Origin: Naegleria gruberi
Lineage: Eukaryota
DNA length: 64,000 bases
Strand: one strand, 5' to 3'
NCBI GenBank assembly: GCA_000004985.1
Contig: GG738905.1
Part shown: positions 1-64,000 of the stretch, piece after piece
Position numbering within the stretch: the first letter of the stretch is position 1
Layout of the letters: every line of letters starts with the position of its first letter
The notes under the pieces: generated by a model
Told to the model about the DNA's origin: nothing
Seen by the model: the letters and a program-made list of their open reading frames with translations, nothing else
Databases searched by the model: none
Position numbers and translations under genes: made by a program

Positions 1-29
1 TTCGTCTTGCCAAACTTCACATTTCTGAA

Positions 30-335
30 ATGGATGTCATTAAAAAAGAACAGCTCAATGCTTCATTCAAATCAAGCAGCAAACAGGCCACAGTAGTAGA
101 TTGGAAGAGTCAACACAATGGAATTGTTGTTCGTCTATTGCACAAGGAAGGACAAGTTGTAAAGAGTGGTCAACCTTTTTACGAATTGGAATTGAGTGAA
201 AATCAAGAAAATGAAGAAGATCCATTTTCAAAATTAACCAGACTTTGGAATAAGCTTCCTCCAGCTGCTAAATATGTGATAATATTTGCAATTATCTGTG
301 AGTCACTAGTGTACATTCGTCTATTATTCTTTTAA
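30..335 (+). CDS. hypothetical protein; possibly the terminal part of a gene starting upstream of the window
   Basis: Open frame from the window edge, 101 aa, with no recognisable motif. An acceptable codon profile is the only support. Confidence 0.2.
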   Translation: MDVIKKEQLNASFKSSSKQATVVDWKSQHNGIVVRLLHKEGQVVKSGQPFYELELSENQENEEDPFSKLTRLWNKLPPAAKYVIIFAIICESLVYIRLLFF

Positions 336-435
336 AGCTCCGTGCACCATTAATTAATCTTTTCTGACGGTTCAACCGTAGCAAAATAGCATTCAAAATA
401 AAGCCTTTCTTCCCTATCTCTTGTGTAAAATGTAG

Positions 436-1662
436 ATGATTGGTTACCACACGTATCATTACAATGCCAATGTGACGTTGAACTTTACAAAAAAAATGCA
501 ACAACAAGAAATCTTTCAAATTTTACCCAATGAATTGATCGGAGAAATTATCTGTGGCCACATTCATCATGTTGAACTAATTTTTTCGCTAAGAAATGTC
601 TGTCGCTACTGGAGAGGTATTTGTCATGAATTAATATGGGATCACTATCAAGAAACAATTTTAAATCTCAACAAGAGTTGTAAACAAGTTGAGGATTTGG
701 ATGATTTTCTAGATTCTAAAGAGGGAAGAAAATTCACCAAATATTTACTCCGAAAACAAGTTTATGAACTTGCTTGCAAATTATCAATTATTGGGTCAGG
801 AGATGGGGAAGGTAACAAGCAAATTATTGCCATGAAAGAAAAATGGGTTGATGAAGAATTGAGAATTTTAAAGGGTTACTTTGAAAGATATTCTGATTTA
901 CAAGAATCTCCAAATATTGCAATTGTGAAACCTCAACAACAACCATCATCGAAGGGCTTTTTTGGAGGGGCCTTGTCGTTTATTGGATCCTTCTTTTCAA
1001 GTAATACTCAATCAAACTCCCAATCAAATTCTCAATCAAATGCTCAATCAAATTCCCAATCAATTACCAGTAATGTTGTCAATAGTGCAACTCCAACTCA
1101 GAATTTACCTCCACCAACCCATGATTATCTCACTAAAGTACTATTGGATGGAGATTCTGGAAGTGGAAAGACTTCACTGCTCAACTGTTCCATGAATGGT
1201 TTGGTTGTGGAACAAAATGGCGCGTACTATCCTTCTATTGGCGTTGACTTTGCAATCAAAATGTTTCACTTTGGAGACACAACAAGAGTTAAACTTCAAC
1301 TGTGGGATCAATGTGGTCCAGAACGTTACAGATCTATCTCCATGTCGTTTTATAGAGGCGCTGCTACTGTTTTACTATTGCTTGATCCTAACTCTTACAA
1401 AGAATATGCCATAAAATCACTAGAGGAGAGGTTGAAATCTATCAAGAAGCATGCACCAAAGGCAGAAATAATTTTCATCACAACAAAGAAAGACAAGAAT
1501 CATGAGAGATGTATGTCAAATGAACAAGCAGATCAGTTTGCATTTGACAATTTTGGTGGAATGCATTTAGATATAACCAACACCCAATTAGAAGAACCAA
1601 AGAGAATTATTTGTTATAGCGCCTTACTCAAATATTTACTTTCCTCTAATATTTCTCCTTAA
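436..1662 (+). CDS. F-box-like N-terminus fused to a divergent Rab-like small GTPase; the likely real start is the Met at ~496 (MQQQEIF)
   Basis: N-terminal LPNELIGEIICG...VCRYWRGICHE resembles an F-box. The GTPase motifs are G1 GDSGSGKTS, G2 YYPSIGVDF, G3 WDQCGPERY (the catalytic Gln is replaced by Pro), G4 TKKD and G5 YSA. An internal SNSQSNSQSN low-complexity linker is present. Confidence 0.55.
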   Translation: MIGYHTYHYNANVTLNFTKKMQQQEIFQILPNELIGEIICGHIHHVELIFSLRNVCRYWRGICHELIWDHYQETILNLNKSCKQVEDLDDFLDSKEGRKFTKYLLRKQVYELACKLSIIGSGDGEGNKQIIAMKEKWVDEELRILKGYFERYSDLQESPNIAIVKPQQQPSSKGFFGGALSFIGSFFSSNTQSNSQSNSQSNAQSNSQSITSNVVNSATPTQNLPPPTHDYLTKVLLDGDSGSGKTSLLNCSMNGLVVEQNGAYYPSIGVDFAIKMFHFGDTTRVKLQLWDQCGPERYRSISMSFYRGAATVLLLLDPNSYKEYAIKSLEERLKSIKKHAPKAEIIFITTKKDKNHERCMSNEQADQFAFDNFGGMHLDITNTQLEEPKRIICYSALLKYLLSSNISP

Positions 1663-1934
1663 TTTGAGAGTTAATCTAAGATCTCTCAAATCCAAATTCT
1701 AATTTATTGGACTTTTTGATTTAATTGTAAAATATTTACAAGTGGAATACCAGTATCGTATCAAATGTTGAAGCTTAAAGTCGTTCAAGAACATTGTAAT
1801 CACTGTAAAACGCACCAACTGAACCATAAGGTTCATAAGTGACCTGATTTGGTCAAAAGGTTCATTGTGCGGAAATTCAAGACAAATATCACACCACAAA
1901 AAAAACCTTAATCAACAACATCTCCCCAAAAACC

Positions 1935-3259
1935 ATGGTCGAATCCGTTGCTCAACAATTAAGCACCCTCTCCATTTCAACAGGTCCTTTCCAATCCGAT
2001 GGCGAACACTACAAGTTACTTAAAAACTATGAACAAATTGATGCCCACGCAAAATCTATTCCATCCAGTGAAACATCTACCCTTACACAATTGGTAACCT
2101 ACCTCACTAAACCATTCTCTAGCATTGAGGAAAAGGCAAGATCCATCTTTGTCTGGATTTGTGAAAATGTTGTCTATGATGCTGAGAGTTTCCTCTCCAA
2201 TCAGCATGCTGTCTATGTTCCAAGTGAACACGACAAGTTCTTTAGTGAAGATGAAAAGAAGATGTACTGCCCAACTTCTCGTCTTACCTTCATTCAAAAG
2301 AAGGGTGTTTGCAGTGGTTACGCAAGACTCTTCAAGAATATGTGTATTCAATCAGGCATTCAAAAGGTATCATGTGTTGTTGGTTTTGCAAAGCTTGTTG
2401 GTTTCAATCCTTTGAATCCAGTAGATATTAAGGAATCAAACCATGAATGGAATGCTGTTGAACTTGAAGACGGATCTCTCAGATTGATTGATGCTTGTTG
2501 GGGAGCTGGTGTTTTGGGCGGATCATCATTCCAAAAGATTTTCACATCAAGATACTTCTTCATGAGCCCAAATGAAATGATTGCTTCCCACTATCCAGAA
2601 GATCCAAAATTGCAATTAATTTCACCACCTGTTAGTCCTGATGATTTCGTTAATAGAGTTCGTATCAGTACTCATGGATTTGCGGATGGAATTAGCACTA
2701 TCACTCATAATGAAGCTTGCATTGTATTGACAGAATCAAATATTGCTGACATTGTCATTCAATGCGATGAGAATGGATTCCAAGTGTTGCTGATTTGTCA
2801 ACTGGTGAAGAACTTAAAGCTGCCTCTGCTCGTGTTGATGGTCACAATATTATTATCAGTGTTTGTGTTCCACAACCTGGTGTTATTTACCAACTTTCCA
2901 TTTTTGCAGGTGTTAGAAAGTGTGAAGAAATGTTGACTTATTTCGTTAGAGTTGAAGGTGGAGCTAATATTGAGGAAGTTTCCTATCCATCTGAATACGG
3001 CTCTTGGAAGACCTATGCTGGTGAATTAATTTCACCAAAAACTGGTAAAATGAAAGTTGGCACAACCTATTCATTCAAGATTCAATTCCCAGCTGATAAA
3101 ATGGTTGCCATGGTAATGATACCACCAAGTGATCAACTTGTTTCTAAGGGAAATGGTTTGTTTGAAGGTGAATACACCCCAACAGCCCCAGGAAAAGTCA
3201 ATCTTGTTGGTGGTTCTGGATCTAGACTTGAAGGACTATTGGCTTTCGATGTTGTATAA
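1935..3259 (+). pseudogene. transglutaminase-like / KY (kyphoscoliosis peptidase)-type cysteine peptidase domain protein, interrupted by an apparent 1-nt frameshift near 2770-2795
   Basis: ORF 1935..2936 carries the transglutaminase-like core (KKGVCSGYARLFKNMCIQSGI ... NHEWNAVEL ... RLIDACWGAG; Cys-His-Asp). The protein clearly continues in another frame as ORF 2795..3259 (EELKAASARVDGHNIIISVCVPQPG...). No GT..AG intron of plausible size bridges the two. Confidence 0.5.
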
Positions 3260-3319
3260 TGTAATTGTAATAAAACCAACTTTTACATTAACAATCATAT
3301 CACTAACTTTTCAAAGATC

Positions 3320-4640
3320 GTAAATCATGCAAGAACCAGTTCTTTGAGATTGAGAATATTGTATTGACAGAATCAAGTACGAAATTATGATAATAGTATT
3401 GGAAAGATGAGTTGATATTTGAATAGTAAATTGAAGTTTAGTTAGGGAAATCAGTTTTCTATCCAAGTTTGGAACCTTACATCCAACTTTTTTGAGCTTG
3501 TTCCAAATGAAAAACTATTCGAAATGGTTTAAATTAGCACCATGGATTGAACTATTCCATCCAACAAAAACAAAAAATGAAAGCAAATCTAATCTTTTCA
3601 ATTGCACTTCTACTTTTACTTGCAGTCCTCTCAGTTCAAGCAAATGACAGCTATCAAGCCAAACCTCCAGTCGTCGTTGTTGACAAGTATCACAAGCCAA
3701 AGCATTGTAAGAGAAAATGCTTAAAGCATAAGTGGATTAAGAAGTGTTTAAAACACAAACTCGTTGGTCAAAAGAAAGTCTGTGATCAATATGCCATTGT
3801 CGGAGCTGGTAAATGTCTTAAACATAAGAAATATTCCAAATGTGACAAGTATAGCAAGCCAACAAAGAAGTGTGTCTTGCATGCATACAAGATTGTTGGT
3901 TGTGCCAAGAAGAAGTACTGGAAAGTTTGTGATTCTTATGGAACAAAGAAGATTTGCATCAAGAAGGGTTACAAGAAATACTGTGCCAAACATAAGATTA
4001 TTAACAAGTGTTTCAAGAAGGGTGTTAAGAAGGTCTGTAAGAAATTCAAGAAGGTTCCAATCAAGAAATGTGAAAAGAAGAAGGTTTGCGACAAGTACAC
4101 TGTTGATTCCTACAATAAGAAGGTTTCCAAATGTAGATATGTTAAAAAATGTAAGATTGTTTCATGGGCAAAGAAATGTGCCAAGTATAAGAAGGTTAAA
4201 TATTGTAAGGAAAGAAAATCAGTTAAGAAATGTTGTCTCATTAAGAAGAAATACTGTGCCAAACATAAGACTATCAAGTTCTGTAAGCACAAGAAGATTC
4301 TTTCTAAATGTGTCAAATATCAAAAGAAGAAATATTGTGCCAAGACAATTGTCATTCCTCCAAGATGTATCAAGAAGAAGTATTATAAGAAGTGTTTGAA
4401 ACGTTCAAAGGGAAAGAAGATTTGTAAGAAATTTAAATTAGTTGGTGGAAAGAAGAAGTGTTGCAAGTCAATCAAAAAGAAGATTTGTATCAAGAGAAAG
4501 ACATGTAAGAAGTCATCAAAGCCAATCATCAAACCATCTTTGTAAATGATTATTTTCAAATGTTTCTAATACCTTAATAAAGCCAGAACCATTCTGCAAA
4601 CTCTTATTGCAAACAAATTTCAAGAAATGTTGGAAATCCT
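3320..4640. repeat. left arm of a ~1.3-kb inverted duplication; its partner is at ~41540..42905
   Basis: The reverse complement of 41540..42905 matches this segment. The match covers the gene and ~200 bp of flanks on each side, with a few indels in the flanks. Confidence 0.8.
3577..4545 (+). CDS. secreted, extremely Lys/Cys-rich basic protein (copy 1); the ORF is open from 3547
   Basis: A signal-peptide-like MKANLIFSIALLLLLAVLSVQA is followed by ~310 aa with about 30% Lys and ~38 regularly spaced Cys (KKC/CxK periodicity). A near-identical copy lies inverted at 41629..42600. Confidence 0.6.
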   Translation: MKANLIFSIALLLLLAVLSVQANDSYQAKPPVVVVDKYHKPKHCKRKCLKHKWIKKCLKHKLVGQKKVCDQYAIVGAGKCLKHKKYSKCDKYSKPTKKCVLHAYKIVGCAKKKYWKVCDSYGTKKICIKKGYKKYCAKHKIINKCFKKGVKKVCKKFKKVPIKKCEKKKVCDKYTVDSYNKKVSKCRYVKKCKIVSWAKKCAKYKKVKYCKERKSVKKCCLIKKKYCAKHKTIKFCKHKKILSKCVKYQKKKYCAKTIVIPPRCIKKKYYKKCLKRSKGKKICKKFKLVGGKKKCCKSIKKKICIKRKTCKKSSKPIIKPSL

Positions 4641-4750
4641 ATAGAAGTGAGTTCATTTGGAACAAGCTTCAATTAAACAATTTAAAATCAATTGTATAAG
4701 ATTAAGGTACTATTTTCATTATTAAGGTACTATTTTTACTATGAATGAGA

Positions 4751-4822
4751 TCCCGTGTAGTCCAATGGCTAGGATACCTGGCTTTCACCCAGGAGGTCCG
4801 GGTTCAATTCCCGGCATGGGAG
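4751..4822 (+). tRNA. tRNA-Glu (anticodon UUC)
   Basis: TCCCGTGTAGTCCAATGGCTAGGATACCTGGCTTTCACCCAGGAGGTCCGGGTTCAATTCCCGGCATGGGAG folds as a cloverleaf, with a 7-bp acceptor stem, a GGTTCAATTCC T-loop and anticodon TTC. A downstream TTTT run follows. Confidence 0.9.
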
Positions 4823-5324
4823 GGTCCTTTTGCATATCTTTTTACCAGGCAAGGAATGTAAAACAGTTAAATTTTGAAGTAAACTTCTTGATACAAGTAA
4901 TATTTTCAATGTACCAACCTTCTCATCTTTACTCTCAATGAGCCTAACACCAAGTCTTTCACTTGCCCAATTGAATGCAAGCCTCACACAAAGAAAACTT
5001 GCTTCTCCTCCATGAATGGCCTATCAAAAGTACATACTTATCCTTCAAAGCATGGAAAATTAATTATGGAGACGGGAGCTTGGACCTTCACGTGATACGT
5101 GATGGTGGTTGCTGCCACTAAAACAATTCAAAGGGAGCCTACTTTGATTTTTCACAGTATTTTAACACTTCTTTGATTGAATTGTAACAGTATGTAAATA
5201 AATTAAATTAATCCTAAAAACATAAAATTTTTATGATTTCTTATGAAATGTTAAATGTTAATAGTAAGAACCAGAGTGTGACCAGAAAATATAATATCTT
5301 AGTGGTTGTTATTGTCACATTTCA

Positions 5325-5402
5325 ATTATTATTTTGGACGGGAAGCCTGCCAGGAATATGGCAACAATCCCGCTACAGTCTTTGACTGTATGAACAGTGA
5401 AG
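5325..5402 (+). repeat. conserved ~75-bp element R2, copy A; the second copy is at 41178..41253
   Basis: GACGGGAAGCCTGCCAGGAATATGGCAACAATCCCGCTACAGTCTTTGACTGTATGAAC is ~90% identical between the copies. It contains an ACAGTC-TTT-GACTGT hairpin and resembles the 3' part of 5S rRNA (GGGA..CC.GCC.GGAATA...GCT..AG.CTTT). Both copies sit near tRNA-Glu genes. Confidence 0.5.
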
Positions 5403-5579
5403 GCAACTAATCTATTGATTGTTGGTTCAGTAAGTTATTGTTTAGAAAAGCTTGCTACGTGACCATCTATTTATCACCTTTAAATTTGATCTAATTAGAA
5501 AGAAACTTGTGGTTGATCAATAAACGATAAAATTTCGAATTTGAGTCTTCAAATATTGAAATAGTGTTCAAGATTAAAA

Positions 5580-5664
5580 GACTCAGCACCACAGGTTCCC
5601 AAGTTGTCTCCAACCTCAGTACTGATGTGGCTCGACGATGCTTAACTTCTCAAATCGGACGGGA
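5580..5664 (-). ncRNA. 5S rRNA-related sequence, 5'-truncated copy A (pseudogene or 5S-derived element)
   Basis: On the minus strand, GAAGTTAAGCATCGTCGAGCCACATCAGTACTGAGGTTGGAGACAACTTGGGAACCTGTGGTGCTGAGTCTTTT aligns without gaps to the last 74 nt of eukaryotic 5S rRNA at ~68% identity. This covers the loop E AGTACT, GGAGAC, TGGGAA and GGTGCTG segments and ends in a T-run. The 5' ~35 nt of a real 5S (GCCxACGGCCATACC...) are absent. Confidence 0.55.
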
Positions 5665-5784
5665 TGAGGTGCACTAAATTTATTAATAGAAACATGTCAT
5701 TCCAAAATTGTAAAATGATTAGCAAATCTAGGTTTCGATATTTTGAGGAAGGGGAAGTCTATTGAAACTTTATAATCTTGCTTA

Positions 5785-6264
5785 TTACTTGTTGTAAATA
5801 TTTTGTAAACACTTAATTCCATACTCAAATATTCCTTCAATAGCTTGTTGCCATTTCTTTCCTTCACCATGAGGACATGTAAATTCTGCCTTCCATTCCA
5901 ATAATGTGTTATCGAGCTTATCTGTTCCATTTGTAGTGATTGACTTTACTGAAATAGTTGCAAAGTAATCATTATTATATCCCTCCCATGGGATACCATC
6001 AACTAGAGAGTAGGTGTATGAAGAATTACGTAAATCCATGGCAATTAATCTTTCACGTTGAACAATACCATTTTTCATGGTGAGCTTTCGAATACCTCCA
6101 ACAGTATTATCCGATTGATTATTGTCCATTTCACTGCTGGCAACAGTATCATACCAAGTTGGTAAACCATTGAAAGAACCAATCAGTGACCAAACGGTTG
6201 ATGCACTAACATTTGGAATAACTCCACTCACATACACGTTAACAGTTTCGAATGCTCTTGACAT
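5785..6264 (-). CDS. SRPBCC / Bet v1-like (polyketide cyclase-dehydrase family) small protein
   Basis: 159 aa with the pattern typical of PF10604-type proteins (W..IG.F..LP.W...V.S.E ... GGIR.L....G..V.ERL...D.....Y.Y.L.DG.P...Y.....V.). Confidence 0.4.
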   Translation of the reverse strand: MSRAFETVNVYVSGVIPNVSASTVWSLIGSFNGLPTWYDTVASSEMDNNQSDNTVGGIRKLTMKNGIVQRERLIAMDLRNSSYTYSLVDGIPWEGYNNDYFATISVKSITTNGTDKLDNTLLEWKAEFTCPHGEGKKWQQAIEGIFEYGIKCLQNIYNK

Positions 6265-6483
6265 TTTTTCTTATTCTAATCTGTTGAATGAATTTCCCCT
6301 TTTTTTAACGAATCGTGTAAGAATTTTTTGTGCGTACTCGCAAATTAAAAAAGCACTATTTTTAATAAGCATAATTTTTTAGCTTATCCACACACACGTA
6401 CTAATCATAAGTATGAAAAAGTTATTTATATTATTTAGGAAAGTGAACCGTCAAACAAAACAAACAAAAAAAAACAAAGCACA

Positions 6484-7449
6484 ATGTCAAGCGAAATCAC
6501 AACATCAAATAACAAGAGCAGTATTCTTATTACTGGAGCAACAGGAACAATTGGAAAGCATTTATTGAAGTCACTTTCTGAACAGAAATCATTTGGTCAA
6601 TCAGTGAAGGTTTTGGTGAGGAATATTGAAAAGGCAAAACAAGAACTTGCAAATTATGTAAATAATCTTGATGTAGAATATATTCAAGGTGACTTGAATC
6701 AATTCGAATTAATTCCATCGAGTATTTTTGAAAAGATTGAAAGGGTTTTCGTTTTAACAGTGAGCGAACCAAATCAACCAAAAGTGGAAGAACAATTAAT
6801 TAACAAGATTCTTGAATATTCAAAGGATGATTTGAAACAAGTGATAAGATTATCTGGATTGGGAGCTTCAACAACCATTGAATCGAATAGTTTATTCAGA
6901 TATCATGGCGATTCTGAAGTTGTAATTGGTAATTTACTTTCAAATAAGGCACCAAGCGTTTCCTACGTAATTTTAAGACCTAATCTATTCATGCAAAACT
7001 TCCTTAGAGATGACATTCATTCAATCAAAAACTCATCTCAATTCTTCAAACCAAGAAACGATCATGGAATTCCATATCACATTAGTCATGTTGATGTTAG
7101 AGATATTGCCGATATGGCAGCTCAAATTCTCATTGAAAATCCAAATATTCATGGAGGACAAGTTTACAATATAACTGGACCTCAATCTTTGAATTATGAT
7201 CAAGTAGCTGAGATTATTTCCAAAGTTATTGGCAGACAAATTACTTGGACTAAAATTGATGAAATTGAGTTGGCTAATCAATTAAGCCAATTACCAAAGT
7301 TTTTAGTTATTGGGCTGGTGAGATTATTCCAATTTTACAAATTGAATGGAACCTCTGCTAATGTACATGCAGATTTTGAGATTGTCACTGGAAAGAAACC
7401 AAGATCTTTGGAACAATTCATTCAAGAAAATAAACACCATTTTGAATAA
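6484..7449 (+). CDS. NmrA-like / atypical SDR NAD(P)-binding protein
   Basis: An N-terminal Rossmann motif ILITGATGTIGKHLLKSL sits in a 321-aa protein with an NmrA/isoflavone-reductase-like layout. Confidence 0.55.
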   Translation: MSSEITTSNNKSSILITGATGTIGKHLLKSLSEQKSFGQSVKVLVRNIEKAKQELANYVNNLDVEYIQGDLNQFELIPSSIFEKIERVFVLTVSEPNQPKVEEQLINKILEYSKDDLKQVIRLSGLGASTTIESNSLFRYHGDSEVVIGNLLSNKAPSVSYVILRPNLFMQNFLRDDIHSIKNSSQFFKPRNDHGIPYHISHVDVRDIADMAAQILIENPNIHGGQVYNITGPQSLNYDQVAEIISKVIGRQITWTKIDEIELANQLSQLPKFLVIGLVRLFQFYKLNGTSANVHADFEIVTGKKPRSLEQFIQENKHHFE

Positions 7450-7510
7450 TGTTCAATCCACAATTAACAAACAACCTCCAAAAAATTGCTCTTATCCATG
7501 AACTAAAATT

Positions 7511-7583
7511 TGCCGACACCAGGGATCGAACCAGGGACCTTAAGATCTTCAGTCTTACGCTCTCCCAACTGAGCTATGTCGGC
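7511..7583 (-). tRNA. tRNA-Phe (anticodon GAA)
   Basis: The minus strand reads GCCGACATAGCTCAGTTGGGAGAGCGTAAGACTGAAGATCTTAAGGTCCCTGGTTCGATCCCTGGTGTCGGCA, a canonical tRNA-Phe. Confidence 0.9.
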
Positions 7584-7833
7584 TTCTTGTTCTTGATGAA
7601 TGGCGTTAAGTTTTGTGGGAAATAACAATTCGATTTGAGGTAAATTTTTGGTTAAAAATATCCTGATATTTACCGCCAAAAAAAAATCCACTTTTACGAA
7701 GCAAAAAAAATGCCAGAAATTCGTTGATAATCCACTTGTTGGTGGAAAGCATATTCTTCTTTAAATAACTCACAGCGTTATTGATGGAATTTTCCAACAA
7801 CAAAAAACAACAATAATAACAATAATAACAGAA

Positions 7834-9402
7834 ATGTCAAGCAGTAGACCAACAAGAGAAAGAAGATTACCAATTCATTTGGAAGATTATATCGTTGGTG
7901 AATTAGATTTACGAAAGAATTATGAAAAGGAAGAAAAGAAGAAACAAAAATTATTATTAAAGAAGAAGGCTGAAATTTCAAAGAAGGAACAAGCTGAAAA
8001 GAGAAAGAAAGAAGCCATAGAAGCAACAAAGAAAAAGAAGGAAGCTGTTAAAAAATCTATTAGAAAAAAGCCATCTTCATCATATTATACTTCATCTTCA
8101 ACAACAATTTCTAAAAGATCTTCATCTGCAATTACACCATATACAGATTATACTAATCCAAAATTTAAAGTTTTTACATCAACATCTGAAGCTAGAAACA
8201 AATTAATTGAAAAAACACCTGGTAATAAGATTTTAAAAGGGTCAGATGATGCTTCTAAATGGTCAATGTCAAAATTAGATACATCTATCAGATACAAATC
8301 ACTTAATATTTCAGATATTTTAAGTGGATGTTATTATGTACCTGGTAATAATCACAAATTAGATACAACTGGTAGTGATAGAGTACCTGCAGTTCAAATT
8401 TGTTTTTCATTTGATACAACTGGTTCAATGTCTTCATATTTAAATAATTTGAAATTTAAATTACAAACAATATGTCAACAATTAATGAATGATGTTAGAG
8501 GTTTAGAAATTGCAATTATTGCACATGGTGATTATGAAGATTCTAAAGATAATGGTTCATATTGTTTATACAAATTAGATTTTACAACAGATATTGAACA
8601 AATTATTTCATTTGTTCAATCAATTAATTCAACAAGTGGTTATGATGGTGATGAATGTTATGAAGCTGTTTTATTAGAAGCTCAATCTTTATCTTGGGTT
8701 AATGTTGAAAATACATTTACAAATAGATCACTTGTTGTAATTGGTGATGCTGATCCTCACAAATCAACTGAATGGTTTAATATTGATTGGAAACAAGAAA
8801 CAAGTAATTTATTTGATAATCATCATGTTAAAATTCATAGTGTTAGATGTGGTTCATCTTCATGGTCAACAAAAGATTTTTACAAAACAATTTCAGAAGA
8901 AACAGGTGGATCTGAATATTTATTAGATACATTTGAAAAAACAATTGAAATGTTTTGTGGATTAATTTATAGAGAAGCTGCTGATAATATTATGATGAAT
9001 GATACAACAATGCAAGCACATATTGATGGAGCAGTTTCAGGTGAAGTTACAATTGTTAAACCAACAATGTCTTCAAGTGATAAGATGATTGATGATGGTG
9101 AAAAGAGTGATGATATTACATCATTAGGTTCATATATTGTTACAGATGATGATATTTTAAAGATTCACACTGCAATTCATAGTACTTGTACAGAAGTTAA
9201 AATTAATGGTATTGAATTTGCAATTCAAATGAATGAAAGTTCATGTAGATTTGTAAGAGTTGATGGAGTTGTCTATATTGAACAAAATAAGGAAAAGAAG
9301 ACTAAGTATGCCAAGATGGCTTTAGAAGGAAAGAAATTAACTTGGATTTGTCATGCTGGTAATTGGGGTCTTATCATTGATGATAAAATTGAAAAGAGAT
9401 AG
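7834..9402 (+). CDS. von Willebrand factor A (vWA) domain protein with a Lys/Glu-rich N-terminal region
   Basis: MIDAS-like ICFSFDTTGSM is followed by IIAHGDY and LVVIGDADPH, typical of a vWA fold. The N-terminal ~80 aa are KKKEAxxKK low complexity. Confidence 0.5.
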   Translation: MSSSRPTRERRLPIHLEDYIVGELDLRKNYEKEEKKKQKLLLKKKAEISKKEQAEKRKKEAIEATKKKKEAVKKSIRKKPSSSYYTSSSTTISKRSSSAITPYTDYTNPKFKVFTSTSEARNKLIEKTPGNKILKGSDDASKWSMSKLDTSIRYKSLNISDILSGCYYVPGNNHKLDTTGSDRVPAVQICFSFDTTGSMSSYLNNLKFKLQTICQQLMNDVRGLEIAIIAHGDYEDSKDNGSYCLYKLDFTTDIEQIISFVQSINSTSGYDGDECYEAVLLEAQSLSWVNVENTFTNRSLVVIGDADPHKSTEWFNIDWKQETSNLFDNHHVKIHSVRCGSSSWSTKDFYKTISEETGGSEYLLDTFEKTIEMFCGLIYREAADNIMMNDTTMQAHIDGAVSGEVTIVKPTMSSSDKMIDDGEKSDDITSLGSYIVTDDDILKIHTAIHSTCTEVKINGIEFAIQMNESSCRFVRVDGVVYIEQNKEKKTKYAKMALEGKKLTWICHAGNWGLIIDDKIEKR

Positions 9403-9626
9403 GAAACCAATCCTTAAAAACCATAGTCGAGTGTAAATAAAACTAATCAAAAATTTATTGAAATTGTTCCAGATAAATTTATTAGAATTCTAGAAATAAT
9501 AAGTATTGTATCAACTGATTGTCAATGGAAAGAGGTATGAATAAACAATAAATCCCAACATATTGCTTATTGAACAGAAAGAGATAAGGAACAATAGATC
9601 TTTGAAAGTTGCGAATTTGATAGAAT

Positions 9627-12600
9627 TTATAAATCTAAATTTTGATTTGTTGGCCCTATCATTACAGATGGCTTGTTGCAAGCTTTTTCCATGATTTCTT
9701 TAAACCATAGTTCTTCCCTTACATTTTCAAAATCCTTGTCTTCTCTCAATTTCTGTTCTGACACGATATCAATGCAAGCCATTAATTCATTCTTGCATTC
9801 TTCCTTCTTATTAAAAATAGCGTTTAAGCAGGCAAGATTGTAATGTGAGAGAGAAGTGTTTTTGAGACACTTGAATCCAACTTTTGCTCTTTCGTATAAA
9901 TATTCAAGATTAGAATTGACTTGCTCAGGTGTACCAATTGTAGATGTTACTGCTCTCTCTCCATTCTTGATTTCATTCAAAATAACCTCTGCCTTCATGA
10001 GGAAAGCTATGGCACATCTACAAATACATCCATCATTATTAGGCTCCAATATCATTGCTTGTTCATATTGAGCTATCGATTGTTCAAGTAATTGATATCT
10101 ATCCATACCCAGCTCTTCTTTCGACTCTTGAAGCAGCATATTACCATAATTGTTTCTAGCAATAACAAAATCTTTGATCTCAATGCATCTTCTAAATAAA
10201 TCACATGCAATATCTACAAGTCTTTTTCTTTCAATGTTGGTTTCCATCTCTTGTTCTCTAGTTAGTTTTAAGGAATGTTTTCTGACTTTTAAAAGATCAA
10301 TTTTTAACTTCTCATTAAAGCCCTTGTTATTAAGTGCATGGAAGTATTCAGGTTTGATATTGAGGCACTTGTCATAAAGCTTGGAGCTTTCATCAAGATA
10401 ACCATCAATCACTTTTCTTTCTCTTTCAAATTCATCATATGTTAATTCTTTCAAATCAGTAGATGTGTAAAAACCCGAAAGCAGTGAACAATATGGGAAA
10501 AAGTTTGAAAGAGGAAGAGGAGTCGATGAGAAACCAATACCATTGCAAGGAGTTTTTGGAGACTTGCTACCTGAGTCAACTTCCAAGTGAATATGTGCAC
10601 CTTTTTTGAGGATTGAAGTAGATATTTTCAGCCTTTTCTTGAGGTGACGAATCTTTTTTTCTGCCCAATCACAATAACTAATTCCATAGTCGTTATAAGT
10701 ACCAATGTGAGATTTGATCTTGAGAGCTTCTTCAAACTTTTCATGAGCCATTCTGAATAATCTATCACTCAAGTCCATGTCTGCAACCTTAATGGCAATG
10801 TCACTACAAGTACCAGCCCATAGTGTCAATACCTCATCATTCTTTGGTGCATTTTTCATGCAAACATCAAACTTTTCCATACATTGATTCAACATGAAGG
10901 CCAAATAAAGTTGTGCCTCATTTGTTTTCAAGTTGTGAACAAGCTTCTCCAATCTGATCAGAGATACACACCAATTTCTTGCAGCCGTCCAATTCTTGTC
11001 ATTATACATGAGACATGTTTCATAATTGTCCATACAGAGCATCCATAACATTCTCTTCTTGTAGACATTGTTGGCCTTGTCAGCTGCATTGAAGAGATTG
11101 TTTGCTTTTCTGAGGAATTGTGTCGACTTGTTCTTGATCTTTTCTTCCTCTTCCTTCTTTTTCCTTTCATCCTCTTCTTTTTGAAGCTTTTCTATTTCTT
11201 CTTTTGTTGGAGGTTTGATTTCTGTTTGCTCATTATTGGTGGCTTGGCTCTCTTTCTGAGATAGGTTACTTTGATCCTGCTTTTGATTATCGTTCTGTGT
11301 TGGTGGAGGCACAGCTGCTGTAGATGAGGAAGAAGGTGTTGCTGCATTAGTTGTTGTCTGATCAGTTGGTGGTGGAGCAGTAGGTGCTGTGTTAGTTGTG
11401 GGTGTTGCTGAATTGGATGGTTGTTCTGGTGGAGTTGGAGGTGGTAAGAAAGTCTTCTCATAGATGATTCTCTTCTTGTGAACATATTTCCATGTTACTT
11501 GTTCGCCATAGACTGCATCTTCATCATCTTTTTGGTCTGACTTTGAGCTGGAGGTCATTGAAATATTACGAAGCATATTCTTGTAATAAGAAAGGTCGTA
11601 CGCCTGTTTTTCATATCTACTCTTGTAAAGGTTAAACCACAAAAAGTCGTAATTACTCAATTCATTAAACTTCCTTGATGTGAGAGAAACATCAGCCAGG
11701 GCCTTTTCGTCAAGATATTCGAATATCTTTAGTAAAAGTTCTGTAAGAATGTAAGCATTTTCATTGTGTAACGAAGAGGCAACTTGTCTAATGCTACTAA
11801 TCCATTGTAGTGTTTCACTCTCATTGGTTGCTTCAAAAACAAGTCTATCCTCAGCTATTGCGTTGGCAGTAATTGATTCATATTTCATATCTGTACAGGT
11901 CATTTCTTCATCAACGTTTGGTGAATACGAAGGTGATGCATTCTCTGATCTACTTGTACCATCTGTTGGTGGAGATTTACAACTACTTTCCCAATGCATC
12001 TTTACACATTGAGTATCATTGTCGTTATTGATTGTTTTTTCATTCGATTTTTCTATGTACACACTAAAGGTGGTAGATGAAAGAGGATCTACCAAAACTT
12101 TACCAAGACAAACTCTATCATCCAAATAGATGGTACCAATCAGATGAGCAGAATACTTATCACAAATTGGTATCACATTGTTGGTAATAGCCTGGTTGGT
12201 ATTTGAAATATCACTCAAAGACTGCAGTAATTGTTGTTGTTGTTCTACTTGATTCTGATAGAAAGAGTTGTCAAAGAGTTTAGGAGTGAAAAGTTGTATC
12301 TTTTTAGAGCTCAGTATACAAATAACTGGCTCTTTCATTTGCAATCTGTCAATATGAGATTCTGGACAAACTTGGTAGTGGTGGAACATTAGATAGCCTT
12401 GCTTTCTAATGGTTTTGTTTGGTGTCTTCATCTTTTTCTTTCTCATTTCTAGAGGCTTGGTTTGATTGAGGTCTTGAGGAGATTCTACACTTGTATCCAT
12501 CGAGTCAGCATGGAGGGAGGTTTGTATTATTGTACAGTTATTATTGTTCTGATTATTTAGGGAGGATTGGAGAGAAAAGGTTTCAAGTGCTGATAAACGT

Positions 12601-12719
12601 CTCTTCAAGGGATGATTCAACACTAAAGATTTGATAACGTCTTGTTGTGAAGGAGATTGTCGAGTGATTGTCTGCTGATTATTATTGAGCAGGGACGATG
12701 AGCTTGGAGGAGGTGTCAT
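9627..12719 (-). CDS. large F-box-like protein (1030 aa) with low-complexity Pro/Thr/Gln tracts
   Basis: An F-box-like segment LTELLLKIFEYLDEKALADVSLTSRKFNELSNYDFLWFNLY lies mid-protein. It is a single long ORF, and the rest is not recognisable. Confidence 0.45.
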   Translation of the reverse strand: MTPPPSSSSLLNNNQQTITRQSPSQQDVIKSLVLNHPLKRRLSALETFSLQSSLNNQNNNNCTIIQTSLHADSMDTSVESPQDLNQTKPLEMRKKKMKTPNKTIRKQGYLMFHHYQVCPESHIDRLQMKEPVICILSSKKIQLFTPKLFDNSFYQNQVEQQQQLLQSLSDISNTNQAITNNVIPICDKYSAHLIGTIYLDDRVCLGKVLVDPLSSTTFSVYIEKSNEKTINNDNDTQCVKMHWESSCKSPPTDGTSRSENASPSYSPNVDEEMTCTDMKYESITANAIAEDRLVFEATNESETLQWISSIRQVASSLHNENAYILTELLLKIFEYLDEKALADVSLTSRKFNELSNYDFLWFNLYKSRYEKQAYDLSYYKNMLRNISMTSSSKSDQKDDEDAVYGEQVTWKYVHKKRIIYEKTFLPPPTPPEQPSNSATPTTNTAPTAPPPTDQTTTNAATPSSSSTAAVPPPTQNDNQKQDQSNLSQKESQATNNEQTEIKPPTKEEIEKLQKEEDERKKKEEEEKIKNKSTQFLRKANNLFNAADKANNVYKKRMLWMLCMDNYETCLMYNDKNWTAARNWCVSLIRLEKLVHNLKTNEAQLYLAFMLNQCMEKFDVCMKNAPKNDEVLTLWAGTCSDIAIKVADMDLSDRLFRMAHEKFEEALKIKSHIGTYNDYGISYCDWAEKKIRHLKKRLKISTSILKKGAHIHLEVDSGSKSPKTPCNGIGFSSTPLPLSNFFPYCSLLSGFYTSTDLKELTYDEFERERKVIDGYLDESSKLYDKCLNIKPEYFHALNNKGFNEKLKIDLLKVRKHSLKLTREQEMETNIERKRLVDIACDLFRRCIEIKDFVIARNNYGNMLLQESKEELGMDRYQLLEQSIAQYEQAMILEPNNDGCICRCAIAFLMKAEVILNEIKNGERAVTSTIGTPEQVNSNLEYLYERAKVGFKCLKNTSLSHYNLACLNAIFNKKEECKNELMACIDIVSEQKLREDKDFENVREELWFKEIMEKACNKPSVMIGPTNQNLDL

Positions 12720-13901
12720 TGGAAATTAGGGATTAAGATGGTGTGTAGTACTACAATAGTAGGGTAACCACCACTATTAATAAATTAATACTATTGTTGT
12801 GTTGCTTAATGAAAATTAAGTGGTGATTATTGCAGTGAGTTTCTGCAATGTGTGATGATGATAATCAAGAATCTTATTCTTCTGTTGTTGCTGTGTTGTT
12901 GTTCAGATAATTCTTTTTGAGAATTTATCGCGTCTTTTGAGGTAAATTGGTTTGTTACGTTAGTTAACTCTCAAAAAGCGAAAATAGGGGAATCAAATAT
13001 GGAACCGTATTTAGATCGATAACAATAACCAGTCCAAAACACAATGCAAGAGGTGTGACTTGTTGATTTCAGTTAGATGTATTCTTGGTTGACAAGATGA
13101 AAATAAATTCCGGTTTGTTGGAACAAGTTAATATAATGCACTGTGAGAAGAGATGAGAAGAGGATGGTAGGAAGGTGGTGGTTAGATAATGGTGTTATTC
13201 AATTAAAGACAAGATGATGATAGTGTTGACAAAGTCAATGAATAAACCACCACAGCAGTGCAATAGCGTTGTTGTTTGGTAATTTTTTGTGATGAAAATA
13301 CCTAAAGCGTTGGAAAAGGTATTGACAAACAAAAAGTATCGAATGATTTCGGTGATGTGTCGGCTGGGCTTGGTTCACAAGTTGAACACTCTTTTTATGT
13401 TGTCTTGTTTGTGGGATAACGAAAAACAAGAGGGATCCTTGCAGAGAACGTTGTTATTGTGCTACTTTTTTACTTCTGGATGTCAGTCGAGTCGCAAGTA
13501 TTTCCACTGGCTGAAAAGTGGAGATAATGGGTTTCAAATCGATGATTTTCATAACCCATGAAAGTAGTGAACGTAAGAATAAGAGTGAACTGGTGGCAGC
13601 TATGGCTAGAGATGGTCACAATCGCAAACAAAAACACCACAAATAGAGAGTTCACAAACAAGACTGGATGTGTGACTCGTGTTTGGTTGACTTCTCTTTT
13701 TGTACTGTGGTTGTAATATTGATAATATTTTGTTTATTGTGGTGAGTAAATTGAGAATGTCATTAAATCATCCCAATAATAAAGGTGAACTAGAGTGATT
13801 GTATATTTCCTACAGTATTAATATCCAAAATTTGATCCAACAAGTACTAAGGATGTTGTAATTATTATTGTTTGTTTAAAAATCAGTACTATCGGAAGGA
13901 G

Positions 13902-14315
13902 TTAAGCAGTCTTCTTGACAGCAGCCTTTTCAGGGTTTTTTGGTGTGGTATGTGAAACGTATGGCTTTAACTATTTTTTAAATGTTCCAAAACAATAGAA
14001 GAATTTCCAATATTATTGTTGTTATTATTATTTTAAATAATTCAATTTCAATCCACAAAATATTTAAATATAATCAAAGTAATGTGGATGATGGTAAACA
14101 TGATTAAATATTTCCAATAACAAATTAATTTTAAATGAACGTACTTTAAAGTCGGAAAGGTCTGGGCTAGCAAAGATTGGTACCTTTTCCTTTTCGAACA
14201 TAAAGTAACCATTTCTTTGAGAGTAATGACCCATTAATTTCTTTGGTTGTCTGGCAATGTTTGGTTGTTTTCCTCTTCGGAGAACTTGAAGAATAGATGA
14301 TGATGAAAGTCTCAT
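13902..14315 (-). CDS. mitochondrial ribosomal protein mL41 (MRPL41 / yeast MRPL27 family), 2 exons
   Basis: Exon 1 (14315..14145) ends KVPIFASPDLSDFK and exon 2 (13969..13902) reads LKPYVSHTTPKNPEKAAVKKTA. Together they match the PEFVVPDLTGFKLKPYVSY core of mL41. The intron runs 13970..14144 (175 bp, GTACGT...ATAG). The gene is divergent from the uS3 gene. Confidence 0.6.
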
Positions 14316-14747
14316 TTTTTATTTAAAAGCAATTTTATTTTTAATTGTTTGTAGTTATTCAATCTGTTTGTTTTCATAAGAAGTACTTCGTTCTACTATC
14401 ATCTCTTCTTACCATCATCATTCTACGAGGAGGAACAATATGCAATTGGTGAAGTAAATATTTAAATCCGAAAAGTTTTTGAAGAAAATTGAAAGGTAAT
14501 CTTCACACAAAGTTAAATATTCACAATGTTATTACTCTATCCACCAAGCATGTTCTTATTACTAGCCAATTTTATGTACATGATCAGAGTACGGACAGAG
14601 TATAGGGCAGTCGTCAAATTGTTTTGCTGCGAGTATCATGCTGGGAAATGAGGTTGTTGTTGAAATGTTCTTCTAAAAAATTTTTCATTGTAAAATACAA
14701 AAATACACGGTCAATATTAAAAATTGTTTGAAAAAAATTGCCAAAAA

Positions 14748-14848
14748 GTAAGTGCCTTACCTGCTTCTACGTTCTCTGACACGGGCTTATGAATTGTTGT
14801 TCTAATAATTTTCTTGAATAATAATTAATTTACTAACATCATCTACAG
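14748..14848 (+). other. 5'UTR intron of the uS3 gene (101 bp)
   Basis: GTAAGT at 14748, a TACTAAC branch-point-like motif at 14831, and an AG at 14847-14848 immediately before the ATG region. No in-frame ATG lies upstream. Confidence 0.5.
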
Positions 14849-14853
14849 ATAAC

Positions 14854-15540
14854 ATGGTCATCCAAGCTAACATTAACAAGAAGAAACACTTTGTTCACCA
14901 AGGTCTCTTGTACGCTGAATTGAACGAATTCTTGAAGAGAGAATTGGCCGAAGATGGTTACTCTGGTGTTGAAGTCAGAGCTACTGTTGCCAGAACTGAA
15001 ATCATCATCCGTGCTACTCGTCCACAAACTGTCGTTGGTGATAACGGAAGAAGAATGAAGGAATTGACTTCAGTCATCCAAAAGAGATTCGGTTTCGAAG
15101 AAGGTAAGATCGAATTGTACGCTGAAAACGTCAAGAATAAGGGTTTGTCTGCCATTGCTCAAGCTGAATCCCTCAAGCAAAAGTTGATGGAAGGTGTTGC
15201 TGTTAGAAAGGCTTGTTATGGTGTCTTGAGATTCGTTATGGATTCTGGTGCTAAGGGTGGTGCTGTTATTGTCTCTGGTAAGCTCAGAGCTCAAAGAGCT
15301 AAGTCCATGAAGTTCGCTGAAGGATACATGATTAGAACTGGTCAACCAGTCAAGGATTACGTTGATATTGCTGTTCGTCACGTATACATGAAGCAAGGTG
15401 TTTTGGGTATCAAGGTTAAGGTTATGCTTCCATGGGTTGTCGGTACTCAAGCCGGTTCCAACCAAAAGCCACAACCAGACGTTGTCTCTGTCCACGAACC
15501 AAAGGAAGATCTCTCCGTCCCAACTGTTGCCCATGATTAA
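14854..15540 (+). CDS. RPS3: 40S ribosomal protein S3 (uS3)
   Basis: The 228-aa protein is collinear with eukaryotic uS3 ([66 protein letters not shown]; KH domain). Codon usage is strongly biased (AGA, GGT, GCT, TTG, AAG). Confidence 0.9.
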
Positions 15541-15677
15541 ATTTTCTCTCATAAAAATATAAAAAAAATAATTATTCAAATATTTATTTTGTTGTTATCA
15601 AATTTCTAGTATAATTTTACATATTAAATTCACATAAAGGAGAACTTGGTTTTAATTTTCTCCTTTCATAATAAAAA

Positions 15678-17197
15678 ATGTCAATTCAACCATCTGTTGA
15701 TTCATCAGAGTGGCACTATAAATGTGAAGGACTCGGAAATGTAATTTTGGGATATTGTGGAAATAATCCAAGAGTAGGTTTTGAAGATTTCATATATTAA
15801 ATGATTGTGGATAGTTTGTAGGAAGAGTTTTGAGAGTGAGAAAATGTCCTCGTTCCGAACTAACATCCAACAAATCAACCATGGATGAAATGTATTCAAA
15901 ATCGGAGGGAATAATTTCCAGAGAAGATTATTTAACAATTTATGTTAGAGATGTTATTGGATCACTCTTTTCTACTTGCTATCCGAATAATAGTGGATTA
16001 GTTGATGCTGGTGTATGTTTTTGGATTTTTACGTTGTGATCATAATTCATTTAGGAAACCATTTCTTTGAGTAGAGAATTTCTAAGAGAAATGAAAAGTA
16101 AAATTGATCTTGTCAGACCTACTCAAATGTTGGAATACAAATTAGATTTTGATATCAATGCTGATTGTGGAATGTTAATGCGTGATTTTACTTATAACAG
16201 AAAACATACTCAAAAAACCAATAGTGATGATGCCACATTTTGTGTAGAGTTTAAACCAAAGTGGGGAATGATTTGTAGATCAGAATTTATCAAGGATGAA
16301 AACAAGCCATTGAAATATGAAACTTGTAGATTTTGTTGTCAACAATTAACAAAACTCAAACAAGGGCTCATCACTAGTTTTACTAAATTTTGCCCAACAA
16401 ATTTATTTTCCAGTGAAGAGGCACGAGTTAGAAAAGCCATTGAGGACTTGATTCAAAATCCACAAAATAATATGAAAATTTACATTAATGGAGAGTTGAA
16501 TTGGTTTGATGACAATAATATTCCAAACAGAGATTTTAAGGAGGAGCTGATTTCCACTCTGACTAAATATCATATTGACAATTTGGATACATTTATTAAG
16601 AGATTAATTTTCTGCATTTTAGATTCGAATATTATGGAATGTGTTCAGAGAATGCAAATGTTAGATCGATTTGATATTGAATTTGTTGCAAAGTATGTTT
16701 ACCCACCACTCAAGGATAAGTACAAGAGTGATGAAGTAATTCAAGCCAAATTATTCGATTGGAAGACTATTCCTGAATGGATTGAGCCTCTCAAAGCTGA
16801 ATTATCTTCAATGGACAACAAGTGCAAGGAATTCATTTGTACTTTGAGTGGATTCTCAAAGGATGTATCACTCACTTTGGAAAATGAGTTGCAAGCTCAT
16901 CATCCATATACTAATATCAAACCTCATTTGAAATCTTTGGATGAATTTGTAAAGGAGTGTACTATTGAGAATGAGGAGTTTTTGTGGCACATTTTGAGAA
17001 TGTACCTCATAGCTCATGGTATTAAGGATTGTTCAGTCATGATTACCTTTAATGTGACTCGAGGAGAGAATCAATTAGATCATGATTATGATATTGGAGT
17101 TGTGGATTTGGATCCAAAGCTTGTTTCTAAAGTCACAAGTTATTTAGTTCAAGATCAAGACATTGTTACTCGATTCATGGAAAGTAATACAGTCTAA
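15678..17197 (+). CDS. IPK1: inositol-pentakisphosphate 2-kinase (IPK1/IPPK), 3 exons separated by 41- and 42-bp introns
   Basis: EWHYKCEGLGNVILGY matches the EWxYxGEGxxNxV motif, CVEFKPKWGMI matches EIKPKW, and CRFCCQQLTK, FCPTNLFS, NMKIYINGEL and a C-terminal VVDLDPK follow, all collinear with IPPK. The exons are 15678..15773, 15815..16012 and 16055..17197. The introns start GTAGGT and GTATGT and end ATAG and TTAG. Confidence 0.65.
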
Positions 17198-17681
17198 CAT
17201 TTAATAACGTTGCAATATACCAAACTTCAACCCCTTACACTTTCTTTAACAGTCAACACTTACTTGAATAATGGATACACTAAAATTGAATTAGTTACAA
17301 ATCAACCAATTTTTGCTGATTTTGTTTGAAAATGGTTGATAGTACCTGCACCTTTGAAGACAATTGAAGATTTATTGAAAATAAATACACTTGCGTCATT
17401 AGAACAGAAATTTGATGGATTCTTAAAATAAACTCGCGCTTTGCATGTAATTACATTGTAAGAATTAAATTCAAATTAAAAAAATCAATTACAATTCTCC
17501 TCCTTTGCTGTTGGTGTATTATTAAACATTGAATATTTTCGTAGCATAGAGAAGTATATTCAAAAAACCTGTTTATTATTATATTAAAGAGAAGTATTCC
17601 GAACACAAATCGGTTGGTTGAAATTAAGGCTAAAAAGAAGTAAGGCTTTGTATAAAGAGAAAAACGAAACTCTAAATCAAA

Positions 17682-18260
17682 ATGGAAGATACAATCATGA
17701 TGGATTTGAAAATAACTCTAGTAGATAGGGAATCCTACTTGTATGATATCAGTTTGTCTCCACCATCATCCTCTCAAGATTATTGTTGTTCCTCTCCGAG
17801 TAATGAATTAATGATGCTTGAAGATGAATATTATCAACATCCAGATACAATTGCTCATCATGATGCTGATTTTTCATGTCTTCCTGATGAGTTACTCATG
17901 GAAATATTTTCCTATCTTTCTCCAATTCCAAATTATATTCGATTGAGGAGGTTGAACAAGGATTGGAAAGTGTATTTTGAGAAGATTCTGACTAGACAAG
18001 TTTCCTTTCATTTGGCCTACTCACAATGGATAGATATTGCAAGTGTGTCTATGCATAACTTGTCGGAAACTATGAAATTATTGCCGAATGTTGAACAAGT
18101 TGTCGTTTATAATATTAATAATATCGAGGATTGCAGTCTTTTTAGATTATTCAAGAAGAATTTCAAAAAACTAAAGAGAATCAAGTTTACCAATTGCATT
18201 TTCAGAAATTGTGTTTGGTTAGTGATTCCATCATTGCGTAAGTTTGAAATGAGTAATTAA
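17682..18260 (+). CDS. small F-box-like protein
   Basis: LPDELLMEIFSYLSPIPNYIRLRRLNKDWKVYF resembles an F-box. The protein is 192 aa. Confidence 0.4.
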   Translation: MEDTIMMDLKITLVDRESYLYDISLSPPSSSQDYCCSSPSNELMMLEDEYYQHPDTIAHHDADFSCLPDELLMEIFSYLSPIPNYIRLRRLNKDWKVYFEKILTRQVSFHLAYSQWIDIASVSMHNLSETMKLLPNVEQVVVYNINNIEDCSLFRLFKKNFKKLKRIKFTNCIFRNCVWLVIPSLRKFEMSN

Positions 18261-18432
18261 TAATTGAAATAACTTGAAAAAAAGAGGTTTGTGAATTTGA
18301 AAATTCAATAGGAGAAAGAACCATTATCGGAAAGAGTTATCAAGAGGATTGTGGAACTATATTTTCGAGTCAATATATAAATCCACTCATGTCTATTGAG
18401 GCAACGAGTGAGATATTCTAATAATTGTAAAT

Positions 18433-19104
18433 TTATTTGGCTTGAGGATGAGTTTTAGCAAAAGCATCCATTTGAATCAAATTAGAATACACCTTATTGG
18501 TAATTGGGAATTCAGTATCAACCTTAATGGAAGTTCTAGTCTTGGCAACAAAAACTTGAGGAACGAGACAAATATCAGCCAAGCTCAATTTACCATATTG
18601 TGGAACACAGAATTTGTATTCATCATCATTCAATTGAGTTGGATAATTTTCAGCTAAAATCTTTTCAATAACAGTCAACCCATTTCTAATCCAAAATTCC
18701 ATCCATTCAGTTCTCTTTTCTTCTGGCAACATTCTAATAGCTTTACCATTGTGCATTGGTTGAATTCCTGAATTAATAATTTCGGCAATTTGTCTAACTT
18801 TGAAAGCAAGCAAATGATCTTTTGGAATTAAATCACCACCTTCTTGTGGAAATTCAACATCCAAATATTCAATGATCGGAATGGATTGTGTTAATGTTTG
18901 TCCATTAATTTCAAGACATGGAACTTGTCCCATTGGATTTACTTTTCTATATTCTTCCTTTTCATTGTCTTTTTCGAGGAGAGAAACTTCATGAATTGTT
19001 GTCTTTTCCCACAATTGTTTATGATGAAGAGCTGCACGTACTCTCCATGATGAAGAAGATGGTTTGAAGGAGTGGAGTGTAATTAATTCTTGTTGTTGAG
19101 ACAT
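18433..19104 (-). CDS. glutathione S-transferase zeta / maleylacetoacetate isomerase
   Basis: SWRVRAALHHK, NPMGQVPCLEINGQTLTQSIPIIEYLDVEFP and IINSGIQPMHN match the GST zeta signature (SSCSWRVRIAL...QS.AIIEYL...SGIQP). Confidence 0.7.
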   Translation of the reverse strand: MSQQQELITLHSFKPSSSSWRVRAALHHKQLWEKTTIHEVSLLEKDNEKEEYRKVNPMGQVPCLEINGQTLTQSIPIIEYLDVEFPQEGGDLIPKDHLLAFKVRQIAEIINSGIQPMHNGKAIRMLPEEKRTEWMEFWIRNGLTVIEKILAENYPTQLNDDEYKFCVPQYGKLSLADICLVPQVFVAKTRTSIKVDTEFPITNKVYSNLIQMDAFAKTHPQAK

Positions 19105-19404
19105 TTTTAGAGGAGTTTTTTTGGAGTTTGATTGTTTATCACCGATCCAACAAATTACGCCACACTCCTTGGTATTAGATTGAGCTCATAATATTATTTG
19201 ATTGAATAAATTGATCAATAATAAATTGATTGTGGTTTGGTCGAATCGAAACTGAAGATTACCACCAACAAAGTGTGAATTTCCTTAATGATGTGAAAGA
19301 GATCAAGAGATCACACCAAATAAATTTACAAAAAGTGCACCATTGAAATGTTTAAAGTGTTTTGTTATTTATTGAATAGATCAATCAAAATAATAGAACA
19401 ACAT

Positions 19405-20306
19405 TTAGTGCAACCAAGCATGTCTTTCAATGACATCCAAAGCATCTTGGGAGATTTCAGAAGCTGATCTAGCTCTATTACAAGAAGTTGGAACATTGAA
19501 AACAGATTGATCTTGGAGAGTACTGTAAGCTTGGAAATTGAAGAATTCTTGGAAAGCAGTTCCAATACGACCACCCTTAGTGATAACATTGACAGGAACA
19601 CCAAAGTTTGGATTTGGAGCAATAACCAATCTAATATTGAATCCTCTGAGGGCTTCATTCCAGACTGAACACTTCAAACTACCACCAATAGTAACAGTTC
19701 CATTCAAAACAGCATTTTGAGCCAAACAGAAAGGTTGCAATTGACCATTAATTGGGAAACTCTTGCAAGTACCAGTGAGCTTATCATATTCATAACCAGT
19801 TTGCAAATCATGTCTAAAGTAGAGGGAAATACTCTTACGAGCAGGTTGGAAAGTTTCAATATCAGTTCTCTGTTGTTAAATATTTTAAATAGTTGTTGTA
19901 AAGAATATTATAGTATTATACATAATATGTTATCATAACATTATGAACAAGGTGCGGATACAAGTGCGATCGCAATATTTCATTGTTAAAGATAACATGT
20001 AATTTTTTGTAATCAAAATTTAAATAATTTAAATTAATACTATAATAATAAATTGTTACATACTTGCTTGTTGGTAGCAGCATCATACCAAATTCTTTCA
20101 ATGTCATCGAAAGCCTTTGAAGCATCGATAACGACAGCGCTAGTGATGAAAGCCTTGCTAATACAATGCTGTGAATAGTTTACATTCGAATAGTTTAGAA
20201 TAAATGTTAAATATGATGATCAATACAAAATAACACATACTTGTTGTTGAGCATAGGCAAAAGTGGCGATCAAAGCCAAAACAACGAGGGTTGAGATGAT
20301 TTTCAT
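19405..20306 (-). CDS. secreted protein of unknown function, 3 exons
   Basis: Exon 1 (20306..20241) encodes MKIISTLVVLALIATFAYAQQQ, a signal peptide. Exon 2 is 20158..20054 and exon 3 is 19869..19405. The introns are 82 and 184 bp, both starting GTATGT and ending CAG. The mature protein is Cys-containing. Confidence 0.5.
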
Positions 20307-20964
20307 TTTTTTTGACGGTAAATTGATTAGTGGCAGCTCGCTTCACTTTCCAACATCAAAGGCTGTTGTGAAATTGTTAACGAGAGAGCATCTTCTTGAT
20401 GGTGACTTTTTGAGGTTGGGTCTGTTTGTGGTGAAAAAAACAGAGCGGAGTGGTTTACAAAATGATAACTGGCATGTGATTGGTGTGGAGAGGTTTAAAA
20501 GTCCTTTGGCGGAACAGAGATTTTGAAGCATCCGATTCTGTTATCAACTCTTTCTGTTACAAATTATCGAAATGATGATCATATTGTTATTACAATATTT
20601 TATGTGTTTTACAATTGTATTTAATTATTTAAATGTTTAATTGACTTTAACAAACAGGTCGTAAATAAAGCTATTATGAAAGAGAAATTAGAGCAATAAA
20701 TGCTATCATTCGCGCCTAATAGCTTTTGTTAATGAATAGCAAGTGAATTGTTAATGGAATACACCAATGAAATTCAAAGTGGATTAAACTATTCAATGAT
20801 TGCTTGTATTGAAGAGTTGGTTTACAATTATTTGGCTTGTAATCTTTAAACAAGGGTTACGACAAACACACCAAAAAAATTGAAGGCTGTTTAAATGAGA
20901 TATGGTAACGATTTGGAACAAAGTTCAGTAAAAAAGTCAATTAATACTCAACTATTGACTCAAA

Positions 20965-21060
20965 AAATTAAAAATGAAAAATCTAGAAAAAAATGGGTAT
21001 TAATCTGAGGTTATTTAAAAAATAGATACACATCTTCAGTGTCTAAATTTTGAGAATCAA
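20965..21060 (+). repeat. short conserved element X, copy A; a direct copy lies at 27890..27975
   Basis: AAAATGAAAAAT...GGTAT(T/C)AATCTGAGGTTATTTAAAAA..ACACATCTT(C/A)AGTGTCTAAATTTTGAGA is ~85% identical between the two loci. Both lie just outside the tRNA-Gly inverted pair. Confidence 0.5.
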
Positions 21061-21139
21061 CTACCATCTAATGGTTACTACATACTATTCAAAAATTGAG
21101 AATGGACATTGAAAGTTGGATGAAAGAAAAAGAAGCGAC

Positions 21140-21210
21140 TGCGTCGACCGGGAATTGAACCCGGGTCACGGCGATGGCAACGCCGTATTCTACCACTAAA
21201 CCATCGACGC
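21140..21210 (-). tRNA. tRNA-Gly (anticodon GCC)
   Basis: The minus strand reads GCGTCGATGGTTTAGTGGTAGAATACGGCGTTGCCATCGCCGTGACCCGGGTTCAATTCCCGGTCGACGCA. It is identical to the copy at 27614..27684, and ~50 bp of 5' flank and ~80 bp of 3' flank are also inverted-repeated. Confidence 0.9.
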
Positions 21211-21344
21211 TTCACATTTATTTAGAATGTAACCTTAATTCGACACTAAGGGGATCGCTTTTATGTATTTATTTATTGAAAATTAAAATCTAAAAGCATA
21301 TGTGAAAAAACTCAAAACCTTATTAATTTCAATATTAAAGTTTT

Positions 21345-21947
21345 TCAATTCAAAACAACGGATGGGATTACAACGGCCATTACTACAATTAAACCTACCA
21401 ATGCTAAGAGAATCAAGAAGGGTAACCAAGTTTTCAATATGCCACTCACTCCATTAACATATTTTCCATAGAAAAACATTAAAAATCCAATTTCAACAAT
21501 GCCAATATTTCTATTCTTGAATTTCATTTGATTTAAACAATGAACCGTATAATGATGACAATTCTGACAAAAGAAATTATACATTTTCGATCTAAAACAT
21601 TTGGCTCCACTCTTAATATTCGAATCATAATTTTCCAATTGTTCTTGACTCAATTGATTCTTAATATTTAAATATCGGGTTGGTTTTCCAAATGCAAAAT
21701 CATCAACACTAATATAATAAGGTCCAGCAAAATCATGGATAATACCTTTTGAATTGGCAATACCCATATGTCCAACAAATGGTAAAAACCATGTTATCAA
21801 TGGAATTGGTGTCCAAACAATACAATAGGGATATCTATCTCTACTCGGATCAAATAATTCTTCCGATGATGATAAAATACCATCATAACTATTTGAGTGT
21901 GTTGATCCGATAATTTCCTCTGTATCTTCTGTATCTTCGTTATTCAT
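21345..21947 (-). CDS. TMEM222 / DUF778-like membrane protein
   Basis: YPYCIVWTPIPLITWFLPFVGHMGIANSKGIIHDFAGPYYISVDDFAFGKPTRYL resembles the conserved core of the DUF778 family. A C-terminal TM helix is present. Confidence 0.4.
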   Translation of the reverse strand: MNNEDTEDTEEIIGSTHSNSYDGILSSSEELFDPSRDRYPYCIVWTPIPLITWFLPFVGHMGIANSKGIIHDFAGPYYISVDDFAFGKPTRYLNIKNQLSQEQLENYDSNIKSGAKCFRSKMYNFFCQNCHHYTVHCLNQMKFKNRNIGIVEIGFLMFFYGKYVNGVSGILKTWLPFLILLALVGLIVVMAVVIPSVVLN

Positions 21948-22271
21948 TTTTTTTAATATTTTAATTTTGAAATTTAGTTAATTTTATTAAACAAGCAAGT
22001 ACATTAGGATAGTTTCCAATACGTATGAAGTAATATTCAAAATTTGTACCTTATTGAGTTGTCATATTTGACTATTTTATCCCAAATACTATAATTGTTT
22101 CACTTTACAGGATTTTGCTGGCTTCAAATTGCTAACTAAGTAAAGTTTGGTAGATTAAAATTAACTGTTTCATTTCTGAAATACAACACTGTTAATGGAT
22201 TAATTATTTGTTTTGTTTCCAAAATGCGTTTAGCTCCTTTCTGAAATGTCTTCAACATAAATACTTAATAT

Positions 22272-23372
22272 TTACAAAAATCTAGAAACATTCTTTCCAA
22301 AATCTTCATATTCATGCCTGTCTAACCAAACTTCTCGGAAGGTGGACATGGAAGAAAATATAGATCCTCCAATCCATGAGGAGTATTTTCTGGTAGGTTT
22401 CTCACTCACTTTACATTCGACACTTGAGGGAATCAAGTTTGAAAATTCCCTGTTGAATCTTTCAATAAATCCTGGAAACATTGTATTTCCTCCACAGACA
22501 ACAATGTTCTTAAATAAATCCTTTCTCATATCAATATCAGAACTTCTAATAGAACTATTAACTAATTCGTGAACTCCAACAAAATCAAGATCCATCAATT
22601 GAGGTTGGAACATTAATTCAGTTGCCTTGATTCTAAGTGTTGATACATTCATTATTGTTCCATCAGGTAACTCATATTCTTCAGTCTTTGGTTCTGTCAA
22701 CTCCTTTTCATAATTTTGAGCAACATAGCAGACTTTTCTCTTGGCATCTCCTGCAATTTCTCTTTCTGCAGCAGTGTAGCTTTGATATCCTGACTCCAAT
22801 AAGAGTGAATACAACGATCTAGTTAAATCCCCTCCTCCGAATGGTATTGTTTGCAAAGCGTTTCTAATTGGTTTTCCTTCATAAATAGGAAGAGCATAGG
22901 TCAGCTCTTTACCTGAATCCAAAACTGTTCCACTCACAATTCCAGAACTTTGCATAGCCATCACACCTTGAACTGAAAAATATAGAGCAGGAACTCCAAA
23001 TGATTCAAACAAAATTTCCATAATTTTCTCTCTACCTTCCACAGTATTGACAGGAGAATCAGCTATTAGTAAGGGATGATCCATTGGATCTACTCTCAAT
23101 TCATTCTTAAAACAATGAGCAAATATCTTTTGCAAATGATCGAAATTCGTGATGGATCCTCTTTGGAAAGGATGGCTAATATTCAATATTCCCCTCTTAC
23201 TCAAAGCATCGGATCCAACATATTCCCCTAACTGGAGAACATTCATCTTCTTGAATTGCCCCAAACATGTTGGAAGATCAACCCTTGGAGCATCATCTCC
23301 TGAAAACCCACATTTTGTATGACCAGAACCAATATCAAAAACTAAGCCCTGAGGAAGTTCATCTTGTTCCAT
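22272..23372 (-). CDS. divergent actin-related protein (actin-fold ATPase)
   Basis: LVFDIGSGHTKCGFSGDDAPRV parallels actin [23 protein letters not shown]. The protein is 366 aa, collinear with actin over its full length, and of moderate identity. Confidence 0.7.
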   Translation of the reverse strand: MEQDELPQGLVFDIGSGHTKCGFSGDDAPRVDLPTCLGQFKKMNVLQLGEYVGSDALSKRGILNISHPFQRGSITNFDHLQKIFAHCFKNELRVDPMDHPLLIADSPVNTVEGREKIMEILFESFGVPALYFSVQGVMAMQSSGIVSGTVLDSGKELTYALPIYEGKPIRNALQTIPFGGGDLTRSLYSLLLESGYQSYTAAEREIAGDAKRKVCYVAQNYEKELTEPKTEEYELPDGTIMNVSTLRIKATELMFQPQLMDLDFVGVHELVNSSIRSSDIDMRKDLFKNIVVCGGNTMFPGFIERFNREFSNLIPSSVECKVSEKPTRKYSSWIGGSIFSSMSTFREVWLDRHEYEDFGKNVSRFL

Positions 23373-23767
23373 TTTTTTTTAAATGTACCAGCACCAATGG
23401 TGCTAACAATAAACTATTTAGATTTTTTTTTAAATGTTAGATCAATACTTAATAGTTCAAAGCAGTTATTTAAGCATTAAAGTATTGAGCGTTGAGATAA
23501 AACTCAAAAAATAAACAATAGTAATAGTACAGATTCAGATATCAAAGTAAATTGTTGAATACTATTAAATTGATCACTATTGATTATTTAAATATTTTCT
23601 TCATACTAGAATTTGAATTACTAATGAATAAATCATTTACTGAATGTCCAATCCTTCCACACAAATAGAATATCTCAGATAATATTGTTTTCCTGAGTTT
23701 GATTAGAGTTAACTGCTTTTGCATTAGATTTTGCTGTCAATGACTGATGGCATCTATTTCACGAATA

Positions 23768-25002
23768 CTACACATCAATAATTATCACAAGATCCGATAA
23801 AGCCTTAGTGGACAGCAAAGAGCCAAGATTCCGTTTCATATGTAGTTCACCCTTTCTGGTTTCGTCAAATATCTCATAATAAATAACATATTGCCAACCT
23901 CCAACTGAGATAGTATTGAACTCTTCCCTATCAAATGTAGTAATATTAAACTTGAACAATGATGGATTAAGTTTGAGTTCTGATGGAGGAAAATCTGAAA
24001 CAACCTCACCAGCCATGAATACATCACCATTTGCTTTAGAAAAGTGTTAAATAAATGGAAAATTATATTAAACCTACTATTAATTACAACAGTTCCTCTG
24101 GAAGAACATGCTATCTCTTTAGGAATTCCAAAATCAAATTCAATTAATCTGAAATCTGAAAGAGAATCAATACCAGCATCAGCAATACCAAATGTAGATT
24201 GCTTCAAAGTATTGTAACCACATCCGAATATTTGATTATTCTCTAAAAGAACAATTGTATGGAAAAATCCACATTTAACATCCTTGATATTTGCAGGAAA
24301 TTCAAATGGAATCTTTTCGAAAAAACTTGATGAAAAATCATTATTAACTGAGGTGAACACATTAAAAGTGTTATCTCCTCTGGCATAGAGATGCTTATCT
24401 GAAGCCAAAACTACTCCACTTCCACAACATGCTGCAAGTTTAATAATTGTTGGGCTTTCTTTAGTATTCAATGAAAATTGCTGATTATTAACAAATACTC
24501 TTCTATCATTGGTTAATACTACATGATGTGAAGATAATGGTCCACAGAAAAACTTATTAATTCCTCCAAAACTCGAATAGTCCTCAATTTTAAATTTCGG
24601 GTCAGTTTCAATATAATCTATTATTCCAATTCTTGTCTTCTCCAATAAAAAGATGTGGCCACCACCCATTCTATATTGAATTTTCTTAGGATTTCCCATT
24701 AAATCATTAATATAATAACCAGTGACATGTTTAACTTCTTGTGGTGTAGTATCTGTTTCCATCAGAAGTGAATCAAAAACATTTGATTTCTTCTTAATTT
24801 TAATAGCCATAGAATTATCTGCAATACTACGCGGTTTACTTGTAAATTCTACCAATCTATTGGTATCACTACAAACAAAAAAGACAAATCTATCCCCCGA
24901 CAATATCTTACTAAATTTAAAGTCATCAAATTCATATTTTGTCCATCTAGTTGTACTTTCCAATCCCAAATCTATTCCATGAATAATAATTATCATCATC
25001 AC
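23768..25002 (-). CDS. hypothetical protein, 2 exons, possibly a beta-propeller/RCC1-like fold
   Basis: ORF 25002..24078 reads into a 45-bp intron (GTAGGT...CTAAAG, 24033..24077). The frame resumes in ORF 24032..23768. Weak GxN..GQxG-like repeats (FGCGYNTLKQ, LYARGDNTFNVF) are present. Confidence 0.35.
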
Positions 25003-25465
25003 AATTTAAATCATGTAATTCTAGTCTCCGTTCCGATAAAATAATAATACTTACTTGCTGAAGCAAAATAATTGGCCAGCCAAAATGATTTAGACATTTT
25101 TTCTTGTTGGTCAATTCTGGAATGGATTCAACACTCTTATTAAACTACTTGAGGTGTTGTGCTTATTTTCAAGCCAATAATTTTTGTTTATTATTGGATA
25201 ATGTTAGAGAATCATATTCCAAGTGAAAATTCTTTGAAGCTGTGCTCAACCAACATGTTCTTGCATTGAAACTCCTTCATTTATATGATAGAGAATATGG
25301 ATTAATCCATTGTGTTTTAACGTTTAGATATCCATTAATTCATCTCAATGAAGAAATTAATAAAGACCCTTACCAAGAAATTGGATGAACACGCAAAGAA
25401 ATCAATTACTTCCACAGTAATAAATCAATCCCGCACTTTACAGAATATTGAACTTTCTATATTGA

Positions 25466-27031
25466 TTACTCATAGCACTTATCGAAGTATTCAACAAATG
25501 ATGAATGTGAAATGGATGCCACAAATCTTCCTATGCTTAAATCATAGTACTCCTTAATGGAGTCATAATCTGCATCACCACTAACTCTAGATATATTTGC
25601 ATGCATTACAAGGTGGTGAATTAGCGATTCATTTTCAATAAAATGTTTCTTGACAAGATTGTGAACTTTTCCTTCTGACCAATTAGTAATTGGTTCGTAT
25701 TGAATGTCCATTGATTGAGGAATAATCTCTACATATGGAATCTCTCTTAATAAATCACATTCTAAAAATCTTTCCAATATTGAAAATCCTTGCAACGAGA
25801 TTCTCAATAGTTTGGGAAATCTTTTTCTTGTTAGCCCAGCAATAATATTCTTTTCAATTTTTTCATAATTCTCAATATTTTCGCAATATTCAGGGCAGTC
25901 GTATCGAATAGTCAGATCACGAACATTTGGAAATACTCCCTCTTCCTCTAGAAAATTTGAATAGAGTAATGCACCTTCATCAAAGTAGGTAATTGTACTA
26001 AAACGAAAACATAGATATTGAATATGATCTGGTATAGAAAATCCCTGATAGGTCCACTCATTTAAATTAATTGATAAAGCAATGTAATTCGAAGCCATTT
26101 GCTTAAAAATAGAAAAATCTTGTAAATTATTCAAATCAACCATTAATCCAAGGGCCTTTGTATCAGAAAAATTTTGAGTGAATAGTCCTTTAGAAATTAA
26201 GCAACAATTTTCAAAAGTATCATAACTGTTATAATATCCACTATGTTTTTCGCTATCAAAGTGTGAAATCATATCCAAAGATAACATGAGAGCCTTGTGT
26301 AAAAACAAATCATATGCTAAAATTTGATTATGCTCTTCTATCTTTTCAAATTTTTCATTTGAAAACATTAACTGTTGAATTCTTCTCTCAAATTGTTGAT
26401 TAACTTCATGAGTATCAAATTCATTCTCAATTTCTGTTATATCAACATTAGCACCGCCCCAACTATCAATACATTCTGAAGTATCAATTATATCAGCATA
26501 CTCTCTATTGCAATTCATTTCTGTGGTCTCAATTAATTTCTGCATTTTCACATAACCAATTGATTCCCCAACTGAAATATCCCCTTTTGCCAATGACAAT
26601 CCCTCCGATGATGCAAATCTCTGCCAATAAACAACCATCTCCAAAACATTTGAAACTCTCCTCCAAAATTCATTCATCTCCACAACAAATAATGCTTTAA
26701 ATTTCTTAGATACAGCACAACAAAACTTTTGTATCGTCCTCACAGTACTCAAATCCAATCGTTCAATCATCCGAGGTTGAACCACTTTTTTAAATTTCAT
26801 AATTTGATCATGATTATTTAATTCAATTTGATGAAGTGGTCCGAGCCAATACTCGAAAATACAACACTGCCAAATTTCCGTTGGAATTTCCAACAACTGA
26901 TGATCTTCTTTCATTTTTAATTTTTGTTGAAATTCGAAATTGTGGTTGATTGATGTAAAAATAGATTTGTAATTTTGAATTAAGGCTAAATTGGGAATCA
27001 ATTTTGTAAGATTGTCCAGCATTAGTGCCAA
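25466..27031 (-). CDS. F-box-like protein with C-terminal LRR-like region
   Basis: The N-terminal LLEIPTEIWQCCIFEYWL is F-box-like. Leucine-rich segments RFPKLLRISLQGFSILERFLECDLLREI lie near the C-terminus. Confidence 0.4.
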   Translation of the reverse strand: MALMLDNLTKLIPNLALIQNYKSIFTSINHNFEFQQKLKMKEDHQLLEIPTEIWQCCIFEYWLGPLHQIELNNHDQIMKFKKVVQPRMIERLDLSTVRTIQKFCCAVSKKFKALFVVEMNEFWRRVSNVLEMVVYWQRFASSEGLSLAKGDISVGESIGYVKMQKLIETTEMNCNREYADIIDTSECIDSWGGANVDITEIENEFDTHEVNQQFERRIQQLMFSNEKFEKIEEHNQILAYDLFLHKALMLSLDMISHFDSEKHSGYYNSYDTFENCCLISKGLFTQNFSDTKALGLMVDLNNLQDFSIFKQMASNYIALSINLNEWTYQGFSIPDHIQYLCFRFSTITYFDEGALLYSNFLEEEGVFPNVRDLTIRYDCPEYCENIENYEKIEKNIIAGLTRKRFPKLLRISLQGFSILERFLECDLLREIPYVEIIPQSMDIQYEPITNWSEGKVHNLVKKHFIENESLIHHLVMHANISRVSGDADYDSIKEYYDLSIGRFVASISHSSFVEYFDKCYE

Positions 27032-27613
27032 ATTTGTATTCTTTTAAGATGATTGAGTTAGAGGCATTATTAATTGTAGGCCAATCATCGAGGCAAGTTT
27101 CTTCAATATAGTTGTCAAATGAACACTATGAAGTATTACACTTGAGGTTAAGGCGCATTTCCTTCAACAAAAAAAACAACTCAAAATAAACACTTTAACA
27201 TGAAGTTCTCAATTTTGGCTCTTTTCCTGTACTATTTGTCTGCTCACTCTATTACATTAGAAAAAGACAGTTCTTAACTGATGCTTTGTGCCACATTACG
27301 GCAATTGCTAATACTTAGACCTACTCTGAATATATATTTATTGTGAATTGATTGCATTACAGTTCTATTGTAAAGATCAATGGCACTGTAATCAACAGTC
27401 AAATTTATCATCATTTATGGGTATGGCTGCAATGTGGATTACAATATCAACTAATAAGCAGTTTATATTCTCCATTATGGATATTATATTATATAATATT
27501 TGGATTGGATGATTGAAGGCGCAAAATAGTTTACCTTATCCGAAAAATTAAAGTAACTGGTAACTTCGTATCCCTTAGTGTCGAATTAAGGTTACATTCT
27601 AAATGAATGTGAA

Positions 27614-27684
27614 GCGTCGATGGTTTAGTGGTAGAATACGGCGTTGCCATCGCCGTGACCCGGGTTCAATTCCCGGTCGACGCA
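27614..27684 (+). tRNA. tRNA-Gly (anticodon GCC), inverted partner of 21140..21210
   Basis: It has the same 71-nt sequence as the minus-strand copy, followed by a T-run (TTTTTCTTTC). Confidence 0.9.
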
Positions 27685-28433
27685 GTCGCTTCTTTTTCTT
27701 TCATGGTCCATTCTCAATTTTTGAATATCATGTAGGAACCGTTTGAGGGTAGCTTGTGCCTTAGATGACTGATTGTATGGAGTAAAAAAATTCTTCTCAT
27801 TTTTTTTTGAAATCACAAATATTAGCATATTATGATTCCTTTTTGGACTAATAATTCCATTTACTTTTAATTAAAACCATTTACTCAATAAAATGAAAAA
27901 TTCAGTAAAAAAATAGGTATCAATCTGAGGTTATTTAAAAATCAACCACACATCTTAAGTGTCTAAATTTTGAGATAATTGATCTAAATTGTTTTATCCT
28001 TCCTTTTGTTATGATAGAGAGATGGTCTTACTCGCCTCGCATATTAAGCATGGATTACGAATGTTTGATCCAAAATTCAGATAATCCAATAATTGCATTG
28101 GAATATTTGAAAAATCACGCCGACAAATAATATGACTTGGATAAGGACTTGTTTAATTTGAATTTCGTTATCAAAGCAGTGGATCTTAATTCAGAAGTTT
28201 TTGACGTAGTATAATTTCTATCAAAACGATCCTAGTGTCATGCTGAAAGCAGCTTTTGGAGGTGGTCCTAATGTAAAAGGTTTATGTAAGATTAAGGATT
28301 TCACTCTTATCAAGAAGGTAATGAAAGCGAATCCACTCGCTCTTAAAAATTGTAAAGAAATTCAGATAAATGGGCCCACTAGCTCATAAAAGGTAGAATT
28401 ATATCAACACAAGAATTTTAACATAAATGTGCT

Positions 28434-28504
28434 CGTCTCGTGGTGTAATGGTAGCATAGTGGACTTTGAATCCATTGACGGAGGTTCGATTCCTCCCGAG
28501 ACGG
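28434..28504 (+). tRNA. tRNA-Gln (anticodon UUG)
   Basis: CGTCTCGTGGTGTAATGGTAGCATAGTGGACTTTGAATCCATTGACGGAGGTTCGATTCCTCCCGAGACGG has an anticodon loop CTTTGAA, a GGTTCGATTCC T-loop and a downstream T5 run. Confidence 0.85.
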
Positions 28505-28630
28505 TAAACGTGGCGAGCCATGAAATTTTTAACTCATTTTTTTAACATTACAATGTTAACTTGGTAAATTCTGGAAACTTGAAAAAAAAATGTATTTCAG
28601 TGTAGCTGATCCCAATAGGATCATGAGGTA

Positions 28631-29634
28631 TTATCTTGAATTAAGAGAACATGAGTAATATTTTCTGTGTGCTTTACCAACAAGCAGTGATAATAGACTT
28701 TGAATTTCATGCCAATTATCAATGATTTTAGGATTATAGGATTTAACTAAAATAATATTTAAAGCCTTAATAAAGCCTCTATGATTTAAATTGAGAATTG
28801 AATTGTGTCTATCCCAAAAAGTGTCATGGGGACGAAGCTTACAGGATGCTCCTGTAAGATTCGTGAATTTAGTTAAGAAATATCTTCTAAAACATTCGGT
28901 TTCTTCACAGTAGTATATGAAACGTTCCAAATCCACTTCACATTCACAGTTATCACAATAAACTTGACGAAATTGTCTAATATGTGAGTCGGTCATGTTT
29001 CTCCAAATTGACAATTTGGTTTCAGTGTCAAATCTTTGATCCATATATTTCAAATTGATATGAGTGAGGGACTGACTTTGGTTAAAAGGTAAGTCAGATT
29101 TATCCTCAAAAATATCTAAATATTCTTTTCTCTGGATATCTTTGATGTATTTTCTATAGTCAAAGATGATTGTTTTCTTATTAGTATTAATTAAAATCTT
29201 TTGGTTTTGGGATAATAGTTTGGTAATATCAATCATATTTTGTCCTTGTGCACCTTCTTTTGCTAATTTATCAACTATAATATTCTCTGGATCTTCATGC
29301 CCTTTCACTTTAACTAGATGGATATTTAAATGTTTATCCTTAATGGTACCAAAGAATTCTTCTTGAAATCCTTGAAAGTCTCCTCTGTAACTCTTTTTTA
29401 AAACTTCTATAGCAACTTGACTATCAGTAGGAACATTAGCATTGGAATGATTTGGCAGCATTTTGATTGCTGTCAAAAAAGCCATGATTTCAGCCACGTT
29501 ATTGGAATATTCTTCATGAATCTTGAAGGAATATTTGAAACTTCTATTTTCTGAATTAAATATATTAATTCCAAATCCCACTTGGTTTTCAATCTTTGAT
29601 CCATCTGTGTGAATATTAAATGAATGACCCCCAT
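28631..29634 (-). CDS. RNase H (type 1) domain ORF lacking an in-frame start codon upstream of the domain; possibly retroelement-derived or domesticated
   Basis: The frame opens right after a TAA and reads FGSNGGHSFNIHTDGSKIENQVGFGINIF ... NNVAEIMAFLTAIKML ... TDSQVAIEVL ... IHLVKVKGHEDPENIIVDKLAKEGA, which covers the Asp/Glu/Asp/His motifs of RNase H. The first Met is internal to the domain. A Cys-rich tail CDNCECEVDLERFIYYCEETECF follows. No reverse transcriptase lies nearby. Confidence 0.5.
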
Positions 29635-29682
29635 TTGATCCAAATTAAAATCATTAAATTGTTAAAAAAAACTTGAAAAAAA

Positions 29683-31659
29683 ATGTCATCATTTGAACAA
29701 CCCACCAAAAAGATAAAACTTTCCAGTGATCATCAAGTTCTGGTTCACCTCTCAGATCGTGCCTTCTCATCGGAAGAGACAACATTCCAACATCTCAAGA
29801 AACAATTAGGAGGTGAAAAGATAGAATCCTCTCTAATTGATTTAAAGATAATTCACCAATTGGAATGTATTAGAATTGATTGTAGTAGTATCCGTGCTAC
29901 TTGTGTTGCTACATGTCAAAAGAAGAAGGAATTATTTGTTGCATGTACTGATTGTAAAATTCGAGTCTATGATGTAGAGAGTAGAGAATTGAAGAGGACG
30001 ATCTCTACATTTGATTATATTCCAACTCGAATGGTCGTAGGGGATGAAGGTGAATTTATTGTTTTTGTTACTAATAGTAGAAAACAATGGGCCATTATTA
30101 GATTGGGTTTGTTGGGTGAGGAAAAGATTGATTGGGAAGTATGTAAAGATAACTCGTCCAAGTGTGAATTGATTTATAGAAAGGCAACTAGTGAAATATT
30201 TGTTGCCAATTGGAAAGCCCATAAGATTTTGGTGTTGGATGCAATCAGTGGCTCTTTAAAGTATGAAATTGCAAATGAAAATACTAAATCAGTTCAAAGT
30301 TTATACTATGATGAAAAGACTGAAAGTCTTTACGCATTTACTTCCCTTTCTTTGTATACCTATCAAGAATATAATGGAAATTATATGGGAAAATGTCATT
30401 TATTGAGATTATATGGAGAGAATTATGTGAATTGTGAGGTTCTTATTGAATTTGATGAGGAAGAATATAAGTTGAATAATAAGGGATTTTCCGGTATTAT
30501 TATGGATCTCTCAGCTCCTTATTATTTGCTTTCACAACAATCTTTAGTTTATTTGTTTGATAGAAACTCAAAGAAGTTAGTCTCCAAGATCAACACTGTC
30601 CATGAAAACTCCCGAGATGTTCTTCGTTATTCGTACAATCCTTCGAATAATGAGCTTTACAGAATTGGAGGAGATGAATCATTGGTTGAAATTTTACAAT
30701 TATGCAAAGTTGAAACCAACCATATTGATATACCGTTGAGTAGTAATAATTGCCAATTAATTGAAAAGTTGGGTGGTGTCTTGCCGAAACAAATTGTGAA
30801 ATACAGATACAATAATGAATACATACTGTCAGATGCACTTGCATATTTCATGAACATACAATTCCCTAAAAATGTAATGTTCAGATTTAATGTTAGTACC
30901 CCAAGTGAAACAGAGAACACAGAGGGAGATGAAAACCATGAAATGGAAGATGATGAAGAGGAATCCTCAAAAAGTCAAGTAAAAGATGAGGATGATGAAG
31001 AGGAAGAAGAGGAAGATTATTTGGTACCTTTTCCATTTAAATATTCAAACACAAAAGATAGGTCAAATGAGATTCCTCCTGAGGCTAGTAATTGGTTGAA
31101 AGAAAATCCTGATGGAATAATTATTGGAGGAGACTTTAATACAGATAGATTGGGAGAGGCTATCCAATTCGCATATGCTGTAAAAATAACAGAAACTGAC
31201 AATGATGACTTTCCAATATATATTCTCTTTGAGGATGGACCAGAACGGTACAAACTCTCTAAATTTCTTTCAAATTTGAAAGCTGTTTCTTCCTTTGATT
31301 TGACATCGTATTTCCTACCAAAGAAGGCCAAATATGAAATTGATTTTTCAAAAATTTATAATGAGCTAATCAACACAAAAGTCATTAATCCAGAAACAAA
31401 ACAAATAGATCCTGTCATTCTACTTGATGCTTACAGAAACCTTACTTCTGTTAATGATGACAAACATCATCAAATTTTCACAATTTGCTCCATAATCTTC
31501 AACGACGAAACCATTACTTTTGATAATGTCAAATTTAGAAAAAATGATTTGCTTGCTTTAATGCTATTTTACGATATTGATGCTATGGAAGAAAGCGATA
31601 ATCATCAACTGCTTAGGGCTAATTTTGAAGATCAAGAGTACGAAGATGTGTTTTGCTAG
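29683..31659 (+). CDS. hypothetical protein (658 aa) with an acidic Asp/Glu-rich tract
   Basis: A long ORF with a good codon profile, starting 45 bp from the neighbouring RNase H ORF. EDDEEESSKSQVKDEDDEEEEEED is the only distinctive feature. Confidence 0.35.
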   Translation: MSSFEQPTKKIKLSSDHQVLVHLSDRAFSSEETTFQHLKKQLGGEKIESSLIDLKIIHQLECIRIDCSSIRATCVATCQKKKELFVACTDCKIRVYDVESRELKRTISTFDYIPTRMVVGDEGEFIVFVTNSRKQWAIIRLGLLGEEKIDWEVCKDNSSKCELIYRKATSEIFVANWKAHKILVLDAISGSLKYEIANENTKSVQSLYYDEKTESLYAFTSLSLYTYQEYNGNYMGKCHLLRLYGENYVNCEVLIEFDEEEYKLNNKGFSGIIMDLSAPYYLLSQQSLVYLFDRNSKKLVSKINTVHENSRDVLRYSYNPSNNELYRIGGDESLVEILQLCKVETNHIDIPLSSNNCQLIEKLGGVLPKQIVKYRYNNEYILSDALAYFMNIQFPKNVMFRFNVSTPSETENTEGDENHEMEDDEEESSKSQVKDEDDEEEEEEDYLVPFPFKYSNTKDRSNEIPPEASNWLKENPDGIIIGGDFNTDRLGEAIQFAYAVKITETDNDDFPIYILFEDGPERYKLSKFLSNLKAVSSFDLTSYFLPKKAKYEIDFSKIYNELINTKVINPETKQIDPVILLDAYRNLTSVNDDKHHQIFTICSIIFNDETITFDNVKFRKNDLLALMLFYDIDAMEESDNHQLLRANFEDQEYEDVFC

Positions 31660-32415
31660 ATGTAAAATTCAATTCCCACGAATACAATTTTATTATTGAA
31701 ATACATCAACATTTTGTATTTGAGTTTGAAATAAAACTGCATCATCCTAGCCGTAAATTAACGAAAGTAGAAGTGCCGTTGTATGATTTTCATTTTGAAA
31801 TTAGAATATTAAATCCAAAGTCAATAAATTCAAACCCAGTTCAGAAGTTCATCCTTCTTTTTTCTAAAAGAATCTCAAAATAGCCGTCTATTCCAAACAG
31901 TTTCTGCAAATTTGGTTTTTCCTTCTGAAAAAAGATATTTGTTATCTGAAACAACATATTAAAATATTGAGCGGTCATTTTCAAAACTGATATGATAATT
32001 ACACAATCTTTGACGTGCAAGTAGATAGAACTCACAGAATAGTATGATATTGAGCCAATTTAGAGCATTTTGAAATTTCTTTGGAAATTATAATCATAAA
32101 TGGTGCTTAATTTTCCAAATCATTGAATAAATAAGAGTAAAGAATTATTCATGCATGAAACAATTTGTCACTATCTCATCCAAACAGTTCTGCAATTATC
32201 CAAAGCATCTAATTTCTCTATTCTCAATTTTCATATCCACATGTCACGTTGATTATTAGATTTTCCTCCCTTAAAAGGTTTGTAGTATTGTGCACAATAA
32301 TTAAAATGGGATTGTGTTTAGCCTATCTACAAATCTTTTTGGCAGTATAAATTGGATGCTATGTTGAGAATCCAATAATCAACAATTAAAAAACAAACAT
32401 ATCAATACTGCTAAA

Positions 32416-33672
32416 ATGTCTACAACAACTAATTACACTGCTGAACAATATTCATTGAAAATCAATGGTCTTGAAAATCTTCCTCAAATCAATGAAACTA
32501 AATCTAATAGAGTCGATGAACTGACTAACATGATTTTGAATGAACTGAAAATTAATCAACTCTTTCCAAACGCTCAACTCAAAACTGCCATTCAATATGT
32601 TTCCACTGTCTTCCAACAATGTAAATTCCCAAACAATGACTATCATACTAAAGGAATCAAGGATGTTTGCTTCTGGACATGTCTGTGTTTCCCTGAACTT
32701 GATTCCACAACCCTCAATCTATATTCATTGATCATGTCCTACTTGTCTGTGGTTGATGATGCCTGTGATTCTGAAAAGGATATTGATGGTTTTTTAAGAG
32801 CTGAATTACAAACACATATTAATTGTTTGAATAATAATGAAAAATGTACAAACCAACAATCTAATCCATCTATTGAACTTGCTCGTTTCATTATTAGCCA
32901 AATCAAGAGTGTATTCAATTGTGAGCAATCCAATTATTTGATTCAGGGAATGGTTGAATTCTATGAACATTCCTATCAAATTGCCTCAATGTGGGCAAAT
33001 GACCAACATCCAACACTGGAACAATACATTCAATTGCGAGAATATGATTCATTGACAGATATGCTTCTCAAATTGAAGTTAGTCACCAACATGCCATCCC
33101 TTAATCTTGGCTTATCTAGATATTTCCAATTGTGTTGTCATTTATCTTCGATGATTAATGACATTTGTTCACTCCCAAAAGATTTACATTCATCCATCTC
33201 GAATAACTATGTTCTTCTCCTTAACAATCAAACAGTTAACATGGAATATGCCTTGACTAACTGTATCGAAGTATTGAAAGAAATGAAGAGTTTGGAACAG
33301 ACAGAATGTGAACAATACCATGATTTAGAATCAATGAAATCAATAGCAAGAGGATACGTTGGTTGGTGTTTCAAATCTCCTCGTTTCCAACATGCCAATC
33401 ACTACATTTCCTGTCTCTTGAAAGACAATTCATCAGCATCATGTTTCATCCTCCTCTTCGTGTATTACCACACAGAGAAAGGAAGACACTCCAATCACCT
33501 ACTTGGATGTAATCATGAGGAGACAAGCCTTCACCAGAGAAGTAAAATCAACAACAACAGCTACAACAACACCATCATCAGGAGAAGTAGTTGTAGACTT
33601 GAAGTCTCCAATCAGTCCGGGAAGAAACACTGCCATCTAAGAAGAAATTTGGATGAAGCAATCTTTTTGTAA
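32416..33672 (+). CDS. microbial-type class I terpene synthase-like protein (the C-terminal ~70 aa of the ORF are doubtful)
   Basis: An Asp-rich motif VVDDACD (DDxxD) and a downstream MINDICSLPKD (NDxxSxxxD/E, NSE/DTE-like) are spaced as in class I terpene cyclases. The low-complexity tail suggests a missed intron or frameshift. Confidence 0.4.
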   Translation: MSTTTNYTAEQYSLKINGLENLPQINETKSNRVDELTNMILNELKINQLFPNAQLKTAIQYVSTVFQQCKFPNNDYHTKGIKDVCFWTCLCFPELDSTTLNLYSLIMSYLSVVDDACDSEKDIDGFLRAELQTHINCLNNNEKCTNQQSNPSIELARFIISQIKSVFNCEQSNYLIQGMVEFYEHSYQIASMWANDQHPTLEQYIQLREYDSLTDMLLKLKLVTNMPSLNLGLSRYFQLCCHLSSMINDICSLPKDLHSSISNNYVLLLNNQTVNMEYALTNCIEVLKEMKSLEQTECEQYHDLESMKSIARGYVGWCFKSPRFQHANHYISCLLKDNSSASCFILLFVYYHTEKGRHSNHLLGCNHEETSLHQRSKINNNSYNNTIIRRSSCRLEVSNQSGKKHCHLRRNLDEAIFL

Positions 33673-34594
33673 ATATTAAATTGTATTATTATTGTTATTA
33701 TTCCTTTCAATTTATATCTTCTTAAACGTTGATGATGAGAAGAAACAAGGCTATGTGTTGGACAAATACTTTGAGAATGATATGCTGATTCACTAATCAT
33801 TGTACTTCCAAGCTCAGTGCATCATACATACCATATGTATTCTTGCCGATAATGGTAATTCTCTTCTTCGACCTTTAGATAATCATGTTGTTATGCCATC
33901 ATAAAGCTTCTAAATTTTTTAAAATATTATCGATAAAACATATTTTTATTTAATAAAAAATTGAAAACATTTCTACTAACACATTGCCATGTCATTCTTT
34001 ATCATCACAACTTCGGAGCAATAATGATTAGAATACTACCTGCCATCCGACTTTAATGTATCATGTTAAAAGCTCTTCAATCCTATAAACAATCTATTGG
34101 AAGGAGATACCAGCTCTACTAGAGAATAAAAGCATCCATCATGATTATTTCAAATAATCAAACAGCAGTGTTCGTCTCTTACCATCATCATTAACATTCA
34201 ATCGAGTTGAGAACCTAACCATTGATGTTCTTGTGAATGTGTTAATTATAATAATAAATCTAACCTTGTTCATTAATCTTATTGTTGTCAATCTTGAAAT
34301 CAAGTGAAAAAGTCCAACATGACTGCAAAACCAAACAGTATAATGTTGTTTGATGTATGTACATCAAACAGATCAGCTCGCCAGTCTAGACTATTCATCA
34401 TTAACCTTTTTATTTTTTGTAAACTTTTTCATCCAATAATTTTTTTTCACAGAGTGGATCCAAATTTTATAACGTAATTATTTTGGTCTTCCGTTACTTT
34501 TTCCAAAAGGCGGTGGACTTGTCGATAACTTATTTAAAGACTGGAAATATTTTCAAATCAAAAAAAACAACAACTAATCAAACAACAAAACTAA

Positions 34595-34915
<321 letters not shown>

Positions 34916-35144
34916 GTACATTAGCTGTACTTGATCTGTTAATCATCAAACGATCTAACTTTTAAAAACCCTAGATTTGTAAATATATTCATCATCAAAC
35001 AACAATTAAATTATAATTTAAAAATTAATTTTAATTTGATTTTTTTGGATTAATGACAATTATAATGTGAATGAAGCCTTCGGACGTTTTTGGAGATTAA
35101 CAATGAATGTGAATTCAATTGAGTTTATTAACACTGGAATAGAG

Positions 35145-36484
35145 TTATTCATCAAAAGGTATTGGAGGTTCGTCTATTGGTTCATCTTCAATAGGCATTG
35201 GAGGTTCATCTAATTCTTCCTCATCTTCAGGTGGTATTGGAATATCTTCATCCTCTTCTTCAGGAGGTATTGGTATTTCTTCTTCATCCTCTGGAGGTAT
35301 TGCTATATCACCCAATTCTTCATCGTCTTCTGGTGGTATTGGTATATCTTCATCATCCAATGCAACTGGTGTAATTTCCTCCTCTTCTGGTGGGATTGGT
35401 ATTTCTCTTCAATAATTGGATGTTCTTCATGAATGATTTCTTCTTCTGGTGGGATTGGTATTTCTTCTTCCTGTGGAGGAATTGGCAATTCGTCAAGCTC
35501 TAAAACGTCCTCAACTTGTGGAGTTTCTAATATTGTTGGCAGAGTTTCTTTAGGTTGTTGAGGTGGAGCTTTTCCAAGTTGAACTGGTGCCAAAACTGAA
35601 ACTCTTCTTCCAGCATCATCCAGTCTACTTGAAATTCTTCCAACAGGTGTCTTTTTTGGAGGTTGTTGCTGAGCTGGTTGAGAGATTCCCAAAGATTTCA
35701 TTCTATCCTTCAAACTTACACCTCCTGAATTTAATTCAGCTTGTTTCTTCTCCCTTTCCAATTGAGCTTTCTTTTCTTCCTCCTCTTTCAAACTTTCATA
35801 GTAACGTTGTTTTCTTTGGAAGAGGTACTTTCGTCTCACTCCTTGTAAGTGTTCCAAATCCTTTTCTCTTTTCAGAGTTTGTTCTCTAGCCTTCTCGAAT
35901 TCTTCCTTATTCTTTTCAATGTATTCTTTTTGTTCCTCTTCTATTTGTTCCTTTGATTTATCAAAAGCCTATTGAAATTTAGAAAGTATTATTCAATGTT
36001 AAATTGTGAATGATTACTAACCCTTGGAACATTATCTGTATATCCCATTTCCTTAAGCACATAATATACATTTCCTTCTTCATTCCAATCAACAAATTCC
36101 TCATATCCCTATAAATTAATATCAACATGACGAGTTGCTTAGAGAAAATCCGATATTGTTCAACCTACACCAATATAAATATCATTAATAAACACCTGTG
36201 GAAGTGTTCTCTTTCCACTTGTTTGTCTAACAAATTGTGCCTTTTCAGTGTGTTTTCCCAAATCCACTTTGTTATATCTTACATTAAGGGTTTTAAAAGT
36301 TTGTTCTAACCATTTGCAATGAGCAAGTGATTGTGGAACAGCTCCAATATAAGTTGTAAAAACTAAAGTTTATCAATAAATATATTCTCCAATCTGTTTA
36401 AAATTGTGATGATAACCAACCTACTAAAGGACATGGTTCTTCCTCAACCACTTCCTTCTTCACCTTCTTTTTCTTTCCAACCAT
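35145..36484 (-). CDS. SH3BGR-like thioredoxin-fold protein with a long Glu/Pro-rich repetitive tail; multi-exon, with an apparent 1-nt frameshift in the repeat region near 35390
   Basis: Exon 1 starts at ATG 36484 (MVGKKKKVKKEVVEEEPCPL). Later exons encode VFTTYIGAVPQSLAHCKWLEQTFKTLNVRYNKVDLGKHTEKAQFVRQTSGKRTLPQVFINDIYIG and GYEEFVDWNEEGNVYYVLKEMGY, which resemble SH3BGR/glutaredoxin-like proteins. There are three introns of 53-62 bp starting GT(A/T)GGT or GTTAGT. The tail carries IPIPPEEEE repeats, and the two ORFs 35303..35857 and 35145..35360 overlap out of frame. Confidence 0.45.
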
Positions 36485-36797
36485 TTTTTTTAATGATGAT
36501 AATTTTGTTCACCCCTTAATGTTATTTGGTCACTGTAAAACGGAACATTGTTTCTGAGATGACAATTGAGAGAAGGTGTTGTTTTAGAAATTATTATTTA
36601 TTCCTCCACCCAATTATTAATGTATTGATTTTGGTTCGGAAATTTATCTTGTCTCGTAGTGAGTGGCCTTAGTTTTTGAAATTTCCCATCTAAAGGTTAT
36701 GTGTGAGTAGTACAATTGTTAATTATTATTGACAAGAAAGTTGTTTGTTGGTGGTTTTAAAAAGTGATTTCTTGTCTGTGTGAATTTCACTAAAGAG

Positions 36798-37563
36798 TTT
36801 AAGCTTCATGACTGAGAATGTATGGGTTGACGACAGCTTTCACTTGCCAATCAGATTCAGTATTTTGTCTAAAGAATGAAACTATACCAATCTTGTGAAG
36901 AGGTGATCTCTTTCCACTAACAATATTTCCATCTTCATCTTCCAAGTAGAGAACTTCCTTGAATTTGTACTAATTGATTTAATAATGACAAGTGTTAAAT
37001 ATTGAACTTACTCTAACATTGATAATAGTTTCACCATCAGCATCAACTCTAATATTCAAAATTTCAGTTTCACCAAGGTTTTCAAGACTGCCAACTATTT
37101 TACAATGTTTTTCTTCGGTAATAAATTTGTACCATTCCTTGAATCCTTCATAAGCAGATTGAGTAAACATTGGTTCGAGTTGAGTTGGATCTTCAACGAG
37201 TAATTCTCTAATAGTTTTAAAGGCTTCCTTGGCTCCTTCAATAAATTCCTTTTCATTAAAATCAGCATCCCATCCCATCTTGTACAATTTCACATCATAT
37301 GAATATCCAGGATGTCTAGCCAAATCTGATGGCTCTACAGATGTTCCGAAAGAAAGCAACTCCAACATTCTTTTATCTTCATCCAAAACCTTTTCCAACT
37401 CGGTAAATTGTTTAAATAATTGTGGTTTCTTTTCGTTATTACAAATTGATGAAATATGGAATCCTCTCAAACTTGATGAAAAAGCAATAGTGCTCTTTGT
37501 AGTAGCTACAACTTGCTTGAATGTAGCTGGTGGTGAAATTTTACTGATGACTCTTCTGTACAT
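36798..37563 (-). CDS. mitochondrially targeted protein, Tim44-like/NTF2-fold (MRPL45/Mba1-like?), 2 exons
   Basis: The N-terminal MYRRVISKISPPATFKQVVATTKSTIAFSSSLRGF looks like a mitochondrial presequence. Exon 1 is 37563..37012. A 42-bp intron (GTAAGT...ATTAG) runs 36970..37011. Exon 2 (36969..36798) continues YKFKEVLYLEDEDGNIVSGKRSPLHKIG... Confidence 0.3.
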
Positions 37564-37691
37564 TTTTTAAGCTAAAAATATAAATTTCCTTCCATCATTA
37601 TTATTAATTCATAATTATAATAATATTTATTTAATTAATAATATTAATAATATCAAGTTTTATAATAAATTAATGTGGATTTATTTTACAA

Positions 37692-38077
37692 TTAAAAGTA
37701 TTGAATTGGGGAAGTTTGAGTTTCACCAGACTTGACTCCGTGCAAAGTCTTAGTACCAGAGAAGTGAGCATAAACTCTAACATGAATAACATCATCACCA
37801 GTATCAACTTTAACACTATTTAGATCGGAATATGTGAGATTAAACTGTATGTTGTGTTTTACTTACAAGTAATTAGTTCCGGCAACAACTTGAGTAGAAT
37901 ACTTTAAAGCTTCATATTTAGACAATGTCTTTCCAAGCTTTTGTTCGACTTCAGTCTTGACTGAATCAATAACTTGTTGAACTTCATTATCAGCAGTCTT
38001 TTCTTGACCAATTCTGAATGAATTGTTAATACGATCAAATTATTAAAACAAATTGATACAATACCCTCCAACGACCA
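37692..38077 (-). CDS. cystatin A/B (stefin) family cysteine-protease inhibitor, 3 exons
   Basis: MVVGG | IGQEKTADNEVQQVIDSVKTEVEQKLGKTLSKYEALKYSTQVVAGTNY | FVKVDTGDDVIHVRVYAHFSGTKTLHGVKSGETQTSPIQYF. The N-terminal Gly, the QVVAG motif and overall stefin collinearity are all present. The two introns are 51 bp each (GTATTG..CAG and GTAAGT..ATAG). Confidence 0.75.
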
Positions 38078-38292
38078 TTTTGAGATTTTTGAGATTTTTT
38101 TCTTGTTTGATTATTTTTGAAAATCTTGCCACGCAGTTTTAATATCTGTAAGAAATGTTACCACACAAGTAAGGTAAAAGGACAAAGTTCACTCATTCCC
38201 AACACAAGTTTAAGGCCAGGTTGTTGACAATCTCAACCAAGTTATAAAAAGGAAGCAACAAATCAATCTATATTGTAATAGACAAATAATTG

Positions 38293-38365
38293 TTTATGAG
38301 CAGCCCCGCTAGCTCAGTCGGTAGAGCGTTGGACTTTTAATCCAACGGTCGTGGGTTCGAGCCCC
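38293..38365 (+). tRNA. tRNA-Lys (anticodon UUU)
   Basis: GCCCCGCTAGCTCAGTCGGTAGAGCGTTGGACTTTTAATCCAACGGTCGTGGGTTCGAGCCCCACGTGGGGCG, followed by TTTTTT. Confidence 0.9.
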
Positions 38366-38418
38366 ACGTGGGGCGGTTGCAGCTTTTTTGTTGATTTCTT
38401 TGTGGGATGATTCATGTT

Positions 38419-39414
38419 TTATTCAAAAACACAGGTGATATCTGAAAAGATTTCACAACAGGATTCAAAAAGAGTAAATTCTTTCAATCTAATAAAATGG
38501 AGCATATCGCCATTAGCTCTTAACAATAATTTTGACCTATTATCAAATCCAATGAACGCTGTCTTGAACTCAATTAATTTATCCTCCAATATAATCATAT
38601 TATCTTTTAAAGTAACTAAATAGAATACGCTATCATACATCCCTGAATGTGCTTGTATCATAGGATAATACCAATCTACAGCAAGATAGATATAACCGCA
38701 TTCATCCTGAGCTACTGATTTCACTTGATGAATAGTTGTTCTCTTTAACTTGTTGAGCATCATTTGTTCAACATTGATTGTAGAACTTGTTTCAAAGGTC
38801 TTCTTGTCAATGTAACAAATCTCTGCTTTGGAAGAAATTGAAATAATTTGATTGGAATTCATCTTATTCATTTGCATGTGCGAAATTTTTTGAGGTGGAT
38901 TTAAGATTTTTCCTATTTCCTTACCATCACTCAAAGATAGTACAGTAATACCCTTGTCCACATATAAAAACATTTGATTATCATGATGATCGATACACCA
39001 TTTCATCGAATTTTGTTTCTCTGAAGGTATTGGAAAATTCCACGCCACTTGCACTTTGATATCTCTGCTCAAATTCCATCTCTCAAATCTCCCCTTACCC
39101 TTGTTGAATATGACCAATGAATCTTCATCAATGAAAGCAGCACTTGAGATGGAAACAACTGGATTTGTAAGCTTGAATTCTTTCATGTAAATCATATTCG
39201 TATTTTTAACTTGGGAAATTGAGAGAAGATATGAATTGACACTCAAAATTGAGAATGTCTGTTGATTGGCATGCATAGCCAAGACAGAATTTTTCAATAG
39301 TGTGTGCGGAGGAAAGATGATAGAACGTGTGTGTAGTGGAAGAGGGCTTCGTTTCGTTCGCGTTGGGAATATTGGTTTTGACATTTTTTTTTTGATTGAT
39401 ATTTCACCCAGCAA
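38419..39414 (-). CDS. hypothetical protein (331 aa)
   Basis: A long ORF with no recognisable motif, though beta-rich. Confidence 0.3.
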   Translation of the reverse strand: MLGEISIKKKMSKPIFPTRTKRSPLPLHTRSIIFPPHTLLKNSVLAMHANQQTFSILSVNSYLLSISQVKNTNMIYMKEFKLTNPVVSISSAAFIDEDSLVIFNKGKGRFERWNLSRDIKVQVAWNFPIPSEKQNSMKWCIDHHDNQMFLYVDKGITVLSLSDGKEIGKILNPPQKISHMQMNKMNSNQIISISSKAEICYIDKKTFETSSTINVEQMMLNKLKRTTIHQVKSVAQDECGYIYLAVDWYYPMIQAHSGMYDSVFYLVTLKDNMIILEDKLIEFKTAFIGFDNRSKLLLRANGDMLHFIRLKEFTLFESCCEIFSDITCVFE

Positions 39415-39564
39415 TTTTTAATGTACTACTTTCTTTGAAATTCTTAGAACTTTTCAATTTCTTTGTAACAATTTAAAAAAGTTTACAATTTATGAAAAGG
39501 AAAATAAAGTTCATCATTTGACAAAAAAATAATTGGCAACCAATTTTCTGTTACCTCTTCAGCA

Positions 39565-41025
39565 ATGCCGCAGCATATTTTCTCTGTATTATCATCGGAT
39601 AGTGTCTTTGATATTTGCAAATTTCTGAGTGCTTCCGATATTGTTTTTAATGTTCGATCGGTGTGTAGAGCCACTTATCAATGTATTAATATTCATCAAG
39701 AAGAAAATGGTGGTGAGGATAATACAAAATATGATGATCGATACATTAGGTTGATTGGATCAAATTTGGAGGGTTATGATGAATGTCTGGGAAAGTATTT
39801 GCATTTAGGAAGATTATTGAACGAGAGAGAATTGAGGATTGTTGAAAATTTGGATGGAGCAATTACTGATAGATATGAAAGAGCTAAAATTAAATTGAGA
39901 ATGTCTTTGAGATTCAAGTATATTGAAATGACTTTCAAACCATATGAGGATGGTCACTTTATGATTAGAGTGACTAGATCAGCGTTACAGGGATTTGATT
40001 CAAATCAAAAAGATACTAATCCTATTGTAGAACAATTTAATGATATATTGAGGAGATTTAAGGAAATATCACTCTATCGGACATTATATTCGAAATTGGT
40101 GAATGAAAATGATTATGTAGTTTTAATAGGAGTTTTTAATGAAGGAAAACCATTCATTAATGACTTACATTCCTTTAATTGTAATTTTGAGCAAAGAGAG
40201 GCTCTTAATCTTTCATTTGAAGGAAGATTGTTATCCCTTGCTTCTCAAAGGAGGTCTAATTATTGGAAACACTTTTCAGATTTTAGAATATTTTTGGAAA
40301 TTGTTGATTCTGTGCTTGGTCAAAATTATTTAGATGATATGAGCTCACATACAATTATAATGGTATCTCAACAAGAATTTATAATTCCAAATAGGACTTT
40401 AATTATTGATTTGAATAGCACATTTGATTATGGTATTGATGATAGGCAAATTAACAAAGTAAGAGATGTGCCATGTACATTACATTGCCGAGTTAATCCG
40501 TTCAATAGGCAACTTATTTATCAACCATCTATGATTGAACAAAGCATTACAATGAATCTTACAAGTATTGCCTTATTTTGTGGAATCGGACTTTATCTAG
40601 GAGGCTTACAGTATTTTACACGGATTCCATCGTTTAGATTTACCAGAGATTTATATTTTACCAAAGATTCAAATCAGATAATGCCATGGATTCTTATTGC
40701 TATAGATTGCTTACTTGGATTTTCTGCATCGTTATATTTTACTGGAACTGAATTTTTTGTGGAAGAAGGAGATTTAAAGAAATTGACTTACTATTCCTAT
40801 TTAGCAAAATGGATAGCTTGTGGTTTCGAATGTGGAGGAGATCCTTGGTCAATGATGAAATGTTTGCATTTACCACCATTAGAGATTGCTCATAACGTTG
40901 TTGGTTTTGGTAGTTTTGCTGCTCTAGGAATTATATTATACAATGAATTTGATACTCTCATTCAAGCAACAATGAGCTCATTTTCCTATTGGAAATCCAA
41001 ATATTTAGGTACTAAAAAAGAATAA
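39565..41025 (+). CDS. F-box-like protein with C-terminal transmembrane segments
   Basis: The N-terminal IFSVLSSDSVFDICKFLSASDIVFNVRSVCRATYQCI is F-box-like. The C-terminal third has 3-4 hydrophobic helices. Confidence 0.35.
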   Translation: MPQHIFSVLSSDSVFDICKFLSASDIVFNVRSVCRATYQCINIHQEENGGEDNTKYDDRYIRLIGSNLEGYDECLGKYLHLGRLLNERELRIVENLDGAITDRYERAKIKLRMSLRFKYIEMTFKPYEDGHFMIRVTRSALQGFDSNQKDTNPIVEQFNDILRRFKEISLYRTLYSKLVNENDYVVLIGVFNEGKPFINDLHSFNCNFEQREALNLSFEGRLLSLASQRRSNYWKHFSDFRIFLEIVDSVLGQNYLDDMSSHTIIMVSQQEFIIPNRTLIIDLNSTFDYGIDDRQINKVRDVPCTLHCRVNPFNRQLIYQPSMIEQSITMNLTSIALFCGIGLYLGGLQYFTRIPSFRFTRDLYFTKDSNQIMPWILIAIDCLLGFSASLYFTGTEFFVEEGDLKKLTYYSYLAKWIACGFECGGDPWSMMKCLHLPPLEIAHNVVGFGSFAALGIILYNEFDTLIQATMSSFSYWKSKYLGTKKE

Positions 41026-41177
41026 TTTATTGGCCAAACAACAGACAACTACATGAAAGCAATAACATACAAATGTAAATATTAATTTTTACACGTAATT
41101 ACATAGGAATACATTCAATTAGAGTATCCACACGAAATGAAGCAAAAAGATTAGATGTACATGGTTTGTTATTTCAC

Positions 41178-41253
41178 TTAATTATTAGACGGGAAGCCTG
41201 CCAGGAATATGGCGACTGTCCCGCTACAGTCTTTGACTGTATGAACTGTGAGG
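41178..41253 (+). repeat. conserved element R2, copy B
   Basis: The same sequence as 5325..5402, here ~200 bp upstream of the second tRNA-Glu. Confidence 0.5.
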
Positions 41254-41456
41254 TACGTCGTCTTTCGAGTCAGTAAGAGAGAGTGATTGGAGAAAGAGAG
41301 GATGAGTTAGTTCATTTATTGATTTTGAAATTGATCACCTAGATAAAAAGTATTTTGGGTAAAAAAATTCATAAATTGATCTCTAAGATATTGTTGACAA
41401 TAAGGCAAGACATCCGTTATTATAATATTAGGGAAATATTAAAATCAGTAGTGAGA

Positions 41457-41528
41457 TCCCGTGTAGTCCAATGGCTAGGATACCTGGCTTTCACCCAGGA
41501 GGTCCGGGTTCAATTCCCGGCATGGGAG
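41457..41528 (+). tRNA. tRNA-Glu (anticodon UUC), second copy
   Basis: Identical to 4751..4822 and on the same strand as that copy, even though the neighbouring Lys/Cys gene is inverted. Confidence 0.9.
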
Positions 41529-41539
41529 GATGTTTTGCC

Positions 41540-42905
41540 TTTTAATACCGACTTGCATCCTTTGTTGAAATTGTTTTGCAATAAGAGTTTGCTTTATTAA
41601 GGTATTATAAACATTTGAAAATAAGTATTTACAAAGATGGTTTGATGATTGGCTTTGATGACTTCTTACATGTCTTTCTCTTGATACAAATCTTCTTCTT
41701 AATTGACTTACAACACTTCTTCTTTCCACCAACTAATTTAAATTTCTTACAAATCTTCTTTCCCTTTGAACGTTTCAAGCACTTCTTATAATACTTCTTC
41801 TTGATACATCTTGGAGGAATGACAATTGTCTTGGCACAATACTTCTTCTTTTGATATTTGACACATTTAGAAAGAGTCTTCTTGTGCTTACAGAACTTGA
41901 TAATCTTATGTTTGGCACAGAAGAATTTCTTCTTAATGAGACAACATTTCTTAACTGATTTTCTTTCCTTACAATATTTAACCTTCTTATACTTGGCACA
42001 TTTCTTTGCCCATGAAACAATCTTACACTTTTTAACATATCTACATTTGGAAACCTTCTTATTGTAGGAATCAACAGTGTACTTGTCGCAAACCTTCTTC
42101 TTTTCACATTTTTTGATTGGAACCTTCTTGAATTTCTTACAGACCTTCTTAACACCCTTCTTGAAACACTTGTTAATAATCTTATGTTTGGCACAGTATT
42201 TCTTGTAACCCTTCTTGATGCAAATCTTCTTAGTTCCATAAGAATCACAAACTTTCCAATACTTCTTCTTGGCACAACCAACAATCTTGTATGCATGCAA
42301 GACGCACTTCTTTGTTGGCTTGCTATACTTGTCACATTTGGAATATTTCTTATGTTTGAGACATTTACCAGCACCGACAATGGCATATTGATCACAGACC
42401 TTCTTTTGACCAACGAGCTTGTGTTTTAAACACTTCTTAATCCACTTGTGCTTTAAGCATTTTCTCTTACAAATTCTTGGCTTGTGATACTTGTCAACAA
42501 CGACGACTGGAGGTTTGGCTTGATAGCTGTCACTTGCTTGAACTGAGAGGACTGCAAGTAAAAGTAGAAGTGCAATTGAAAAGATTAGATTTGCTTTCAT
42601 TTTTTGTTTTTGTTGGATGGAATAGTTCAATACATGGTGCTAATTTAAACCATTTCGAATAGTTTTTCATTTGGAACAAGCTCAAAAAAGTTGGATGTAA
42701 GGTTCCAAATTTGGATAGAAAACTGATTTCCCTAACCAAACTTCAATTTACTATTCAAATAATATCAACTCATCTTTCCAAAACTATTATCATAATCTCA
42801 AGGACTTGTTCTTCCATGATTTACGACCTTGTACATTTTTTAACTAAGGTATTATAGTAATTTCGAATAATTTGATTATTTATTTGATTCTGTCAATACA
42901 ATGCT
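41540..42905. repeat. right arm of the ~1.3-kb inverted duplication; partner of 3320..4640
   Basis: The reverse complement matches the left arm. The gene copies differ by a handful of substitutions and one 3-nt indel. Confidence 0.8.
41629..42600 (-). CDS. secreted Lys/Cys-rich basic protein (copy 2)
   Basis: About 98% identical to copy 1. The differences are N->S, KHCK->RICK, a KKYCAKHKTIKF->KKFFCAKHKIIKF indel, and I->T. Confidence 0.6.
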   Translation of the reverse strand: MKANLIFSIALLLLLAVLSVQASDSYQAKPPVVVVDKYHKPRICKRKCLKHKWIKKCLKHKLVGQKKVCDQYAIVGAGKCLKHKKYSKCDKYSKPTKKCVLHAYKIVGCAKKKYWKVCDSYGTKKICIKKGYKKYCAKHKIINKCFKKGVKKVCKKFKKVPIKKCEKKKVCDKYTVDSYNKKVSKCRYVKKCKIVSWAKKCAKYKKVKYCKERKSVKKCCLIKKKFFCAKHKIIKFCKHKKTLSKCVKYQKKKYCAKTIVIPPRCIKKKYYKKCLKRSKGKKICKKFKLVGGKKKCCKSIKKKICIKRKTCKKSSKPIIKPSL

Positions 42906-43216
42906 TCATTAGGGTGATCAAACTAAAACACCTATTGGGAAAGCTAGGTATCCTAGCCATTGCACTACTTCTTCAAAATGTAACTATTTCATTAAAATAT
43001 CGGTTGTTTTAATATTTGTATCTAAAGTGTTCGATAAGTTTAAAGAAATAGGTCTGATTGTTATCAAACAGTAAAGCACTTGCAAATAATTCTGAAGATT
43101 TTAAAAGGATAGAGGTTGCATTCCTCAAAAACTAATTAATTCTTCTTTGATAATTATTGTAAACTCATACAATCAATTTTAAAATTACAATCAATTCCGA
43201 AAAACAATTAAAAAAA

Positions 43217-43994
43217 ATGGCCACAGCACAATACACTGTCCTTCTCACAGGAGCCTCCAGAGGAATTGGCTTACATTTAACAAAACATCTTCTCCTCGGA
43301 GGAAAAACAGTTTACGCCACCTGTAGAGATCCATCCAATGCCAAATCATTACAACAATTAAAAGAAGAATATTCCGAAAAGTTGATTATTGAAGCCTTGA
43401 CTGTCAATGATGAAGAAAGTATTAAAACATTGGTTGAAAAATTGAGGAATAATAATCGTACATTTAATGTATTAATTAATAATGCTGGAATTTATTCTAC
43501 AATGCAAAAGGAAACTTTACTGAATTCTACTAAATCTTCCATGTTGGGTACTTTTGAAGTCAACTGTGTTGCTCCAATGTTAATTACTCAACATTTGTAT
43601 AATGCTAAATTATTGGAAAAGAATGCATTAATTGTAAATATTTCAAGTATTATGGGATCTATTCAGGGAACTACTCAAGCCAAACGTGGAGTGAGTTATT
43701 GTTGCTCTAAGGCTGCTCTCAATATGTTTACAAAGATGGTTAGTATTGAATTGCCAAATGTATGTTCCATTTCTGTCCATCCTGGATGGGTAATTACAGG
43801 TAAGTGTTCTTAATACATTGCTTAATAATAATAATAATAATTGAATGTGTATCATTTCAGATATGGGAGGAGAGAATGCACCTGTTCAACCAGATGAAAG
43901 TGCCTCAGGTATTGTTAAATTAATTGATACTTTTGATCCAAAAACTCAAAATGGAGCATTCTTACAATATGATGGAACTGTTTTAGATTGGTAA
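43217..43994 (+). CDS. short-chain dehydrogenase/reductase (C-factor/sniffer-like carbonyl reductase type), 2 exons
   Basis: TGASRGIG (a glycine-rich NAD(P) site), NNAG, S..YCCSKAAL (YxxxK) and VHPGWVITDMGG spanning the splice junction. The intron is 43800..43860 (61 bp, GTAAGT..TTTCAG). Exon 2 runs 43861..43994. Confidence 0.75.
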
Positions 43995-44341
43995 ACCTTT
44001 CAATAAAAACCTCAACTATTTAGCTTGTGAAATAATCATTCCATTTACGAAGAAGAATTTCCTATTTTTCTTGGTAATAAAAAAATGTTAAGAATTGATC
44101 GTGTTTTGAGTGGGATGGGTATGTTTTGCATTTAAAAGGCGACGATTAATGATTATATAAAAGGAATTTGTTCTCGGAGTGATGTTATTGTACGTGAACT
44201 TGAGTTTTAAAATTGCCAATAATTAATTTTCAATTTTTCCAATAATTTATTATTTAATACTATATTATTTAATAATATATTTATATTAATATTGGAAAAT
44301 ATGATGAATTTATATAGCACTATATTCGCAAGAATGAAGTA

Positions 44342-45037
44342 ATGGATACAATTAAAAAACAAAGAATTCTCTCATTAAAACACAAAATTTCGGAACATCA
44401 ATTGGAGAGTTTGATGGTGAATGGAAAACCTTTTCCTTTTCCAACACTCAATTTGACAATAGCATTAAACAAACCAGAGTCCTATCTGTGCTCTACCCAG
44501 AGAGAAAGTTCCAATCACAAAATTATCTATGATTTATTGCCACCTGAATTCTTGAATAGAAATCCAACTTTGGGAAATGTTGGGAGATTGGATTTGGATA
44601 GTTGTGGATTATTGATAATGACACAAGATGGGGATTTACATCATAGAATTCTTTCGGCTGATGTGGAAAAAACCTATCTTGTAGAGTTTGTGCCTCCCAT
44701 TGAATCAGATGTGGAATTGAACCAAATGAAAGAGTTATTCTTTTCTGGAGATTTACAATTGAGAAGTGAGGATAGTACACTGAAACCAATAACTAATTTT
44801 GAATATATCAATCCTTCAACTATTTCTATATCTATTGTGGAGGGAAAATATCATCAGGGTAAGTATGGAGATTGAATAATTTGGTCAAATGACAGTTTCA
44901 AGTGAGAAGAATGTTTGCAGCTTGTTCAAAGAGAGTTGTTGGATTGAAAAGAATCAAGATTGGAGATTTGACTCTTGAAGGATTGAATATTGAAACATCT
45001 GGAGCTTGGTGCGTTCTTTCCAAAGAAGTTCTCTAAT
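44342..45037 (+). CDS. RsuA/RluB-type pseudouridine synthase without an S4 domain, 2 exons
   Basis: The catalytic motif LGNVGRLDLDSCGLLIMTQDGDLHHRIL is present. After a 44-bp intron (44859..44902, GTAAGT..CAAG) the reading continues HQ|VRRMFAACSKRVVGLKRIKIGDLTLEGL, which matches the conserved GKNRQIRRM...R..IG motif. Confidence 0.65.
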
Positions 45038-45262
45038 TCCTTCTCTAAAAAGTAGTTTATCTGAATGAAAGAATTCAATTTTGATATGAGTTTTCATCCT
45101 CTTCACTATCGCTTTCACTCCAACTAGATGCTTTAATATCTCCTTTGTATCGTTTTGAGTAAATAACAAGGATAGTCGTTCAAAGATTTGTTGAAACCTT
45201 TCACAGTCGACCTTTACATTACTTATCAAACAGTTGACAATACAGTGTAAGATAATCACTGA

Positions 45263-48200
45263 TTGACAAGTTACGGAATGATAAAAAAATACTCATCAAA
45301 TGCACTCTATTTCGCGAATGAAACTTTTAAAAACGATAGAGATGCAATATTAACAGCAGTAAAAGAAAATGAGTTTGTACTCCAATATGCTAATGAAACA
45401 TTGAAGAATGATAGAGAATTTATTTTGGAAGCTGTAAAGATAAATGGAAAAGTACTCCAATACGCGAAGGAAATATTTAAAAGTGATAGGGAAATTGTGT
45501 TGGAAGCTGTTAAAGATGATGGATTAGCACTTGAATATGCCAATGAAATTTTAAAACATGATAGAGAAATTGGATTGGAGGCCGTAAAAGAAAATGCCGA
45601 AGCATTTCTTTATGTAAATAACACATTGAAAAAAGATAGGGGACTTGTATTGAAAGTTGTTAAACAAAATGGAATATTACTTCAATATGCAAATGAATTA
45701 TTGAAAAAGGATAGAGAAATTGTGTTGGAAGCTGTTAAAGATGATGGATTAGCACTTGAATATGCCAATGAAACATTAAAACAAGATAGAGAAATATCTT
45801 TAGAGGCTTCAAAACAAGAATTTTATAGAGGAATTATTTTAGAATCTAATATAAGATATACACCGAATCTTTTTTACGCTTTTAATAATTATATCGAATT
45901 TAAAAATTTGAGAAACGATAGAAAATTTATATTAGAAGCTGTAAAACAAAATGGATTAGCTCTTGAATATGCTAATGAAATAATGAAAAGAGATAGAGAA
46001 ATTGTATTGAAAGCTATTCAAGAAAATGGATTAGCTCTTGAATATGCAAACGAGACATTGAAAAAAGATAGAGAAATTGTGTTGAAAGCTGTAAAACAAA
46101 ATGGATTAGCACTTGAATATGTTAATGAAATAATGAAAAAAGATAGAGAAATTGTATTGAAATCTGTTAAGAAAAATGGAAAGCCGTTTCAATATGCAAA
46201 AGATACTTTGAAAAATGATAGAAAATTTATTTTGGAAGCTGTTCAACACAATAGAGATATATTTTTATATGTAAATGCAATATTGAAAATGGACAGAGGG
46301 TTTATTTTGCAAGTAATCAAAAAAAATAGAGATGTGCTTGAGTGTGCCGATACGAGTTCAGTTTATTACGACACAACCTTAAGTTATTTACTTTGCAATG
46401 ATACAGTTCTGGTTTATTTACTTTCTAAACATAATCCAGAATTATCCAGAAAGTTTTCACCACAATTAACTCAGATTATTGATGAATCCAACAATCTAAA
46501 CGCCAAACTATCCAAAGATGTGATTGAACTATACTCAAAACAGCTCAACTCTGAAAATGATTTGTATTATTGTATTGAATTACCAAATGTAGAGCCAGAC
46601 AAATCGTTAACCCCGCATTGGTTCTCTTTCAAACCAACCTATTCAGTAGAATTTATTGAAAAATTGGTTATATTTCAAATATTGAAAAAAGTACAAGAAA
46701 TGGAACCATCAAATGATATTTTCAACGGTGAAACTACTAACTATAATTTCTTTTGTTTCAAGTTGGATAAACTTCTGGAAGAAACTTTAATTCAACCAAA
46801 AACTGTCAAAGATTTGAGGAATACTGTTGAGAGTATTTCATCTAAATTCGATACATCATTTTACTCCAAAAAGGAAATCAAGTGCATCAGGTATTTTTTC
46901 ATAACATGGACAGAAAGTGACAAATCTTTTACTGACTACAGGAGGATATTGTCAAGATATAACGAAAAACATGGTGATCTGTCAAAAATATTCAAAGCTC
47001 TCAATAGATACTACAAATATTTCAATAAGAATTACGACTTTATTTCAATATTAGGAAACGGTGCAGAAGGGGCTGTTTTCAAAGTATTACACAGAGAAAG
47101 TAGAACGTTGATGGCTATCAAATTCAAATATGAAGTAGAAGATAGCGAAGAATCAACAAATGAAATTATTAACTTATTGAAACGAACAGATATGTGTGGA
47201 AAGATAAAATGTTTTGATTGTGGAATGATTGAAAGACATTTATATTCAGTAATGGAATTGGGAGAAGAATCTCTATCAGATTATATTCAGGCAAATATTG
47301 AAGTTTATAGAAATTCATCCATGATGACTAAAGAGAAATTAATTGAAATCCTGCGAATATTTATGCAAATATTAGAATCTGTTCAGTCCATCCATGATCA
47401 CAACATTTTACATGGAGATTTAGATCCGCAAAATATTGTCAAAGTTGGAGATCAATACAAACTAATTGATTTTGAAACTTCCAAAGTAATCAAGACAGGA
47501 AATTCAATTACAATTGCTCGTGGAAAGTTTGCATACATGTCTCCTGAAGTTTCACATGATAATTACACTGATGACATGTTTAAAAGAAATAATGATTCTA
47601 AATTAGCTCATAACATTGGAAATATTACAATCTCATGTGATATTTTTTCATTGGGATGTATTTTATTGAAATTATTAACACATTGTCCATTACAATTAGA
47701 TGAGCACTTTGTTAATGATTCTGATTTATCAAAATATAAGGATAATTTCATTTATTTCACAACCTATGGAAAGTATTTCTATACGGTTGTAACAACAAGT
47801 GAAGGGGAAACCAAATTACACTATGCCATCGAACAACTGATCAACAAATCAATTGATACAAATTATGGAGTGAACAATATATTAATCAGATGTATTATTA
47901 CAATGATTCAAAGAGATTCTTCCAAAAGATTGTTTTGTTATTCATACAAAACAACTCTTGAGAATGTAATTAAATTTTTGAATGGAGAAATTGAAATATC
48001 AAACATTGAGATGGACATCAAGCAGTATAAGGAAATAAAATCCTTGATGAGTTACTCTCGACTTTTGGAAGAAATCAACAAAGTGAATCAGAGAAATGAT
48101 TTCTTGAATGAAAAAATTAAACATCTTGAAGATGAAAACAACAAATTAAATCAGGAAATCAACAAATTACATCAGAGAAATGACATATTGATGGAAAATA

Positions 48201-48280
48201 ACAAATTGAATCAGGAAAATACAGAATTGCAAGAGAAAATTAAAATATTAGAGGAACAAATTAGAAAACTCCACTTTTAA
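45263..48280 (+). CDS. DUF4116-type repeat protein fused to an atypical protein kinase domain and a C-terminal coiled coil
   Basis: Roughly 14 tandem repeats of ~30 aa of the form LxYAxExLKxDREIVLEAVKxNGxAL. A kinase domain follows: GNGAEGAVFKV...AIKF, a catalytic loop HGDLDPQNIVKV, DFE in place of DFG, and MSPE. A heptad-rich tail KLNQEINKLHQRND ends the protein. Confidence 0.55.
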   Translation: MTSYGMIKKYSSNALYFANETFKNDRDAILTAVKENEFVLQYANETLKNDREFILEAVKINGKVLQYAKEIFKSDREIVLEAVKDDGLALEYANEILKHDREIGLEAVKENAEAFLYVNNTLKKDRGLVLKVVKQNGILLQYANELLKKDREIVLEAVKDDGLALEYANETLKQDREISLEASKQEFYRGIILESNIRYTPNLFYAFNNYIEFKNLRNDRKFILEAVKQNGLALEYANEIMKRDREIVLKAIQENGLALEYANETLKKDREIVLKAVKQNGLALEYVNEIMKKDREIVLKSVKKNGKPFQYAKDTLKNDRKFILEAVQHNRDIFLYVNAILKMDRGFILQVIKKNRDVLECADTSSVYYDTTLSYLLCNDTVLVYLLSKHNPELSRKFSPQLTQIIDESNNLNAKLSKDVIELYSKQLNSENDLYYCIELPNVEPDKSLTPHWFSFKPTYSVEFIEKLVIFQILKKVQEMEPSNDIFNGETTNYNFFCFKLDKLLEETLIQPKTVKDLRNTVESISSKFDTSFYSKKEIKCIRYFFITWTESDKSFTDYRRILSRYNEKHGDLSKIFKALNRYYKYFNKNYDFISILGNGAEGAVFKVLHRESRTLMAIKFKYEVEDSEESTNEIINLLKRTDMCGKIKCFDCGMIERHLYSVMELGEESLSDYIQANIEVYRNSSMMTKEKLIEILRIFMQILESVQSIHDHNILHGDLDPQNIVKVGDQYKLIDFETSKVIKTGNSITIARGKFAYMSPEVSHDNYTDDMFKRNNDSKLAHNIGNITISCDIFSLGCILLKLLTHCPLQLDEHFVNDSDLSKYKDNFIYFTTYGKYFYTVVTTSEGETKLHYAIEQLINKSIDTNYGVNNILIRCIITMIQRDSSKRLFCYSYKTTLENVIKFLNGEIEISNIEMDIKQYKEIKSLMSYSRLLEEINKVNQRNDFLNEKIKHLEDENNKLNQEINKLHQRNDILMENNKLNQENTELQEKIKILEEQIRKLHF

Positions 48281-48388
48281 TCATCAATAAATAGTTCCTT
48301 TTAAGTTTTGTATCTATTTACAACAAAAGTTGCTATGTATTTTCATCCCGATAACAACATCAATATACATTGATATCAGTTATTGTAT

Positions 48389-48461
48389 TCCCCCTTAGCT
48401 CAGTCGGTAGAGCGTCAGACTGTTAATCTGCAGGTCGGTGGTTCGAGCCCACCAGGGGGAG
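48389..48461 (+). tRNA. tRNA-Asn (anticodon GUU)
   Basis: TCCCCCTTAGCTCAGTCGGTAGAGCGTCAGACTGTTAATCTGCAGGTCGGTGGTTCGAGCCCACCAGGGGGAG, followed by T5. Confidence 0.85.
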
Positions 48462-48505
48462 ATATCTTTTTCGTTTTCAAATATGAGACAGAACTATTTT
48501 AAAAA

Positions 48506-48585
48506 GACTACAGCACCACAGGTTCCCAAGTTGTCTCCAACCTCAGTACTGATGTGGCTCGACGATGCTTAACTTCTAAATCGGG
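48506..48585 (-). ncRNA. 5S rRNA-related sequence, 5'-truncated copy B
   Basis: Nearly identical to 5580..5664 over ~85 nt. Homology to copy A and to 5S begins at the same point (CCCGATTT.AGAAGTTAAGCA). It lies 45 bp downstream of tRNA-Asn on the opposite strand. Confidence 0.55.
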
Positions 48586-48693
48586 AGGAGTTATCTTTTA
48601 GTACAGTTTTCTTGATTAAGAATTTTTGAAGCTGACAAGTTTATCTTTACCTTTGCACAAGTATCAATTAAGACCAAAAAGCTGTCAAAAAAA

Positions 48694-50360
48694 ATGTCAC
48701 AAATTACAACCCTGTGCCATCTCCACGAAGATGCTTGGCTTACAGTATTGCAGTTTTTAAGTTTGGATGATTTATTAGTGAAAGAAAAACTATTTGGAAT
48801 TTCTACTCGTGTATTTTCATCATTAATTGGATGCGAAATTCAAGAACACACAATCAACAATTCATGCAGTCATGATGGTGGTTTATTCTATAGGGTATTG
48901 AATGAAAAATTAATTGTCAAAAAATTAGAAAATTGCATGAAAAGAATTGGTCGACCATTCCATATTTATGGCTCAGATGACTACGATGAAGAAACAAACA
49001 CACATGATCTTGGTTCTCTACTTGAAACCCTAGCAGAGCTTAGAAGAAATAATACCAGAGGTAGGGTTCGTCGTCAGTATTACACGAGGAGCCGTGTCAA
49101 TGTTCAGCATGTGGAACATCCATGAGCAAATTGAGAGGTGAATTGAAAAGACTGATTGAAATTTGTTATGAACAATTTCCACATATTTATCAGGAAAAGA
49201 AATTAGAAATTGATAATTCACTTCGTAGATCAATCAGAGTTTGTATCCCAATGAATATTTCACCATTATCAAATGAATGCCAAGAGGAAGGTATTTTATA
49301 TATTGATAATTCTCAACTCAGGAAAAACAACCCATCAATTTGGAACCAAACAAAGAGAGAACAATCCATCACTTTTGAATTGAAACCCCCTAAATTGAAA
49401 TATGTCAAATGGAGAACACAATGGCGTCATTTGTATAGAAATTATCTTCTCCATGAATTGGAATATTATGTCTCTAAGCTTCAAACAATATACAGACACC
49501 TAATTACGTATAGACCTTGTTTAAAATGGGATCCTACCTATTACTCACAAACATTAGATGTTATCTATGATATTCTTCGTAACTTTAGTGAGGAATTCCA
49601 AATCAAATTCCTTACCGAGAGATCGTTCGTTTTGAAGAAATCTAAAATTAAACATGGACATGTCAGGATAGTAACTGATATAGATAGAAGTCAATGTAAA
49701 AATTTGGATTTCATTAGCCACTCCACTATTGGATTAGTTAAACTTTACAAATATTATTCCCTGCTAAGTGAAACCCCTGGTTTTAAAGAAATAATGATAC
49801 AACAAATAGACAAAAACATGGCAATCTATACCAAATATTTTGAGAATGATTTATGTAGAGAGATCAATCCTAGAAAAACCATTTATCACTATTTATTTCT
49901 GTCATCAGAACTAGTGTTGATAGAGAAGCATTTCACACCAAAAGTAATCGACTGTATGAGGAAATCTTCTAAGCCTGTTCAAACAACAGCAGTACTATTA
50001 TGTATTCTAGCTTCATTTCCATTTCCAAATTTTGAAATGTTAAATACCTTGTCCTTTTCATTATATTACAACAATCCTAAAACAGACAGACCAGACTCTT
50101 TATTGGATGCACTGCTAAGTGTTGTCGAGCTGCAATTTGGTACTTACAAAATTACTCTTCTAGAAGACTGGTTCAATTTCTTTATTAATTATTTTGGAAA
50201 ACAGGAAATGATTAATGCATTTCAAAAATCAAAACACTTGGAAACTTTTATGCTTTATGGACAAGAGAGATATGTATCACTTGCAAAAACACTATTTGGA
50301 GATACTATCAACGTATCTAATATCGTTTCCAGTAAGCCCTACCAGATTCCAGATTTCTAA
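48694..50360 (+). CDS. F-box-like protein, 2 exons joined across a 47-bp intron
   Basis: Exon 1 (48694..49060) contains WLTVLQFLSLDDLLVKEKLFGISTRVF. Removing 49061..49107 (GTAGGG...TGTTCAG) joins it in frame to ORF 49122..50360: ...RRNNTR|ACGTSMSKLRGELKRLIE... Confidence 0.45.
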
Positions 50361-50857
50361 TTTGCTCTTGATGGAAATTTGTAAATCAAGCATTTTGCTA
50401 TTATTTACAATAACAACCCAATTGTCAACTCTCCATTGTAATGTCTCAGAAGTATAATAGTGCAGATGAACCCACAGCAAACAACTTGATGTGGAAGAGA
50501 TATGCCCAACAAGGGTTTTACTCTTGACAAAAACCCTAAAATCCTTAATATGCCCCTTCCACAGCACACCACCATATCAGGCCCAACCAACAACAGAAAT
50601 CTACTTTACAAAACCTCAATGTATTTTACAGCTTTAGGAATCATCTGTGTGGATTCCGATATTAAAAAAAATTAAGAAGGCGTGTTTATTTCCCCTTATG
50701 TTGTCTTAGACTAGAGGAATGCCTTTTACAACCGCAGATTTTTGAAGTGACTTTCGTGGACATCTTTTATATTTGGCGAAATAGCGAAAAGAATATAAAA
50801 GGATACATTGGTTCTTCGTAAAATATTAAAATTAACAAAAAAAATTACTCCATCACA

Positions 50858-51145
50858 ATGAAACTCATTACTAGCATCATCAAATCATCTCGTGCTCTCT
50901 CCTTCCATACAAACAAACAATTCTCATACCATACATGTGCTGCATTGTTGAAGGCTGATCCAAAAGCACCAAAGGCACCAGAAACCGACGATAAGAAGGA
51001 AAAGATTAATTTCAGTTTTGATATTGTCGAGGAAGATCAAATTAAAAAGGATGACTGGTTTATGAGCGAAAAGGACGCTGCTCAAAACTTTGTCGAAGAA
51101 GAAGATTTTAGAACAAAGAAGACTTTCCTCAACCCATCCAGTTAA
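50858..51145 (+). CDS. small hypothetical protein with an N-terminal mitochondrial-presequence-like segment
   Basis: MKLITSIIKSSRALSFHTNKQFSYHT is followed by a charged 60-aa tail. There is no homology signal. Confidence 0.25.
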   Translation: MKLITSIIKSSRALSFHTNKQFSYHTCAALLKADPKAPKAPETDDKKEKINFSFDIVEEDQIKKDDWFMSEKDAAQNFVEEEDFRTKKTFLNPSS

Positions 51146-51563
51146 ATTCCATTCCGAATTTAATTATTCATACAACACAACTAATTTAATTTTTCCATCA
51201 ATCCCTCACTCCTTTTCAAACAAACTACCACAATAATGTAAATCAAAATGTATTATTTCTTGTAATAAACTAATAACTGCTGGCTGTATAATAATCTTCC
51301 ATTTCAAAACGCGAGAAAATGAAGGTTGCAAATTTCACCTTTATGAGATTTGAATTAAAAAATCAATTGATAATATCTAAAAACATCTCATTGGCATGAA
51401 ACAACCACACTCATCGGAACCAACAGTGAATACTTTCAATATTAAAACCAATCCAAAGCCTTCATCTTTCCATCAGCAACTGATGATTCACCATGGCGAA
51501 TTAGCTAATTATGGAAGGGAAACCAAGCCTTCTTCTTTCATCTAAAAGAAAAATGAGCAAAGA

Positions 51564-53141
51564 ATGATAGGCTCATCATCAGTTCTACTTCGTCGTCTTG
51601 CCAGACGTAAAAGAGTTGGAGGTGCCAAGTATTACACCAATACAACAGATGAAGAGGAAATGATAGATCATGGAAATGATATTTCAACAGTTGGAACTCA
51701 TCATCCTATGGTAAGATATTTAGAAAGTGATGAGGAAGGAGAAGCAATGCCTCTCATTTCAACTACAACAACCAATGGTGGAGAGAAGGCACTTTCACCA
51801 ATAGGAGTTGGAAGTACAATTGATGATGCACTCGAGTATTTATTTCATAAAACACCAAATAATATTCCTAAAAAGAAGAGTGGAGCAACACTATCAAGAA
51901 AGGAGTCGGATGTAATTTCTCAAGTTTCAGGAACTAGATTTATGTACTTTTCATTGGCCAACGAAGAGAGAAGATTATTCTCATCTGCTTTTGATGTTAT
52001 TCAATTTTTGAAAAGTGAGAGTGGACATTTTGATAGTGTGGAAAATGATGAAGCAAAACCTTTCTGGTTGGATTGCCAACTTTCTCCCAACGAAGATGTA
52101 GACAAATTGAGGAGCTACTTTAAATTTGAACCAACCACAGCAGAGAATTGTTATTGTGATCACTTTGAAGTTTCGGAAAAGTGGGAATATTTTGATAATT
52201 ATTTCTTTTGTGCCACGAGTGTTAGAGTGAAAGAAGTAAAACAACAATCGAATAATGAAAAGTCAGCTCCAAGTATCAAGAAATATTTCTGGCAACAGGA
52301 ACCTGAAATAATCAGAAAACCAAAACCTAATTTATTTCCCCATATTTATTTGTCTATACTTTTATTCGAGAATTGTATAATTACATTCCATGAGAAACCC
52401 TTTATTGGATTTGATATTGCTCTTGCCCATTTGGAGAGAAAGTATGCTAGAATGACTGGAAGAGTGAAATATGTGAGAAGTCAAGATAATCTGAGTGCAA
52501 TATCCTCGGCCTCTAGTTTGGAATATTCACTTGCAGCATCTCCTTCTTTTGTTTTTCACAACTTGATGGATTCCATTGTTGAGAAACTTATTCCAACAGT
52601 TGATGGTATTACAAAGTCGTGTGACATGATTGATGAGTTTGCTCTATCATTTTCCAGCTCATATCAAGGTAATTCAGTGGTTGAGGATATTGCAGATCTC
52701 AAACGTAAAATTGTGGTTCTAAGAAAACTGATAGTGCCAAAACAGAGAATGTTCGTCTATTTGGTTTCACATTATCTTACTGCATCTTATTTTGCTGAGG
52801 ATGTTAGAATTTATATGAGAGACGTTTTGGATCATTTGACATATTCTTGTGACAAGTTGGAAATGGCTGTTGATGCTCTCTCTGAATCCCATACCAATTA
52901 CTTGACCAAGTTGCAAATTGAAATGGCACAAGCATCATCCATAACAGACAAATTCATGAATAGATTGAGTTCCATGGCTATGATTTACGCACCCTTAACA
53001 TTAATTGGCACTGTATGGGGTATGAATTGTCAAGTTCCGGGACAGAATGAGGATTCGTTGTATTGGTTCTTTGGTATATGTGGGTTTATGGTTCTGCTTG
53101 TTGTTGTCATTGTCATTCTATTAAGGAAGAAAATATTGTAA
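51564..53141 (+). CDS. CorA/Mrs2/Alr1-family Mg2+ transporter
   Basis: Two C-terminal TM helices are separated by the signature GMN (MAMIYAPLTLIGTVWGMNCQVPG ... FFGICGFMVLLVVVIVILL). A long soluble N-terminal domain precedes them. Confidence 0.7.
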   Translation: MIGSSSVLLRRLARRKRVGGAKYYTNTTDEEEMIDHGNDISTVGTHHPMVRYLESDEEGEAMPLISTTTTNGGEKALSPIGVGSTIDDALEYLFHKTPNNIPKKKSGATLSRKESDVISQVSGTRFMYFSLANEERRLFSSAFDVIQFLKSESGHFDSVENDEAKPFWLDCQLSPNEDVDKLRSYFKFEPTTAENCYCDHFEVSEKWEYFDNYFFCATSVRVKEVKQQSNNEKSAPSIKKYFWQQEPEIIRKPKPNLFPHIYLSILLFENCIITFHEKPFIGFDIALAHLERKYARMTGRVKYVRSQDNLSAISSASSLEYSLAASPSFVFHNLMDSIVEKLIPTVDGITKSCDMIDEFALSFSSSYQGNSVVEDIADLKRKIVVLRKLIVPKQRMFVYLVSHYLTASYFAEDVRIYMRDVLDHLTYSCDKLEMAVDALSESHTNYLTKLQIEMAQASSITDKFMNRLSSMAMIYAPLTLIGTVWGMNCQVPGQNEDSLYWFFGICGFMVLLVVVIVILLRKKIL

Positions 53142-53996
53142 AATAATATCAATTTTATTTATCAAGACACTAAATTAAAGTGAATGCAGAAATTGTAGAA
53201 ATATCACCAAAAAAACTGATTTCACAATCAACAACAAATTCTCTGATAGATGATGCACCAACAGAGATGTTGTGCAAATGCTTTTCCTTCATATGTAGAG
53301 AGGCGATCAATGTCTTGTGATTGAGTAAGAATATTTATTAGAGATGAGAATAATCCTATACCCAAATCTAACAAACAGGAAATGGAAAATCAAGTTGGAA
53401 GTAAAGTAATTATCAACAACCAAAGACTTGTAATGGCTTTCATGTTATGATTGGAATTGAATCATTATCAAGGACACATATCCAAAATTAGGTAAAGTAA
53501 CATATTATTGAAATAATTACCACAGGTGTTTGGTGTATTTATTTCTACGAGTTGCATAACCCCTCTTTCCAGAACAACCTCTATAGCAATACAACTCGTT
53601 AAAATCTGCCTTTCTGTTAAATGAATTATTAATAGTAAATTCCTTCACACAAACTACATTCTCTACTTGGTTTACAATAGCAAAAATCAATCTGTACAAC
53701 CAATTACAAAAGAATAATGAACAGCACACATAGAATGGGATTGAATAAAAGAATGACCATTTGACTTCATCTCTCCTAACCAACAAGTATGTTGAAAAGT
53801 TTGGTATTTCCCACTTTTCTTCATAATAATGTGAAGTTCCCTTATCAATCTTAACCACTGTATTTCTGGAACGATCAATTTTCGATTGAGTTTCTCTATC
53901 TGATGCAAAGAAGAATGAATCACATTTTAGAGCTAAGGTTTGTTTTTTAACACTAAGTTGAGTTACTTGGTAAACTTTTAATAAAAATTGTAAAAC

Positions 53997-54572
53997 TTAC
54001 TTTGGATATTTGGTCCAATCAGTACATGTGTGATAACTAAGATGTTGCTTCCTTTCATCCACTAGCTCTTTATGTGATTGAGTATGTTCTCCATTAGAAT
54101 CTGACCATGAATCTGAAAAATTCGAATAACATTTAATATGGAAAGATATTGAAGGAGAACTATTCTTTAAACCCTCATAGATAGTTCCAATATTCTCCAT
54201 TCTCTTATTTTTTAAAAATTGAATACTATCACAAGAAAATGAAATCACCAAATATAGTAATATTGCAACACATAACGAAGAACACAACAAACCTCTCGGA
54301 ATGTCATGATTAAAGTTGCTATTCTTTGGATAAATAACCACTTCACAAATAACAATAACAATGGCATTAGCCACAATGAAAAGTGACAGCAAAAAAGATG
54401 CAACAATACTTGACAGAAATCTTTGATAAATCAAAAGCAAAAATTTCTTCCATGAATAATCTGATATCTTTGCTCGAAAATATTTCTCATATGGGTGTGC
54501 AGTTGTGTTCTGGAGAGAATAATAATCAGAGTTTGATATTTCATTGAGTTCGTAATATTGATGTGTTGACAT
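53997..54572 (-). CDS. hypothetical multi-pass membrane protein; probably continues downstream in 53517..53923 after a GTAAGT intron
   Basis: Two to three hydrophobic helices. The ORF ends at a GTAAGT 5' site at 53996, and both downstream minus-strand frames stay open after a CAG at ~53895. The second exon frame is unresolved. Confidence 0.3.
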   Translation of the reverse strand: MSTHQYYELNEISNSDYYSLQNTTAHPYEKYFRAKISDYSWKKFLLLIYQRFLSSIVASFLLSLFIVANAIVIVICEVVIYPKNSNFNHDIPRGLLCSSLCVAILLYLVISFSCDSIQFLKNKRMENIGTIYEGLKNSSPSISFHIKCYSNFSDSWSDSNGEHTQSHKELVDERKQHLSYHTCTDWTKYPK

Positions 54573-55450
54573 TTTTTTTGATTAGTAGCAGGTTGGAGTA
54601 ATGAACAATGTTTTTCACACAATGAGAATGTTTGTATTGGAAGGTTATGTTGGATTGAAAAGTCGATTACAATACTTGAAAAAGGTTGATTTTACAAGAT
54701 CATCGCACACTCGTAACAGATATGGAAATACAAATAATTGCATTAATTGTGAACATAGTACATGTGGTGTAACAGTGAATGCAATGTAAGGGAAATTCTG
54801 GAGTGTGGTTGGATTGCAATTGGTCCAAATCTAGAAAGCTTTCCAAAGATTCCACAATTTCATTAATTTTCTTCCCAATCATTATAATAACATTATTGCC
54901 AATAATATGGATCTGAAGTAAATGATGATGATATTAATTCAATGAATCCATTTTCTATTGGATTTTGTCATAGTGATAGAGGTTTCTTTAAATATTGAAG
55001 GGGTTTGCTTAATTAAATGCAATAATAATAATAATCTACTTCAGGTTTTATTGAACCGAATGTAAACTTTTCAAGCAAACATTGCCAAGGATTCCTCTGC
55101 TTTTTCTTCTTGTTCTGATAATTCTATTTGAATCCACCTTTGTTCGTTTGGCATTATCCTCGAAACGTTGTTAATGTTTTTAAATTCATATTTTTAAAAT
55201 TCTTAAATCTTTGAATTGTTGCAATGTATTTTAATTTTATAAAAATGGAAGTTTATGAAATTTCTTAATAAAGTGTTTAAAATTGAAGTTATTTTTATGG
55301 ATTTTATTGTGGATTTGTTTTTATTGGGCATCTGTCAAAAAAGATAATATGTTTTTAGCAATTTTTCACTCTAAAAATGTCAAGTCCAAAAATAGTCAAA
55401 AATTTAAAACGACATTTTTGGCAATAGTTTAGTTTCGAATAAATACAACC

Positions 55451-55780
55451 ATGAAAACAGTTCTCAAATCCAACAACAAAAAAACAACACAACAACTAAA
55501 TACAAAACTAAACATGTCTGCTCACAAAATTGGTTTCCAATATTTCATCTACAAGCCTTATGTTTGGATGACTGGATTGGCCTTGCTCAGCACTGGATCA
55601 TACTTTAATTTACAATGGCAAACTAATCAACAAGGAAAAGCTTTCCAAGATGCTCGTCCATCAGTAGAAACTCTTGCTTTCGAATCAAAGTTTAGTTTCA
55701 GACCAGGCGACCAAAAAGATGCTCTGACTCAAATCGATTTTTCACCAATTTCTCACTCTAATTGGGTTAAGAAAGAATAA
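55451..55780 (+). CDS. small hypothetical single-TM protein
   Basis: 109 aa with one hydrophobic helix (VWMTGLALLSTGSYF). Confidence 0.2.
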   Translation: MKTVLKSNNKKTTQQLNTKLNMSAHKIGFQYFIYKPYVWMTGLALLSTGSYFNLQWQTNQQGKAFQDARPSVETLAFESKFSFRPGDQKDALTQIDFSPISHSNWVKKE

Positions 55781-55873
55781 TTCTGAACTATTCTACTTGA
55801 TTTTCTAACTAATGTAAATAAAACTCTAAATTCTCAATATTCTAGTTCGCAAGTTGAAAAAAGGTAAACAAAT

Positions 55874-56281
55874 TTATTGTTTATCTAGAATTGGTTTACC
55901 TTGTTTCAGTTCGTAATATTTGTAATCTACACTGTTGGAAAAATATTGAATTGGAAGAGATGAATTTTCCTCTTCAGAATTCAATTTCTTCTGTTCTAGG
56001 AGGTAATAATTGTCGAATAGTTCACATTCATTATCCAAGAGGATGGAAGCAATCAAAGTAATTTGATTTGGAACTAGACCATGTCTGTAATATAAGCGTT
56101 TGAGAATACCATGTGTTTCAGCTAACCGAGAAAGGAATAGTTCTTCCTCTTCAGTTCTTTCAGATGGGCTTTTTTTGCTAATAAATTTGAATGCTTTTAC
56201 AATTTCTACCTGAACATGTAAAGGAATATCCTGTGAATGATGAGATAATTGGTGAGACATATCTGACAAATGTTGATCCAT
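55874..56281 (-). CDS. hypothetical protein; possibly the 3' part of the upstream PH-domain gene
   Basis: It starts 17 bp after the stop of ORF 56299..57555 on the same strand. No intron of plausible size fits between them. Confidence 0.25.
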   Translation of the reverse strand: MDQHLSDMSHQLSHHSQDIPLHVQVEIVKAFKFISKKSPSERTEEEELFLSRLAETHGILKRLYYRHGLVPNQITLIASILLDNECELFDNYYLLEQKKLNSEEENSSLPIQYFSNSVDYKYYELKQGKPILDKQ

Positions 56282-56298
56282 GGCAAAAGTAAGATTTT

Positions 56299-57555
56299 CT
56301 ATAAACCAGCATTGTTATCTACATAGATACTGGTGGCTTGTTTGTACATTTCCACATTTCCTCTGAATTGTTCCATTAAATCTTGATAAAATTCCTCCTC
56401 ATCTGCTGTTCTTTCTTCTTCTGGAATGCAAAAAATGACAGTACCGACAGCCAAATTATAAACAGGTTTGCAGGAATATCGTCTAATGTGATCTTGCATT
56501 TGTCTTCTAAAGTGATGCATTGCAATGACATAGGCCTGTTCTTGAGGAGTTCTCTGCTTTTCATCCTTGAGGAAAATGGCTGCAGAGTTAAGAGCAATAT
56601 TATATTCATCTTCATCTGACATTACCTGGACAGGAATTGAAGGGTAGGATTGAGTTTGATTCATGGAGCTATTTCTCACAGAATTTCCACTATCATACAG
56701 TAAAGGTGACATGCCTTCTTCAGTTTGAACAAAGCTTTCAGGTGGTAATTCCATTTCGAGGAAGGATGTAGAATTTGATGAGGAAGAGATATCAGTTAAC
56801 TCTGATTCATGTGAATTCTTTTGTAATAGTACAGTTGTGTTGGCAGTTGAAAATGAGGAAGTTGAGTTAGAGGAAGAAATATATACAGGTGAGCTTGTAA
56901 CTCCTCTTGGTGAATTGAGACCACCTCTTGGAGTTGTTGGAGAGGTGCCAAGAGCAGCAAGATTGGACAATCGTTTGATATCTATCGATTTGTGAAGCAA
57001 GTGAGCATCACCCTTGCTTATTTCAAAGGATGGTTGCTTTGTTAATACAGGTGTTGCTGTTTGATCATCAACAATAATTGGACTGGTATTAGTAATTGCT
57101 GAATTGTTGGTCAATTGCAAAGCATCATTACTCAATGTTACAACTTGTCTAATTGCTTCAATCCACTCCAATGTTTCCTCTTTAGTTTCTGTGAAGAGGA
57201 AGTAATTTCTCGAACGTTCCTGATCCTCCACAATAAACCCAAACTGTAAACCTTCCTTTTGTGCCTTTGGTTCAATAGTTTTCATTTCATAAATATTCAG
57301 AGATTGAACTCCCTTGAGTGAAATTTCACCCTGTGGAGTCTTATTTGGCTCCTTCTTCTTATTCATCTTGTGATAGGTAATCTTATTAGAGTACAAGAAG
57401 AAGTATCTCGATTTGTAATTCTTCACCTTTGCTCCCTGTTTCGTCATGACTCCTGACTTGAAACATGTCTGTGAGACACTGTAATGTTTCACCAGTGATG
57501 AGTTGGGTATCATGATGGTTGCTGCTCTCTGCTGTCCCACACTACTTCTATTCAT
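56299..57555 (-). CDS. PH-domain protein with a Ser-rich low-complexity region
   Basis: The N-terminal CFKSGVMTKQGAKVKNYKSRYFFLYSN...ISLKGVQSLNIYEM fits a PH-domain pattern (GxLxKxG.....WKRRYFVL). A Ser/Thr-rich middle and a conserved-looking C-terminal ~100 aa follow. Confidence 0.45.
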   Translation of the reverse strand: MNRSSVGQQRAATIMIPNSSLVKHYSVSQTCFKSGVMTKQGAKVKNYKSRYFFLYSNKITYHKMNKKKEPNKTPQGEISLKGVQSLNIYEMKTIEPKAQKEGLQFGFIVEDQERSRNYFLFTETKEETLEWIEAIRQVVTLSNDALQLTNNSAITNTSPIIVDDQTATPVLTKQPSFEISKGDAHLLHKSIDIKRLSNLAALGTSPTTPRGGLNSPRGVTSSPVYISSSNSTSSFSTANTTVLLQKNSHESELTDISSSSNSTSFLEMELPPESFVQTEEGMSPLLYDSGNSVRNSSMNQTQSYPSIPVQVMSDEDEYNIALNSAAIFLKDEKQRTPQEQAYVIAMHHFRRQMQDHIRRYSCKPVYNLAVGTVIFCIPEEERTADEEEFYQDLMEQFRGNVEMYKQATSIYVDNNAGL

Positions 57556-58013
57556 GATGTTAATGTTTCTTTCTTATCAAAAATTGACACACAACTTGGT
57601 ATTCTTATTGTTGTTGTTGTTGCAAAAAAGCCTAAATATTCCAATCAACCAAGTAAAAGAGGCGCGATCGATTGGGATTTTAAAATTCGCTTTTTTATGG
57701 CCAATTTAATGGATATGATGATGATACTCTCACTTCAATGAAAGCGTATGAATTTACGTTGTGGCAAAAAGTTTTGAAAAAGACAACAGGCGGTTTGGTG
57801 ACTTTTTTTTTGTGATGATTTTAAAAATTGCGCTCATTTTTTTGAAAGGATTCGGATGGAGGATTCGGCCATGTCTTTTGGAGAAATGGTTTCATCGATT
57901 GAGTATGATGGTGGGATGGCTTATTGTGGAAAAGGTTGTTGTATACAGAGATGGATGGGTTAATGTTTAACAAATATTATGTTTCGAATAAAAAGGTTGA
58001 ATCCAACATGTTA

Positions 58014-60492
58014 TTATTGAATTTGACTAAGAATGAATGCAAAACGAAAAGCTAATTCCTTATAACCTTCATATCTCTGAGCTGCTCCTCCATGTCCTTG
58101 TTTCATATTTGTTTTACAGAGAATGAGTCCAGGTTTCGAATGTGTTTTTTGAAAATGTCTCAAACGGGCCACAAATTTTAAACCTTCCCAATATTGAACT
58201 CTTGAATCATTCAGTGCATGATCCACCAATATCGAAGGGAATGGCTTATTCACATTCTCCTCACAATCAATATTATCATATGGACTATATTGAATCATGT
58301 AATCGTAAAATTTCTTAATTGTTGGATTTCCCCATTCATCATACTCAGTACAGCAGAGAGGCATACTTGGATCCATCATTGAGGAAATTAAATCAACGAA
58401 TGGAACCTCCAGAATGGCAGCCCTGAAAATTTCAGGTCTCATACACAAGACAGATCCAATTAATAGACCACCTGCAGATCCACCCTCAATTGCAAGTTTT
58501 CCTGGATTAGTCCATCCTTGTTGAATTAAATATTCTGCACTGTCAATGAAATCATAGAAGGTATTCTTCTTATTGAGAAGTTTTCCTTGGAGGTACCAAT
58601 CTCTACCCAATTCTGAACCACCTCGAACAGAAGAAACTGCATAAATGACACCTCGATCTAATAAACTGAAAATAGAGTAGGAAAAGGAGGCATCATTGCA
58701 TATGGAGTAAGCTCCATAGCCATAGAGAAGTAATGGATGTGAACCATCGAGTTCAATATCTCCATTAATTGAACTCTTTTTGTAAAGGATGTGGAGTGGT
58801 ATTTTAGCTTTTCCATCTCTAGAAGGAACCATTAATTTCTTCTGCACATAATTATTCTTGTCGAAATCTCCCAAAACTTTCTCTTGTTTGAGGATTTTAA
58901 ATTCGTGAGTGTCCATATTATATTCATAGGTTGTTTCTGGTGTCAGGAAGGATGAGTAGGTCAAACGAATGAGATTGCTTTCATAAATGTAGTTTTCAGA
59001 TTCTCCTAAATCGTATGAAGGTTCTGGGAATTCCACTTCTTTTGGTTGTTTTTCACCATTAGGATCTAAAATTACTAATTTTGGAACACCTTCACTTCTT
59101 CCAAACATGGCTAAATGATTTTCAAACGCTACCAAACTTTCAATGTAAAAATCTGGATTGTAAGGAAGAAATTCTGGAGCATTGTCAAGATCTGGATTCT
59201 CTACAGTTGTCTTGAATAATTTGAAATTTACAAATCCTTCATCATTATGCCAAAAGTAGAAATGGTCTTTGTGGTGAGTAATGTAAAGTTCAATACCTTC
59301 CTTTCTTTCCCTGTTGGCAAATAATTTAAATTCACCACTCGGTAACTCATCTACTCTCAAATATCTATATTCACAAGTATTATTCGAAATGGATTCAATA
59401 AAAATAAATTCATCTGTCAAAGTCTTGTAAGCAGCCACATTGAATTTTTCATTCATGTCACAATACACCATTTCACATTCATTCTCCAATGAAATTCTTT
59501 TGCAATCCTCAATATTATCAACTTGTTCCTCAACATTCAAAGTTTTTCTATAGACTTTATAAGGTCTATGAGCTTCATCACATGTCACAAATATAATTGT
59601 TCTAGAATCTGTTCCAAACTCAAAACTAGTATCCAAACATTCATCTCTTGAAATATATTCAGCAATAATCTTTCCACTCTTCAAATCTTTAAAGTACATT
59701 TCATAATATTCATCACCATCTACATCAATTGAGTATGCCATAATATTTTGATCAGGTGAAATATCATAAAAACCCAAATCCAAATACTCTGTTTCGAATT
59801 CTTGTGCAATTTGATTCAAATCCAATAGAATTTCCTCCTTTGCATCTTTTTCCATTGCTGATTTTCTACAATAGATTTTATACTGTTTATCTTCTTGAAT
59901 CTATTTCCACACAGTTTTAATGATTTTAAATTGATAAAATTCAATGATTTGAACCTACCCTCGAATAATAATAGTAATCCTTCCAAATATATGGAACTGA
60001 TGCATTATTTTGTTGAATCTTATTCTTAATTTCATTGAAAATCTTGTCCTGCAACTTTTTCAATGGTTTCATCTTGGTTTTCTGATAGGTATTTTCACTT
60101 TTAATATAATCCATCACCTTCTCCTTCTCCCGAAACCAAAAGTATGGATCCGAGTGTTCTAGCACTTGAATTGAATTTTCCACTTTTTCATCACGATTAT
60201 TATTCACAAAATTTAATGAAGTTGGTGTATGATTTTCCTCGATGGTGTGATGGATTTCATATCGATGCACAATTATCTCTGGAATCACATCAGGAACATC
60301 ATGAATGCCTTCACATTTAATCATCGGAATGAATTCTTCGTTTTCTGTTGATTGTTCTTCGAGCATTTTTCTTTTCTTTGCAAAGTTTCTTGCGGAATTG
60401 AATATAAATGGTTGTGATTTTGATGGATGCAGAATGGGTAATGAAGATTTGCGAGATGTACTGCTGCTATTGATGAGCAGTTGTTTTAACAT
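58014..60492 (-). CDS. S9A serine peptidase (prolyl oligopeptidase / oligopeptidase B-like), 2 exons
   Basis: Exon 1 (60492..59959) contains DPYFWFREKEKVMDYIKSENTYQ, the POP/OpdB N-terminal signature. A 58-bp intron (59901..59958, GTAGGT..AAATAG) follows. Exon 2 starts IQEDKQYKIYCRK and carries the catalytic GGSAGGLL (GxSxGG), the Asp in PSILVDHALNDSRV and a C-terminal His. The N-terminal 40 aa are basic and Ser-rich, presequence-like. Confidence 0.8.
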
Positions 60493-60564
60493 TTTTTTTG
60501 TAAACTATTTAACAAATGTTTAATATTTCACAACTAATCAATAACTTTTATTAAGAATTTCAAT

Positions 60565-63193
60565 TTACTTCTTTCTTGAACTCTTCATCTTGATACTAGT
60601 GAAAGCCATATCAGTAACAGTCATGGCAGTAATAACATTGTCAGCTCTCAAAGCTCCATCAGCAGAAACTGAAACAATTGAACTTTCAACATCAGTTGAC
60701 TTGACACTGAAAGTACCACTGACAACAGCAGTGCCATTAACAACAATACCTCCAATAGATGTGAAATCACCTCCTTGAACAATGATAGCAGCATTGGAGT
60801 GATTCAAATGAACAGTTCCATTAATTGTCAAGTTACCAGTGATGAGCAATGCATGATTCAATGTCAAGTTACCATTAACATGGGTTTCGCCATTGACAGT
60901 CAAAATGCTTCCAACTGTTGAGTTCAGGGTACCATTGACAGTTAAATTACCATTAATCAAGGTGGAGCATGGTAATGAAATGTTACCAATCATTTGGAGA
61001 GAACCATTGCTGGCAATGGATGAGTTATCCATTTCGAATGAACCATTTTGAGCCAAAGAACCATTCAATTCAAGAGTTTCATTACCCAATAAACTGCCAT
61101 TAATGAGCATGGAGCCGTTGACAGATAAGACACCCATTGACATGGATTTGAAAGTACCATTGACTGAGATAGTTCCATTAATTGAGGTATTGGATGGAAG
61201 AGACATGTTACCATCAAAGTTCATAGAACCATTAAGGTGAACAGTTTCGTTATCTTGGAAGAATGAACCATTATGAACCAAGGAACCATTCATATTGAAA
61301 TCAGTTTCATTTCCATCGAAAGAACCATTAATGAGCATGGAACCGTTGATAGACAATTGACCATCCATAGTGGAATTGATAGAACCATTAATTTGAAGAG
61401 TACCATTGATAGAATCCAATGAAGGGAGAGTCATGTTTCCTTCCATAGCCAAAGAACCATTTGAACTCATTGAAGAATTATCATGATAGAAAGAACCATT
61501 GTTTGCCAAAGTACCGTTCAATTCCAAAGAGTTGGTATAATTGCTAGAGAATGAACCATTAATGAGCATTGAACCATTAATAGACAATGTTCTGAAAGCA
61601 GTTGATCTTAAAGTACCATTGACTGAGATAGTTCCATTAATTGAGTTGTTAGATGGGAGAGTCATGTTACCGTCAATGGTAATGGAACCATTTGAACTCA
61701 TTGAAGAATTATCATGGACGAATGAACCATTGTTGGCCAAAGTACCGTTCAATTCCAATGAATTAGTTTGATTAGTGGAGAAACTGCCATTAATAAGCAT
61801 GGATCCATTGACAGACAAGACACCCATTGACATGGATTTGAAAGTACCATTCACTGAGATAGTTCCATTAATTGAGGTATTGGATGGAAGAGACATGTTA
61901 CCATCAAAGTTCATAGAACCATTAAGGTGGACAGTTTCGTTATCTTGGAAGAATGAACCATTATGAACCAAGGAACCATTCATATTGAAATCAGTTTCGT
62001 TTCCATTGAAAGAACCGTTCATAACCATCGAACCATTGATGCTCAAATCACCACTGATTGAGGAGTTAACAGTACCATTAACTTGAAGAGTACCATTGAA
62101 TTCGTCCATGGAAGGAAGAGTCAAGTTACCTTGAATGGTCAAAGAACCATTAGTGTTCAAAGAATTGTTAGAATAGACGAAACTGCCGTTATGACCCAAT
62201 GTACCATTCAATTCGAAAGCATTAACTTCATCAGCATCGAATGAACCATTAATAAAGAGAGATCCATTAGAGAACCAAGTTGAGTTGGAAATCATTAAGG
62301 AACCATTTGAAGCAATGCTACCATTAACTTGCATCAATCCGTGATCAATTGAAGCGTTGATGAATGATGAACCATTGACAATCAACGAGTCATTAATCAT
62401 GGCAACAATTCCACTAGCATTGAAAACACCTTCAATAGTCAAATTACCAACTGTCATGGAACCATCGGTGTGAGCAATACTTCCATTAACATGCAAACTA
62501 TGAGTTGAGTTGAGTGTGAAATTACCATTAGTGACCAAGGTACCATTCAAGATGGAACTATTAGATGAGGTAGTAGTGTAAAAACCCTTCATGGTGGCAT
62601 TTCCATTACTATCAGAGAAGATGGTTGTTTCACTTGCGTTTTGTGGAGCAACTGGGAGAACAATTGGAGCAACTGGAGTAACAGGTGTAACAACAGGAGG
62701 AACGACTGGCTTAACTGGTGGAATAATTGGTTTAGGATTGATTGGAGCAGTATCATTGCACAACTTTAAGTGATCTCTGCAAATCAAGGTCTTGATATTC
62801 TTATTCTTATTCTTGCCTTGTTGCATAGTTTTCAAGGCATTATCAAGAGTGGAACAGAAATTATGTCTGTAATGATTACAAAGTGAAAGAACAGATCCAG
62901 TTTTAACTGTTATATATGCAATAACATGAAAATGAACGAAGCATTGTAGATGTATTAAGGGAATTAAGTGAGTATTTGCAAACACATGTGATAGTTATTA
63001 TATAATATGTAACGAGTTCAATGTTCATTCAAAAAGAAATACCTTACTTACTCTTATCGGTAGCAACCATATCAAAGCTAGTTTTACAGAATGTGCATGG
63101 ATTAGCTGAGAAACCATAGACAGTACAAGCGATGGCGCTCAACAAGACCACCAATGTGATAATCAATTGCTTCTTTTGCATTTTTTCTTTCAT
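60565..63193 (-). CDS. secreted Asn-rich repeat glycoprotein (NGS/NGT sequon-rich), 2 exons
   Basis: Exon 1 (63193..63052) encodes MKEKMQKKQLIITLVVLLSAIACTVYGFSANPCTFCKTSFDMVATDK, a signal peptide. A 145-bp intron (GTAAGT..AACAG) follows. Exon 2 encodes a Cys-containing head, a Pro/Val linker (PVKPVVPPVVTPVTPVAPIVLP) and then ~650 aa of periodic N-G-S/T units (>80 sequons). Two stretches of ~75 aa are near-identical: NETDFNMNGSLVHNGSFFQDNETVHLNGSMNFDGNMSLPSNTSINGTISVNGTFKSMSMGVLSVNGSMLINGS. Confidence 0.55.
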
Positions 63194-64000
63194 ATTTGCA
63201 ATTTCCAACTAGAAACAAGAGCTTTAAAGTCTCGTGGGAGTAATGTGCAATCTGTTTGTTGAATTTCATAGAAGTATGTGGGATTAAGGCAGTCTAATAC
63301 GGATATCAGAGGAGTTGATGATGCGCAGAAACTCCACTCTCATTCTAAATAACTCAGCGAATTGAGGTGCTGTGTCGTTGTTTGTGGAGAATGCAACAAT
63401 CATTCACACACAACTGGATGTTGGTTCAACATCAGTCGCTCCTTAGTAAAAATTTGCATTATCAAGCGCTCGCTCTATTATTTTGCGTGGGTGAAATGTG
63501 AACATTTTGAATTACTGTAGGAACGGTTCCAATTTCATTCCAACCAATTAAGGACGGTTGAGATTCATCATTGTTAAGGAGTAATTTAAGGATTGAAGAA
63601 TCAAAAATTGAGTATAAGTGTTACATTTTCCAGAGTTCGTAGATACCAGTTTCTTAGAGTTCTGATTTCTTATATTGTAGACCCAGAAGGAGTTGGAAAA
63701 TTTCTTAGATTTTCAAAGGAGATTGTTGAGGAGTTTTCTACTCTGTTGATTTCTTTTATCGTATGGATGCATACAGAAAATGTACCATGAATGGCATATT
63801 TTGAGCATATAGATGTGCTTCCACATGTTGTTTTACATGCATTGATTTGTTATTTCATTTGACAATCTGTAAAATTCCAACACATTATCATTCATGCATT
63901 TTCAATCCTTTCACTTTATAAATAGTATTATACATCAATATTTCAATTGACTACTCTACAGTAAATTGTTAATCTACAGTAAAATAGTTCATGATAACGA

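Follow-up and report, generated by a model that had tools for sequence, protein, structure and literature searches.

A single open reading frame of Naegleria gruberi joins an F-box to a Rab-like GTPase that lacks its catalytic glutamine, and it raises the question of what its product may do. The frame lies at 496..1662 (+) of a 64,000-nucleotide stretch of contig GG738905.1 (assembly GCA_000004985.1), the whole of which is called the window here. It is complete and uninterrupted, has no internal stop or intron, and encodes 388 amino acids plus a stop; the product is 100% identical to the NCBI entry 'small GTPase [Naegleria gruberi]' (XP_002671413.1 / EFC38669.1). A second allele, found on the metagenome contig L002, is 99% identical to the window gene. 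Upstream of the frame there is an in-frame ATG at 436, where the second allele has TAG, which supports ATG 496 as the start. The F-box and the G domain share one ORF in the window and in a second strain, and we rejected an annotation artefact joining two genes, since nothing interrupts the N. gruberi ORF in either strain. From the N- to the C-terminus, an F-box is followed by a conserved helical linker, a disordered spacer and the Rab-like G domain.

This architecture had been called unusual in the first-pass annotation. It is so for eukaryotes in general but not in Naegleria, where no extra domain is more frequent on Ras-superfamily GTPases than the F-box and where Naegleria-specific Rab-like clades with N-terminal F-boxes have been described, with a suggested 'GTPase-dependent ubiquitination' (Herman et al. 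2021, BMC Biol 19:142, PMC8296547; Supplementary Material 4, Table S8). XP_002671413.1 stands in Table S8 among divergent 'Rab' genes, beside its paralogues XP_002677004.1 and XP_002670359.1, without an 'F-box' entry and without a pseudogene flag, and the corrected N. gruberi models of that table have the N-terminal extension, including those for the short models P0003 and P0004 (PMC8296547). The N-terminal extension of XP_002671413.1 aligns end to end with the F-box-flagged members. The protein is thus a member of the Naegleria-specific family reported in 2021, and its architecture was already known; it shares with the published clades the conserved N-terminal F-box extension, the lack of relatives beyond Naegleria and birth-and-death evolution, whereas the CaaX motif of one of the three published subgroups is absent from its own subgroup.

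Our comparison set comprises 11 relatives, drawn from N. gruberi, N. lovaniensis and N. fowleri, with an overall identity of 35-55%. Orthologues with the same fusion, which the first-pass annotation had proposed to look for, do exist: the layout recurs in P0127 and P0129 of N. lovaniensis and in P0128 of N. fowleri. The relatives in these two species escaped a word-indexed search started from XP_002671413.1 alone and were detected by the family profile, and a search with the full-length family profile gave no full-length matches outside the three species. To the published description we can add that the unflagged XP_002671413.1 also carries an F-box. As far as the alignments indicate, we can further add that the catalytic Gln is missing throughout the subgroup in three species, mostly in favour of Pro, whereas the P-loop, TKxD and an unvarying ITN at G5 persist, and that a specific relationship to the trypanosome protein FRP is not apparent. 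Herman et al. do not comment on the absence of Gln throughout the family, on the conserved TKxD or on the ITN (PMC8296547).

The F-box spans aa 6-50 (511..645, +; IFQILPNELIGEIICGHIHHVELIFSLRNVCRYWRGICHELIWDH), and the protein begins five residues ahead of it. XP_002671413.1 alone scores 20-21 bits with the Pfam F-box-like model PF12937 (E 2e-4 to 6e-4), under the gathering cut-off of 24.3 bits. Its paralogue P0002, 54% identical over the F-box region, passes both PF00646 (30.7 bits) and PF12937 (24.8 bits). Among the N-termini of the family, PF12937 is matched by six of six (best E 3.9e-6) and PF00646 by five of six (best E 9.2e-8). When a six-sequence profile was compared with the PDB, all six matches at E <= 1 were F-boxes (FBXL17, FBXW7, Skp2, FBXO44) in the correct register, with a non-significant best E of 0.028; with a two-sequence profile, three of four matches were F-boxes, again in the correct register and with a non-significant best E of 0.01. 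The F-box of XP_002671413.1 differs from those of its paralogues by a one-residue insertion (IICGH vs IL-SH). AF2 predicts three short helices in the region at low confidence (only about 50 over aa 8-36), and the N-terminal 207 aa modelled alone gave a pLDDT of 41. The family matches, together with P0002 above the cut-offs, bear out the N-terminal F-box that had been called from the letters.

The C-terminal G domain (aa 208-382; 1117..1641, +) was likewise called correctly. Pfam finds Ras in XP_002671413.1 at E 1.4e-19 (aa 214-351) and Roc at 4e-18, and the closest solved structures are Rab8A, Rab11A and Rab1B (E about 1e-21; 1e-21 for Rab8A). The AF2 pLDDT of the domain is 86-94, Foldseek gives target TM-scores of 0.80-0.85 over about 178 columns against Rab8/4/1/43, and hhalign aligns the Naegleria domain to a Rab profile with a score of 227 (E 3e-34). 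The Rab-specific RabF motifs IGVDF, KLQIWD, RFRSIT and YYRGA are said to have been defined by Pereira-Leal and Seabra in 2000; the RabF-like strings SIGVDF, KLQLWD, RYRSIS and FYRGA of the Naegleria protein align with the Rab8A counterparts. By these comparisons, the G domain is clearly Rab-derived.

What remains of the GTPase machinery can be read motif by motif. The G1 motif, or P-loop, GDSGSGKT (aa 219-226; 1150..1173, +) is intact, and GxxxxGK[TS] is found in 11 of 11 relatives. In switch I, Ser247 (1234..1236, +) stands where the conserved Thr is expected from the alignment to Rab8A TIGIDF; in the family, five members have T here, two have S, two have P and one has C, and the residue is ambiguous in the divergent XP_002675157. 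The G3 motif in switch II, WDQCGPERY (aa 270-278; 1303..1329, +), aligns on WDTAGQERF, and in the alignment to Rab structures Pro275 (nt 1318-1320) occupies the position of the catalytic Gln. None of the 11 relatives has Gln there (P in eight, G in two, N in one) and re-alignment brings back no Gln, so the replacement noticed in the first pass stands. The G4 motif does read TKKD (aa 330-333; 1483..1494, +) as reported, and it aligns on NKCD. Its reading as a lesion is rejected: T has taken the place of N, but the K and D that confer guanine specificity are still there, and each of the 11 relatives has T[KR]xD. Rac1, a normal GTPase, carries TKLD. In the G5 loop, ITN (aa 360-362; 1573..1581, +) replaces the Rab [ST]AK after the predicted beta-6 strand, and it is invariant in all 10 relatives long enough to cover G5; the AF2 model has a beta strand at 357-359 and then a helix at 366-382.

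Two outcomes had been proposed for this domain, a GTP-locked state or a pseudo-GTPase. If nucleotide binding had been lost, the domain would serve the F-box protein only as a rigid fold for binding other proteins, and the change of Gln to Pro, the variable switch-I Thr (S, C or P in some) and the change of SAK to TNT at G5 would fit such a loss. On the other hand, motifs that no longer bind nucleotide are expected to decay, like the NKxD of TbFRP (VCGL), the FYVE-F-box-Ras-like GTPase of Euglenozoa (Tb927.7.3790; PMC3593210), whereas GxxxxGK[TS], the Gly of DxxG and T[KR]xD are kept in all relatives at 35-55% identity. The P-loop, the DxxG Gly, TKxD and G5 are among the few invariant columns, and the pseudo-GTPase is the less likely of the two options and, in our estimate, improbable. 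The pattern of conserved motifs argues for a domain that probably binds nucleotide and is hydrolysis-dead, not for a decayed pseudo-GTPase.

The role of Ras Gln61 and Rab Gln67 in GTP hydrolysis is established. Since P-loop, Gly of DxxG, T[KR]xD and G5 loop are strictly conserved, the Naegleria domain would still bind guanine nucleotide, and since the catalytic Gln is Pro, it would not hydrolyse GTP efficiently, either intrinsically or with a TBC-type GAP. With hydrolysis impaired, the protein would therefore be held constitutively in one nucleotide state. The affinity for nucleotide or the Mg2+ coordination may be weak, because the switch-I Thr varies within the family and G5 departs from the canonical form (TNT for SAK). 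Moreover, Ras Q61P was reportedly found by Der et al. in 1986 to be GTPase-impaired yet non-transforming, so that Pro275 may also distort switch II and not simply lock the active state.

Beyond the G domain the protein has only six residues, SSNISP, followed by the stop (1642..1662, +), and it ends in ...LLKYLLSSNISP. This tail has no Cys and hence no CC, CXC or CaaX prenylation signal. None of these endings was found among the relatives either; P0129 has a single, non-terminal Cys (...SSCHFIEEI). As there is no prenyl anchor, the protein is probably not a membrane-cycling Rab, and its activity may depend on how much of it is made and degraded instead of on a GAP/GEF cycle.

Between the F-box and the spacer lies a family-specific helical linker (aa 51-135; 646..900, +), which is kept in 11 of 11 relatives with the motifs G[RQ][KR]F.K..LRK and W[VL]D.EL.ILK.[YF]F. 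In the full-length AF2 model (pTM 0.72) the linker reaches a pLDDT of 73-89 over aa 41-100 and 111-130. An exhaustive search of 1.84 billion proteins, with a four-row profile of 91 linker positions that leaves out the F-box columns (absent in two rows), recovered P0123 of N. lovaniensis and no credible linker homologues outside Naegleria. We rejected P0121, P0122 and P0124, which are repeat proteins with a chance match to 'W.DEEL.ILK'. Further on, a conserved hydrophobic motif, FFGGALSFIGSFF (aa 155-167; 958..996, +), is found in 11 of 11 relatives, and AF2 models aa 157-167 as a short helix at low confidence.

Taken with the order of the domains, the sequence features suggest a role as an SCF receptor, an idea common to the first-pass annotation and Herman et al. 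(PMC8296547). We consider an SCF substrate receptor, with a GTP-locked Rab-like domain as its binding module, to be the most likely function and give it a probability of roughly 0.55. The gene encodes a member of a Rab-derived clade that is confined to Naegleria and undergoes birth-and-death evolution. The F-box motif would dock the protein onto Skp1-Cul1-Rbx1. The Rab-like domain lies C-terminal to the F-box, which is the place of the separate protein-interaction domain in F-box proteins; standing where ordinary F-box proteins carry WD40 or LRR, it may be the module of the SCF ligase that binds the partner or substrate.

Small GTPases joined to other cullin adaptors offer parallels. RhoBTB, whose GTPase domain is regarded as non-cycling, is also an atypical small-GTPase domain fused to a cullin-adaptor module, but it combines the Rho family with BTB and Cul3, whereas the Naegleria protein combines the Rab family with F-box and Cul1. 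Rab40 retains the catalytic Gln and carries a prenyl group. Rab40a/b/c have a cullin-adaptor box in the same chain as a Rab-type G domain, and the GTPase itself is the receptor of the ligase (PMC8129794, PMC9070665, PMC10509765); Rab40b and Rab40c with Cul5 give an experimental precedent for a Rab as a cullin-ligase receptor (PMC8129794, PMC9070665). The box of Rab40 is a C-terminal SOCS box (ElonginBC/Cul5), in contrast to the N-terminal F-box (Skp1/Cul1) of the Naegleria protein, in which Pfam matched no SOCS box and only six residues follow the G domain. RhoBTB also occurs in Naegleria (PMC8296547). By analogy, XP_002671413.1 may be a functional counterpart of Rab40-CRL5 or RhoBTB-CRL3 that acts via an F-box and CRL1.

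Naegleria and Euglenozoa are both within Discoba, and an F-box-GTPase ancestral to Discoba, with FYVE lost in Naegleria or gained in Euglenozoa, would make the Naegleria protein an orthologue of FRP. The order of F-box and then GTPase is the same, the G domain is Rab-related, both proteins are without CaaX or any other prenylation motif, and in neither does G3 have the catalytic Gln (it reads D[IL]SGxxR[FY] in FRP). They differ in that FRP has an N-terminal PI3P-binding FYVE and has lost NKxD, whereas the Naegleria protein has another linker, keeps TKxD and gives no Pfam match to FYVE at E <= 1. With FRP sequences that are approximate and contain errors, hhalign scores 227 for Naegleria against Rab, 121 for FRP against Rab and 63 for Naegleria against FRP; the N-termini align over the generic F-box alone (E 0.013, probability 3%). 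With the same approximate sequences, the linker has no similarity and the G domain a generic Ras likeness only. In addition, the FRP authors did not find an N. gruberi orthologue (PMC3593210). Orthology is thus highly unlikely, and TbFRP is better regarded, on present alignments, as an analogue without a demonstrable specific relationship.

The F-box might also serve another purpose. The G domain could be a signalling payload and the F-box could mainly recruit its own protein to SCF for auto-ubiquitination, so that a GTPase that cannot be turned off by hydrolysis is turned off through degradation. Auto-ubiquitination is common among F-box proteins, and turnover is known to regulate atypical Rho proteins that do not hydrolyse GTP. 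The absence of the catalytic Gln in the whole family (0/11) is in line with this, as is TbFRP, which is also an F-box-GTPase without Gln (FDISGHPRF) and for which a link to ubiquitin-dependent, rapid turnover through the F-box has been proposed (PMC3593210). Such self-removal is compatible with the receptor model and does not exclude it, but it leaves unexplained the conserved 85-aa helical linker, for which the model (pTM 0.72) predicts a definite packing against the rest of the protein. We regard it as a tentative and somewhat doubtful alternative.

A more speculative reading, to which we give little credence, makes the protein a 'Rab decoy'. Being soluble and unable to hydrolyse GTP, it would mimic a Rab1/Rab8-type GTPase in its active form, and it might capture binders of active Rabs and pass them to SCF for ubiquitination. 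Such binders might be the amoeba's own effectors or GAPs, or they might come from intracellular bacteria, for instance Rab-targeting effectors of Legionella, which infects Naegleria. An arms race of this kind would be consistent with the rapid birth-and-death expansion, the restriction to one genus, the family-wide loss of Gln with the nucleotide-binding motifs kept and the lost membrane anchor.

If the SCF-receptor model is true, Naegleria would have many cullin-RING ligase receptors that recognise their targets via a small-GTPase domain fixed in one state, and the same logic would have arisen separately in Rab40-CRL5 and RhoBTB-CRL3. Naegleria would then be a natural system for the coupling of nucleotide state to ubiquitination, and the unusually rich repertoire of Ras-superfamily proteins in amoebae might be explained in part.

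Finally, the spacer bears on whether this copy is functional. A low-complexity S/N/Q spacer (aa 168-207; 997..1116, +), with an AF2 pLDDT below 50, differs in length between paralogues and contains a 12-nt tandem repeat, CAATCAAATTCC, found by TRF in 4.6 copies at 1009-1063. This repeat expansion is found in this paralogue alone, the clades contain disrupted copies (PMC8296547), so that individual members may be drifting, and the five differences between the window gene and its second allele comprise three non-synonymous and two synonymous ones. These observations would suit a recent duplicate on its way to a pseudogene, whose odd motifs are mere decay. We consider it extremely unlikely, because the ORF is intact in two strains and has no pseudogene flag in Table S8, and because all three amino-acid differences are located in the variable part of the linker. 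Five differences are too few for selection to be measured. Moreover, the odd motifs are common to orthologues in two other species and are thus ancestral, not a product of decay.

The ORF at 496..1662 (+), in N. gruberi nuclear DNA (GC ~32-36% in the window), runs without interruption for 388 aa, and its product is 100% identical to 'small GTPase [Naegleria gruberi]' (XP_002671413.1 / EFC38669.1 / UniProt D2VWR7). An allele of 99% identity on a metagenome contig (L002) differs by two synonymous and three non-synonymous changes, and a transglutaminase-like gene adjoins it on the 3' side as in the window. The in-frame upstream ATG at 436 of the window is TAG in this allele, and thus the start codon is ATG 496. 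This F-box-Rab-like architecture and XP_002671413.1 itself already appear in the re-annotation of the Naegleria Ras superfamily (Herman et al., 2021; PMC8296547). In its Table S8, XP_002671413.1 is classed as 'Rab', with nothing entered under additional domains and no pseudogene flag, next to the F-box-flagged paralogues XP_002677004.1 (P0002) and XP_002670359.1, and the N-terminal extension is present in the corrected models of two other paralogues, P0003 and P0004 (PMC8296547). Supplementary Material 4 describes birth-and-death evolution of the subgroups and points to 'GTPase-dependent ubiquitination', with 'no specific functional prediction' possible, and the text of the paper has no discussion of catalytic residues (PMC8296547).

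XP_002671413.1 holds an F-box and a Rab-fold domain in one polypeptide, as the first-pass annotation had proposed, and both domain calls are borne out. The Pfam Ras match covers aa 214-351 (E 1.4e-19), and the closest solved structures by sequence are Rab8A, Rab11A and Rab1B (E about 1e-21). The G domain of the AlphaFold2 full-length model (pLDDT 86-94) was superposed on structures of Rab8, Rab4, Rab1 and Rab43; target TM-scores reach 0.80-0.85 across some 178 columns, and the fold is therefore complete, including the last helix. The HMMER alignment to Rab8A locates an intact G1 (GDSGSGKT), Ser247 at the switch-I Thr position and TKKD aligned on NKCD at G4, and it places WDQCGPERY on WDTAGQERF at G3, which puts Pro275 at the catalytic Gln position. 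The G3 and G4 readings of the first pass were thus exact, and re-alignment of the G domain brings no Gln back. Past the predicted beta-6 strand, the G5 loop reads ITNT (TSAK in Rabs), and the C-terminal end LLKYLLSSNISP contains no Cys.

With regard to the F-box, the Pfam F-box-like model gives only 20-21 bits on XP_002671413.1 alone (E 2e-4 to 6e-4), under the 24.3-bit cut-off, and the domain is therefore called from family evidence. P0002, which shares 54% identity over aa 1-100, exceeds the cut-off in both F-box models (PF00646, 30.7 bits; PF12937, 24.8 bits), and the family N-termini match PF12937 in 6/6 and PF00646 in 5/6 cases. PDB searches with family profiles returned F-boxes in the right register (LP..L...I......L......VC..WR) at non-significant E-values: all six matches at E <= 1 of a six-sequence profile (FBXL17, FBXW7, Skp2, FBXO44; best E 0.028) and three of the four matches of a two-sequence profile (best E 0.01). 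At low confidence, the AlphaFold2 model places three short helices in this region. The F-box is hereby assigned to XP_002671413.1, which is unflagged in Table S8.

Between the two domains lies a family-specific helical linker (aa 51-135; pLDDT 73-89, whole-protein pTM 0.72) with the motifs G[RQ][KR]F.K..LRK and W[VL]D.EL.ILK.[YF]F. A profile of this linker, searched exhaustively against 1.84 billion proteins, gave no credible homologue beyond Naegleria. The linker is followed by a conserved hydrophobic motif, FFGGALSFIGSFF, and then by a disordered S/N/Q spacer, encoded in part by a 12-nt tandem repeat (CAATCAAATTCC x4.6; window 1009-1063) that specifies (QSNS)n. This expansion is peculiar to XP_002671413.1 among the paralogues, and its copy number is equal in the window and the metagenome allele.

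Orthologues with the same fusion were sought. A single-sequence search with XP_002671413.1 gave N. gruberi paralogues only (n=3), the exhaustive linker-profile search recovered P0123 of N. lovaniensis, and a family-profile search yielded full-length F-box-linker-G proteins from N. lovaniensis (P0127 and P0129, the neighbouring genes C9374_003205 and C9374_003204) and N. fowleri (P0128). We aligned 11 relatives, among them published, corrected gene models of N. gruberi. G1 (GxxxxGK[TS]) and G4 (T[KR]xD) are kept in 11/11 and G5 (ITN) in 10/10; the catalytic Gln position holds Pro in eight, Gly in two, Asn in one and Gln in none, the switch-I Thr position varies (T, S, C or P), and every aligned relative lacks a C-terminal prenylation motif. 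The Gln loss and the other apparent lesions are common to these relatives, which makes them ancestral traits fixed in the clade; the TKKD that had been taken for a G4 defect belongs to this conserved set and is no sign of one. With overall identity at 35-55%, few columns are invariant, and the motifs that contact the nucleotide are among them. This Gln-to-Pro signature with nucleotide-binding motifs kept, family-wide in three species, is added here to the published description. That XP_002671413.1 is a decaying duplicate is most improbable, because its ORF is intact in two strains and its motifs are ancestral. A third N. lovaniensis locus (L001:4001-6019; PYSW02000001.1) has the F-box/linker ORF P0123 (229 aa) and a Rab-like G-domain gene (WDQFGPGRF, GTKAD, LEITN), annotated as two genes on one strand, 674 bp apart. 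The start annotated for the second gene (5273) does not share the reading frame of the homologous exon MQEYDYLFKALLEG (5364), and this model therefore looks wrong. A GT(4602)..AG(5361) interval could speculatively connect both ORFs in frame, and the arrangement may be a split gene, a long intron or a natural fission.

The family has kept the P-loop, the Gly of DxxG, TKxD and G5, and is without the catalytic Gln and a prenylation signal. Gln61 of Ras (Gln67 of Rab) positions the hydrolytic water, and its replacement cripples hydrolysis. Guanine specificity comes from K and D of NKxD, and Rac1 is functional with TKLD. F-boxes bind Skp1. XP_002671413.1 would then be a soluble protein that binds guanine nucleotide without hydrolysing it and serves as a putative partner-binding module of an SCF ligase, governed by its abundance and not by a GAP cycle; we put the probability of this reading at about 0.55. 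The other option of the first-pass annotation, a true pseudo-GTPase, is unlikely in view of the conserved nucleotide-binding motifs. Nucleotide affinity may nevertheless be weak, judging from the variable switch-I Thr and TNT in place of the Rab SAK at G5. Pro at the Gln position may also deform switch II, because Ras Q61P is GTPase-impaired yet non-transforming. Self-targeting for turnover is unlikely too, though less so than a pseudo-GTPase; it is compatible with the receptor model and so no exclusive alternative to it. A role as SCF receptor is plausible and has been suggested in print before; RhoBTB-Cul3 follows the same logic, which has been experimentally shown for Rab40-Cul5 (PMC8129794, PMC9070665).

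TbFRP of trypanosomes is a FYVE-F-box-Ras-like GTPase of a group (FRP) found in Euglenozoa only, and the authors who described it did not find an orthologue in N. gruberi (PMC3593210). The supplementary alignment shows FRP without catalytic Gln (FDISGHPRF, DISGEPRY), NKxD or CaaX (PMC3593210). The F-box and the lack of catalytic Gln and prenylation motif are thus common to FRP and the Naegleria family, whereas NKxD is lost in the former and T[KR]xD kept in the latter. Against an FRP G-domain profile of ten sequences retyped from the machine-read, error-bearing alignment in PMC3593210, the Naegleria G domain scored 63 (E 3e-9) in profile-profile comparison; against ordinary Rabs it scored 227 (E 3e-34), and the FRP G domain 121. 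The N-termini of the two groups aligned over the generic F-box only (E 0.013), with no linker similarity. From these scores and the F-box-only alignment, FRP is an analogue to which no specific relationship can be demonstrated, a negative result that we add to the record; common origin, a separate evolutionary question, is very unlikely. The G3 of TbFRP fits D[IL]SGxxR[FY], without Gln (PMC3593210 supplement), and another Naegleria F-box-Rab-like member, XP_002677491.1 (PMC8296547 Table S8), has WDSGGNERF, also without it. Because of these two cases, fusion of a small GTPase to an F-box may generally go along with loss of hydrolysis.

The window holds other ORFs of note. A second F-box gene lies only 8 kb from 496-1662: inside the 1030-aa ORF at 9630-12719 (-), aa 326-366 match an F-box-like domain (E 2.5e-10), the one Pfam assignment of this ORF. 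The 332-aa ORF at 3547-4545 (+) has no Pfam match, a hydrophobic N-terminus and extreme Lys/Cys richness with repeated CxKHK / KKYCAKHK-like units. The 806-aa ORF at 60568-62985 (-) carries a C-terminal bactofilin domain (PF04519, E 2e-12), a cytoskeletal fold mainly of bacteria that sits here in a eukaryotic gene. The ORF at 32416-33669 (+) matches the C-terminal metal-binding domain of terpene synthase family 2 (E 2e-12), which marks it as a terpene synthase of microbial type, here in an amoeba. In the 1005-aa ORF at 45263-48277 (+), a protein kinase domain comes after eight DUF4116 repeats (E 5e-103).

Follow-up and report, generated by a model that had tools for sequence, protein, structure and literature searches.

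How did two nearly identical copies of one gene come to lie in opposite orientation about 37 kb apart on one Naegleria gruberi contig, each beside a tRNA-Glu(UUC) gene? We addressed this question in the 64,000-nt stretch of DNA that carries both copies (the window). The gene is called K here, its right-hand copy K', and the relevant features are the following.

1935..3259, + strand: TGL, a transglutaminase-like gene adjoining the left copy, of which the 3' part (2508 onward) belongs to the donor segment
3317..4638, + strand: left (parental) arm, made up of 260 nt of upstream region, K itself and a 93-nt 3' flank
3577..4545, + strand: K gene, left copy, 322 aa
4751..4822, + strand: tRNA-Glu(UUC), T1, in similarity unit 4746-4833
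5337..5400, + strand: R2 block, left copy, which forms hairpins, in blastn unit 5319-5400
4639..41549, no strand: 36.9-kb interior between the arms, with ordinary cellular genes and six further tRNA genes
41188..41251, + strand: R2 block, right copy (R2'), in blastn unit 41171-41251
41457..41528, + strand: tRNA-Glu(UUC), T2, in similarity unit 41452-41538
41550..42833, - strand: right (derived) arm of the inverted repeat
41629..42600, - strand: K' gene, right copy, 323 aa
42881..42932, - strand: TGL coding relics outside the right arm
42930..42968, - strand: tRNA-Glu pseudogene fragment, oriented like K' and covering tRNA positions 7-47

The inverted duplication reported in the first-pass annotation is genuine: a repeat search of the window, blastn and MAFFT all recovered the arms in opposite orientation, with a tRNA-Glu gene at both loci. 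The repeat search returned three blocks (3416-4255/41922-42761, 840 nt, 98%; 4243-4583/41591-41931, 341 nt, 96%; 4596-4638/41550-41592, 43 nt, 84%), which blastn joined into one alignment of 3369-4638 with 42812-41550 (95.1% identity over 1278 columns with gaps, E=0), and in the MAFFT alignment weak homology reaches 3317/42833. Two copies longer than 1 kb and more than 90% identical that run in opposite directions along a single molecule, with flanks unrelated except for short relics, make the pair a dispersed inverted segmental duplication (low-copy repeat) inside a single N. gruberi chromosome. Each arm carries a single ORF, the intronless K or K'. The identity of about 98% first ascribed to the copies holds for the coding part, where 946 of 969 aligned nucleotides match (97.6%; 23 substitutions, one 3-nt indel and 7 amino-acid changes), and for the 185 nt upstream of the ATG (181 identical, 97.8%), but not for the unconstrained parts, which are about 87% identical (69 of 79 positions in the 3' flank; 27 of 31, with many gaps, in the far 5' part of the arms). 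Arm homology ends 93 nt beyond the K stop codon. As originally proposed, the boundary of the duplication lies between gene and tRNA, the arms being inverted and the two tRNA genes, which are 100% identical, both lying on the + strand. T1 is 206 nt downstream of the K stop; T2 is 100 nt from the K' stop, and its 3' end lies 22 nt from where the right arm ends. The flanks common to T1 and T2 amount to about 16 nt only. R2 likewise accompanies both loci, on the + strand each time, as a 66-nt block with 4 mismatches between the copies (89% identity over the 82 nt of the blastn unit) and with only these two copies in the window. Its folding beats that of shuffled sequence (z -2.4 to -5.3), so that R2 may be conserved for a function instead of being a neutral patch left by templated copying.

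Such a pair might be a product of assembly, either through a repeat that was collapsed or misjoined or through allelic haplotypes set in cis. One observation counts in that direction: the public N. gruberi protein set contains no identical or nearly identical counterpart of K, of K' or of the SDR gene to the right of the arm. The missing proteins indicate that the older assembly or annotation is incomplete here. Two metagenome contigs from an independent environmental strain related to the window strain bear directly on the junctions: L003 spans the left junction, from TGL into K, and L004 the right outer junction, from the TGL relic to the region upstream of the SDR gene. Because these contigs carry the left and right outer junctions in an independent strain, they argue strongly against an artefact and show both junctions to be real; their coverage does not extend to the inner junctions. 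In addition, the K copies differ by their 23 substitutions, by several private indels and by wholly different flanks with decayed relics. An artefact in any of these forms is effectively excluded, and we attach almost no probability to it.

The direction of copying was read from TGL. Its ORF matches an N. gruberi protein at 100% identity, is continuous in L003, so that no intron is evident in the copied part, and is intact at the left locus only. Outside the right arm, relic 42915-42932 matches TGL 2508-2525 and relic 42881-42918 matches TGL 2700-2742; the two are joined at an ATCA microhomology, TGL 2525-2699 having been deleted in the window strain, and the relic in L004 is longer (TGL 2508-2544). 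Because the intact gene is on the left and its relics lie outside the right arm, the right copy is derived from the left. The donor segment (2508-4638, 2.13 kb) comprises the 3' part of TGL, the intergenic promoter region, K and 93 nt of 3' flank; its copy is inverted, lies 37 kb away and ends 22 nt downstream of T2. The far end of the copy is fused to inverted tRNA-Glu positions 7-47, a partial copy that the earlier reading had missed, through three nucleotides (GGT, 42930-42932) common to tRNA position 47 and TGL 2508. This is the one breakpoint at which microhomology is readable; at the other junctions the age of the event, with neutral divergence of about 10%, has blurred the edges.

All matches of the right locus map to a single 2.9-kb donor region (2508-5400), in mixed orientation and with sharp edges; no further segment is shared by the right and left loci, and their spacers are unrelated. 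There are four donor pieces: the R2 unit (direct), the tRNA unit (direct), TGL-K (inverted) and tRNA positions 7-47 (inverted). Several nearby donor pieces were thus found in mixed orientation at one site, the pattern of a templated rearrangement, and chance adjacency can be neglected in a genome of about 41 Mb with 924 tDNAs. As far as the sequence can tell, T2, together with the short leader and trailer around it, and R2' would be direct copies of donor pieces 4746-4833 and 5319-5400, so that the tRNA-Glu unit and R2 were probably copied as separate short pieces. The earlier description as duplication and inversion is right as to the inverted duplication, and is better recast as one copy-and-paste event from left to right. 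With moderate confidence we take the best fit to be one complex, replication-based event of serial template switching; a small number of linked events of this type would do so equally well. A replication fork would have stalled or broken near Pol III genes, the nascent strand would have switched template several times between nearby loci (FoSTeS/MMBIR-like), and the four pieces would have been laid down in mixed orientation at the right locus. The useless parts (the TGL copy, the partial tRNA and the flanks) later decayed. Both K genes and 185 nt upstream were retained under purifying selection, so that the dose of a predicted secreted, polycationic, disulfide-rich protein was doubled. A single event is supported by the agreement among the presumably neutral divergences of all pieces (dS, flanks, TGL relics, tRNA fragment and R2). 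It would require a return to the local template, since no donor match was found for the 200 nt between R2' and T2 (41252-41451), and T2 and R2' could stem from a separate, older duplication. The window contains a second mixed-orientation case, in which the contiguous stretch 20971-21252 is copied as an inverted tRNA-Gly piece (27572-27752) plus a direct piece (27890-27975).

The duplication had been called recent, with gene conversion between the arms as an option. Between K and K', dN is 0.009 and dS 0.096, and the presumably neutral parts of the copies differ by about 6-13% (neutral flanks about 10-13%, TGL relics about 9%, tRNA-Glu fragment about 13%), so the duplication is not recent. A three-way comparison over 381 sites with an outgroup strain that is 2.6-2.8% diverged gave 14 sites unique to the right copy, 3 unique to the left and 7 unique to the outgroup, and these site patterns place the duplication before the split from that strain, as do the junctions carried by L003 and L004. 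Gene conversion is not needed: synonymous differences are evenly spread over the three thirds of the gene (6, 4 and 5) and the relics outside the arms are as diverged as dS, so no conversion tract is visible. Both K genes are under purifying selection, as seen in the dN/dS of 0.09 and in the conservation upstream of the ATG.

Other histories were weighed against serial template switching. T2, and with it R2', may already have been resident from an older duplication of short Pol III-type units, the K copy arriving later: a fork running head-on into T2 would have stalled 22 nt from its 3' end, and the nascent strand, using the opposite strand as template, would have copied T2 positions 7-47, moved on to TGL-K at the left locus and finally returned. 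The location of the insert end, the inversion of the tRNA fragment relative to T2, the weak similarity of the T1 and T2 flanks and the spacer without a donor match all suit this two-step course, and the GGT microhomology is common to it and the main model. We nevertheless consider it unlikely, as it leaves the donor gene's own adjacency to tRNA-Glu and R2 unexplained and the divergence of R2 (6-11%) fits the age of the K copy. The identical order of K, tRNA-Glu and R2 outward from either K copy would follow from a simple 2.9-kb inverted duplication (3' part of TGL, K, tRNA-Glu and R2) with subsequent small tRNA and R2 inversions and deletions. This, however, demands that about 90 nt be inverted twice independently while a functional tRNA is retained exactly, and the loss of spacer homology where arm flanks are still 87% identical; if old paralogues homogenized by gene conversion are assumed instead, the even synonymous differences and the equally diverged relics outside the arms stand against them. 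Histories of this sort seem to us highly improbable.

The remaining alternative is RNA-based. L1-type chimeric retrocopies join a small RNA to an mRNA copy that is truncated at its 5' end, and in Dictyostelium the TRE3 elements choose sites downstream of tRNA genes. A tRNA-targeting non-LTR retrotransposon could similarly have acted at a nick downstream of T2, reverse transcribing a read-through TGL-K transcript, with 5' truncation at TGL 2508 and a template switch of the enzyme onto tRNA-Glu RNA yielding a chimeric retrocopy. The right locus does combine a truncated 5' end with a sense small RNA, in that tRNA-Glu 7-47, itself 3'-truncated and joined through microhomology, precedes TGL 2508; homology stops 93 nt past the stop codon; and the insert 3' end faces the 3' end of a + strand tRNA, a geometry that recurs in a 5'-truncated RNase H ORF by tRNA-Gln and in a 5'-truncated 5S copy 40 nt from tRNA-Asn. 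Two 5S copies also have differing 5' truncations and intact 3' ends. Unlike such retrocopies and TRE3 insertions, the K copy has no poly(A) remnant, just the 21-nt tRNA trailer lying between arm end and T2, and no significant target-site duplication: the sole candidate, the 8-mer TTTTAATA at 41540 and 43007, has a chance probability that we estimate from window base composition at p~0.2, and it is deleted in L004. The copy also takes in the promoter and a portion of the upstream gene, inserted 37 kb from the donor despite about 924 tDNA targets genome-wide, and lies in a window without a reverse transcriptase domain. Moreover, the tRNA-Gly duplication takes in 42 nt of 5' flank, and DNA-level copying therefore certainly occurs here. 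On balance a retrocopy is doubtful, somewhat more so than the two-step course.

Serial template switching has parallels in yeast segmental duplications, which arise from broken forks via microhomology-based replication (PMC2518615), and in the MMBIR model (PMC2621351). The Naegleria copy resembles FoSTeS/MMBIR cases in its local donor, its inverted segment, its several short donor pieces of mixed orientation, the 3-nt microhomology at the readable junction and the lack of a poly(A) tract or significant target-site duplication; it differs in its age and in that one copied piece is a working tRNA gene. In yeasts, tRNA genes frequently bound rearrangement breakpoints (PMC2817429). Both ends of the derived copy likewise abut tRNA-Glu sequence in a Pol III-rich window (8 tRNA genes within 64 kb, where the genome averages about 1 per 44 kb), but here the tRNA sequence was itself copied, in partial and inverted form, and no LTR or Ty-like elements are involved. 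Yeast replication forks reportedly pause at tRNA genes in a polar manner, as Deshpande and Newlon are said to have found in 1996.

Within the interior are about 21 ORFs of 100 aa or longer, along with a further six tRNA genes and one 5S-like sequence. Its genes are housekeeping (ribosomal protein S3, actin-like, Tim44-like and others), its G+C content is uniform (0.29-0.37), and a comparison of its two halves found no paralogy between them. A composite transposon or mobile island was rejected on the housekeeping interior, the uniform G+C and the decayed donor relics at the right copy. Inverted low-copy repeats such as int22h in human F8 can recombine with each other (non-allelic homologous recombination) and thereby cause inversions. 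The 1.3-kb inverted arms, 95-98% identical around 37 kb of unique sequence, are comparable and could mediate inversion of the interior by homologous recombination; unlike int22h-type repeats they are short and about 5% diverged, so recombination between them would be infrequent.

K belongs to a Naegleria-specific, uncharacterised protein family with at least five members in N. gruberi. Among 1.8 billion representatives 17 relatives were found; those traced to an organism are all Naegleria, and the rest come from run or metagenome assemblies. Both proteins have a signal peptide, 33% Lys (33.5% in the left copy) and 32 Cys spaced about every 9 residues, a spacing conserved across Naegleria paralogues; K is rich in Tyr as well. 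A Pfam profile search gave no match, none of the PDB chains searched matched at E<=1, and the structure model is of low confidence (pLDDT 40). Apicomplexan oocyst wall proteins are Cys-periodic secreted wall proteins of protists, and K shares with them a signal peptide and regular Cys spacing; it differs in matching no Pfam family or PDB chain and in being one-third Lys.

The locus is a new instance of a known, ordinary kind of rearrangement and changes no general principle. It is an unusually detailed case for a little-studied protist lineage, in that the donor, the direction of copying, the relative age, one readable junction and the selection acting on each copy have all been established. 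An orphan secreted-protein family is seen growing by local duplication, and tRNA genes both mark the copied material and belong to it. Speculatively, Pol III genes (tRNA and 5S) in Naegleria may be habitual fork-stall sites that seed local mixed-orientation copying, with the K arms flipping the 37-kb interior as a standing polymorphism. We think this improbable; if true, one mechanism would cover the inverted tRNA-Gly pair, the extra tRNA-Glu, the truncated 5S copies and the duplication of a neighboring protein gene, and would help account for the 924 tRNA genes of the genome (PMC2888827). Users of the older N. gruberi gene set should note that it lacks both K copies and that a third K-like paralogue is present there fused with an unrelated SAM/PB1 gene model.

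A repeat search of the window, which is gene-dense, about 32% G+C, and scattered with tRNA genes, returned one long inverted repeat, made up of three pairs of collinear arms of 840 nt (98%), 341 nt (96%), and 43 nt (84%). Blastn joined 3369-4638 and 42812-41550 into a single alignment (95.1%, 1278 columns), and weak arm homology was found to reach 3317/42833 using MAFFT. Each arm carries a copy of a gene for a Lys/Cys-rich secreted protein, called K in the left arm and K' in the right, and 23 substitutions and a single codon indel separate the two ORFs. Outward from either copy, the order is K, a tRNA-Glu gene, and R2, a 66-nt block with sharp edges:

Features of the two loci
3577-4545, + strand, K ORF, uninterrupted, 322 aa
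42600-41629, - strand, K' ORF, uninterrupted, 323 aa
4751-4822, + strand, tRNA-Glu(UUC), T1
41457-41528, + strand, tRNA-Glu(UUC), T2
5337-5400, + strand, R2 block
41188-41251, + strand, R2' block

T1 and T2, both called by ARAGORN and Rfam, are identical in sequence. R2 and R2' are distinguished by 4 mismatches, and the window contains no further copy. The structure described in the first-pass annotation (inverted arms, gene copies, a tRNA-Glu pair, and R2) is thus present in full. Ordinary genes fill the 36.9-kb interior between the arms, and its halves showed no paralogy when the window was compared with itself by tblastx, ruling out an ancient 40-kb palindrome. In principle, the interior could be inverted through arm recombination.

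The direction of copying was revealed by the gene adjoining left K. The ORF at 1935-2768 encodes a transglutaminase-like protein (TGL; Pfam PF04473/PF01841) that is 100% identical to one Naegleria gruberi protein. Just outside the right arm lie two relics of this gene and, directly beyond them, part of a tRNA-Glu gene:

Relics outside the right arm
42881-42918, same strand as K', TGL relic matching TGL 2700-2742
42915-42932, same strand as K', TGL relic matching TGL 2508-2525
42930-42968, K' sense and inverted relative to T2, tRNA-Glu fragment (tRNA positions 7-47)

The tRNA fragment has 5 mismatches and a 2-nt deletion, and at its junction with the TGL part the two overlap by a shared GGT. 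Because TGL is intact at the left locus only and is represented by relics at the right, the left copy is the parent and the donor segment, 2.13 kb long, starts at 2508 and ends at about 4638.

A single ENA metagenome assembly supplied two contigs of a close relative, L003 and L004. L003 spans the Roc gene through TGL to K and is 97.2% identical to window 350-3738, and L004 is 93.7% identical to 42915-44130. L004 opens with 37 nt that correspond to TGL 2508-2544 in reverse complement, indicating that the other strain also joins a TGL relic to sequence upstream of SDR, the gene to the right of the right arm. L004 retains part of the relic that was lost in the window strain by a deletion between two ATCA motifs, and the tRNA fragment has decayed differently in the two. 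At the left junction and at the outer junction on the right, this excludes an assembly misjoin or haplotypes placed in cis, both of which the first-pass annotation had raised as a concern. In L003, TGL is a single continuous ORF of 443 aa; the window TGL lacks 7 nt (AGTTGAC) at 2772/2773 and its frame shifts, giving ORFs 1935-2936 and 2795-3259. The cause is either a sequencing error or a true frameshift in this allele, and the reference TGL model (393 aa) presumably bridges the frameshift by an intron.

The same contigs bear on the age of the duplication. A three-way comparison at 381 shared positions gave 14 sites unique to the right arm, 3 to the left arm, and 7 to L003, so the left arm and L003 group together and the duplication predates the strain split. 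It had been called recent on the basis of 98% identity. That figure turns out to reflect constraint, not youth: dS between K and K' is 0.096 and dN is 0.009 (ratio 0.09), and the arms are identical at 69/79 positions of the 3' flank and 27/31 of the far 5' part, compared with 181/185 in the 185 nt upstream of the ATG. Unconstrained sites have diverged by about 10%, and purifying selection is acting on both coding sequences and both promoters. Gene conversion between the arms had also been suggested, but no conversion tract was seen and synonymous differences are spread evenly across the gene thirds (6, 4, and 5). A stretch of 35-37 nt in the left arm (3346-3391), containing a 19-mer identical to TGL 2721-2739, is absent from the right arm and L003. 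The ends of the missing stretch differ (GAGATT/GAAATT vs AATA/AATA), and these are independent, microhomology-flanked deletions. The long left-arm form is therefore ancestral, and an insertion in the left arm is excluded.

The orientation of the duplicated elements is mixed, with K inverted and both tRNA-Glu and R2 direct. The N. gruberi genome is about 41 Mb in size. It contains 924 tDNAs (PMC2888827), a density of about one per 44 kb over some 45 anticodon classes, so the presence of tRNA-Glu at both loci is not due to chance. All matches of the right locus (41000-43250) to the left region lie within 2508-5400:

Pieces of the donor region at the right locus
5319-5400, direct, R2 unit, 89%
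4746-4833, direct, tRNA unit, tRNA identical and 13/16 flank positions matching
2508-4638, inverted, TGL-K
tRNA positions 7-47, inverted

An 11-mer scan found no additional donor pieces at the right locus, and the spacers K-T1, T1-R2, and R2'-T2 were no more similar than shuffled sequences in either orientation (Smith-Waterman). A 19-nt match of the T1 downstream flank to sequence flanking the tRNA fragment was dropped, with 1/300 or 247/500 shuffles depending on the scoring scheme. The piece divergences of 6-13% fit a single age.

Short, sharp-edged pieces from one small region, in mixed orientation and with microhomology, are the signature of template switching. We therefore favor serial template switching during replication or break-induced repair (PMC2518615, PMC2621351), in one complex event or a few linked ones, by which the pieces would have been deposited together; tRNA genes have been described as breakpoints (PMC2817429). 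In the main alternative to this, which we consider less likely, T2 and R2' would have been resident beforehand and a fork meeting T2 head-on would have added only TGL-K and the tRNA fragment. SDR is the sole gene that the N. lovaniensis SDR locus has in common with the window locus, and tRNA-Glu is absent at the distant K-family loci of N. fowleri and N. lovaniensis. Reverse transcription, with a tRNA-targeted non-LTR element producing a chimeric retrocopy, would account for an insert whose 3' end points at the 3' end of T2. It would also fit the same geometry of a 5'-truncated RNase H ORF (28631-29644, - strand) beside tRNA-Gln, and two 5S-like sequences whose 5' truncations, gauged against the N. 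lovaniensis 5S gene, are of unequal extent. However, we consider this origin improbable: the copy takes in a promoter as well as a piece of the gene upstream, lies only 37 kb from its source, and has no poly(A) tract, the only candidate target-site duplication is TTTTAATA, which is not significant, and the window contains no reverse transcriptase. Our search found no literature on tRNA-targeted retroelements in Naegleria.

The event doubled a gene that is under selection and looks expressed, and it may also have provided an additional functional tRNA-Glu gene. The duplication is real, well resolved, and mechanistically ordinary. It is a segmental duplication, local and inverted, whose junctions are occupied by Pol III genes, and the abundance of tRNA genes in this genome had been noted before. 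Rfam gave no hit for R2 at a threshold as loose as E<=5, and neither JGI metagenome contigs nor the loci compared from N. fowleri and N. lovaniensis yielded a copy. R2 folds into a pair of hairpins and does so better than its shuffled versions (z -2.4 to -5.3); it could be an uncharacterized small RNA or simply a templated patch.

A second, nested example of mixed orientation was found at 20971-21252, a contiguous stretch that recurs 6.3 kb away as two pieces. This region and the 5S-like copies are as follows:

Other Pol III-associated features
27572-27752, inverted, tRNA-Gly piece, core 99%, edge 85%
20971-21055 and 27890-27975, direct, D5 (an 86-nt block), 87%
21140-21210, - strand, tRNA-Gly(GCC)
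27614-27684, + strand, tRNA-Gly(GCC)
5578-5699, - strand, 5S-like copy, Rfam '5S rRNA', 56 bits
48502-48584, - strand, second 5S-like copy, 97.6% identical, truncated further, 40 nt from tRNA-Asn

The inverted tRNA-Gly arms comprise 133 nt at 99% and 55 nt at 85%, and the higher identity of the core than of the edges points to gene conversion around the tRNA gene at a later time. Relative to the N. lovaniensis 5S gene (105 bits), the copy at 5578-5699 lacks the first ~26 nt, and both window copies are probably pseudogenes with intact 3' ends. In N. lovaniensis (L002, 19373-19857), a tRNA-Met gene is followed, about 295 nt downstream, by a full-length 5S rRNA gene; 5S-tRNA gene linkage may be general across Naegleria. 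In the RNase H ORF, the RNase H domain is complete and precedes a Cys-containing tail of 200 aa. The ORF has no ATG, has stop codons upstream, and runs with its 3' end toward that of tRNA-Gln (28433-28505), and thus looks like a 5'-truncated retroelement remnant. At five tRNA genes (7511-7583, 28433-28505, 38303-38375, 41457-41528, and 48388-48462), the 3' end of a convergent gene or element lies about 20-130 nt from the tRNA 3' end, which may reflect genome compaction or an insertion preference.

The K protein has a typical signal peptide (MKANLIFSIALLLLLAVLSVQA), is 33.5% Lys, and contains 32 Cys spaced mostly 9-10 residues apart, with recurring D-S/K/Q-Y motifs. It has no relative in Pfam or the PDB, and a profile search among 1.8 billion representative proteins returned only 17 relatives. 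Those that could be traced are uncharacterized proteins from N. gruberi, N. fowleri, and N. lovaniensis and proteins of environmental assemblies without an organism name. No K relative was present in the metagenome contigs searched. Cys positions are kept in an N. gruberi paralogue 46-50% identical to K, so the Cys periodicity characterizes the family and is not simply a product of low complexity. Neither window copy was found in the public protein collection, and the N. gruberi reference set has no near-identical protein for either copy or for the SDR gene at 43217. A third K-like sequence in the reference annotation (P0002) is 87-88% identical over the C-terminal half (150 aa), in a gene model that fuses it to an unrelated SAM/PB1 protein absent from the window. 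The AlphaFold2 model of K was unusable (pLDDT 40). Based on composition, K would be a secreted, disulfide-cross-linked, polycationic protein, and it could be antimicrobial or serve a structural or adhesive role, such as in the cyst wall or matrix. No literature on Cys-rich proteins of the Naegleria cyst wall was found. As an uncharacterized, Naegleria-restricted family, K is of modest interest in its own right.

A few other features of the window stand out. The 2.1 kb at 12720-14853 contain no ORF of at least 100 aa amid dense surroundings and have no Rfam match at the gathering threshold; the 12-14 kb composition window covering most of this stretch has an unusually strong GC skew (+0.28). 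Two large genes, at 45263-48280 and 60565-62985, contain internal tandem repeats. One encodes a kinase in which a 75-nt (25-aa) unit is repeated about 12 times, and the other an Asn/Ser/Gly-rich protein, probably a surface glycoprotein, whose 231-nt repeats abound in N-x-S/T sites.

Follow-up and report, generated by a model that had tools for sequence, protein, structure and literature searches.

The window, a stretch of 64,000 nucleotides of contig GG738905.1 from Naegleria gruberi, contains two intact copies of a gene whose predicted product is rich in lysine and regularly spaced cysteine. The stretch is eukaryotic nuclear DNA with a GC content of about 32%, eight dispersed tRNA genes, and one 5S rRNA gene, and the GC content around the first copy resembles that of the remainder. 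The original prediction had placed an open reading frame (ORF) with a signal peptide, followed by a lattice of Lys and Cys residues, at positions 3577-4545, and both the coordinates and the N-terminus were confirmed. Comparison of the window with itself revealed that this ORF is part of an inverted duplicate of 1.2 kb (3369-4583 versus 42812-41591; 96.7% identity). The duplicated block comprises about 208 bp of upstream sequence, the entire ORF, and about 38 bp of downstream sequence including an AATAAA hexamer. The features of the two copies are as follows:

3369-3576, plus strand: region upstream of copy 1, common to copy 2; putative promoter and 5' untranslated region
3577-4545, plus strand: copy 1, the Lys/Cys-lattice ORF, with an ATG start and a TAA stop; 322 amino acids
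3577-3642, plus strand: part coding for the putative signal peptide, amino acids 1-22 (MKANLIFSIALLLLLAVLSVQA), as read from the sequence
3643-4542, plus strand: mature polycationic Cys-lattice polypeptide of 300 amino acids, delimited by composition, spacing, purifying selection, and conservation among paralogues
4543-4545, plus strand: stop codon (TAA) of copy 1
4576-4581, plus strand: AATAAA hexamer 31 nt past the stop codon of copy 1, kept in copy 2; possible polyadenylation signal
41593-41598, minus strand: AATAAA hexamer downstream of copy 2
41629-42600, minus strand: copy 2, intact, with 323 amino acids plus stop (one extra codon), located by comparing the window with itself (tblastn and blastn) and by alignment
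42601-42812, minus strand: region upstream of copy 2, homologous to 3369-3576

The N-terminus of the protein (MKANLIFSIALLLLLAVLSVQA, followed by ND) combines a basic n-region with a hydrophobic core of 17-18 residues and the residues V-Q-A at positions -3 to -1. It reads as a putative signal peptide that would be cut after Ala22; both the call and the cleavage site follow from inspection of the sequence together with the (-3,-1) rule. A later hydrophobic segment, a KDEL-type ending, and a GPI-like tail are all absent from the protein.

Lysine accounts for 108 of the 322 residues of the precursor (33.5%) and for 107 of the 300 residues of the mature chain (35.7%), which is slightly more than the roughly 30% predicted originally. 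The number of Cys residues is 32 instead of the predicted 38 or so; all of them are in the mature part (10.7% of the chain) and none in the signal peptide. With 113 Lys and Arg residues (only six of them Arg) against nine Asp and Glu residues, the mature chain has a net charge of about +104; the values for the whole precursor are a net charge of +105 and a pI of 10.14. The protein also contains 20 Tyr, three Trp, and five Phe residues, two CC pairs but no CxC, and DSY motifs at amino acids 24, 119, and 177.

The regular spacing of the cysteines, which had been predicted to recur every 8-10 residues, is borne out by the 31 gaps between them. The gap is nine residues in 14 cases, ten in four, eleven and twelve in two each, and eight in one, with a few others, a regularity beyond that of all 20,000 composition-preserving shuffles of the mature sequence. 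Of the 31 gaps, 18 are 9-10 residues long, whereas the shuffled sequences contain on average 2.6 and at most 10 such gaps; the coefficient of variation (0.33) lies below both the mean (0.90) and the minimum (0.52) of the shuffles. The autocorrelation of Cys is maximal at a lag of nine residues. Also the K-K-C-x-K context noted at the outset is recovered: Lys occupies position -2 relative to Cys in 24 of 32 cases, position -1 in 14, position +2 in 21, and position +4 in 18, and the residues at -1, +1, and +3 are a mixture of Lys, hydrophobic, and aromatic residues. Such an alternation, with Lys at -2, +2, and +4, appears suited to beta strands. Tandem Repeats Finder detected no tandem repeats in the DNA that could underlie the Cys periodicity, which rules out an origin from DNA repeats and places the regularity at the protein level. 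When the protein was compared with itself (BLASTP), no internal repeat reached significance (E ≤ 1e-3); weak internal matches have E values of 0.005.

Selection and annotation of the two copies

There is consistent evidence for selection on the gene. Between the coding sequences of the copies there are 16 synonymous and seven non-synonymous substitutions and a single indel of 3 nt, which stays in frame. With non-synonymous sites about 4.4-fold more numerous than synonymous sites, this corresponds to a dN/dS ratio of 0.09 (Nei-Gojobori); the aligned proteins are 97.8% identical, and the upstream parts show 15 differences in 208 bp. An environmental orthologue (L002), encoded on an assembly contig of 1.3 kb (run SRR32051688), shares 72% of its residues with the window protein and has kept 30 of the 32 Cys residues; the dN/dS ratio for this pair is 0.14 at a dS of about 1.0. 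Judging from these ratios, selection on the gene is strong and purifying, not diversifying.

The choice of Lys codons points in the same direction. AAG accounts for 70-74% of the Lys codons, whereas its share in 19 further long ORFs from the window is 39%, and AAA-AAA occurs in only one of 36 adjacent Lys pairs. When the AAA and AAG codons were permuted, the expected number of A-runs of five or more was 10.3, whereas only two are present, which makes them five-fold rarer than expected (P ~1e-4). Because poly(A) tracts stall ribosomes, the avoidance of A-runs is the pattern expected of a heavily translated gene rich in poly-Lys, and it fits selection for smooth translation.

It is highly improbable that the ORF is non-functional, either as a chance low-complexity frame or as a decaying pseudogene in AT-rich DNA. 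The lack of an identical protein for either copy in a collection of 5.8 billion proteins, the in-frame TGA of L002, and the failure to find transcript evidence in the literature searched would be in line with such a reading. However, synonymous substitutions between the copies outnumber non-synonymous ones despite the excess of non-synonymous sites, the only indel preserves the frame, and the signal peptide and the Cys lattice are kept in paralogues from three Naegleria species at only 26-49% identity. Moreover, codon choice is non-random, and shuffling never reproduces the Cys spacing. The duplication, the dN/dS ratios, the conservation in L002, and the Lys codon pattern together render a chance ORF very unlikely. 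The best explanation is that both copies are functional, intronless genes of Naegleria gruberi, and we consider it very probable that the gene is real and that its secreted product belongs to an undescribed family. Selenocysteine was considered as an explanation for the TGA of L002, but a SECIS-like ATGA motif is not evident in the short 3' flank.

The reference protein set apparently lacks both intact copies. The best matches in the 5.8-billion-protein collection are 73-87% identical, although the adjacent NmrA-like ORF (6484-7446) has a counterpart that is 100% identical, a predicted protein of Naegleria gruberi, which suggests that the gene itself is unannotated. With the exception of four positions, the C-terminal 137 amino acids of NAEGRDRAFT_76199 (P0002) match copy 2; in this protein, which is encoded on a 39.8-kb scaffold, the C-terminus with the lattice is fused to an unrelated SAM/PB1 N-terminus. 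It represents a third copy or a haplotype caught in a chimeric gene model, which brings the number of near-identical copies to at least three. The absence of the intact copies and the fusion of the third constitute a blind spot of annotation. There may be another one in proteomics: with a Lys at every second or third residue, tryptic peptides should be too short for standard shotgun analysis, and a protein with 36% Lys would be nearly invisible to trypsin-based methods.

A Cys-lattice family in Naegleria

A search for paralogues had been proposed at the outset as a check, and paralogues of the gene do exist; they include not only copy 2 (42600-41629) but also distant database entries labelled as predicted proteins. 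A search with the single sequence returned three relatives, an exhaustive screen of 1.84 billion representatives with a HMMER profile 17, and an additional profile search three more, all of which stem from Naegleria or from environmental assemblies (soil and other). The named homologues, which have E values between 1e-138 and 1e-20 in the profile search, include:

NAEGRDRAFT_67458 (P0003), N. gruberi, 301 amino acids
NAEGRDRAFT_66117 (P0020), N. gruberi, 475 amino acids
NAEGRDRAFT_57793 (P0024), N. gruberi, 707 amino acids
FDP41_004030 (P0008), N. fowleri, 379 amino acids
C9374_009239 (P0007), N. lovaniensis, 430 amino acids

The closest of these in terms of E value is P0003 (1.8e-55 with the single-sequence query and 2.1e-138 with the profile); the members from N. 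fowleri and N. lovaniensis were retrieved by the profile with E values of 4e-20 and 6e-22, respectively. All full-length members have a signal-like hydrophobic N-terminus, with Kyte-Doolittle means of 2.6-3.4 for the best 12 residues. The nine-residue spacing is conserved in all paralogues scanned, and the median Cys gap is nine in each of the 11 long members analyzed. The Cys content of the family is about 8-11%, with lower values in chimeric or frameshifted models, and the pI of true relatives ranges from 9.2 to 10.7. The named members have in common about 30 or more Cys residues with a modal gap of nine, a basic pI, and motifs of the form D-[ST]-Y.

The comparison with P0003, which is 46% identical to the window protein, indicates which of these features are under the strongest constraint. 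Of the 31 aligned Cys residues, 28 are kept; at the 105 aligned Lys positions, 79 remain Lys or Arg (19 of them Arg), and the identity at positions other than Cys and Lys is only 37%. On this evidence, the Cys lattice is the most conserved feature of the family, followed by the positive charge. The Lys content is 33.5% in the window protein versus 12-25% in the other members. Because the long-form paralogues keep the lattice with only about 13% Lys, it is the lattice and not the charge that defines the family; the charge is tunable, with the window type as its extreme.

The window type also differs from its paralogues in architecture. It lacks their Pro/Tyr-rich inserts and C-terminal tandem repeats as well as the extra N-terminal Cys-rich domain found in the forms of 707-742 amino acids. 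A [VI]-D-[ST]-Y motif marks the start of the mature chain and reappears in the middle of the protein. It is expanded into tandem repeats at the C-terminus of the N. fowleri protein FDP41_004030 (IDSYKP, three to four times) and of P0022 (KVDTYKPPK, four times), whereas the DSY/KP and KPP motifs of the window protein are isolated and never in tandem. The number of Cys residues in the mature chain is odd (37) in the paralogues P0007 and P0020, which would leave one of them free for intermolecular links, but even (32) in the window type. Cys44 and Cys296 are both missing in L002 and in P0003, so that the count stays even (32 or 30); their joint loss hints at a putative pairing of the two residues.

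No recognizable domain had been seen in the protein, and the searches agree: hmmscan against Pfam-A returned no family at E ≤ 10 for the window protein and nothing credible at E ≤ 1 for six relatives, and neither the single protein nor the family profile matched a sequence in the PDB. Structure prediction with AlphaFold2 gave a pLDDT of 40 with an alignment of four sequences and a mean pLDDT of 51 (pTM 0.22) with 11 sequences, values that are weak and below those required for the assignment of a fold. The 11-sequence model consists entirely of beta-hairpins, with a pLDDT of 70-80 only in residues 245-314.

In their annotations, the named members are without exception predicted, hypothetical, or uncharacterized proteins, which agrees with the initial view that the family had not been described. 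It is an undescribed, lineage-restricted family, whose ordinary members are present in the databases as hypothetical proteins and whose extreme members are apparently unannotated. The accessions and locus tags of the family are absent from the literature searched, which also contained no reports on Naegleria cyst walls, lysine-rich proteins, or secretomes of relevance to the family; expression, localisation, stage, or proteomic records for the family were found neither there nor in the supplements searched. A pangenome paper of 2023 (PMC9928731) states that data on stage-specific expression in Naegleria are very limited.

An origin of the gene from a virus finds no support: a scan of IMG/VR with the family alignment returned no relative that could be confirmed by tblastn, and the GC content of the region resembles the rest of the window. 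A scan of JGI metagenomes also yielded no relatives. The genes near both copies encode a Ras/Roc GTPase, a transglutaminase-like protein, and members of Polyketide_cyc2 and NmrA as well as a short-chain dehydrogenase, a pseudouridine synthase, and a DUF4116 kinase. The neighborhoods of both loci in the window and of the locus in N. fowleri comprise varied, unrelated Pfam families and provide neither a functional hint nor any synteny. The transglutaminase-like gene upstream of copy 1 (1935-3259) was considered as a partner for the cross-linking of Lys and rejected: it is located outside the duplicated block, its product has no signal peptide, and it is absent beside copy 2.

Candidate roles of the putatively secreted product

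In the mechanism that we propose, the product would enter the endoplasmic reticulum, where the signal peptide would be cut after Ala22. The 32 Cys residues of the mature chain may then form up to 16 disulfides, which would hold short beta-hairpins together in an elongated ladder resistant to proteases, before the protein is exported from the cell. A disulfide-knotted state is suggested by the combination of the putative secretory route with a conserved, even number of Cys residues. With a structure model as weak as that from 11 sequences, both the ladder and the pattern of its disulfides are hypothetical. A net charge of about +104 should result in an obligate association with a polyanionic partner.

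Our preferred reading, which we hold tentatively and with a probability of about 0.35, is that the protein serves as a bulk structural cement in the cyst wall or in an extracellular or adhesive matrix. It would bind and cross-link the acidic material of these structures via its charge, its disulfides, and possibly the Tyr residues of the [VI]-D-[ST]-Y-(K)-P motifs. A structural cement is favored by the presence of multiple near-identical copies with translation-optimized codons, by purifying rather than diversifying selection, and by a family of multiple paralogues, some of which have an odd number of Cys residues. Also the AlphaFold model, with its exclusive beta-hairpins and its best-supported segment at residues 245-314, leans in this direction. 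Tyr-Lys-Pro repeats are typical of cross-linked wall and adhesive proteins, which the tandem tails of the paralogues recall. On the other hand, Naegleria cyst walls are usually discussed as neutral polysaccharide, to which a polycation has no obvious way of binding; the DSY/KP motifs of the window protein itself are single and not in tandem, and the neighboring genes are uninformative.

Analogous materials exist in other organisms. The COWPs of Cryptosporidium, the spore-coat proteins of Dictyostelium, and the CWPs of Giardia are secreted proteins with regularly spaced Cys residues that form disulfide-cross-linked walls; like the Naegleria family, they comprise multiple paralogues in cyst-forming protists, and like them, the window protein has a Cys-spaced chain and is probably secreted, with a putative location in a wall. 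Giardia CWP2 shares with it a strongly basic region, located in the tail. However, these proteins show no detectable relationship in sequence to the window protein, none of them being among the 17 profile matches; their repeat lengths are different, and none comes near a Lys content of 36%. The proline-rich wall proteins of plants (PPVYK), extensins, and mussel foot protein-1 (AKPSYPPTYK) are also secreted, basic, and rich in Lys and Tyr, and their repeats are resembled in composition and period by the tails of P0022 and P0008; they differ from the family in the absence of a Cys lattice and show no detectable homology to the window protein.

The main rival to a structural cement is an antimicrobial or prey-handling polycation that acts in phagosomes or in the medium, which we regard as unlikely. 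Its hairpins would bind lipopolysaccharides, teichoic acids, and bacterial membranes, and the prey would be agglutinated or permeabilized, as if by a chain of hairpins like those of tachyplesin or protegrin. Naegleria is a bacterivore that secretes antimicrobial naegleriapores made from multi-unit precursors, and both traits speak for such a role. The signal peptide, the net charge, and the 32 Cys residues are in line with it, as are the all-hairpin model and the alternation of Lys around Cys, which would produce beta strands with one cationic face. The cationic, disulfide-stapled, and amphipathic beta features, as far as they can be predicted from the sequence, fit this role equally well. In tachyplesin and protegrin, the same local alternation of cationic and hydrophobic residues surrounds the Cys residues of beta-hairpins, but these peptides comprise only 17-18 residues with two disulfides, whereas the window protein is a continuous chain of 300 residues without spacers or sequence similarity. 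The mature chain thus far exceeds the size of known beta-hairpin peptides, and regular processing units or spacers were not seen. Membership in the defensins, thionins, or beta-hairpin antimicrobial peptides, whose mature forms have less than about 60 residues, is ruled out by the length of the chain together with the absence of any match in Pfam and the PDB, including all defensin, thionin, and other antimicrobial models of Pfam. Immune effectors often evolve rapidly, whereas the dN/dS ratios of 0.09-0.14 signify strong purifying selection, and the Tyr-Lys-Pro tandem tails of the paralogues are more typical of structural proteins.

Quite improbable is a role as a counter-ion or packaging protein that condenses or neutralizes a polyanion, such as polyphosphate, sulfated or acidic glycans, or extracellular nucleic acid, either within secretory or lysosomal compartments or extracellularly. 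The models for this role are the binding of heparin by midkine and pleiotrophin and that of DNA by protamine. The extreme charge density (35.7% Lys) and the basic nature of the entire family are consistent with packaging, and so is the conservation of charge over the exact residue among the paralogues, evident from the replacement of Lys by Arg at 19 of 105 positions in P0003. However, no specific polyanion is indicated, the protein shows no similarity to the heparin-binding domains of pleiotrophin and midkine or to any nucleic-acid-binding domain, and the long forms among the paralogues retain their Cys lattice at a far lower Lys content (13%). Midkine and pleiotrophin are likewise secreted, Lys-rich, all-beta, disulfide-stabilized binders of polyanions, but they are animal-specific and have only about 120 residues with 10 Cys in two thrombospondin-repeat-like domains; the models PTN_MK_N and PTN_MK_C remained unmatched in the hmmscan against all of Pfam-A (E ≤ 10), which excludes the window protein from their family.

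Two further groups of proteins were considered and rejected. Metallothioneins and the keratin-associated high-sulfur proteins share the high content of Cys and Lys and the low complexity, but metallothioneins are small, cytosolic proteins without aromatic residues, whose 20-30% Cys is arranged in CxC, CC, and CxxC clusters. The window protein has 322 residues, a putative signal peptide, about 10% evenly spaced Cys without any CxC, aromatic residues of all three kinds (20 Tyr, three Trp, and five Phe), and no match in Pfam. Histone H1 and protamine are nuclear proteins without a signal peptide and have either a winged-helix domain (H1) or a high content of Arg (protamine), whereas the window protein has a signal peptide, is rich in Lys and not in Arg (six residues), and does not match the linker-histone model of Pfam. 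The probability left over from a cement, an antimicrobial, a packaging, and a non-functional reading goes to other roles.

It is possible, although doubtful, that the nine-residue Cys lattice represents a new fold, an extended beta-ribbon laddered by disulfides and compatible with positive charges from moderate to extreme (+105). The family would then have provided Naegleria with an extracellular material of its own (cyst-wall cement or pore plugs) or with a giant multivalent bactericidal polycation, whose hyper-Lys members were overlooked by gene callers and by trypsin-based methods.

To our knowledge, hardly anything is known at the molecular level about the secretions that Naegleria uses for its cyst wall, for adhesion, or for overcoming bacterial prey. 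One member of the genus, N. fowleri, is a lethal pathogen with cysts that resist disinfection. The conserved and unusual architecture of the family and its restriction to a single genus among named organisms make it a concrete candidate for such secreted material, and FDP41_004030 of N. fowleri could serve as a marker or target. At present, the finding amounts to a well-characterized orphan and not to a mechanism. Few natural secreted proteins known to us are richer in Lys, and the sequence may be of interest to designers of polycationic or adhesive materials.

tRNA genes and a conserved element beside the two Lys/Cys copies

Each of the two Lys/Cys genes, which encode secreted proteins with a nine-residue cysteine lattice, is followed by a tRNA-Glu(UUC) gene and has a conserved element nearby.

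4751-4822, +, tRNA-Glu(UUC) gene beyond the 3' end of copy 1
41457-41528, +, tRNA-Glu(UUC) gene beyond the 3' end of copy 2
5337-5400, +, conserved element near copy 1 and its tRNA-Glu gene
41188-41251, +, conserved element near copy 2 and its tRNA-Glu gene

The tRNA genes lie 100-200 bp from the 3' end of the Lys/Cys gene at each copy, and comparison of the window with itself places both outside the contiguous duplicated block. Their relative orientation is opposite at the two loci, co-directional with copy 1 and convergent with copy 2. The presence of a tRNA-Glu gene at each copy, its exclusion from the block, and the opposite orientations suggest that tRNA genes were sites of duplication or rearrangement breakpoints for the Lys/Cys copies.

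The two occurrences of the conserved element (length ~65-70 nt) are 89% identical and share an exact 26-nt core, GACGGGAAGCCTGCCAGGAATATGGC. The element is predicted to fold into two hairpins (-27.8 kcal/mol; z = -4.1 vs shuffles) and has no match in Rfam; it is a candidate for either a small non-coding RNA or a piece of a repeat.

Other RNA genes, including a further inverted duplication associated with a tRNA, are also present in the window.

5578-5699, -, dispersed 5S rRNA gene, 1 kb downstream of copy 1
48502-48584, partial 5S copy (83 bp, 97.6% identical), beside tRNA-Asn
48388-48462, tRNA-Asn gene adjoining the partial 5S copy
21120-21252 and 27572-27704, inverted tRNA-Gly(GCC) pair with flanks

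The tRNA-Gly(GCC) pair, including its flanks, is 99% identical across 133 bp; additional flanking segments (20971-21055 and 27890-27975) are 87% similar.

Relatives and a look-alike outside the window

The orthologue L002, encoded at 289-1264 of an assembly contig of environmental or other-strain source (Logan SRR32051688), carries a TGA in frame, opposite the codon for Gly108 of the copy 1 product (KIN*CS vs KIVGCA). Purifying selection persists across the 198 codons 3' of this TGA, and the short 3' flank of L002 shows no obvious SECIS-like motif. Either a nonsense mutation arose here very recently, or the TGA is an artefact of assembly or is read through.

The N. gruberi gene model NAEGRDRAFT_76199 (P0002), located on a 39.8-kb scaffold, fuses a SAM/PB1-domain N-terminus with the C-terminal ~137 aa of a third Lys/Cys gene copy and is almost certainly a chimeric prediction. 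P0013, a protein of 539 aa, has ~25 tandem copies of the 11-residue unit CDRHKLIGAGH and, after them, a non-repetitive stretch of ~270 residues. Its match to the CDQYAIVGAGKC segment of the Lys/Cys family profile (E 3.6e-8 in a profile search) probably reflects motif-level resemblance, not homology.

Neighbouring and repeat-containing protein genes

1935-3259, +, transglutaminase-like (Transglut_core/DUF553) gene directly upstream of copy 1
45263-48280, +, 1005-aa ORF with eight DUF4116 repeats and a protein kinase domain
61035-62151 (within 60565-62985), -, second internally repeated ORF

The transglutaminase-like gene apparently contains an intron around 2800-2940. A functional link of its product to the Lys-rich protein seems unlikely, because the gene lies outside the duplicated block and the protein is without a signal peptide. 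The DUF4116 repeats of the 1005-aa ORF are visible in the self-comparison as internal DNA repeats at 45321-46298.

Follow-up and report, generated by a model that had tools for sequence, protein, structure and literature searches.

Two 5'-truncated 5S rRNA gene copies in Naegleria gruberi are probably paralogous pseudogenes of a dispersed gene family

What is the nature of two 5S rRNA-like sequences that lack the 5' part of the gene and lie about 43 kb apart in a gene-dense region of the Naegleria gruberi genome? The window, i.e., the whole stretch of 64,000 nt that was analysed, carries both sequences on the minus strand. A preliminary description had placed them at 5580..5664 and 48506..48585, assigned them a common truncation point, and favoured a dispersed family of 5S-derived repeats, such as a SINE or retropseudogene, with a split 5S gene as the alternative. 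We find that both are non-functional relatives of the organism's own 5S genes and that a local DNA duplication is the somewhat more likely background for their similarity.

The window has a base composition of 29–37% G+C, is gene-dense, and contains eight intron-less tRNA genes. A 1030-aa ORF at 9627..12719 (−) encodes an F-box protein that clusters with N. gruberi XP_002671488.1 at the 90% identity level and shares 57–58% identity with proteins of N. fowleri and N. lovaniensis. The gene upstream of the first 5S-like sequence (copy 1) also points to an ordinary nuclear context, with its stop codon 113 nt away on the same strand:

5785..6264 (−): gene for a Polyketide_cyc2/SRPBCC fold protein, 100% identical to an N. 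gruberi predicted protein

The only paper on Naegleria 5S organisation that we found (PMC3369914) counts 279 5S hits dispersed over the N. gruberi genome, none of them linked to the rDNA unit. According to its Table S1, about 260 hits have a length of 117 nt and a few are shorter, with eight hits of 80–88 nt genome-wide. Two rows of this table, scaffold_61:101584-101671 (88 nt) and scaffold_61:144509-144592 (84 nt), are spaced by 42,925 nt, and the copies in the window are 42,927 nt apart. Because of the matching spacing and the protein identity, we equate the two pairs. Copies 1 and 2 are therefore almost certainly already part of the published list, where they figure as low-similarity 'putative 5S rRNA genes' and truncation is not mentioned.

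As a reference we used a full-length 5S gene on a metagenome contig (L004 539..657), which stems from a close relative and not from strain NEG-M. It was found by a metagenome scan with a 21-mer from the core common to both copies, is 119 nt long, and reaches 106 bits on the Rfam model RF00001. The assignment to a close relative of the sequenced strain is based on the adjoining ORF, which is 86% identical to N. gruberi XP_002676052.1. Six-frame translations of 5S, applied as a protein query, additionally retrieved full-length 5S genes from N. lovaniensis (for example, L009 10102..10220) and other Naegleria-like contigs with 100–105 bits, and no more truncated copies. N. lovaniensis-type genes carry a compensatory exchange in helix V (CUGCA/UGCAG vs. 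CCACA/UGUGG), which is absent from the window copies; judged by sequence, the latter are of the gruberi type. Full-length Naegleria 5S genes from four loci have unrelated flanks and no upstream sequence in common. Yeast and human 5S sequences share ~70% identity with the full-length Naegleria gene, and the earlier estimate of ~68% identity to eukaryotic 5S rRNA is thus about right.

The reference locus was the single useful result of the metagenome scan for family members, and scans of viral contigs and of prokaryote genomes yielded 0 matches each. A match on L005, a GC-rich contig with no Rfam 5S hit, was rejected as apparently due to chance. Another GC-rich metagenome contig carries an internal 5S-like fragment (L003 1085-1135 (−), GAAGTTAAGCATCGTCGAGCCCGGTTAGTACTTGGATGGGTGACC) that is unrelated to the window copies, has no recognisable 5S 5' or 3' end, and gives no Rfam hit at E < 0.01. 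The 5S translation query also picked up a dense 2.4-kb array of RNA genes from an unrelated eukaryote in a marine metagenome (L010 1-2448), comprising the 3' end of an LSU rRNA, eight tRNA genes, three tandem 5S genes, U5, and part of U2.

Compared to the reference gene, both copies lack nt 1 to ~24–28 and retain the 3'-terminal three quarters, down to the terminator:

5576..5672 (−): copy 1, probable truncated 5S pseudogene, 5S nt 25–119 (blastn, nhmmer, Rfam)
48501..48590 (−): copy 2, probable truncated 5S pseudogene, 5S nt 29–119 (blastn, nhmmer, Rfam)

In blastn, copy 1 matches nt 25–113 of the reference with 100% identity over 89 nt (5672..5584). It carries one lesion, a 1-nt deletion near the 3' end (the bracketed T of GCTG[T]AGTCT), and terminates in a T4 run at 5576–5579. 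Copy 2 matches nt 47–119 with 100% identity over 73 nt (48577..48505) and terminates in a T5 run at 48501–48505. Its nt 29–46 read CTCCTCCCGATTT-AGAAG, whereas the reference reads CTCATCCCGTCCGATTTGAGAAG, which amounts to one substitution, one 4-nt deletion, and one 1-nt deletion. An nhmmer profile built from four full-length Naegleria 5S genes aligned with copy 1 over positions 22–113, starting at 5675 (E = 2.5e-32), and with copy 2 over positions 29–119, corresponding to 48590..48505 (E = 4.5e-26). The start of copy 2 at nt 29 follows from this profile alignment and is statistically confident only from nt 39–47, as 5S similarity upstream of CCGATTT is not significant by itself. Each copy thus comprises loop E, helices IV and V, the 3' strand of helix I, and the T-run, to which copy 1 adds helix III and loop C. 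When the two copies were compared in re-examining the preliminary description, the 73-nt core (nt 47–119) was identical between them; blastn places the 1-nt deletion of copy 1 after nt 113, and apart from this deletion nt 47–119 equal the intact gene in both.

These results bear out that 5S-derived sequence is present on the minus strand in both places, and the AGTACT, GGAGAC, TGGGAA, and GGTGCTG blocks and the T-runs were seen in both copies as described. The intervals given earlier do cover 5S homology, but fall 5–8 nt short at the 5' side. A shared truncation point could not be upheld: the starts are 4–7 nt apart, or up to ~15 nt on a conservative reading, and hence close, not identical. 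The mutual identity had been put at ~95%; over the original intervals we count 79 of 86 aligned columns (92%), with indels accounting for every difference and zero substitutions.

As the preliminary description had suggested, RF00001 (gathering score, 38 bits) was run on the window: copy 1 was hit at 5578..5699 (−) and exceeds the gathering score with 56 bits, and copy 2 was hit at 48505..48611 (−) and falls slightly short of it with 36.7 bits. The outcome that would have spoken against a 5S origin, i.e., no significant 5S hit, did not occur for copy 1. For comparison, intact Naegleria-type 5S genes score 100–106 bits. Both alignments nominally cover the whole model (positions 1–120 for copy 1), with non-standard pairs in helices I and II, numbering three and four, respectively, in copy 1. 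The sequence that the model recruits at the 5' side of copy 1 is the following:

5673..5699 (−): non-5S sequence in place of 5S nt 1–24 of copy 1, forced by Rfam into helices I and II

Upstream of G25, similarity of copy 1 to 5S nt 1–24 is no better than that of shuffled sequence (p = 0.66). A full-length but divergent 5S gene at copy 1 was rejected, as the upstream 24 nt are not 5S-like and helices I and II do not form. The 5' region had been described as missing, and indeed the GGCTACGGCCATATCACGATGAAA segment is absent in both copies and throughout the window. No occurrence of ACGGCCATATCACG was found in the window with up to 2 mismatches, 5S nt 1–29 had no match with up to 3 mismatches on either strand of the 64 kb, and neither blastn nor the four-gene profile gave any 5S match in the window beyond copies 1 and 2. 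We could therefore also reject a 5' half displaced by an insertion or encoded nearby, for which the pattern, blastn, and profile searches of the whole window came back empty.

With nt 1 to ~24–28 lost, helices I and II and the three-way junction cannot form, and consequently no functional 5S rRNA can arise from either copy. Folding predictions agree: an intact 5S gene yields −40.9 kcal/mol (z = −2.7) and a three-way junction, whereas RNAs from the truncated loci yield −26.7 and −22.2 kcal/mol (z = +0.3 and +0.7) and form the helix IV/V arm alone, with no helix I. A function as 5S rRNA genes is therefore excluded for copies 1 and 2. That both copies cleanly lack the 5' segment is the only point that would favour a split or fragmented 5S gene, with nt 1–24/28 encoded elsewhere and joined or paired in trans, or an assembly artefact that cuts a normal gene. 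We regard this as highly improbable. No 5' piece exists on either strand of the 64 kb, the hundreds of intact 117-nt genes reported for the genome make a split gene unnecessary, and copy 2 bears internal damage. We also consider an assembly artefact unlikely, because the sequence around both junctions is unique and gene-dense and the neighbouring genes are ordinary; moreover, repeat collapse would yield a chimeric full-length gene rather than a truncated one. The split arrangement offered as an alternative in the preliminary description is thus not supported within the window.

The surroundings of the two copies were compared next to each other. The upstream flanks are unrelated right up to the junction. 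On the 3' side, the blastn match between the copies runs on beyond the T-runs to 5540 and 48468, respectively, and thus includes a short shared tail; on the side of copy 2, this tail is followed by a tRNA gene:

5540..5575 (−): 3' flank ('tail') of copy 1, from the blastn copy-to-copy match
48468..48500 (−): 3' flank ('tail') of copy 2, with homology to that of copy 1
48388..48462 (+): tRNA-Asn(GTT), detected by ARAGORN; 67.9 bits on the Rfam tRNA model

Both tails contain, in register, a motif of ~25 nt, CT[A/G]T[T/C]TC(A)ATATTTGAA[G/A]AC. They are ~80% identical over these 25 nt, and their first 10 nt are unalignable. The local score of the tail alignment is 12, compared to 7.3 ± 1.5 for shuffled sequences (p = 0.014–0.03). 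Among real 40-mers that follow T-runs in the window, 0.7–1.1% score as well, and 0.1–0.4% do so in register; an end-anchored global alignment is weaker (p = 0.06). This tail was not found in full-length 5S genes from other loci. The tRNA-Asn(GTT) gene is convergent with copy 2, with ~40 nt between the 3' ends. The tail of copy 2 abuts the tRNA terminator, and its A-rich end is the reverse complement of the T-run terminator of the tRNA.

Three further blocks are duplicated between the neighbourhood of copy 1 and the region that starts at 41.1 kb:

5286..5505 (+) vs. 41145-41349: duplicated block of 220 nt, 69% identical, with a core (5334-5400) that is 93% identical
4711..4833 (+) vs. 41418-41538: tRNA-Glu(TTC) block, 86% identical, with most differences in the short flanks
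3369..4638 (+) vs. 41550-42812 (−): Lys/Cys-rich ORF block, inverted duplicate, 95–98% identical

The blocks have neither the same order nor the same orientation in the two neighbourhoods, and 5.7 kb separate copy 2 from the other duplicated blocks, for which reason later rearrangements must be assumed. Comparison with other genomes was uninformative for dating the copies, as synteny is broken both in N. fowleri, where neither tRNA nor 5S occurs within 10 kb of the F-box locus, and at the cyc2 locus of a relative. There, a Sec5-like gene, which the window does not contain, comes after the homologue of the cyc2 gene, and no truncated 5S element adjoins this homologue.

Several features of the window were observed in addition. 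The Lys/Cys-rich ORF encodes 332–333 aa with a signal-peptide-like N-terminus and matches no Pfam family; the similarity of its copies by far exceeds that of the other blocks shared by the two neighbourhoods. Another local duplication is centred on a Pol III gene: tRNA-Gly(GCC) genes make up a 133-nt inverted repeat (21061-21252 / 27572-27752; 99% identical, 6.3 kb apart), and diverged repeats flank them, including 20969-21055 / 27889-27975. Furthermore, tandem repeats of 75 nt at 45233-46339 fall inside a 1005-aa ORF (45263..48280), where they encode DUF4116 repeats (eight matched stretches) upstream of a protein kinase domain.

The conserved core of the 220-nt block, which we refer to as D7, caught our attention in its own right. 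D7 is an element of ~65 nt at 5334-5400 (+), ~180 nt from copy 1, and at 41185-41251 (+), with the sequence GGACGGGAAGCCTGCCAGGAATATGGC..CCCGCTACAGTCTTTGACTGTATGAAC.GTGA. Its two copies in the window are 93% identical and are embedded in blocks that are only ~69% identical. Two hairpins are predicted for D7 (z = −3.8 to −4.7), for which Rfam has no matching family. On a related Naegleria contig, a homologue with 80% identity (L008 1812-1883 (−)) lies ~570 nt upstream of a full-length 5S gene and shows two compensatory pair changes in hairpin 2. A motif, ATTTC(A/T)(A/C)TT, is conserved ~20 nt upstream of D7. Altogether, D7 looks like a candidate for a small RNA gene that has escaped annotation and is linked to genes of the Pol III type, and it may be of more interest than the truncated 5S copies.

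Homology to the organism's own 5S gene at the E-values given above, incompleteness, and the inability to fold are the usual marks of truncated 5S pseudogenes, and both copies display all of them. We therefore consider it likely that copies 1 and 2 are paralogous 5'-truncated pseudogenes of the dispersed nuclear 5S family of N. gruberi. That both go back to a single origin is a narrower claim, which we hold to have slightly better than even chances. The series of events would have started with one partial copy that comprised 5S from about nt 25 to the terminator and ~35 nt of 3' flank. Such a copy could have come from a partial duplication or rearrangement at the DNA level, with a breakpoint inside a 5S gene, or have arisen as a 5'-truncated copy. 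It would then have been duplicated locally between 3.4–5.7 kb and 41.1–48.6 kb of the window, in the same mosaic duplication that also took the tRNA-Glu block, the structured 65-nt element, and the Lys/Cys-rich ORF. We favour this local event because two of the eight short copies in the published list lie 43 kb apart beside duplicated blocks. The ~25 nt of 3' flank in register and the three other shared blocks likewise make related copies more likely than independent truncations, in line with the earlier suggestion. Against a single origin, the shared tail is short and moderately significant, and the 5.7 kb between copy 2 and the other blocks require extra rearrangements. As the upstream flanks have no homology, the duplicated unit would have to end at or near the truncation point; this equally fits two independent truncated copies.

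After the duplication, the flanks would have diverged to ~65–70% identity or past recognition, while the 5S core stayed identical. The 73-nt core shows zero substitutions although the flanks are ~30% diverged, and many would be expected if it were neutral and equally old. The core likewise equals the functional gene of a relative in which the protein encoded next to that gene shows 14% divergence. A perfect core could be maintained if the ~260 intact family members acted as donors in ectopic gene conversion, since conversion is commoner in the middle of a tract than at the edges of homology. We invoke it solely because of the contrast between the perfect core and the diverged flanks; the lesions do sit at the tract edges only (the 3'-terminal deletion of copy 1 and nt 29–46 of copy 2). 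A very recent origin of the copies is an alternative explanation for the perfect core, in which case the similarity of the tails would be fortuitous or derive from related source genes. Both relics may still give rise to unstable Pol III RNAs with a foreign 5' end. Such transcription is plausible, as the match to the internal control region and the terminator are intact and full-length 5S genes share no upstream sequence: by position, the classical internal control region falls within nt 47–119, and AGTTAAGC conforms to the A-box consensus of PMC3369914; this match and the terminator both lie within the perfect stretch.

Other origins of the copies have to be weighed against a local duplication. 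Reverse transcription of read-through Pol III transcripts from one or two related source 5S genes, starting past the weak T4–5 terminator and stopping near nt 25–29, with integration at two sites, would produce independent 5'-truncated retrocopies. The abrupt start of homology inside the gene next to unrelated upstream flanks is what such a process would leave behind, and 5' truncation with an unrelated upstream flank, a trait of LINE-type retropseudogenes, is displayed by both copies. Homology that runs ~35 nt beyond the T-run and then stops would also agree with it, as would a core that equals the functional sequence, as expected of young copies, and the observation that full-length members have only the transcribed unit in common, which would fit RNA-mediated dispersal. 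An 8-mer, AAAAGATA, is found directly upstream of copy 2 and again at the end of the tail homology; however, this candidate target-site duplication is A/T-rich, and copy 1 has no convincing one. Neither copy carries an A-rich tail, the 3' ends after the T-run reading AATCTTGAAC... and AAAATAGTTC... and not poly(A). Tails of ~80% identity next to 5S parts of 100% identity are odd for two young copies of one source, and although the 41-Mb genome has only a handful of truncated copies, two of them lie 43 kb apart beside duplicated blocks, which favours local DNA duplication. Retroposition of the copies is thus possible on the sequence evidence, but as an account of both loci we rate it as unlikely. 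The idea of dispersed 5S-derived repeats accordingly survives only in part: the copies are non-functional, 5'-truncated derivatives of a dispersed 5S family, for which retroposition is possible and unproven, and a SINE is not supported, given that the 5' end of 5S is missing, the unit stops at the gene's own terminator, and an A-rich tail is lacking.

The perfect core could also reflect selection on the truncated units themselves, be it for binding of the Pol III machinery as a boundary or decoy, or for a 5S-like RNA with a variant 5' end. Zero substitutions in 73–89 nt next to flanks that are ~30% diverged or unalignable would suit this reading, as would the position of the consensus A-box match and the terminator in the perfectly conserved stretch and the proximity of both copies to Pol III genes (tRNA-Glu and tRNA-Asn). 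We nevertheless think it improbable, because conservation exceeds the classical internal control region, extending to nt 98–119 and, in copy 1, to nt 25–49, and because the predicted RNAs have no stable fold beyond helices IV and V; conversion or youth would be simpler. The three lesions in copy 2 and the one in copy 1 do not suit selection either, and no such element adjoins a homologous gene in a relative, although synteny is broken there. Nearly as doubtful is that the 80–88-nt class as a whole, with its eight published loci including these two, represents a small propagating unit that reaches from nt ~25 to the terminator and a short tail. Such a unit could rely on its intact Pol III control region, with identity to 5S kept by gene conversion or by use beside tRNA genes. 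It would then constitute an undescribed type of 5S-derived element, characterised by an architecture of 3' part plus terminator and not by a SINE head.

The copies can be compared with several known systems. Functional Naegleria 5S genes (the reference gene and L009 10102..10220) resemble the copies in the T-run terminator and in their setting between protein genes near tRNA genes; the copies are identical to the functional sequence over nt 25/47–119, but lack nt 1–24/28 and, with them, helices I and II. In SINEs derived from 5S, like zebrafish SINE3, a 5S part with its 5' end forms the head, and an unrelated body and tail come after it. Cassandra TRIM elements carry 5S inside the LTR (bioRxiv 10.1101/2023.07.14.548913). 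Like the window copies, both types of elements are 5S-derived, keep the internal Pol III promoter region, and lie outside 5S genes. In contrast to the copies, whose unit ends at the 5S terminator, they possess the 5S 5' end, and they occur in many copies with target-site duplications, whereas the window has two and at most ~eight of this length class are listed genome-wide. Mammalian 5S retropseudogenes are dispersed, non-tandem copies of the transcribed unit only, in which 5' truncation is possible. They differ from the window copies in that the latter have no A-rich 3' tail and no clear target-site duplication; moreover, the shared 3' flank and the neighbouring duplicated blocks of the copies point to copying at the DNA level.

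A close parallel in kind comes from dispersed 5S families of filamentous fungi, in which truncated 5S pseudogenes are common according to the statement in PMC5555474 that cites Rooney and Ward 2005. Filamentous ascomycetes including Neurospora are examples, with birth-and-death evolution of the genes (Rooney and Ward 2005, as cited in PMC5555474, where Selker et al. 1981 is cited as well). As in Naegleria, the fungal genes are multicopy with unrelated flanks, and a minority of copies are incomplete, cannot fold, and are classed as pseudogenes by these criteria. Naegleria belongs to a different supergroup (Heterolobosea). Fungal pseudogenes are often heavily mutated, whereas the retained part of the window copies is perfectly identical to functional sequence, and, unlike the fungal pseudogenes, the window copies appear to be local duplicates of each other.

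Taken together, the two copies are probably ordinary pseudogenes of a known dispersed family, and probably local duplicates, rather than a new kind of element. The practical value of this result lies in annotation. Copy 1 passes the Rfam gathering score as an apparent full-length 5S gene, yet cannot encode 5S rRNA, and the published list apparently includes both loci among the putative 5S genes. Since neither can encode 5S rRNA, estimates of the 5S copy number in Naegleria should exclude such hits. Beyond annotation, the perfect core within diverged flanks provides a small hint that ectopic gene conversion may homogenise the dispersed 5S family of Naegleria.

Follow-up and report, generated by a model that had tools for sequence, protein, structure and literature searches.

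A tRNA-Gly pair in inverted repeats and a direct repeat beside it in Naegleria gruberi: a possible scar of patchwork duplication

The tRNA-Gly pair and the genes it encloses

Within the window analyzed here, a 64,000-nucleotide stretch of Naegleria gruberi nuclear DNA, two tRNA-Gly(GCC) genes of identical sequence (71 nt each) lie 6403 bp apart on opposite strands, at either end of a block of four genes (Table 1). Each is embedded in one arm of an inverted repeat, and the two arms are matched by blastn at E = 2.7e-71. Read on the minus strand, the left arm comprises 42 nt of 5' flank, the tRNA gene, and 79 nt of 3' flank, in which a T5 terminator run starts 9 nt past the tRNA; the right arm consists of 42 nt of 5' flank, the tRNA gene, and 68 nt of 3' flank. 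The left arm is longer by 11 nt (CCAACTTTCAA), which appear in the alignment as a single indel. Past either end of the arms, alignments score no better than those of shuffled sequences, so that the ends of the repeat are sharp.

Table 1. Positions of the features in and around the tRNA-Gly pair
Feature	Position	Strand	Remarks
Element X, left copy	20939-21056	+	118 nt, 22% GC
Left inverted arm (module G)	21061-21252	-	192 nt
Near-identical core, left arm	21120-21252	-	133 nt, 1 mismatch to 27572-27704
tRNA-Gly(GCC), left	21140-21210	-	found by both ARAGORN and Rfam
RTE1/TMEM222-like gene	21345-21947	-	Pfam; 100% identical to N. gruberi predicted protein; first gene of the block
Actin-family gene	22272-23372	-	Pfam; ≤45% identity to other organisms' actins
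RCC1-repeat gene	23836-25002	-	Pfam
521-aa ORF	25466-27031	-	N. gruberi-specific paralogue family
Right inverted arm (module G)	27572-27752	+	181 nt
tRNA-Gly(GCC), right	27614-27684	+	found by both ARAGORN and Rfam
Spacer S	27753-27868		116 nt, single copy in window, T9 run; between right arm and right copy of X
Element X, right copy	27869-27976	+	108 nt, same orientation as left copy

An initial annotation, made from the sequence of the window, had described identical tRNA-Gly genes in inverted repeats, a description borne out by ARAGORN, Rfam, and blastn. It had also put the shared flanks at ~50 bp on the 5' side and ~80 bp on the 3' side; these flanks are indeed inverted-repeated, and their lengths are now measured as 42 nt and 68-79 nt, respectively. 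Its naming of the block genes as TMEM222-like, actin-related, RCC1-like, and F-box-LRR agrees with Pfam for the first three. The fourth assignment lacks such support, as the 521-aa ORF returned no match in Pfam or in the PDB and its F-box-like motif was spotted by eye only. Among the four genes of the block, no transposase, integrase, or retroelement ORF was found. A contig from a sister strain (L001), which covers the interior of the block only, is collinear with the window across the actin-family and RCC1-like genes and encodes an actin that is 98% identical; the sister-strain contigs stop short of the repeat junctions. No synteny at the locus was found in N. lovaniensis or in another Naegleria.

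Element X and other repeats of the window

Outside the arms lie the two copies of a short repeat, element X, each located 3' to a tRNA-Gly gene. The core of the element (20969-21055 and 27889-27975) aligns without gaps at 83% identity, or by blastn at 87% over 86 nt (20971-21055 and 27890-27975; E = 6.7e-22), and gapped alignment extends it leftward by ~30 nt to reach 20939 and 27869; past both ends, alignments again score like shuffles. The sequence, which runs AATTAA...TTTTGAGA, has a GC content of 22-23% and includes two blocks, of 20 and 18 nt, that are exactly conserved amid otherwise diverged sequence. A conserved 20-mer and a conserved 27-mer of X, searched with ≤3 mismatches, each occur twice in the window against expectations of 0.09 and 0.00, and a profile search of the window returned no third copy. 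X is thus not an AT-rich motif of common occurrence but a specific two-copy direct repeat within the window, and it is not low-complexity noise. In JGI metagenomes, only six bare 20-mer matches were found, which are chance hits.

The placement of X differs between its two copies. On the left, 4 nt lie between X and the outer limit of the arm, and on the right X is separated from the arm by the 116 nt of spacer S; the distances to the 3' end of the nearest tRNA gene are 83 nt on the left and 184 nt on the right. Relative to the tRNA, the orientation of X is opposite in the two copies. Spacer S has no homology with the DNA to the left of the left copy. Because X flips relative to the two tRNA copies, recombination or rearrangement beyond one simple inverted duplication is needed to account for the locus.

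With respect to X, the initial annotation had recognized a real element, ~90 bp at 20965-21060 and 27890-27975, whose limits are refined in Table 1, and it had correctly given both copies as lying on the plus strand, direct rather than inverted. Its placement of X just beyond each 3' flank holds on the left but not on the right, and the possibility it had raised, that X is a ubiquitous low-complexity AT-rich motif, does not agree with the presence of two copies in the window. The mixed arrangement had been taken to suggest successive tRNA-targeted insertion or recombination events; of these, recombination or rearrangement is retained and tRNA-targeted insertion is not.

All dispersed repeats in the window, internal ORF repeats aside, fall in duplicate clusters with a tRNA or 5S gene. 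One of these is a second scrambled duplicate, 16-37 kb from the tRNA-Gly/X pair, in which gene A (3369-4638) matches 42812-41550 in inverted orientation at 95% identity. Duplicates of a tRNA-Glu gene (97%) and of an element, D9, that lies beside it (89%) accompany gene A in direct orientation with their order swapped, and an inverted 30-nt fragment of tRNA-Glu is found at 42939-42968. The sole retroelement in the window is a 5'-truncated LINE, which lies 77 nt downstream of a tRNA-Gln gene, tail to tail with it, and ~600 nt from the right copy of X.

Divergence, gene conversion, and template switching

Identity between the two arms is not evenly distributed along their length. It reaches 99% in the core, which consists of the tRNA with 42 nt of 5' flank and 20 nt of 3' flank, whereas the distal arm, beyond the core and the 11-nt indel, consists of 55 nt at 85% identity; the step in identity coincides with the indel. 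Of the 133 core positions, 1 differs, against 19 of 141 in the distal arm and X taken together (Fisher p = 2.5e-5). The contrast persists for the part of the core outside the tRNA (1/62; p = 0.009), so that the tract of raised identity, relative to the flanks duplicated with it, includes non-functional positions, as would be expected of gene conversion. From this pattern, we infer that the 133-nt core is a gene-conversion tract that ends at the 11-nt indel. The two tRNA-Glu copies have just ~5 nt upstream in common, so that identity of the 42-nt 5' flank does not reflect a constraint on promoters in general; selection on an upstream promoter element, instead of conversion, could be a contributor to it.

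Divergence of the distal arm (85% identity) equals that of the X core (87%). This equality fits a single age for both, and it fits co-duplication of X with the adjacent distal arm rather than independent insertion.

The reading we favor, with a probability of about 45%, is that the locus records a local, DNA-level patchwork duplication that probably arose via template switching and was followed by gene conversion, that is, a scar rather than the footprint of a mobile element. The right-hand locus, in which the plus-strand tRNA-Gly gene is followed by its 3' flank, the 116-nt spacer, and X, would most likely have been the donor. Two short stretches of it would have been copied ~6.5 kb leftward and joined nearly end to end, 4 nt apart, the tRNA module of 181-192 nt in inverted orientation and the X stretch of 108-118 nt in direct orientation, with spacer S representing ancestral donor sequence left uncopied. 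Such an outcome could be produced in a single event if a polymerase, in replication or repair, switched template twice to give a patchwork of the FoSTeS/MMBIR type, plausibly at a fork stalled by the tRNA gene. Stalling of forks at tRNA genes has been described, as has the generation of duplications by template switching (PMC11790251, PMC2621351). After neutral divergence of ~13-15%, conversion between the inverted tRNA copies would have homogenized the 133-nt tract, and conversion rather than selection would probably keep the core identical. Two features expected of template switching are found at the locus: short segments of one nearby donor occur in mixed orientation (X direct, the tRNA module inverted), and the patches appear to be of one age. 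The patch junctions contain a possible overlap of 1-3 nt (CAA/TTG), which at ~15% divergence and with two copies only is indistinguishable from chance.

A series of simpler events would lead to the same end state as patchwork duplication, and this explanation, in essence the recombination half of the earlier view, appears unlikely though it is the best of the alternatives. One such series begins with tandem duplication of the tRNA-Gly module, after which the 6.4-kb block and one of the copies would be inverted, and the X pair would arise through its own duplication or through a micro-inversion of ~225 nt that includes X and adjacent flank; another begins with inverted duplication of X and the module together, followed by micro-inversion of X and the spacer. 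Inverting the block and right arm on paper yields two tandem tRNA-Gly modules, a common arrangement of tDNAs, adjacent pairs of which are mostly parallel (PMC2888827), and the inverted arms themselves, with 133 nt at 99% identity, could mediate an inversion. However, two to three independent events would be required, with breakpoints that coincide precisely with the limits of X and the module, and the equal divergence noted above favors one time point. A micro-inversion variant in which flank beyond X was also copied is excluded, because the spacer is not homologous to the DNA on the far left side of the left copy.

A different type of explanation, in which X represents part of a dispersed mobile element (a solo LTR, MITE, SINE, or LINE tail) that inserts close to tRNA genes, on their 3' side, draws on the location of both copies on that side of tRNA-Gly and on the genuine LINE beside the neighboring tRNA-Gln. 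We consider it improbable. Six of the eight tRNA genes in the window have no X in their flanks, the distance and orientation of X relative to the tRNA vary between its two copies, and its divergence is that of the adjacent duplicated flank. The junction sequences contain no flanking direct repeat that would represent a target-site duplication, and the termini show neither TG..CA nor poly-A. Likewise, X has no coding signal, its tblastx matches being limited to its own second copy, and it gave no significant alignment with the 3' ends of the LINE in the window and of its relatives L010 and L011; two other copies of this LINE family, elsewhere, have no tRNA nearby. The proposal in the initial annotation that X is the footprint of a tRNA-targeting retroelement is thus not upheld, there being no fixed distance or orientation, no target-site duplication, and no copy at six tRNA genes in the window.

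More doubtful still is a functional role for X, in which selection would retain it next to tRNA-Gly as the gene for a small RNA or as a regulatory or Pol III-associated element, and the pairing would be a matter of function, not of history. Its exact blocks of 20 and 18 nt would suit such a role, as would the example of D9, which folds into two conserved hairpins, but an Rfam search with X gave no match even at E ≤ 5, the GC content of the element is low, and neither its position nor its orientation to the tRNA is conserved. No fold common to both copies was found on either strand; z-scores were near zero in three of four folds, and the single stable stem, in the left copy, is broken in the right.

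Least probable of all is that the segment 21057-27868 represents a gene cassette, inserted or mobile, with tRNA-bearing terminal inverted repeats (192 and 181 nt, one at each end) and with X as its target-site duplication, for although the order of direct repeat, inverted arm, four genes, inverted arm, and direct repeat is formally transposon-like and X and the distal arms are equally old, the genes include no transposase or integrase, X is 108-118 nt long and 4 and 116 nt away rather than short and abutting both repeats, and the inverted arms need a prior origin, which is an extra event. We know of no transposon superfamily with a target duplication of ~110 nt.

Known systems and the tRNA gene complement of N. 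gruberi

Retrotransposons that target tRNA genes, and their remnants, include TRE5/TRE3 and DGLT-A of Dictyostelium and the solo LTRs sigma of Ty3 and delta of Ty1 in yeast. These elements are found at a characteristic distance and orientation at many unrelated tRNA genes, with target-site duplications and a coding master element. X resembles them in being a short repeat less than ~200 nt from tRNA genes in a compact protist genome, with a real LINE fragment beside a tRNA close by; it differs in that none of their traits of distance, duplication, or master element is seen in the window. Work on TRE5-A is cited in PMC2888827.

The patchwork duplication favored here has counterparts in template-switch rearrangements of the FoSTeS/MMBIR type (PMC2621351) and in origin-dependent inverted-repeat amplification with fork stalling at tRNA genes (PMC11790251). 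Short templated segments, a nearby donor, mixed orientation, and a location beside a known class of fork barrier are common to these systems and the present locus, and a second multi-patch example occurs in the same N. gruberi window. The described cases are fresh, with readable microhomology, and often large, whereas the one in N. gruberi is old (~15%), involves ~0.3 kb of copied sequence, and has junctions that can no longer be read.

For the conversion step, the classic precedent of exchange between dispersed tRNA genes is provided by the serine tRNA genes of fission yeast. Both cases have a tract of near-identity centered on the tRNA within older, diverged flanks and ending at heterology; in N. 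gruberi, the two partners are inverted relative to each other and separated by only 6.4 kb of a single chromosome, and conversion is deduced from one snapshot. In Drosophila, Ranz and colleagues reportedly described staggered breaks that leave inverted duplications flanking inversions. A multi-gene block with a short segment duplicated in inverted orientation at its two ends is reminiscent of that model, which predicts, however, a second duplicated segment inside the far arm and inverted, while X lies outside and is direct.

Taken alone, the tRNA-Gly case is a routine structural scar, a duplicated tRNA with its flanks probably kept identical by conversion. It serves as a worked example that a pattern of a tRNA gene with a repeat nearby need not imply a tRNA-targeting element, and its inverted arms, near-identical (99%) over 133 nt, predict possible inversion polymorphism of the four-gene block among strains. 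Considered alongside the tRNA-Glu mosaic, it raises the possibility that small scrambled duplications occur repeatedly at tRNA genes of N. gruberi, and this tendency might account for the organism's unusually large complement of tDNAs. That complement has been counted at 924 (PMC2888827), so tDNA duplication is rampant in the genome. A broader proposal, which we advance only as a speculation that is probably wrong in this general form, is that patch copying of Pol III genes serves as a general route for the dispersal of tDNAs and 5S genes in N. gruberi, with modules of 80-320 nt templated into nearby intergenic sites and their order and orientation scrambled. If true, the tRNA-Gly/X pair and the tRNA-Glu/D9/gene A mosaic would be two old products of this process, which would help to explain why N. 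gruberi has 924 tDNAs in comparison with 65-91 in kinetoplastids.

Arrangement of the tRNA-Gly pair and element X

The two tRNA-Gly(GCC) genes form the identical, head-to-head pair described in the initial annotation, divergently transcribed with 6403 bp between them. That their flanks are also inverted-repeated is confirmed by blastn alignment of the two arms (E = 2.7e-71). This inverted repeat comprises two zones of identity separated by an 11-nt indel: a core of 133 nt with a single mismatch, which extends from 42 nt upstream of the tRNA to 20 nt downstream of it, the downstream part including a T5 terminator run, and a distal arm zone of 55 nt beyond the indel, at 85% identity.

Direct, same-strand copies of a second repeat, element X, had been described outside both arms, and they are recovered by ungapped alignment (83%) as well as by blastn (87% over 86 nt, E = 6.7e-22). 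The length first given for X was too short, however, as gapped alignment adds ~30 nt. Its placement just beyond each 3' flank holds on the left, where the order is X(+), 4 nt and a minus-orientation tRNA module (tRNA-Gly with its flanks), but not on the right, where a plus-orientation module is followed by a single-copy 116-nt spacer and then X(+). Measured against the tRNA, the two X copies have opposite orientations, and the end of X that faces the module is not the same in both.

Within the 64 kb, the conserved 20-mer and 27-mer of X occur twice each at up to three mismatches (0.09 and 0.00 expected), and a two-sequence profile search finds no third copy in the window. Each X copy is no more than ~120 nt from an arm's outer end, a proximity that random placement would give in ~0.4% of cases by our estimate, which argues that X and the tRNA module have a common history. 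Local alignments across each outer boundary of X and the arms score no higher than the mean of shuffled controls, so that both modules have sharp ends. The feature is real, beyond chance. One JGI metagenome scan with the X 20-mer returned six loci, all bare 20-mer matches with no tRNA, and these are chance matches; the X 20-mer has no match in viral contigs, and a 25-mer from the tRNA-Gly 5' flank has none in prokaryotic genomes or viral contigs.

Coordinates of the principal features in the window
Feature	Position	Strand	Basis or remark
X-left	20939-21056	+	
Left arm	21061-21252		
tRNA-Gly(GCC)	21140-21210	-	ARAGORN, Rfam
Right arm	27572-27752		
tRNA-Gly(GCC)	27614-27684	+	ARAGORN, Rfam
X-right	27869-27976	+	
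5'-truncated non-LTR retrotransposon (LINE) fragment	28582-29655	-	RNase H domain and ~200-aa C-terminal region
D9, first copy	5319-5400	+	two-copy repeat, relatively GC-rich, two predicted hairpins
D9, second copy	41171-41251	+	as first copy
5S rRNA-like	5578-5699	-	56 bits
5S rRNA-like	48505-48611	-	36.7 bits, slightly below Rfam threshold

Proposed copying and conversion, and their alternatives

The reading favoured for the arrangement is an old DNA-level duplication of an ordinary kind at a tRNA gene, followed by gene conversion. The equal divergence of the distal arm (85%) and X (87%) points to one time of origin for both. The simplest single event is copying from a right-hand donor locus, which would preserve one continuous ancestral stretch running from tRNA-Gly through its natural 3' flank and the spacer to X. 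Two short donor pieces would have been copied ~6.5 kb leftward, the one in inverted and the other in direct orientation, and placed side by side with 4 nt between them; such a product bears the signature of polymerase template switching in replication or break repair (PMC2621351). Stalled forks at tRNA genes have been put forward as a stimulus of such copy-number changes (PMC11790251).

The near-identity of the core is most economically explained by gene conversion between the inverted tRNA-Gly copies, which would have stopped at the 11-nt indel. The core differs at 1 of 133 positions, as against 19 of 141 in the distal arm and X combined (Fisher p = 2.5e-5). Only 71 nt of the core can be attributed to selection on the tRNA body, and the non-tRNA part differs at 1 of 62 positions (p = 0.009). 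Nor is constraint on the 42 nt upstream a general property, since the two tRNA-Glu copies of the window have only ~5 nt in common upstream. When inverted repeats undergo conversion, crossing-over can occur with it, and in the present case a crossover would be predicted to flip the four-gene block lying between the arms.

Histories in which the arrangement was assembled in several steps, and its insertion as a cassette, are given lower weight than copying from the right-hand donor, as are an origin of X as a dispersed element and a functional reading of X. The candidate identities tried for X were each rejected. Against a structured RNA, Rfam gives no hit at E <= 5 and the two copies have no fold in common; against coding sequence, tblastx matches X alone; and against a piece of a duplicated gene, no paralogue of the left-hand neighbour gene of X-left is found near X-right. 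A likeness to a LINE 3' end ('ACACTGAA...T-run'), spotted by eye, is not significant. Models invoking a flip or micro-inversion are opposed by two observations: no hidden third tRNA-Gly remnant lies to the right of X-right, and the spacer has no homology to the DNA left of X-left. The evidence also speaks against the earlier suggestion that X is a tRNA-seeking mobile element: X is absent from the other six tRNA flanks of the window, its distance from the tRNA and its orientation vary between the two copies, its junctions carry neither flanking direct repeats nor recognisable element termini, and it is non-coding, with no significant similarity to LINE 3' ends.

Neighbouring genes, a LINE fragment and related strains

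The RTE1/TMEM222-like ORF of the block, at 21345-21947 (-), has full-length 100% identity to an N. gruberi predicted protein encoded on a scaffold of 290,827 bp, and a second N. gruberi protein model is 98-100% identical to the window, the GC content of which is ~32%. The label "F-box-LRR" originally attached to the 521-aa ORF of the block finds no support in Pfam or PDB. P0215, a publicly available N. gruberi protein model of 720 aa (25469-27019 and 28844-29485, -), fuses this ORF with the retroelement RNase H region across ~1.8 kb that holds tRNA-Gln, X-right and tRNA-Gly, and the model is almost certainly chimeric. A weak Rfam match resembling a C/D-box snoRNA (snoMe28S-Cm2645; 27355-27420, -; 28.9 bits, E = 0.095), likewise just within the block and ~150 nt short of the right arm, is probably due to chance.

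The RNase H domain belongs to a retroelement ORF at 28631-29581 (-), with homologues corresponding to the C-terminal third of proteins that have endonuclease, reverse-transcriptase and RNase H domains. The direct repeat ACATTTTTTTT(T)CAAGTTT borders this LINE copy on both sides. The copy has a T-run as its 3' end and is arranged tail to tail with tRNA-Gln (28433-28505, +), the two 3' ends being 77 nt apart. A copy 98.4% identical with different flanks, in a contig of a sister-strain metagenome (ENA ERZ929261), suggests that the LINE family is young. Targeting of tRNA genes by this family is not supported by its two other informative copies, as no tRNA lies within 265 nt of the sister-strain copy or within 3 kb of a relative in another Naegleria assembly.

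In the same metagenome, a second contig (L001) spans the block interior only. It lacks ~52 nt present upstream of the actin-family gene in the window (23373-23424). This segment, which has the direct repeat TTTTTTTTTAAATGT at its limits and contains the palindrome AGCACCA-A-TGGTGCT, is a small duplication or insertion that varies between strains. A close relative, the strain in run ERR1078381, shows 98-99% identity. The loci around RTE1 in N. lovaniensis and in a further Naegleria have only that gene in common with the window, and no tRNA was found within the retrieved loci.

A second scrambled duplication and the density of tRNA genes

A more scrambled case than that of tRNA-Gly and X relates 2700-5400 to 41171-42968. 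The stretch 2700-4638, which holds gene A (no Pfam match) and an upstream fragment, has an inverted second copy at 41550-42918 (95% and 86%), while the second copies of tRNA-Glu (97%) and of the 82-nt repeat D9 (89%) are direct, with their order swapped. A 30-nt 5' fragment of tRNA-Glu lies inverted at 42939-42968, so that the second gene A copy sits between inverted tRNA-Glu sequences. Of the 17 predicted pairs in D9, 16 are the same in both copies and one is G-U compatible, with substitutions at unpaired positions; the repeat has no Rfam match and may represent a small RNA gene, not previously described, near tRNA-Glu.

The two 5S-like copies, the second of which is arranged tail to tail with tRNA-Asn at a distance of 40 nt, are 98% identical across their 3' 84 nt and unrelated over their 5' 25-40 nt. 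Neither 5' end resembles canonical helix I, and one or both copies may be 5'-truncated pseudogenes. Once repeats internal to ORFs and the similarity common to tRNAs are set aside, all dispersed repeats in the window fall in duplicate clusters with a tRNA or 5S gene. In-frame tandem repeats within long ORFs at 45233-46339 and 61016-62277 (nine copies of a 75-nt unit, and a ~230-nt period) are unrelated to the tRNA-Gly/X finding.

Eight tRNA genes lie in the window, along with a single 5S rRNA gene above the Rfam threshold and the degenerate second 5S. For N. gruberi as a whole, 924 tDNAs are reported (PMC2888827). With a genome of ~41 Mb, this would amount to ~1 tDNA per 44 kb, so that the window would be enriched ~five-fold. 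The tRNA-Gly/X feature is a further case of known processes rather than a new type of element, and it would assume larger importance only if a genome-wide survey showed such patch copying to be the general route of tDNA expansion in N. gruberi.
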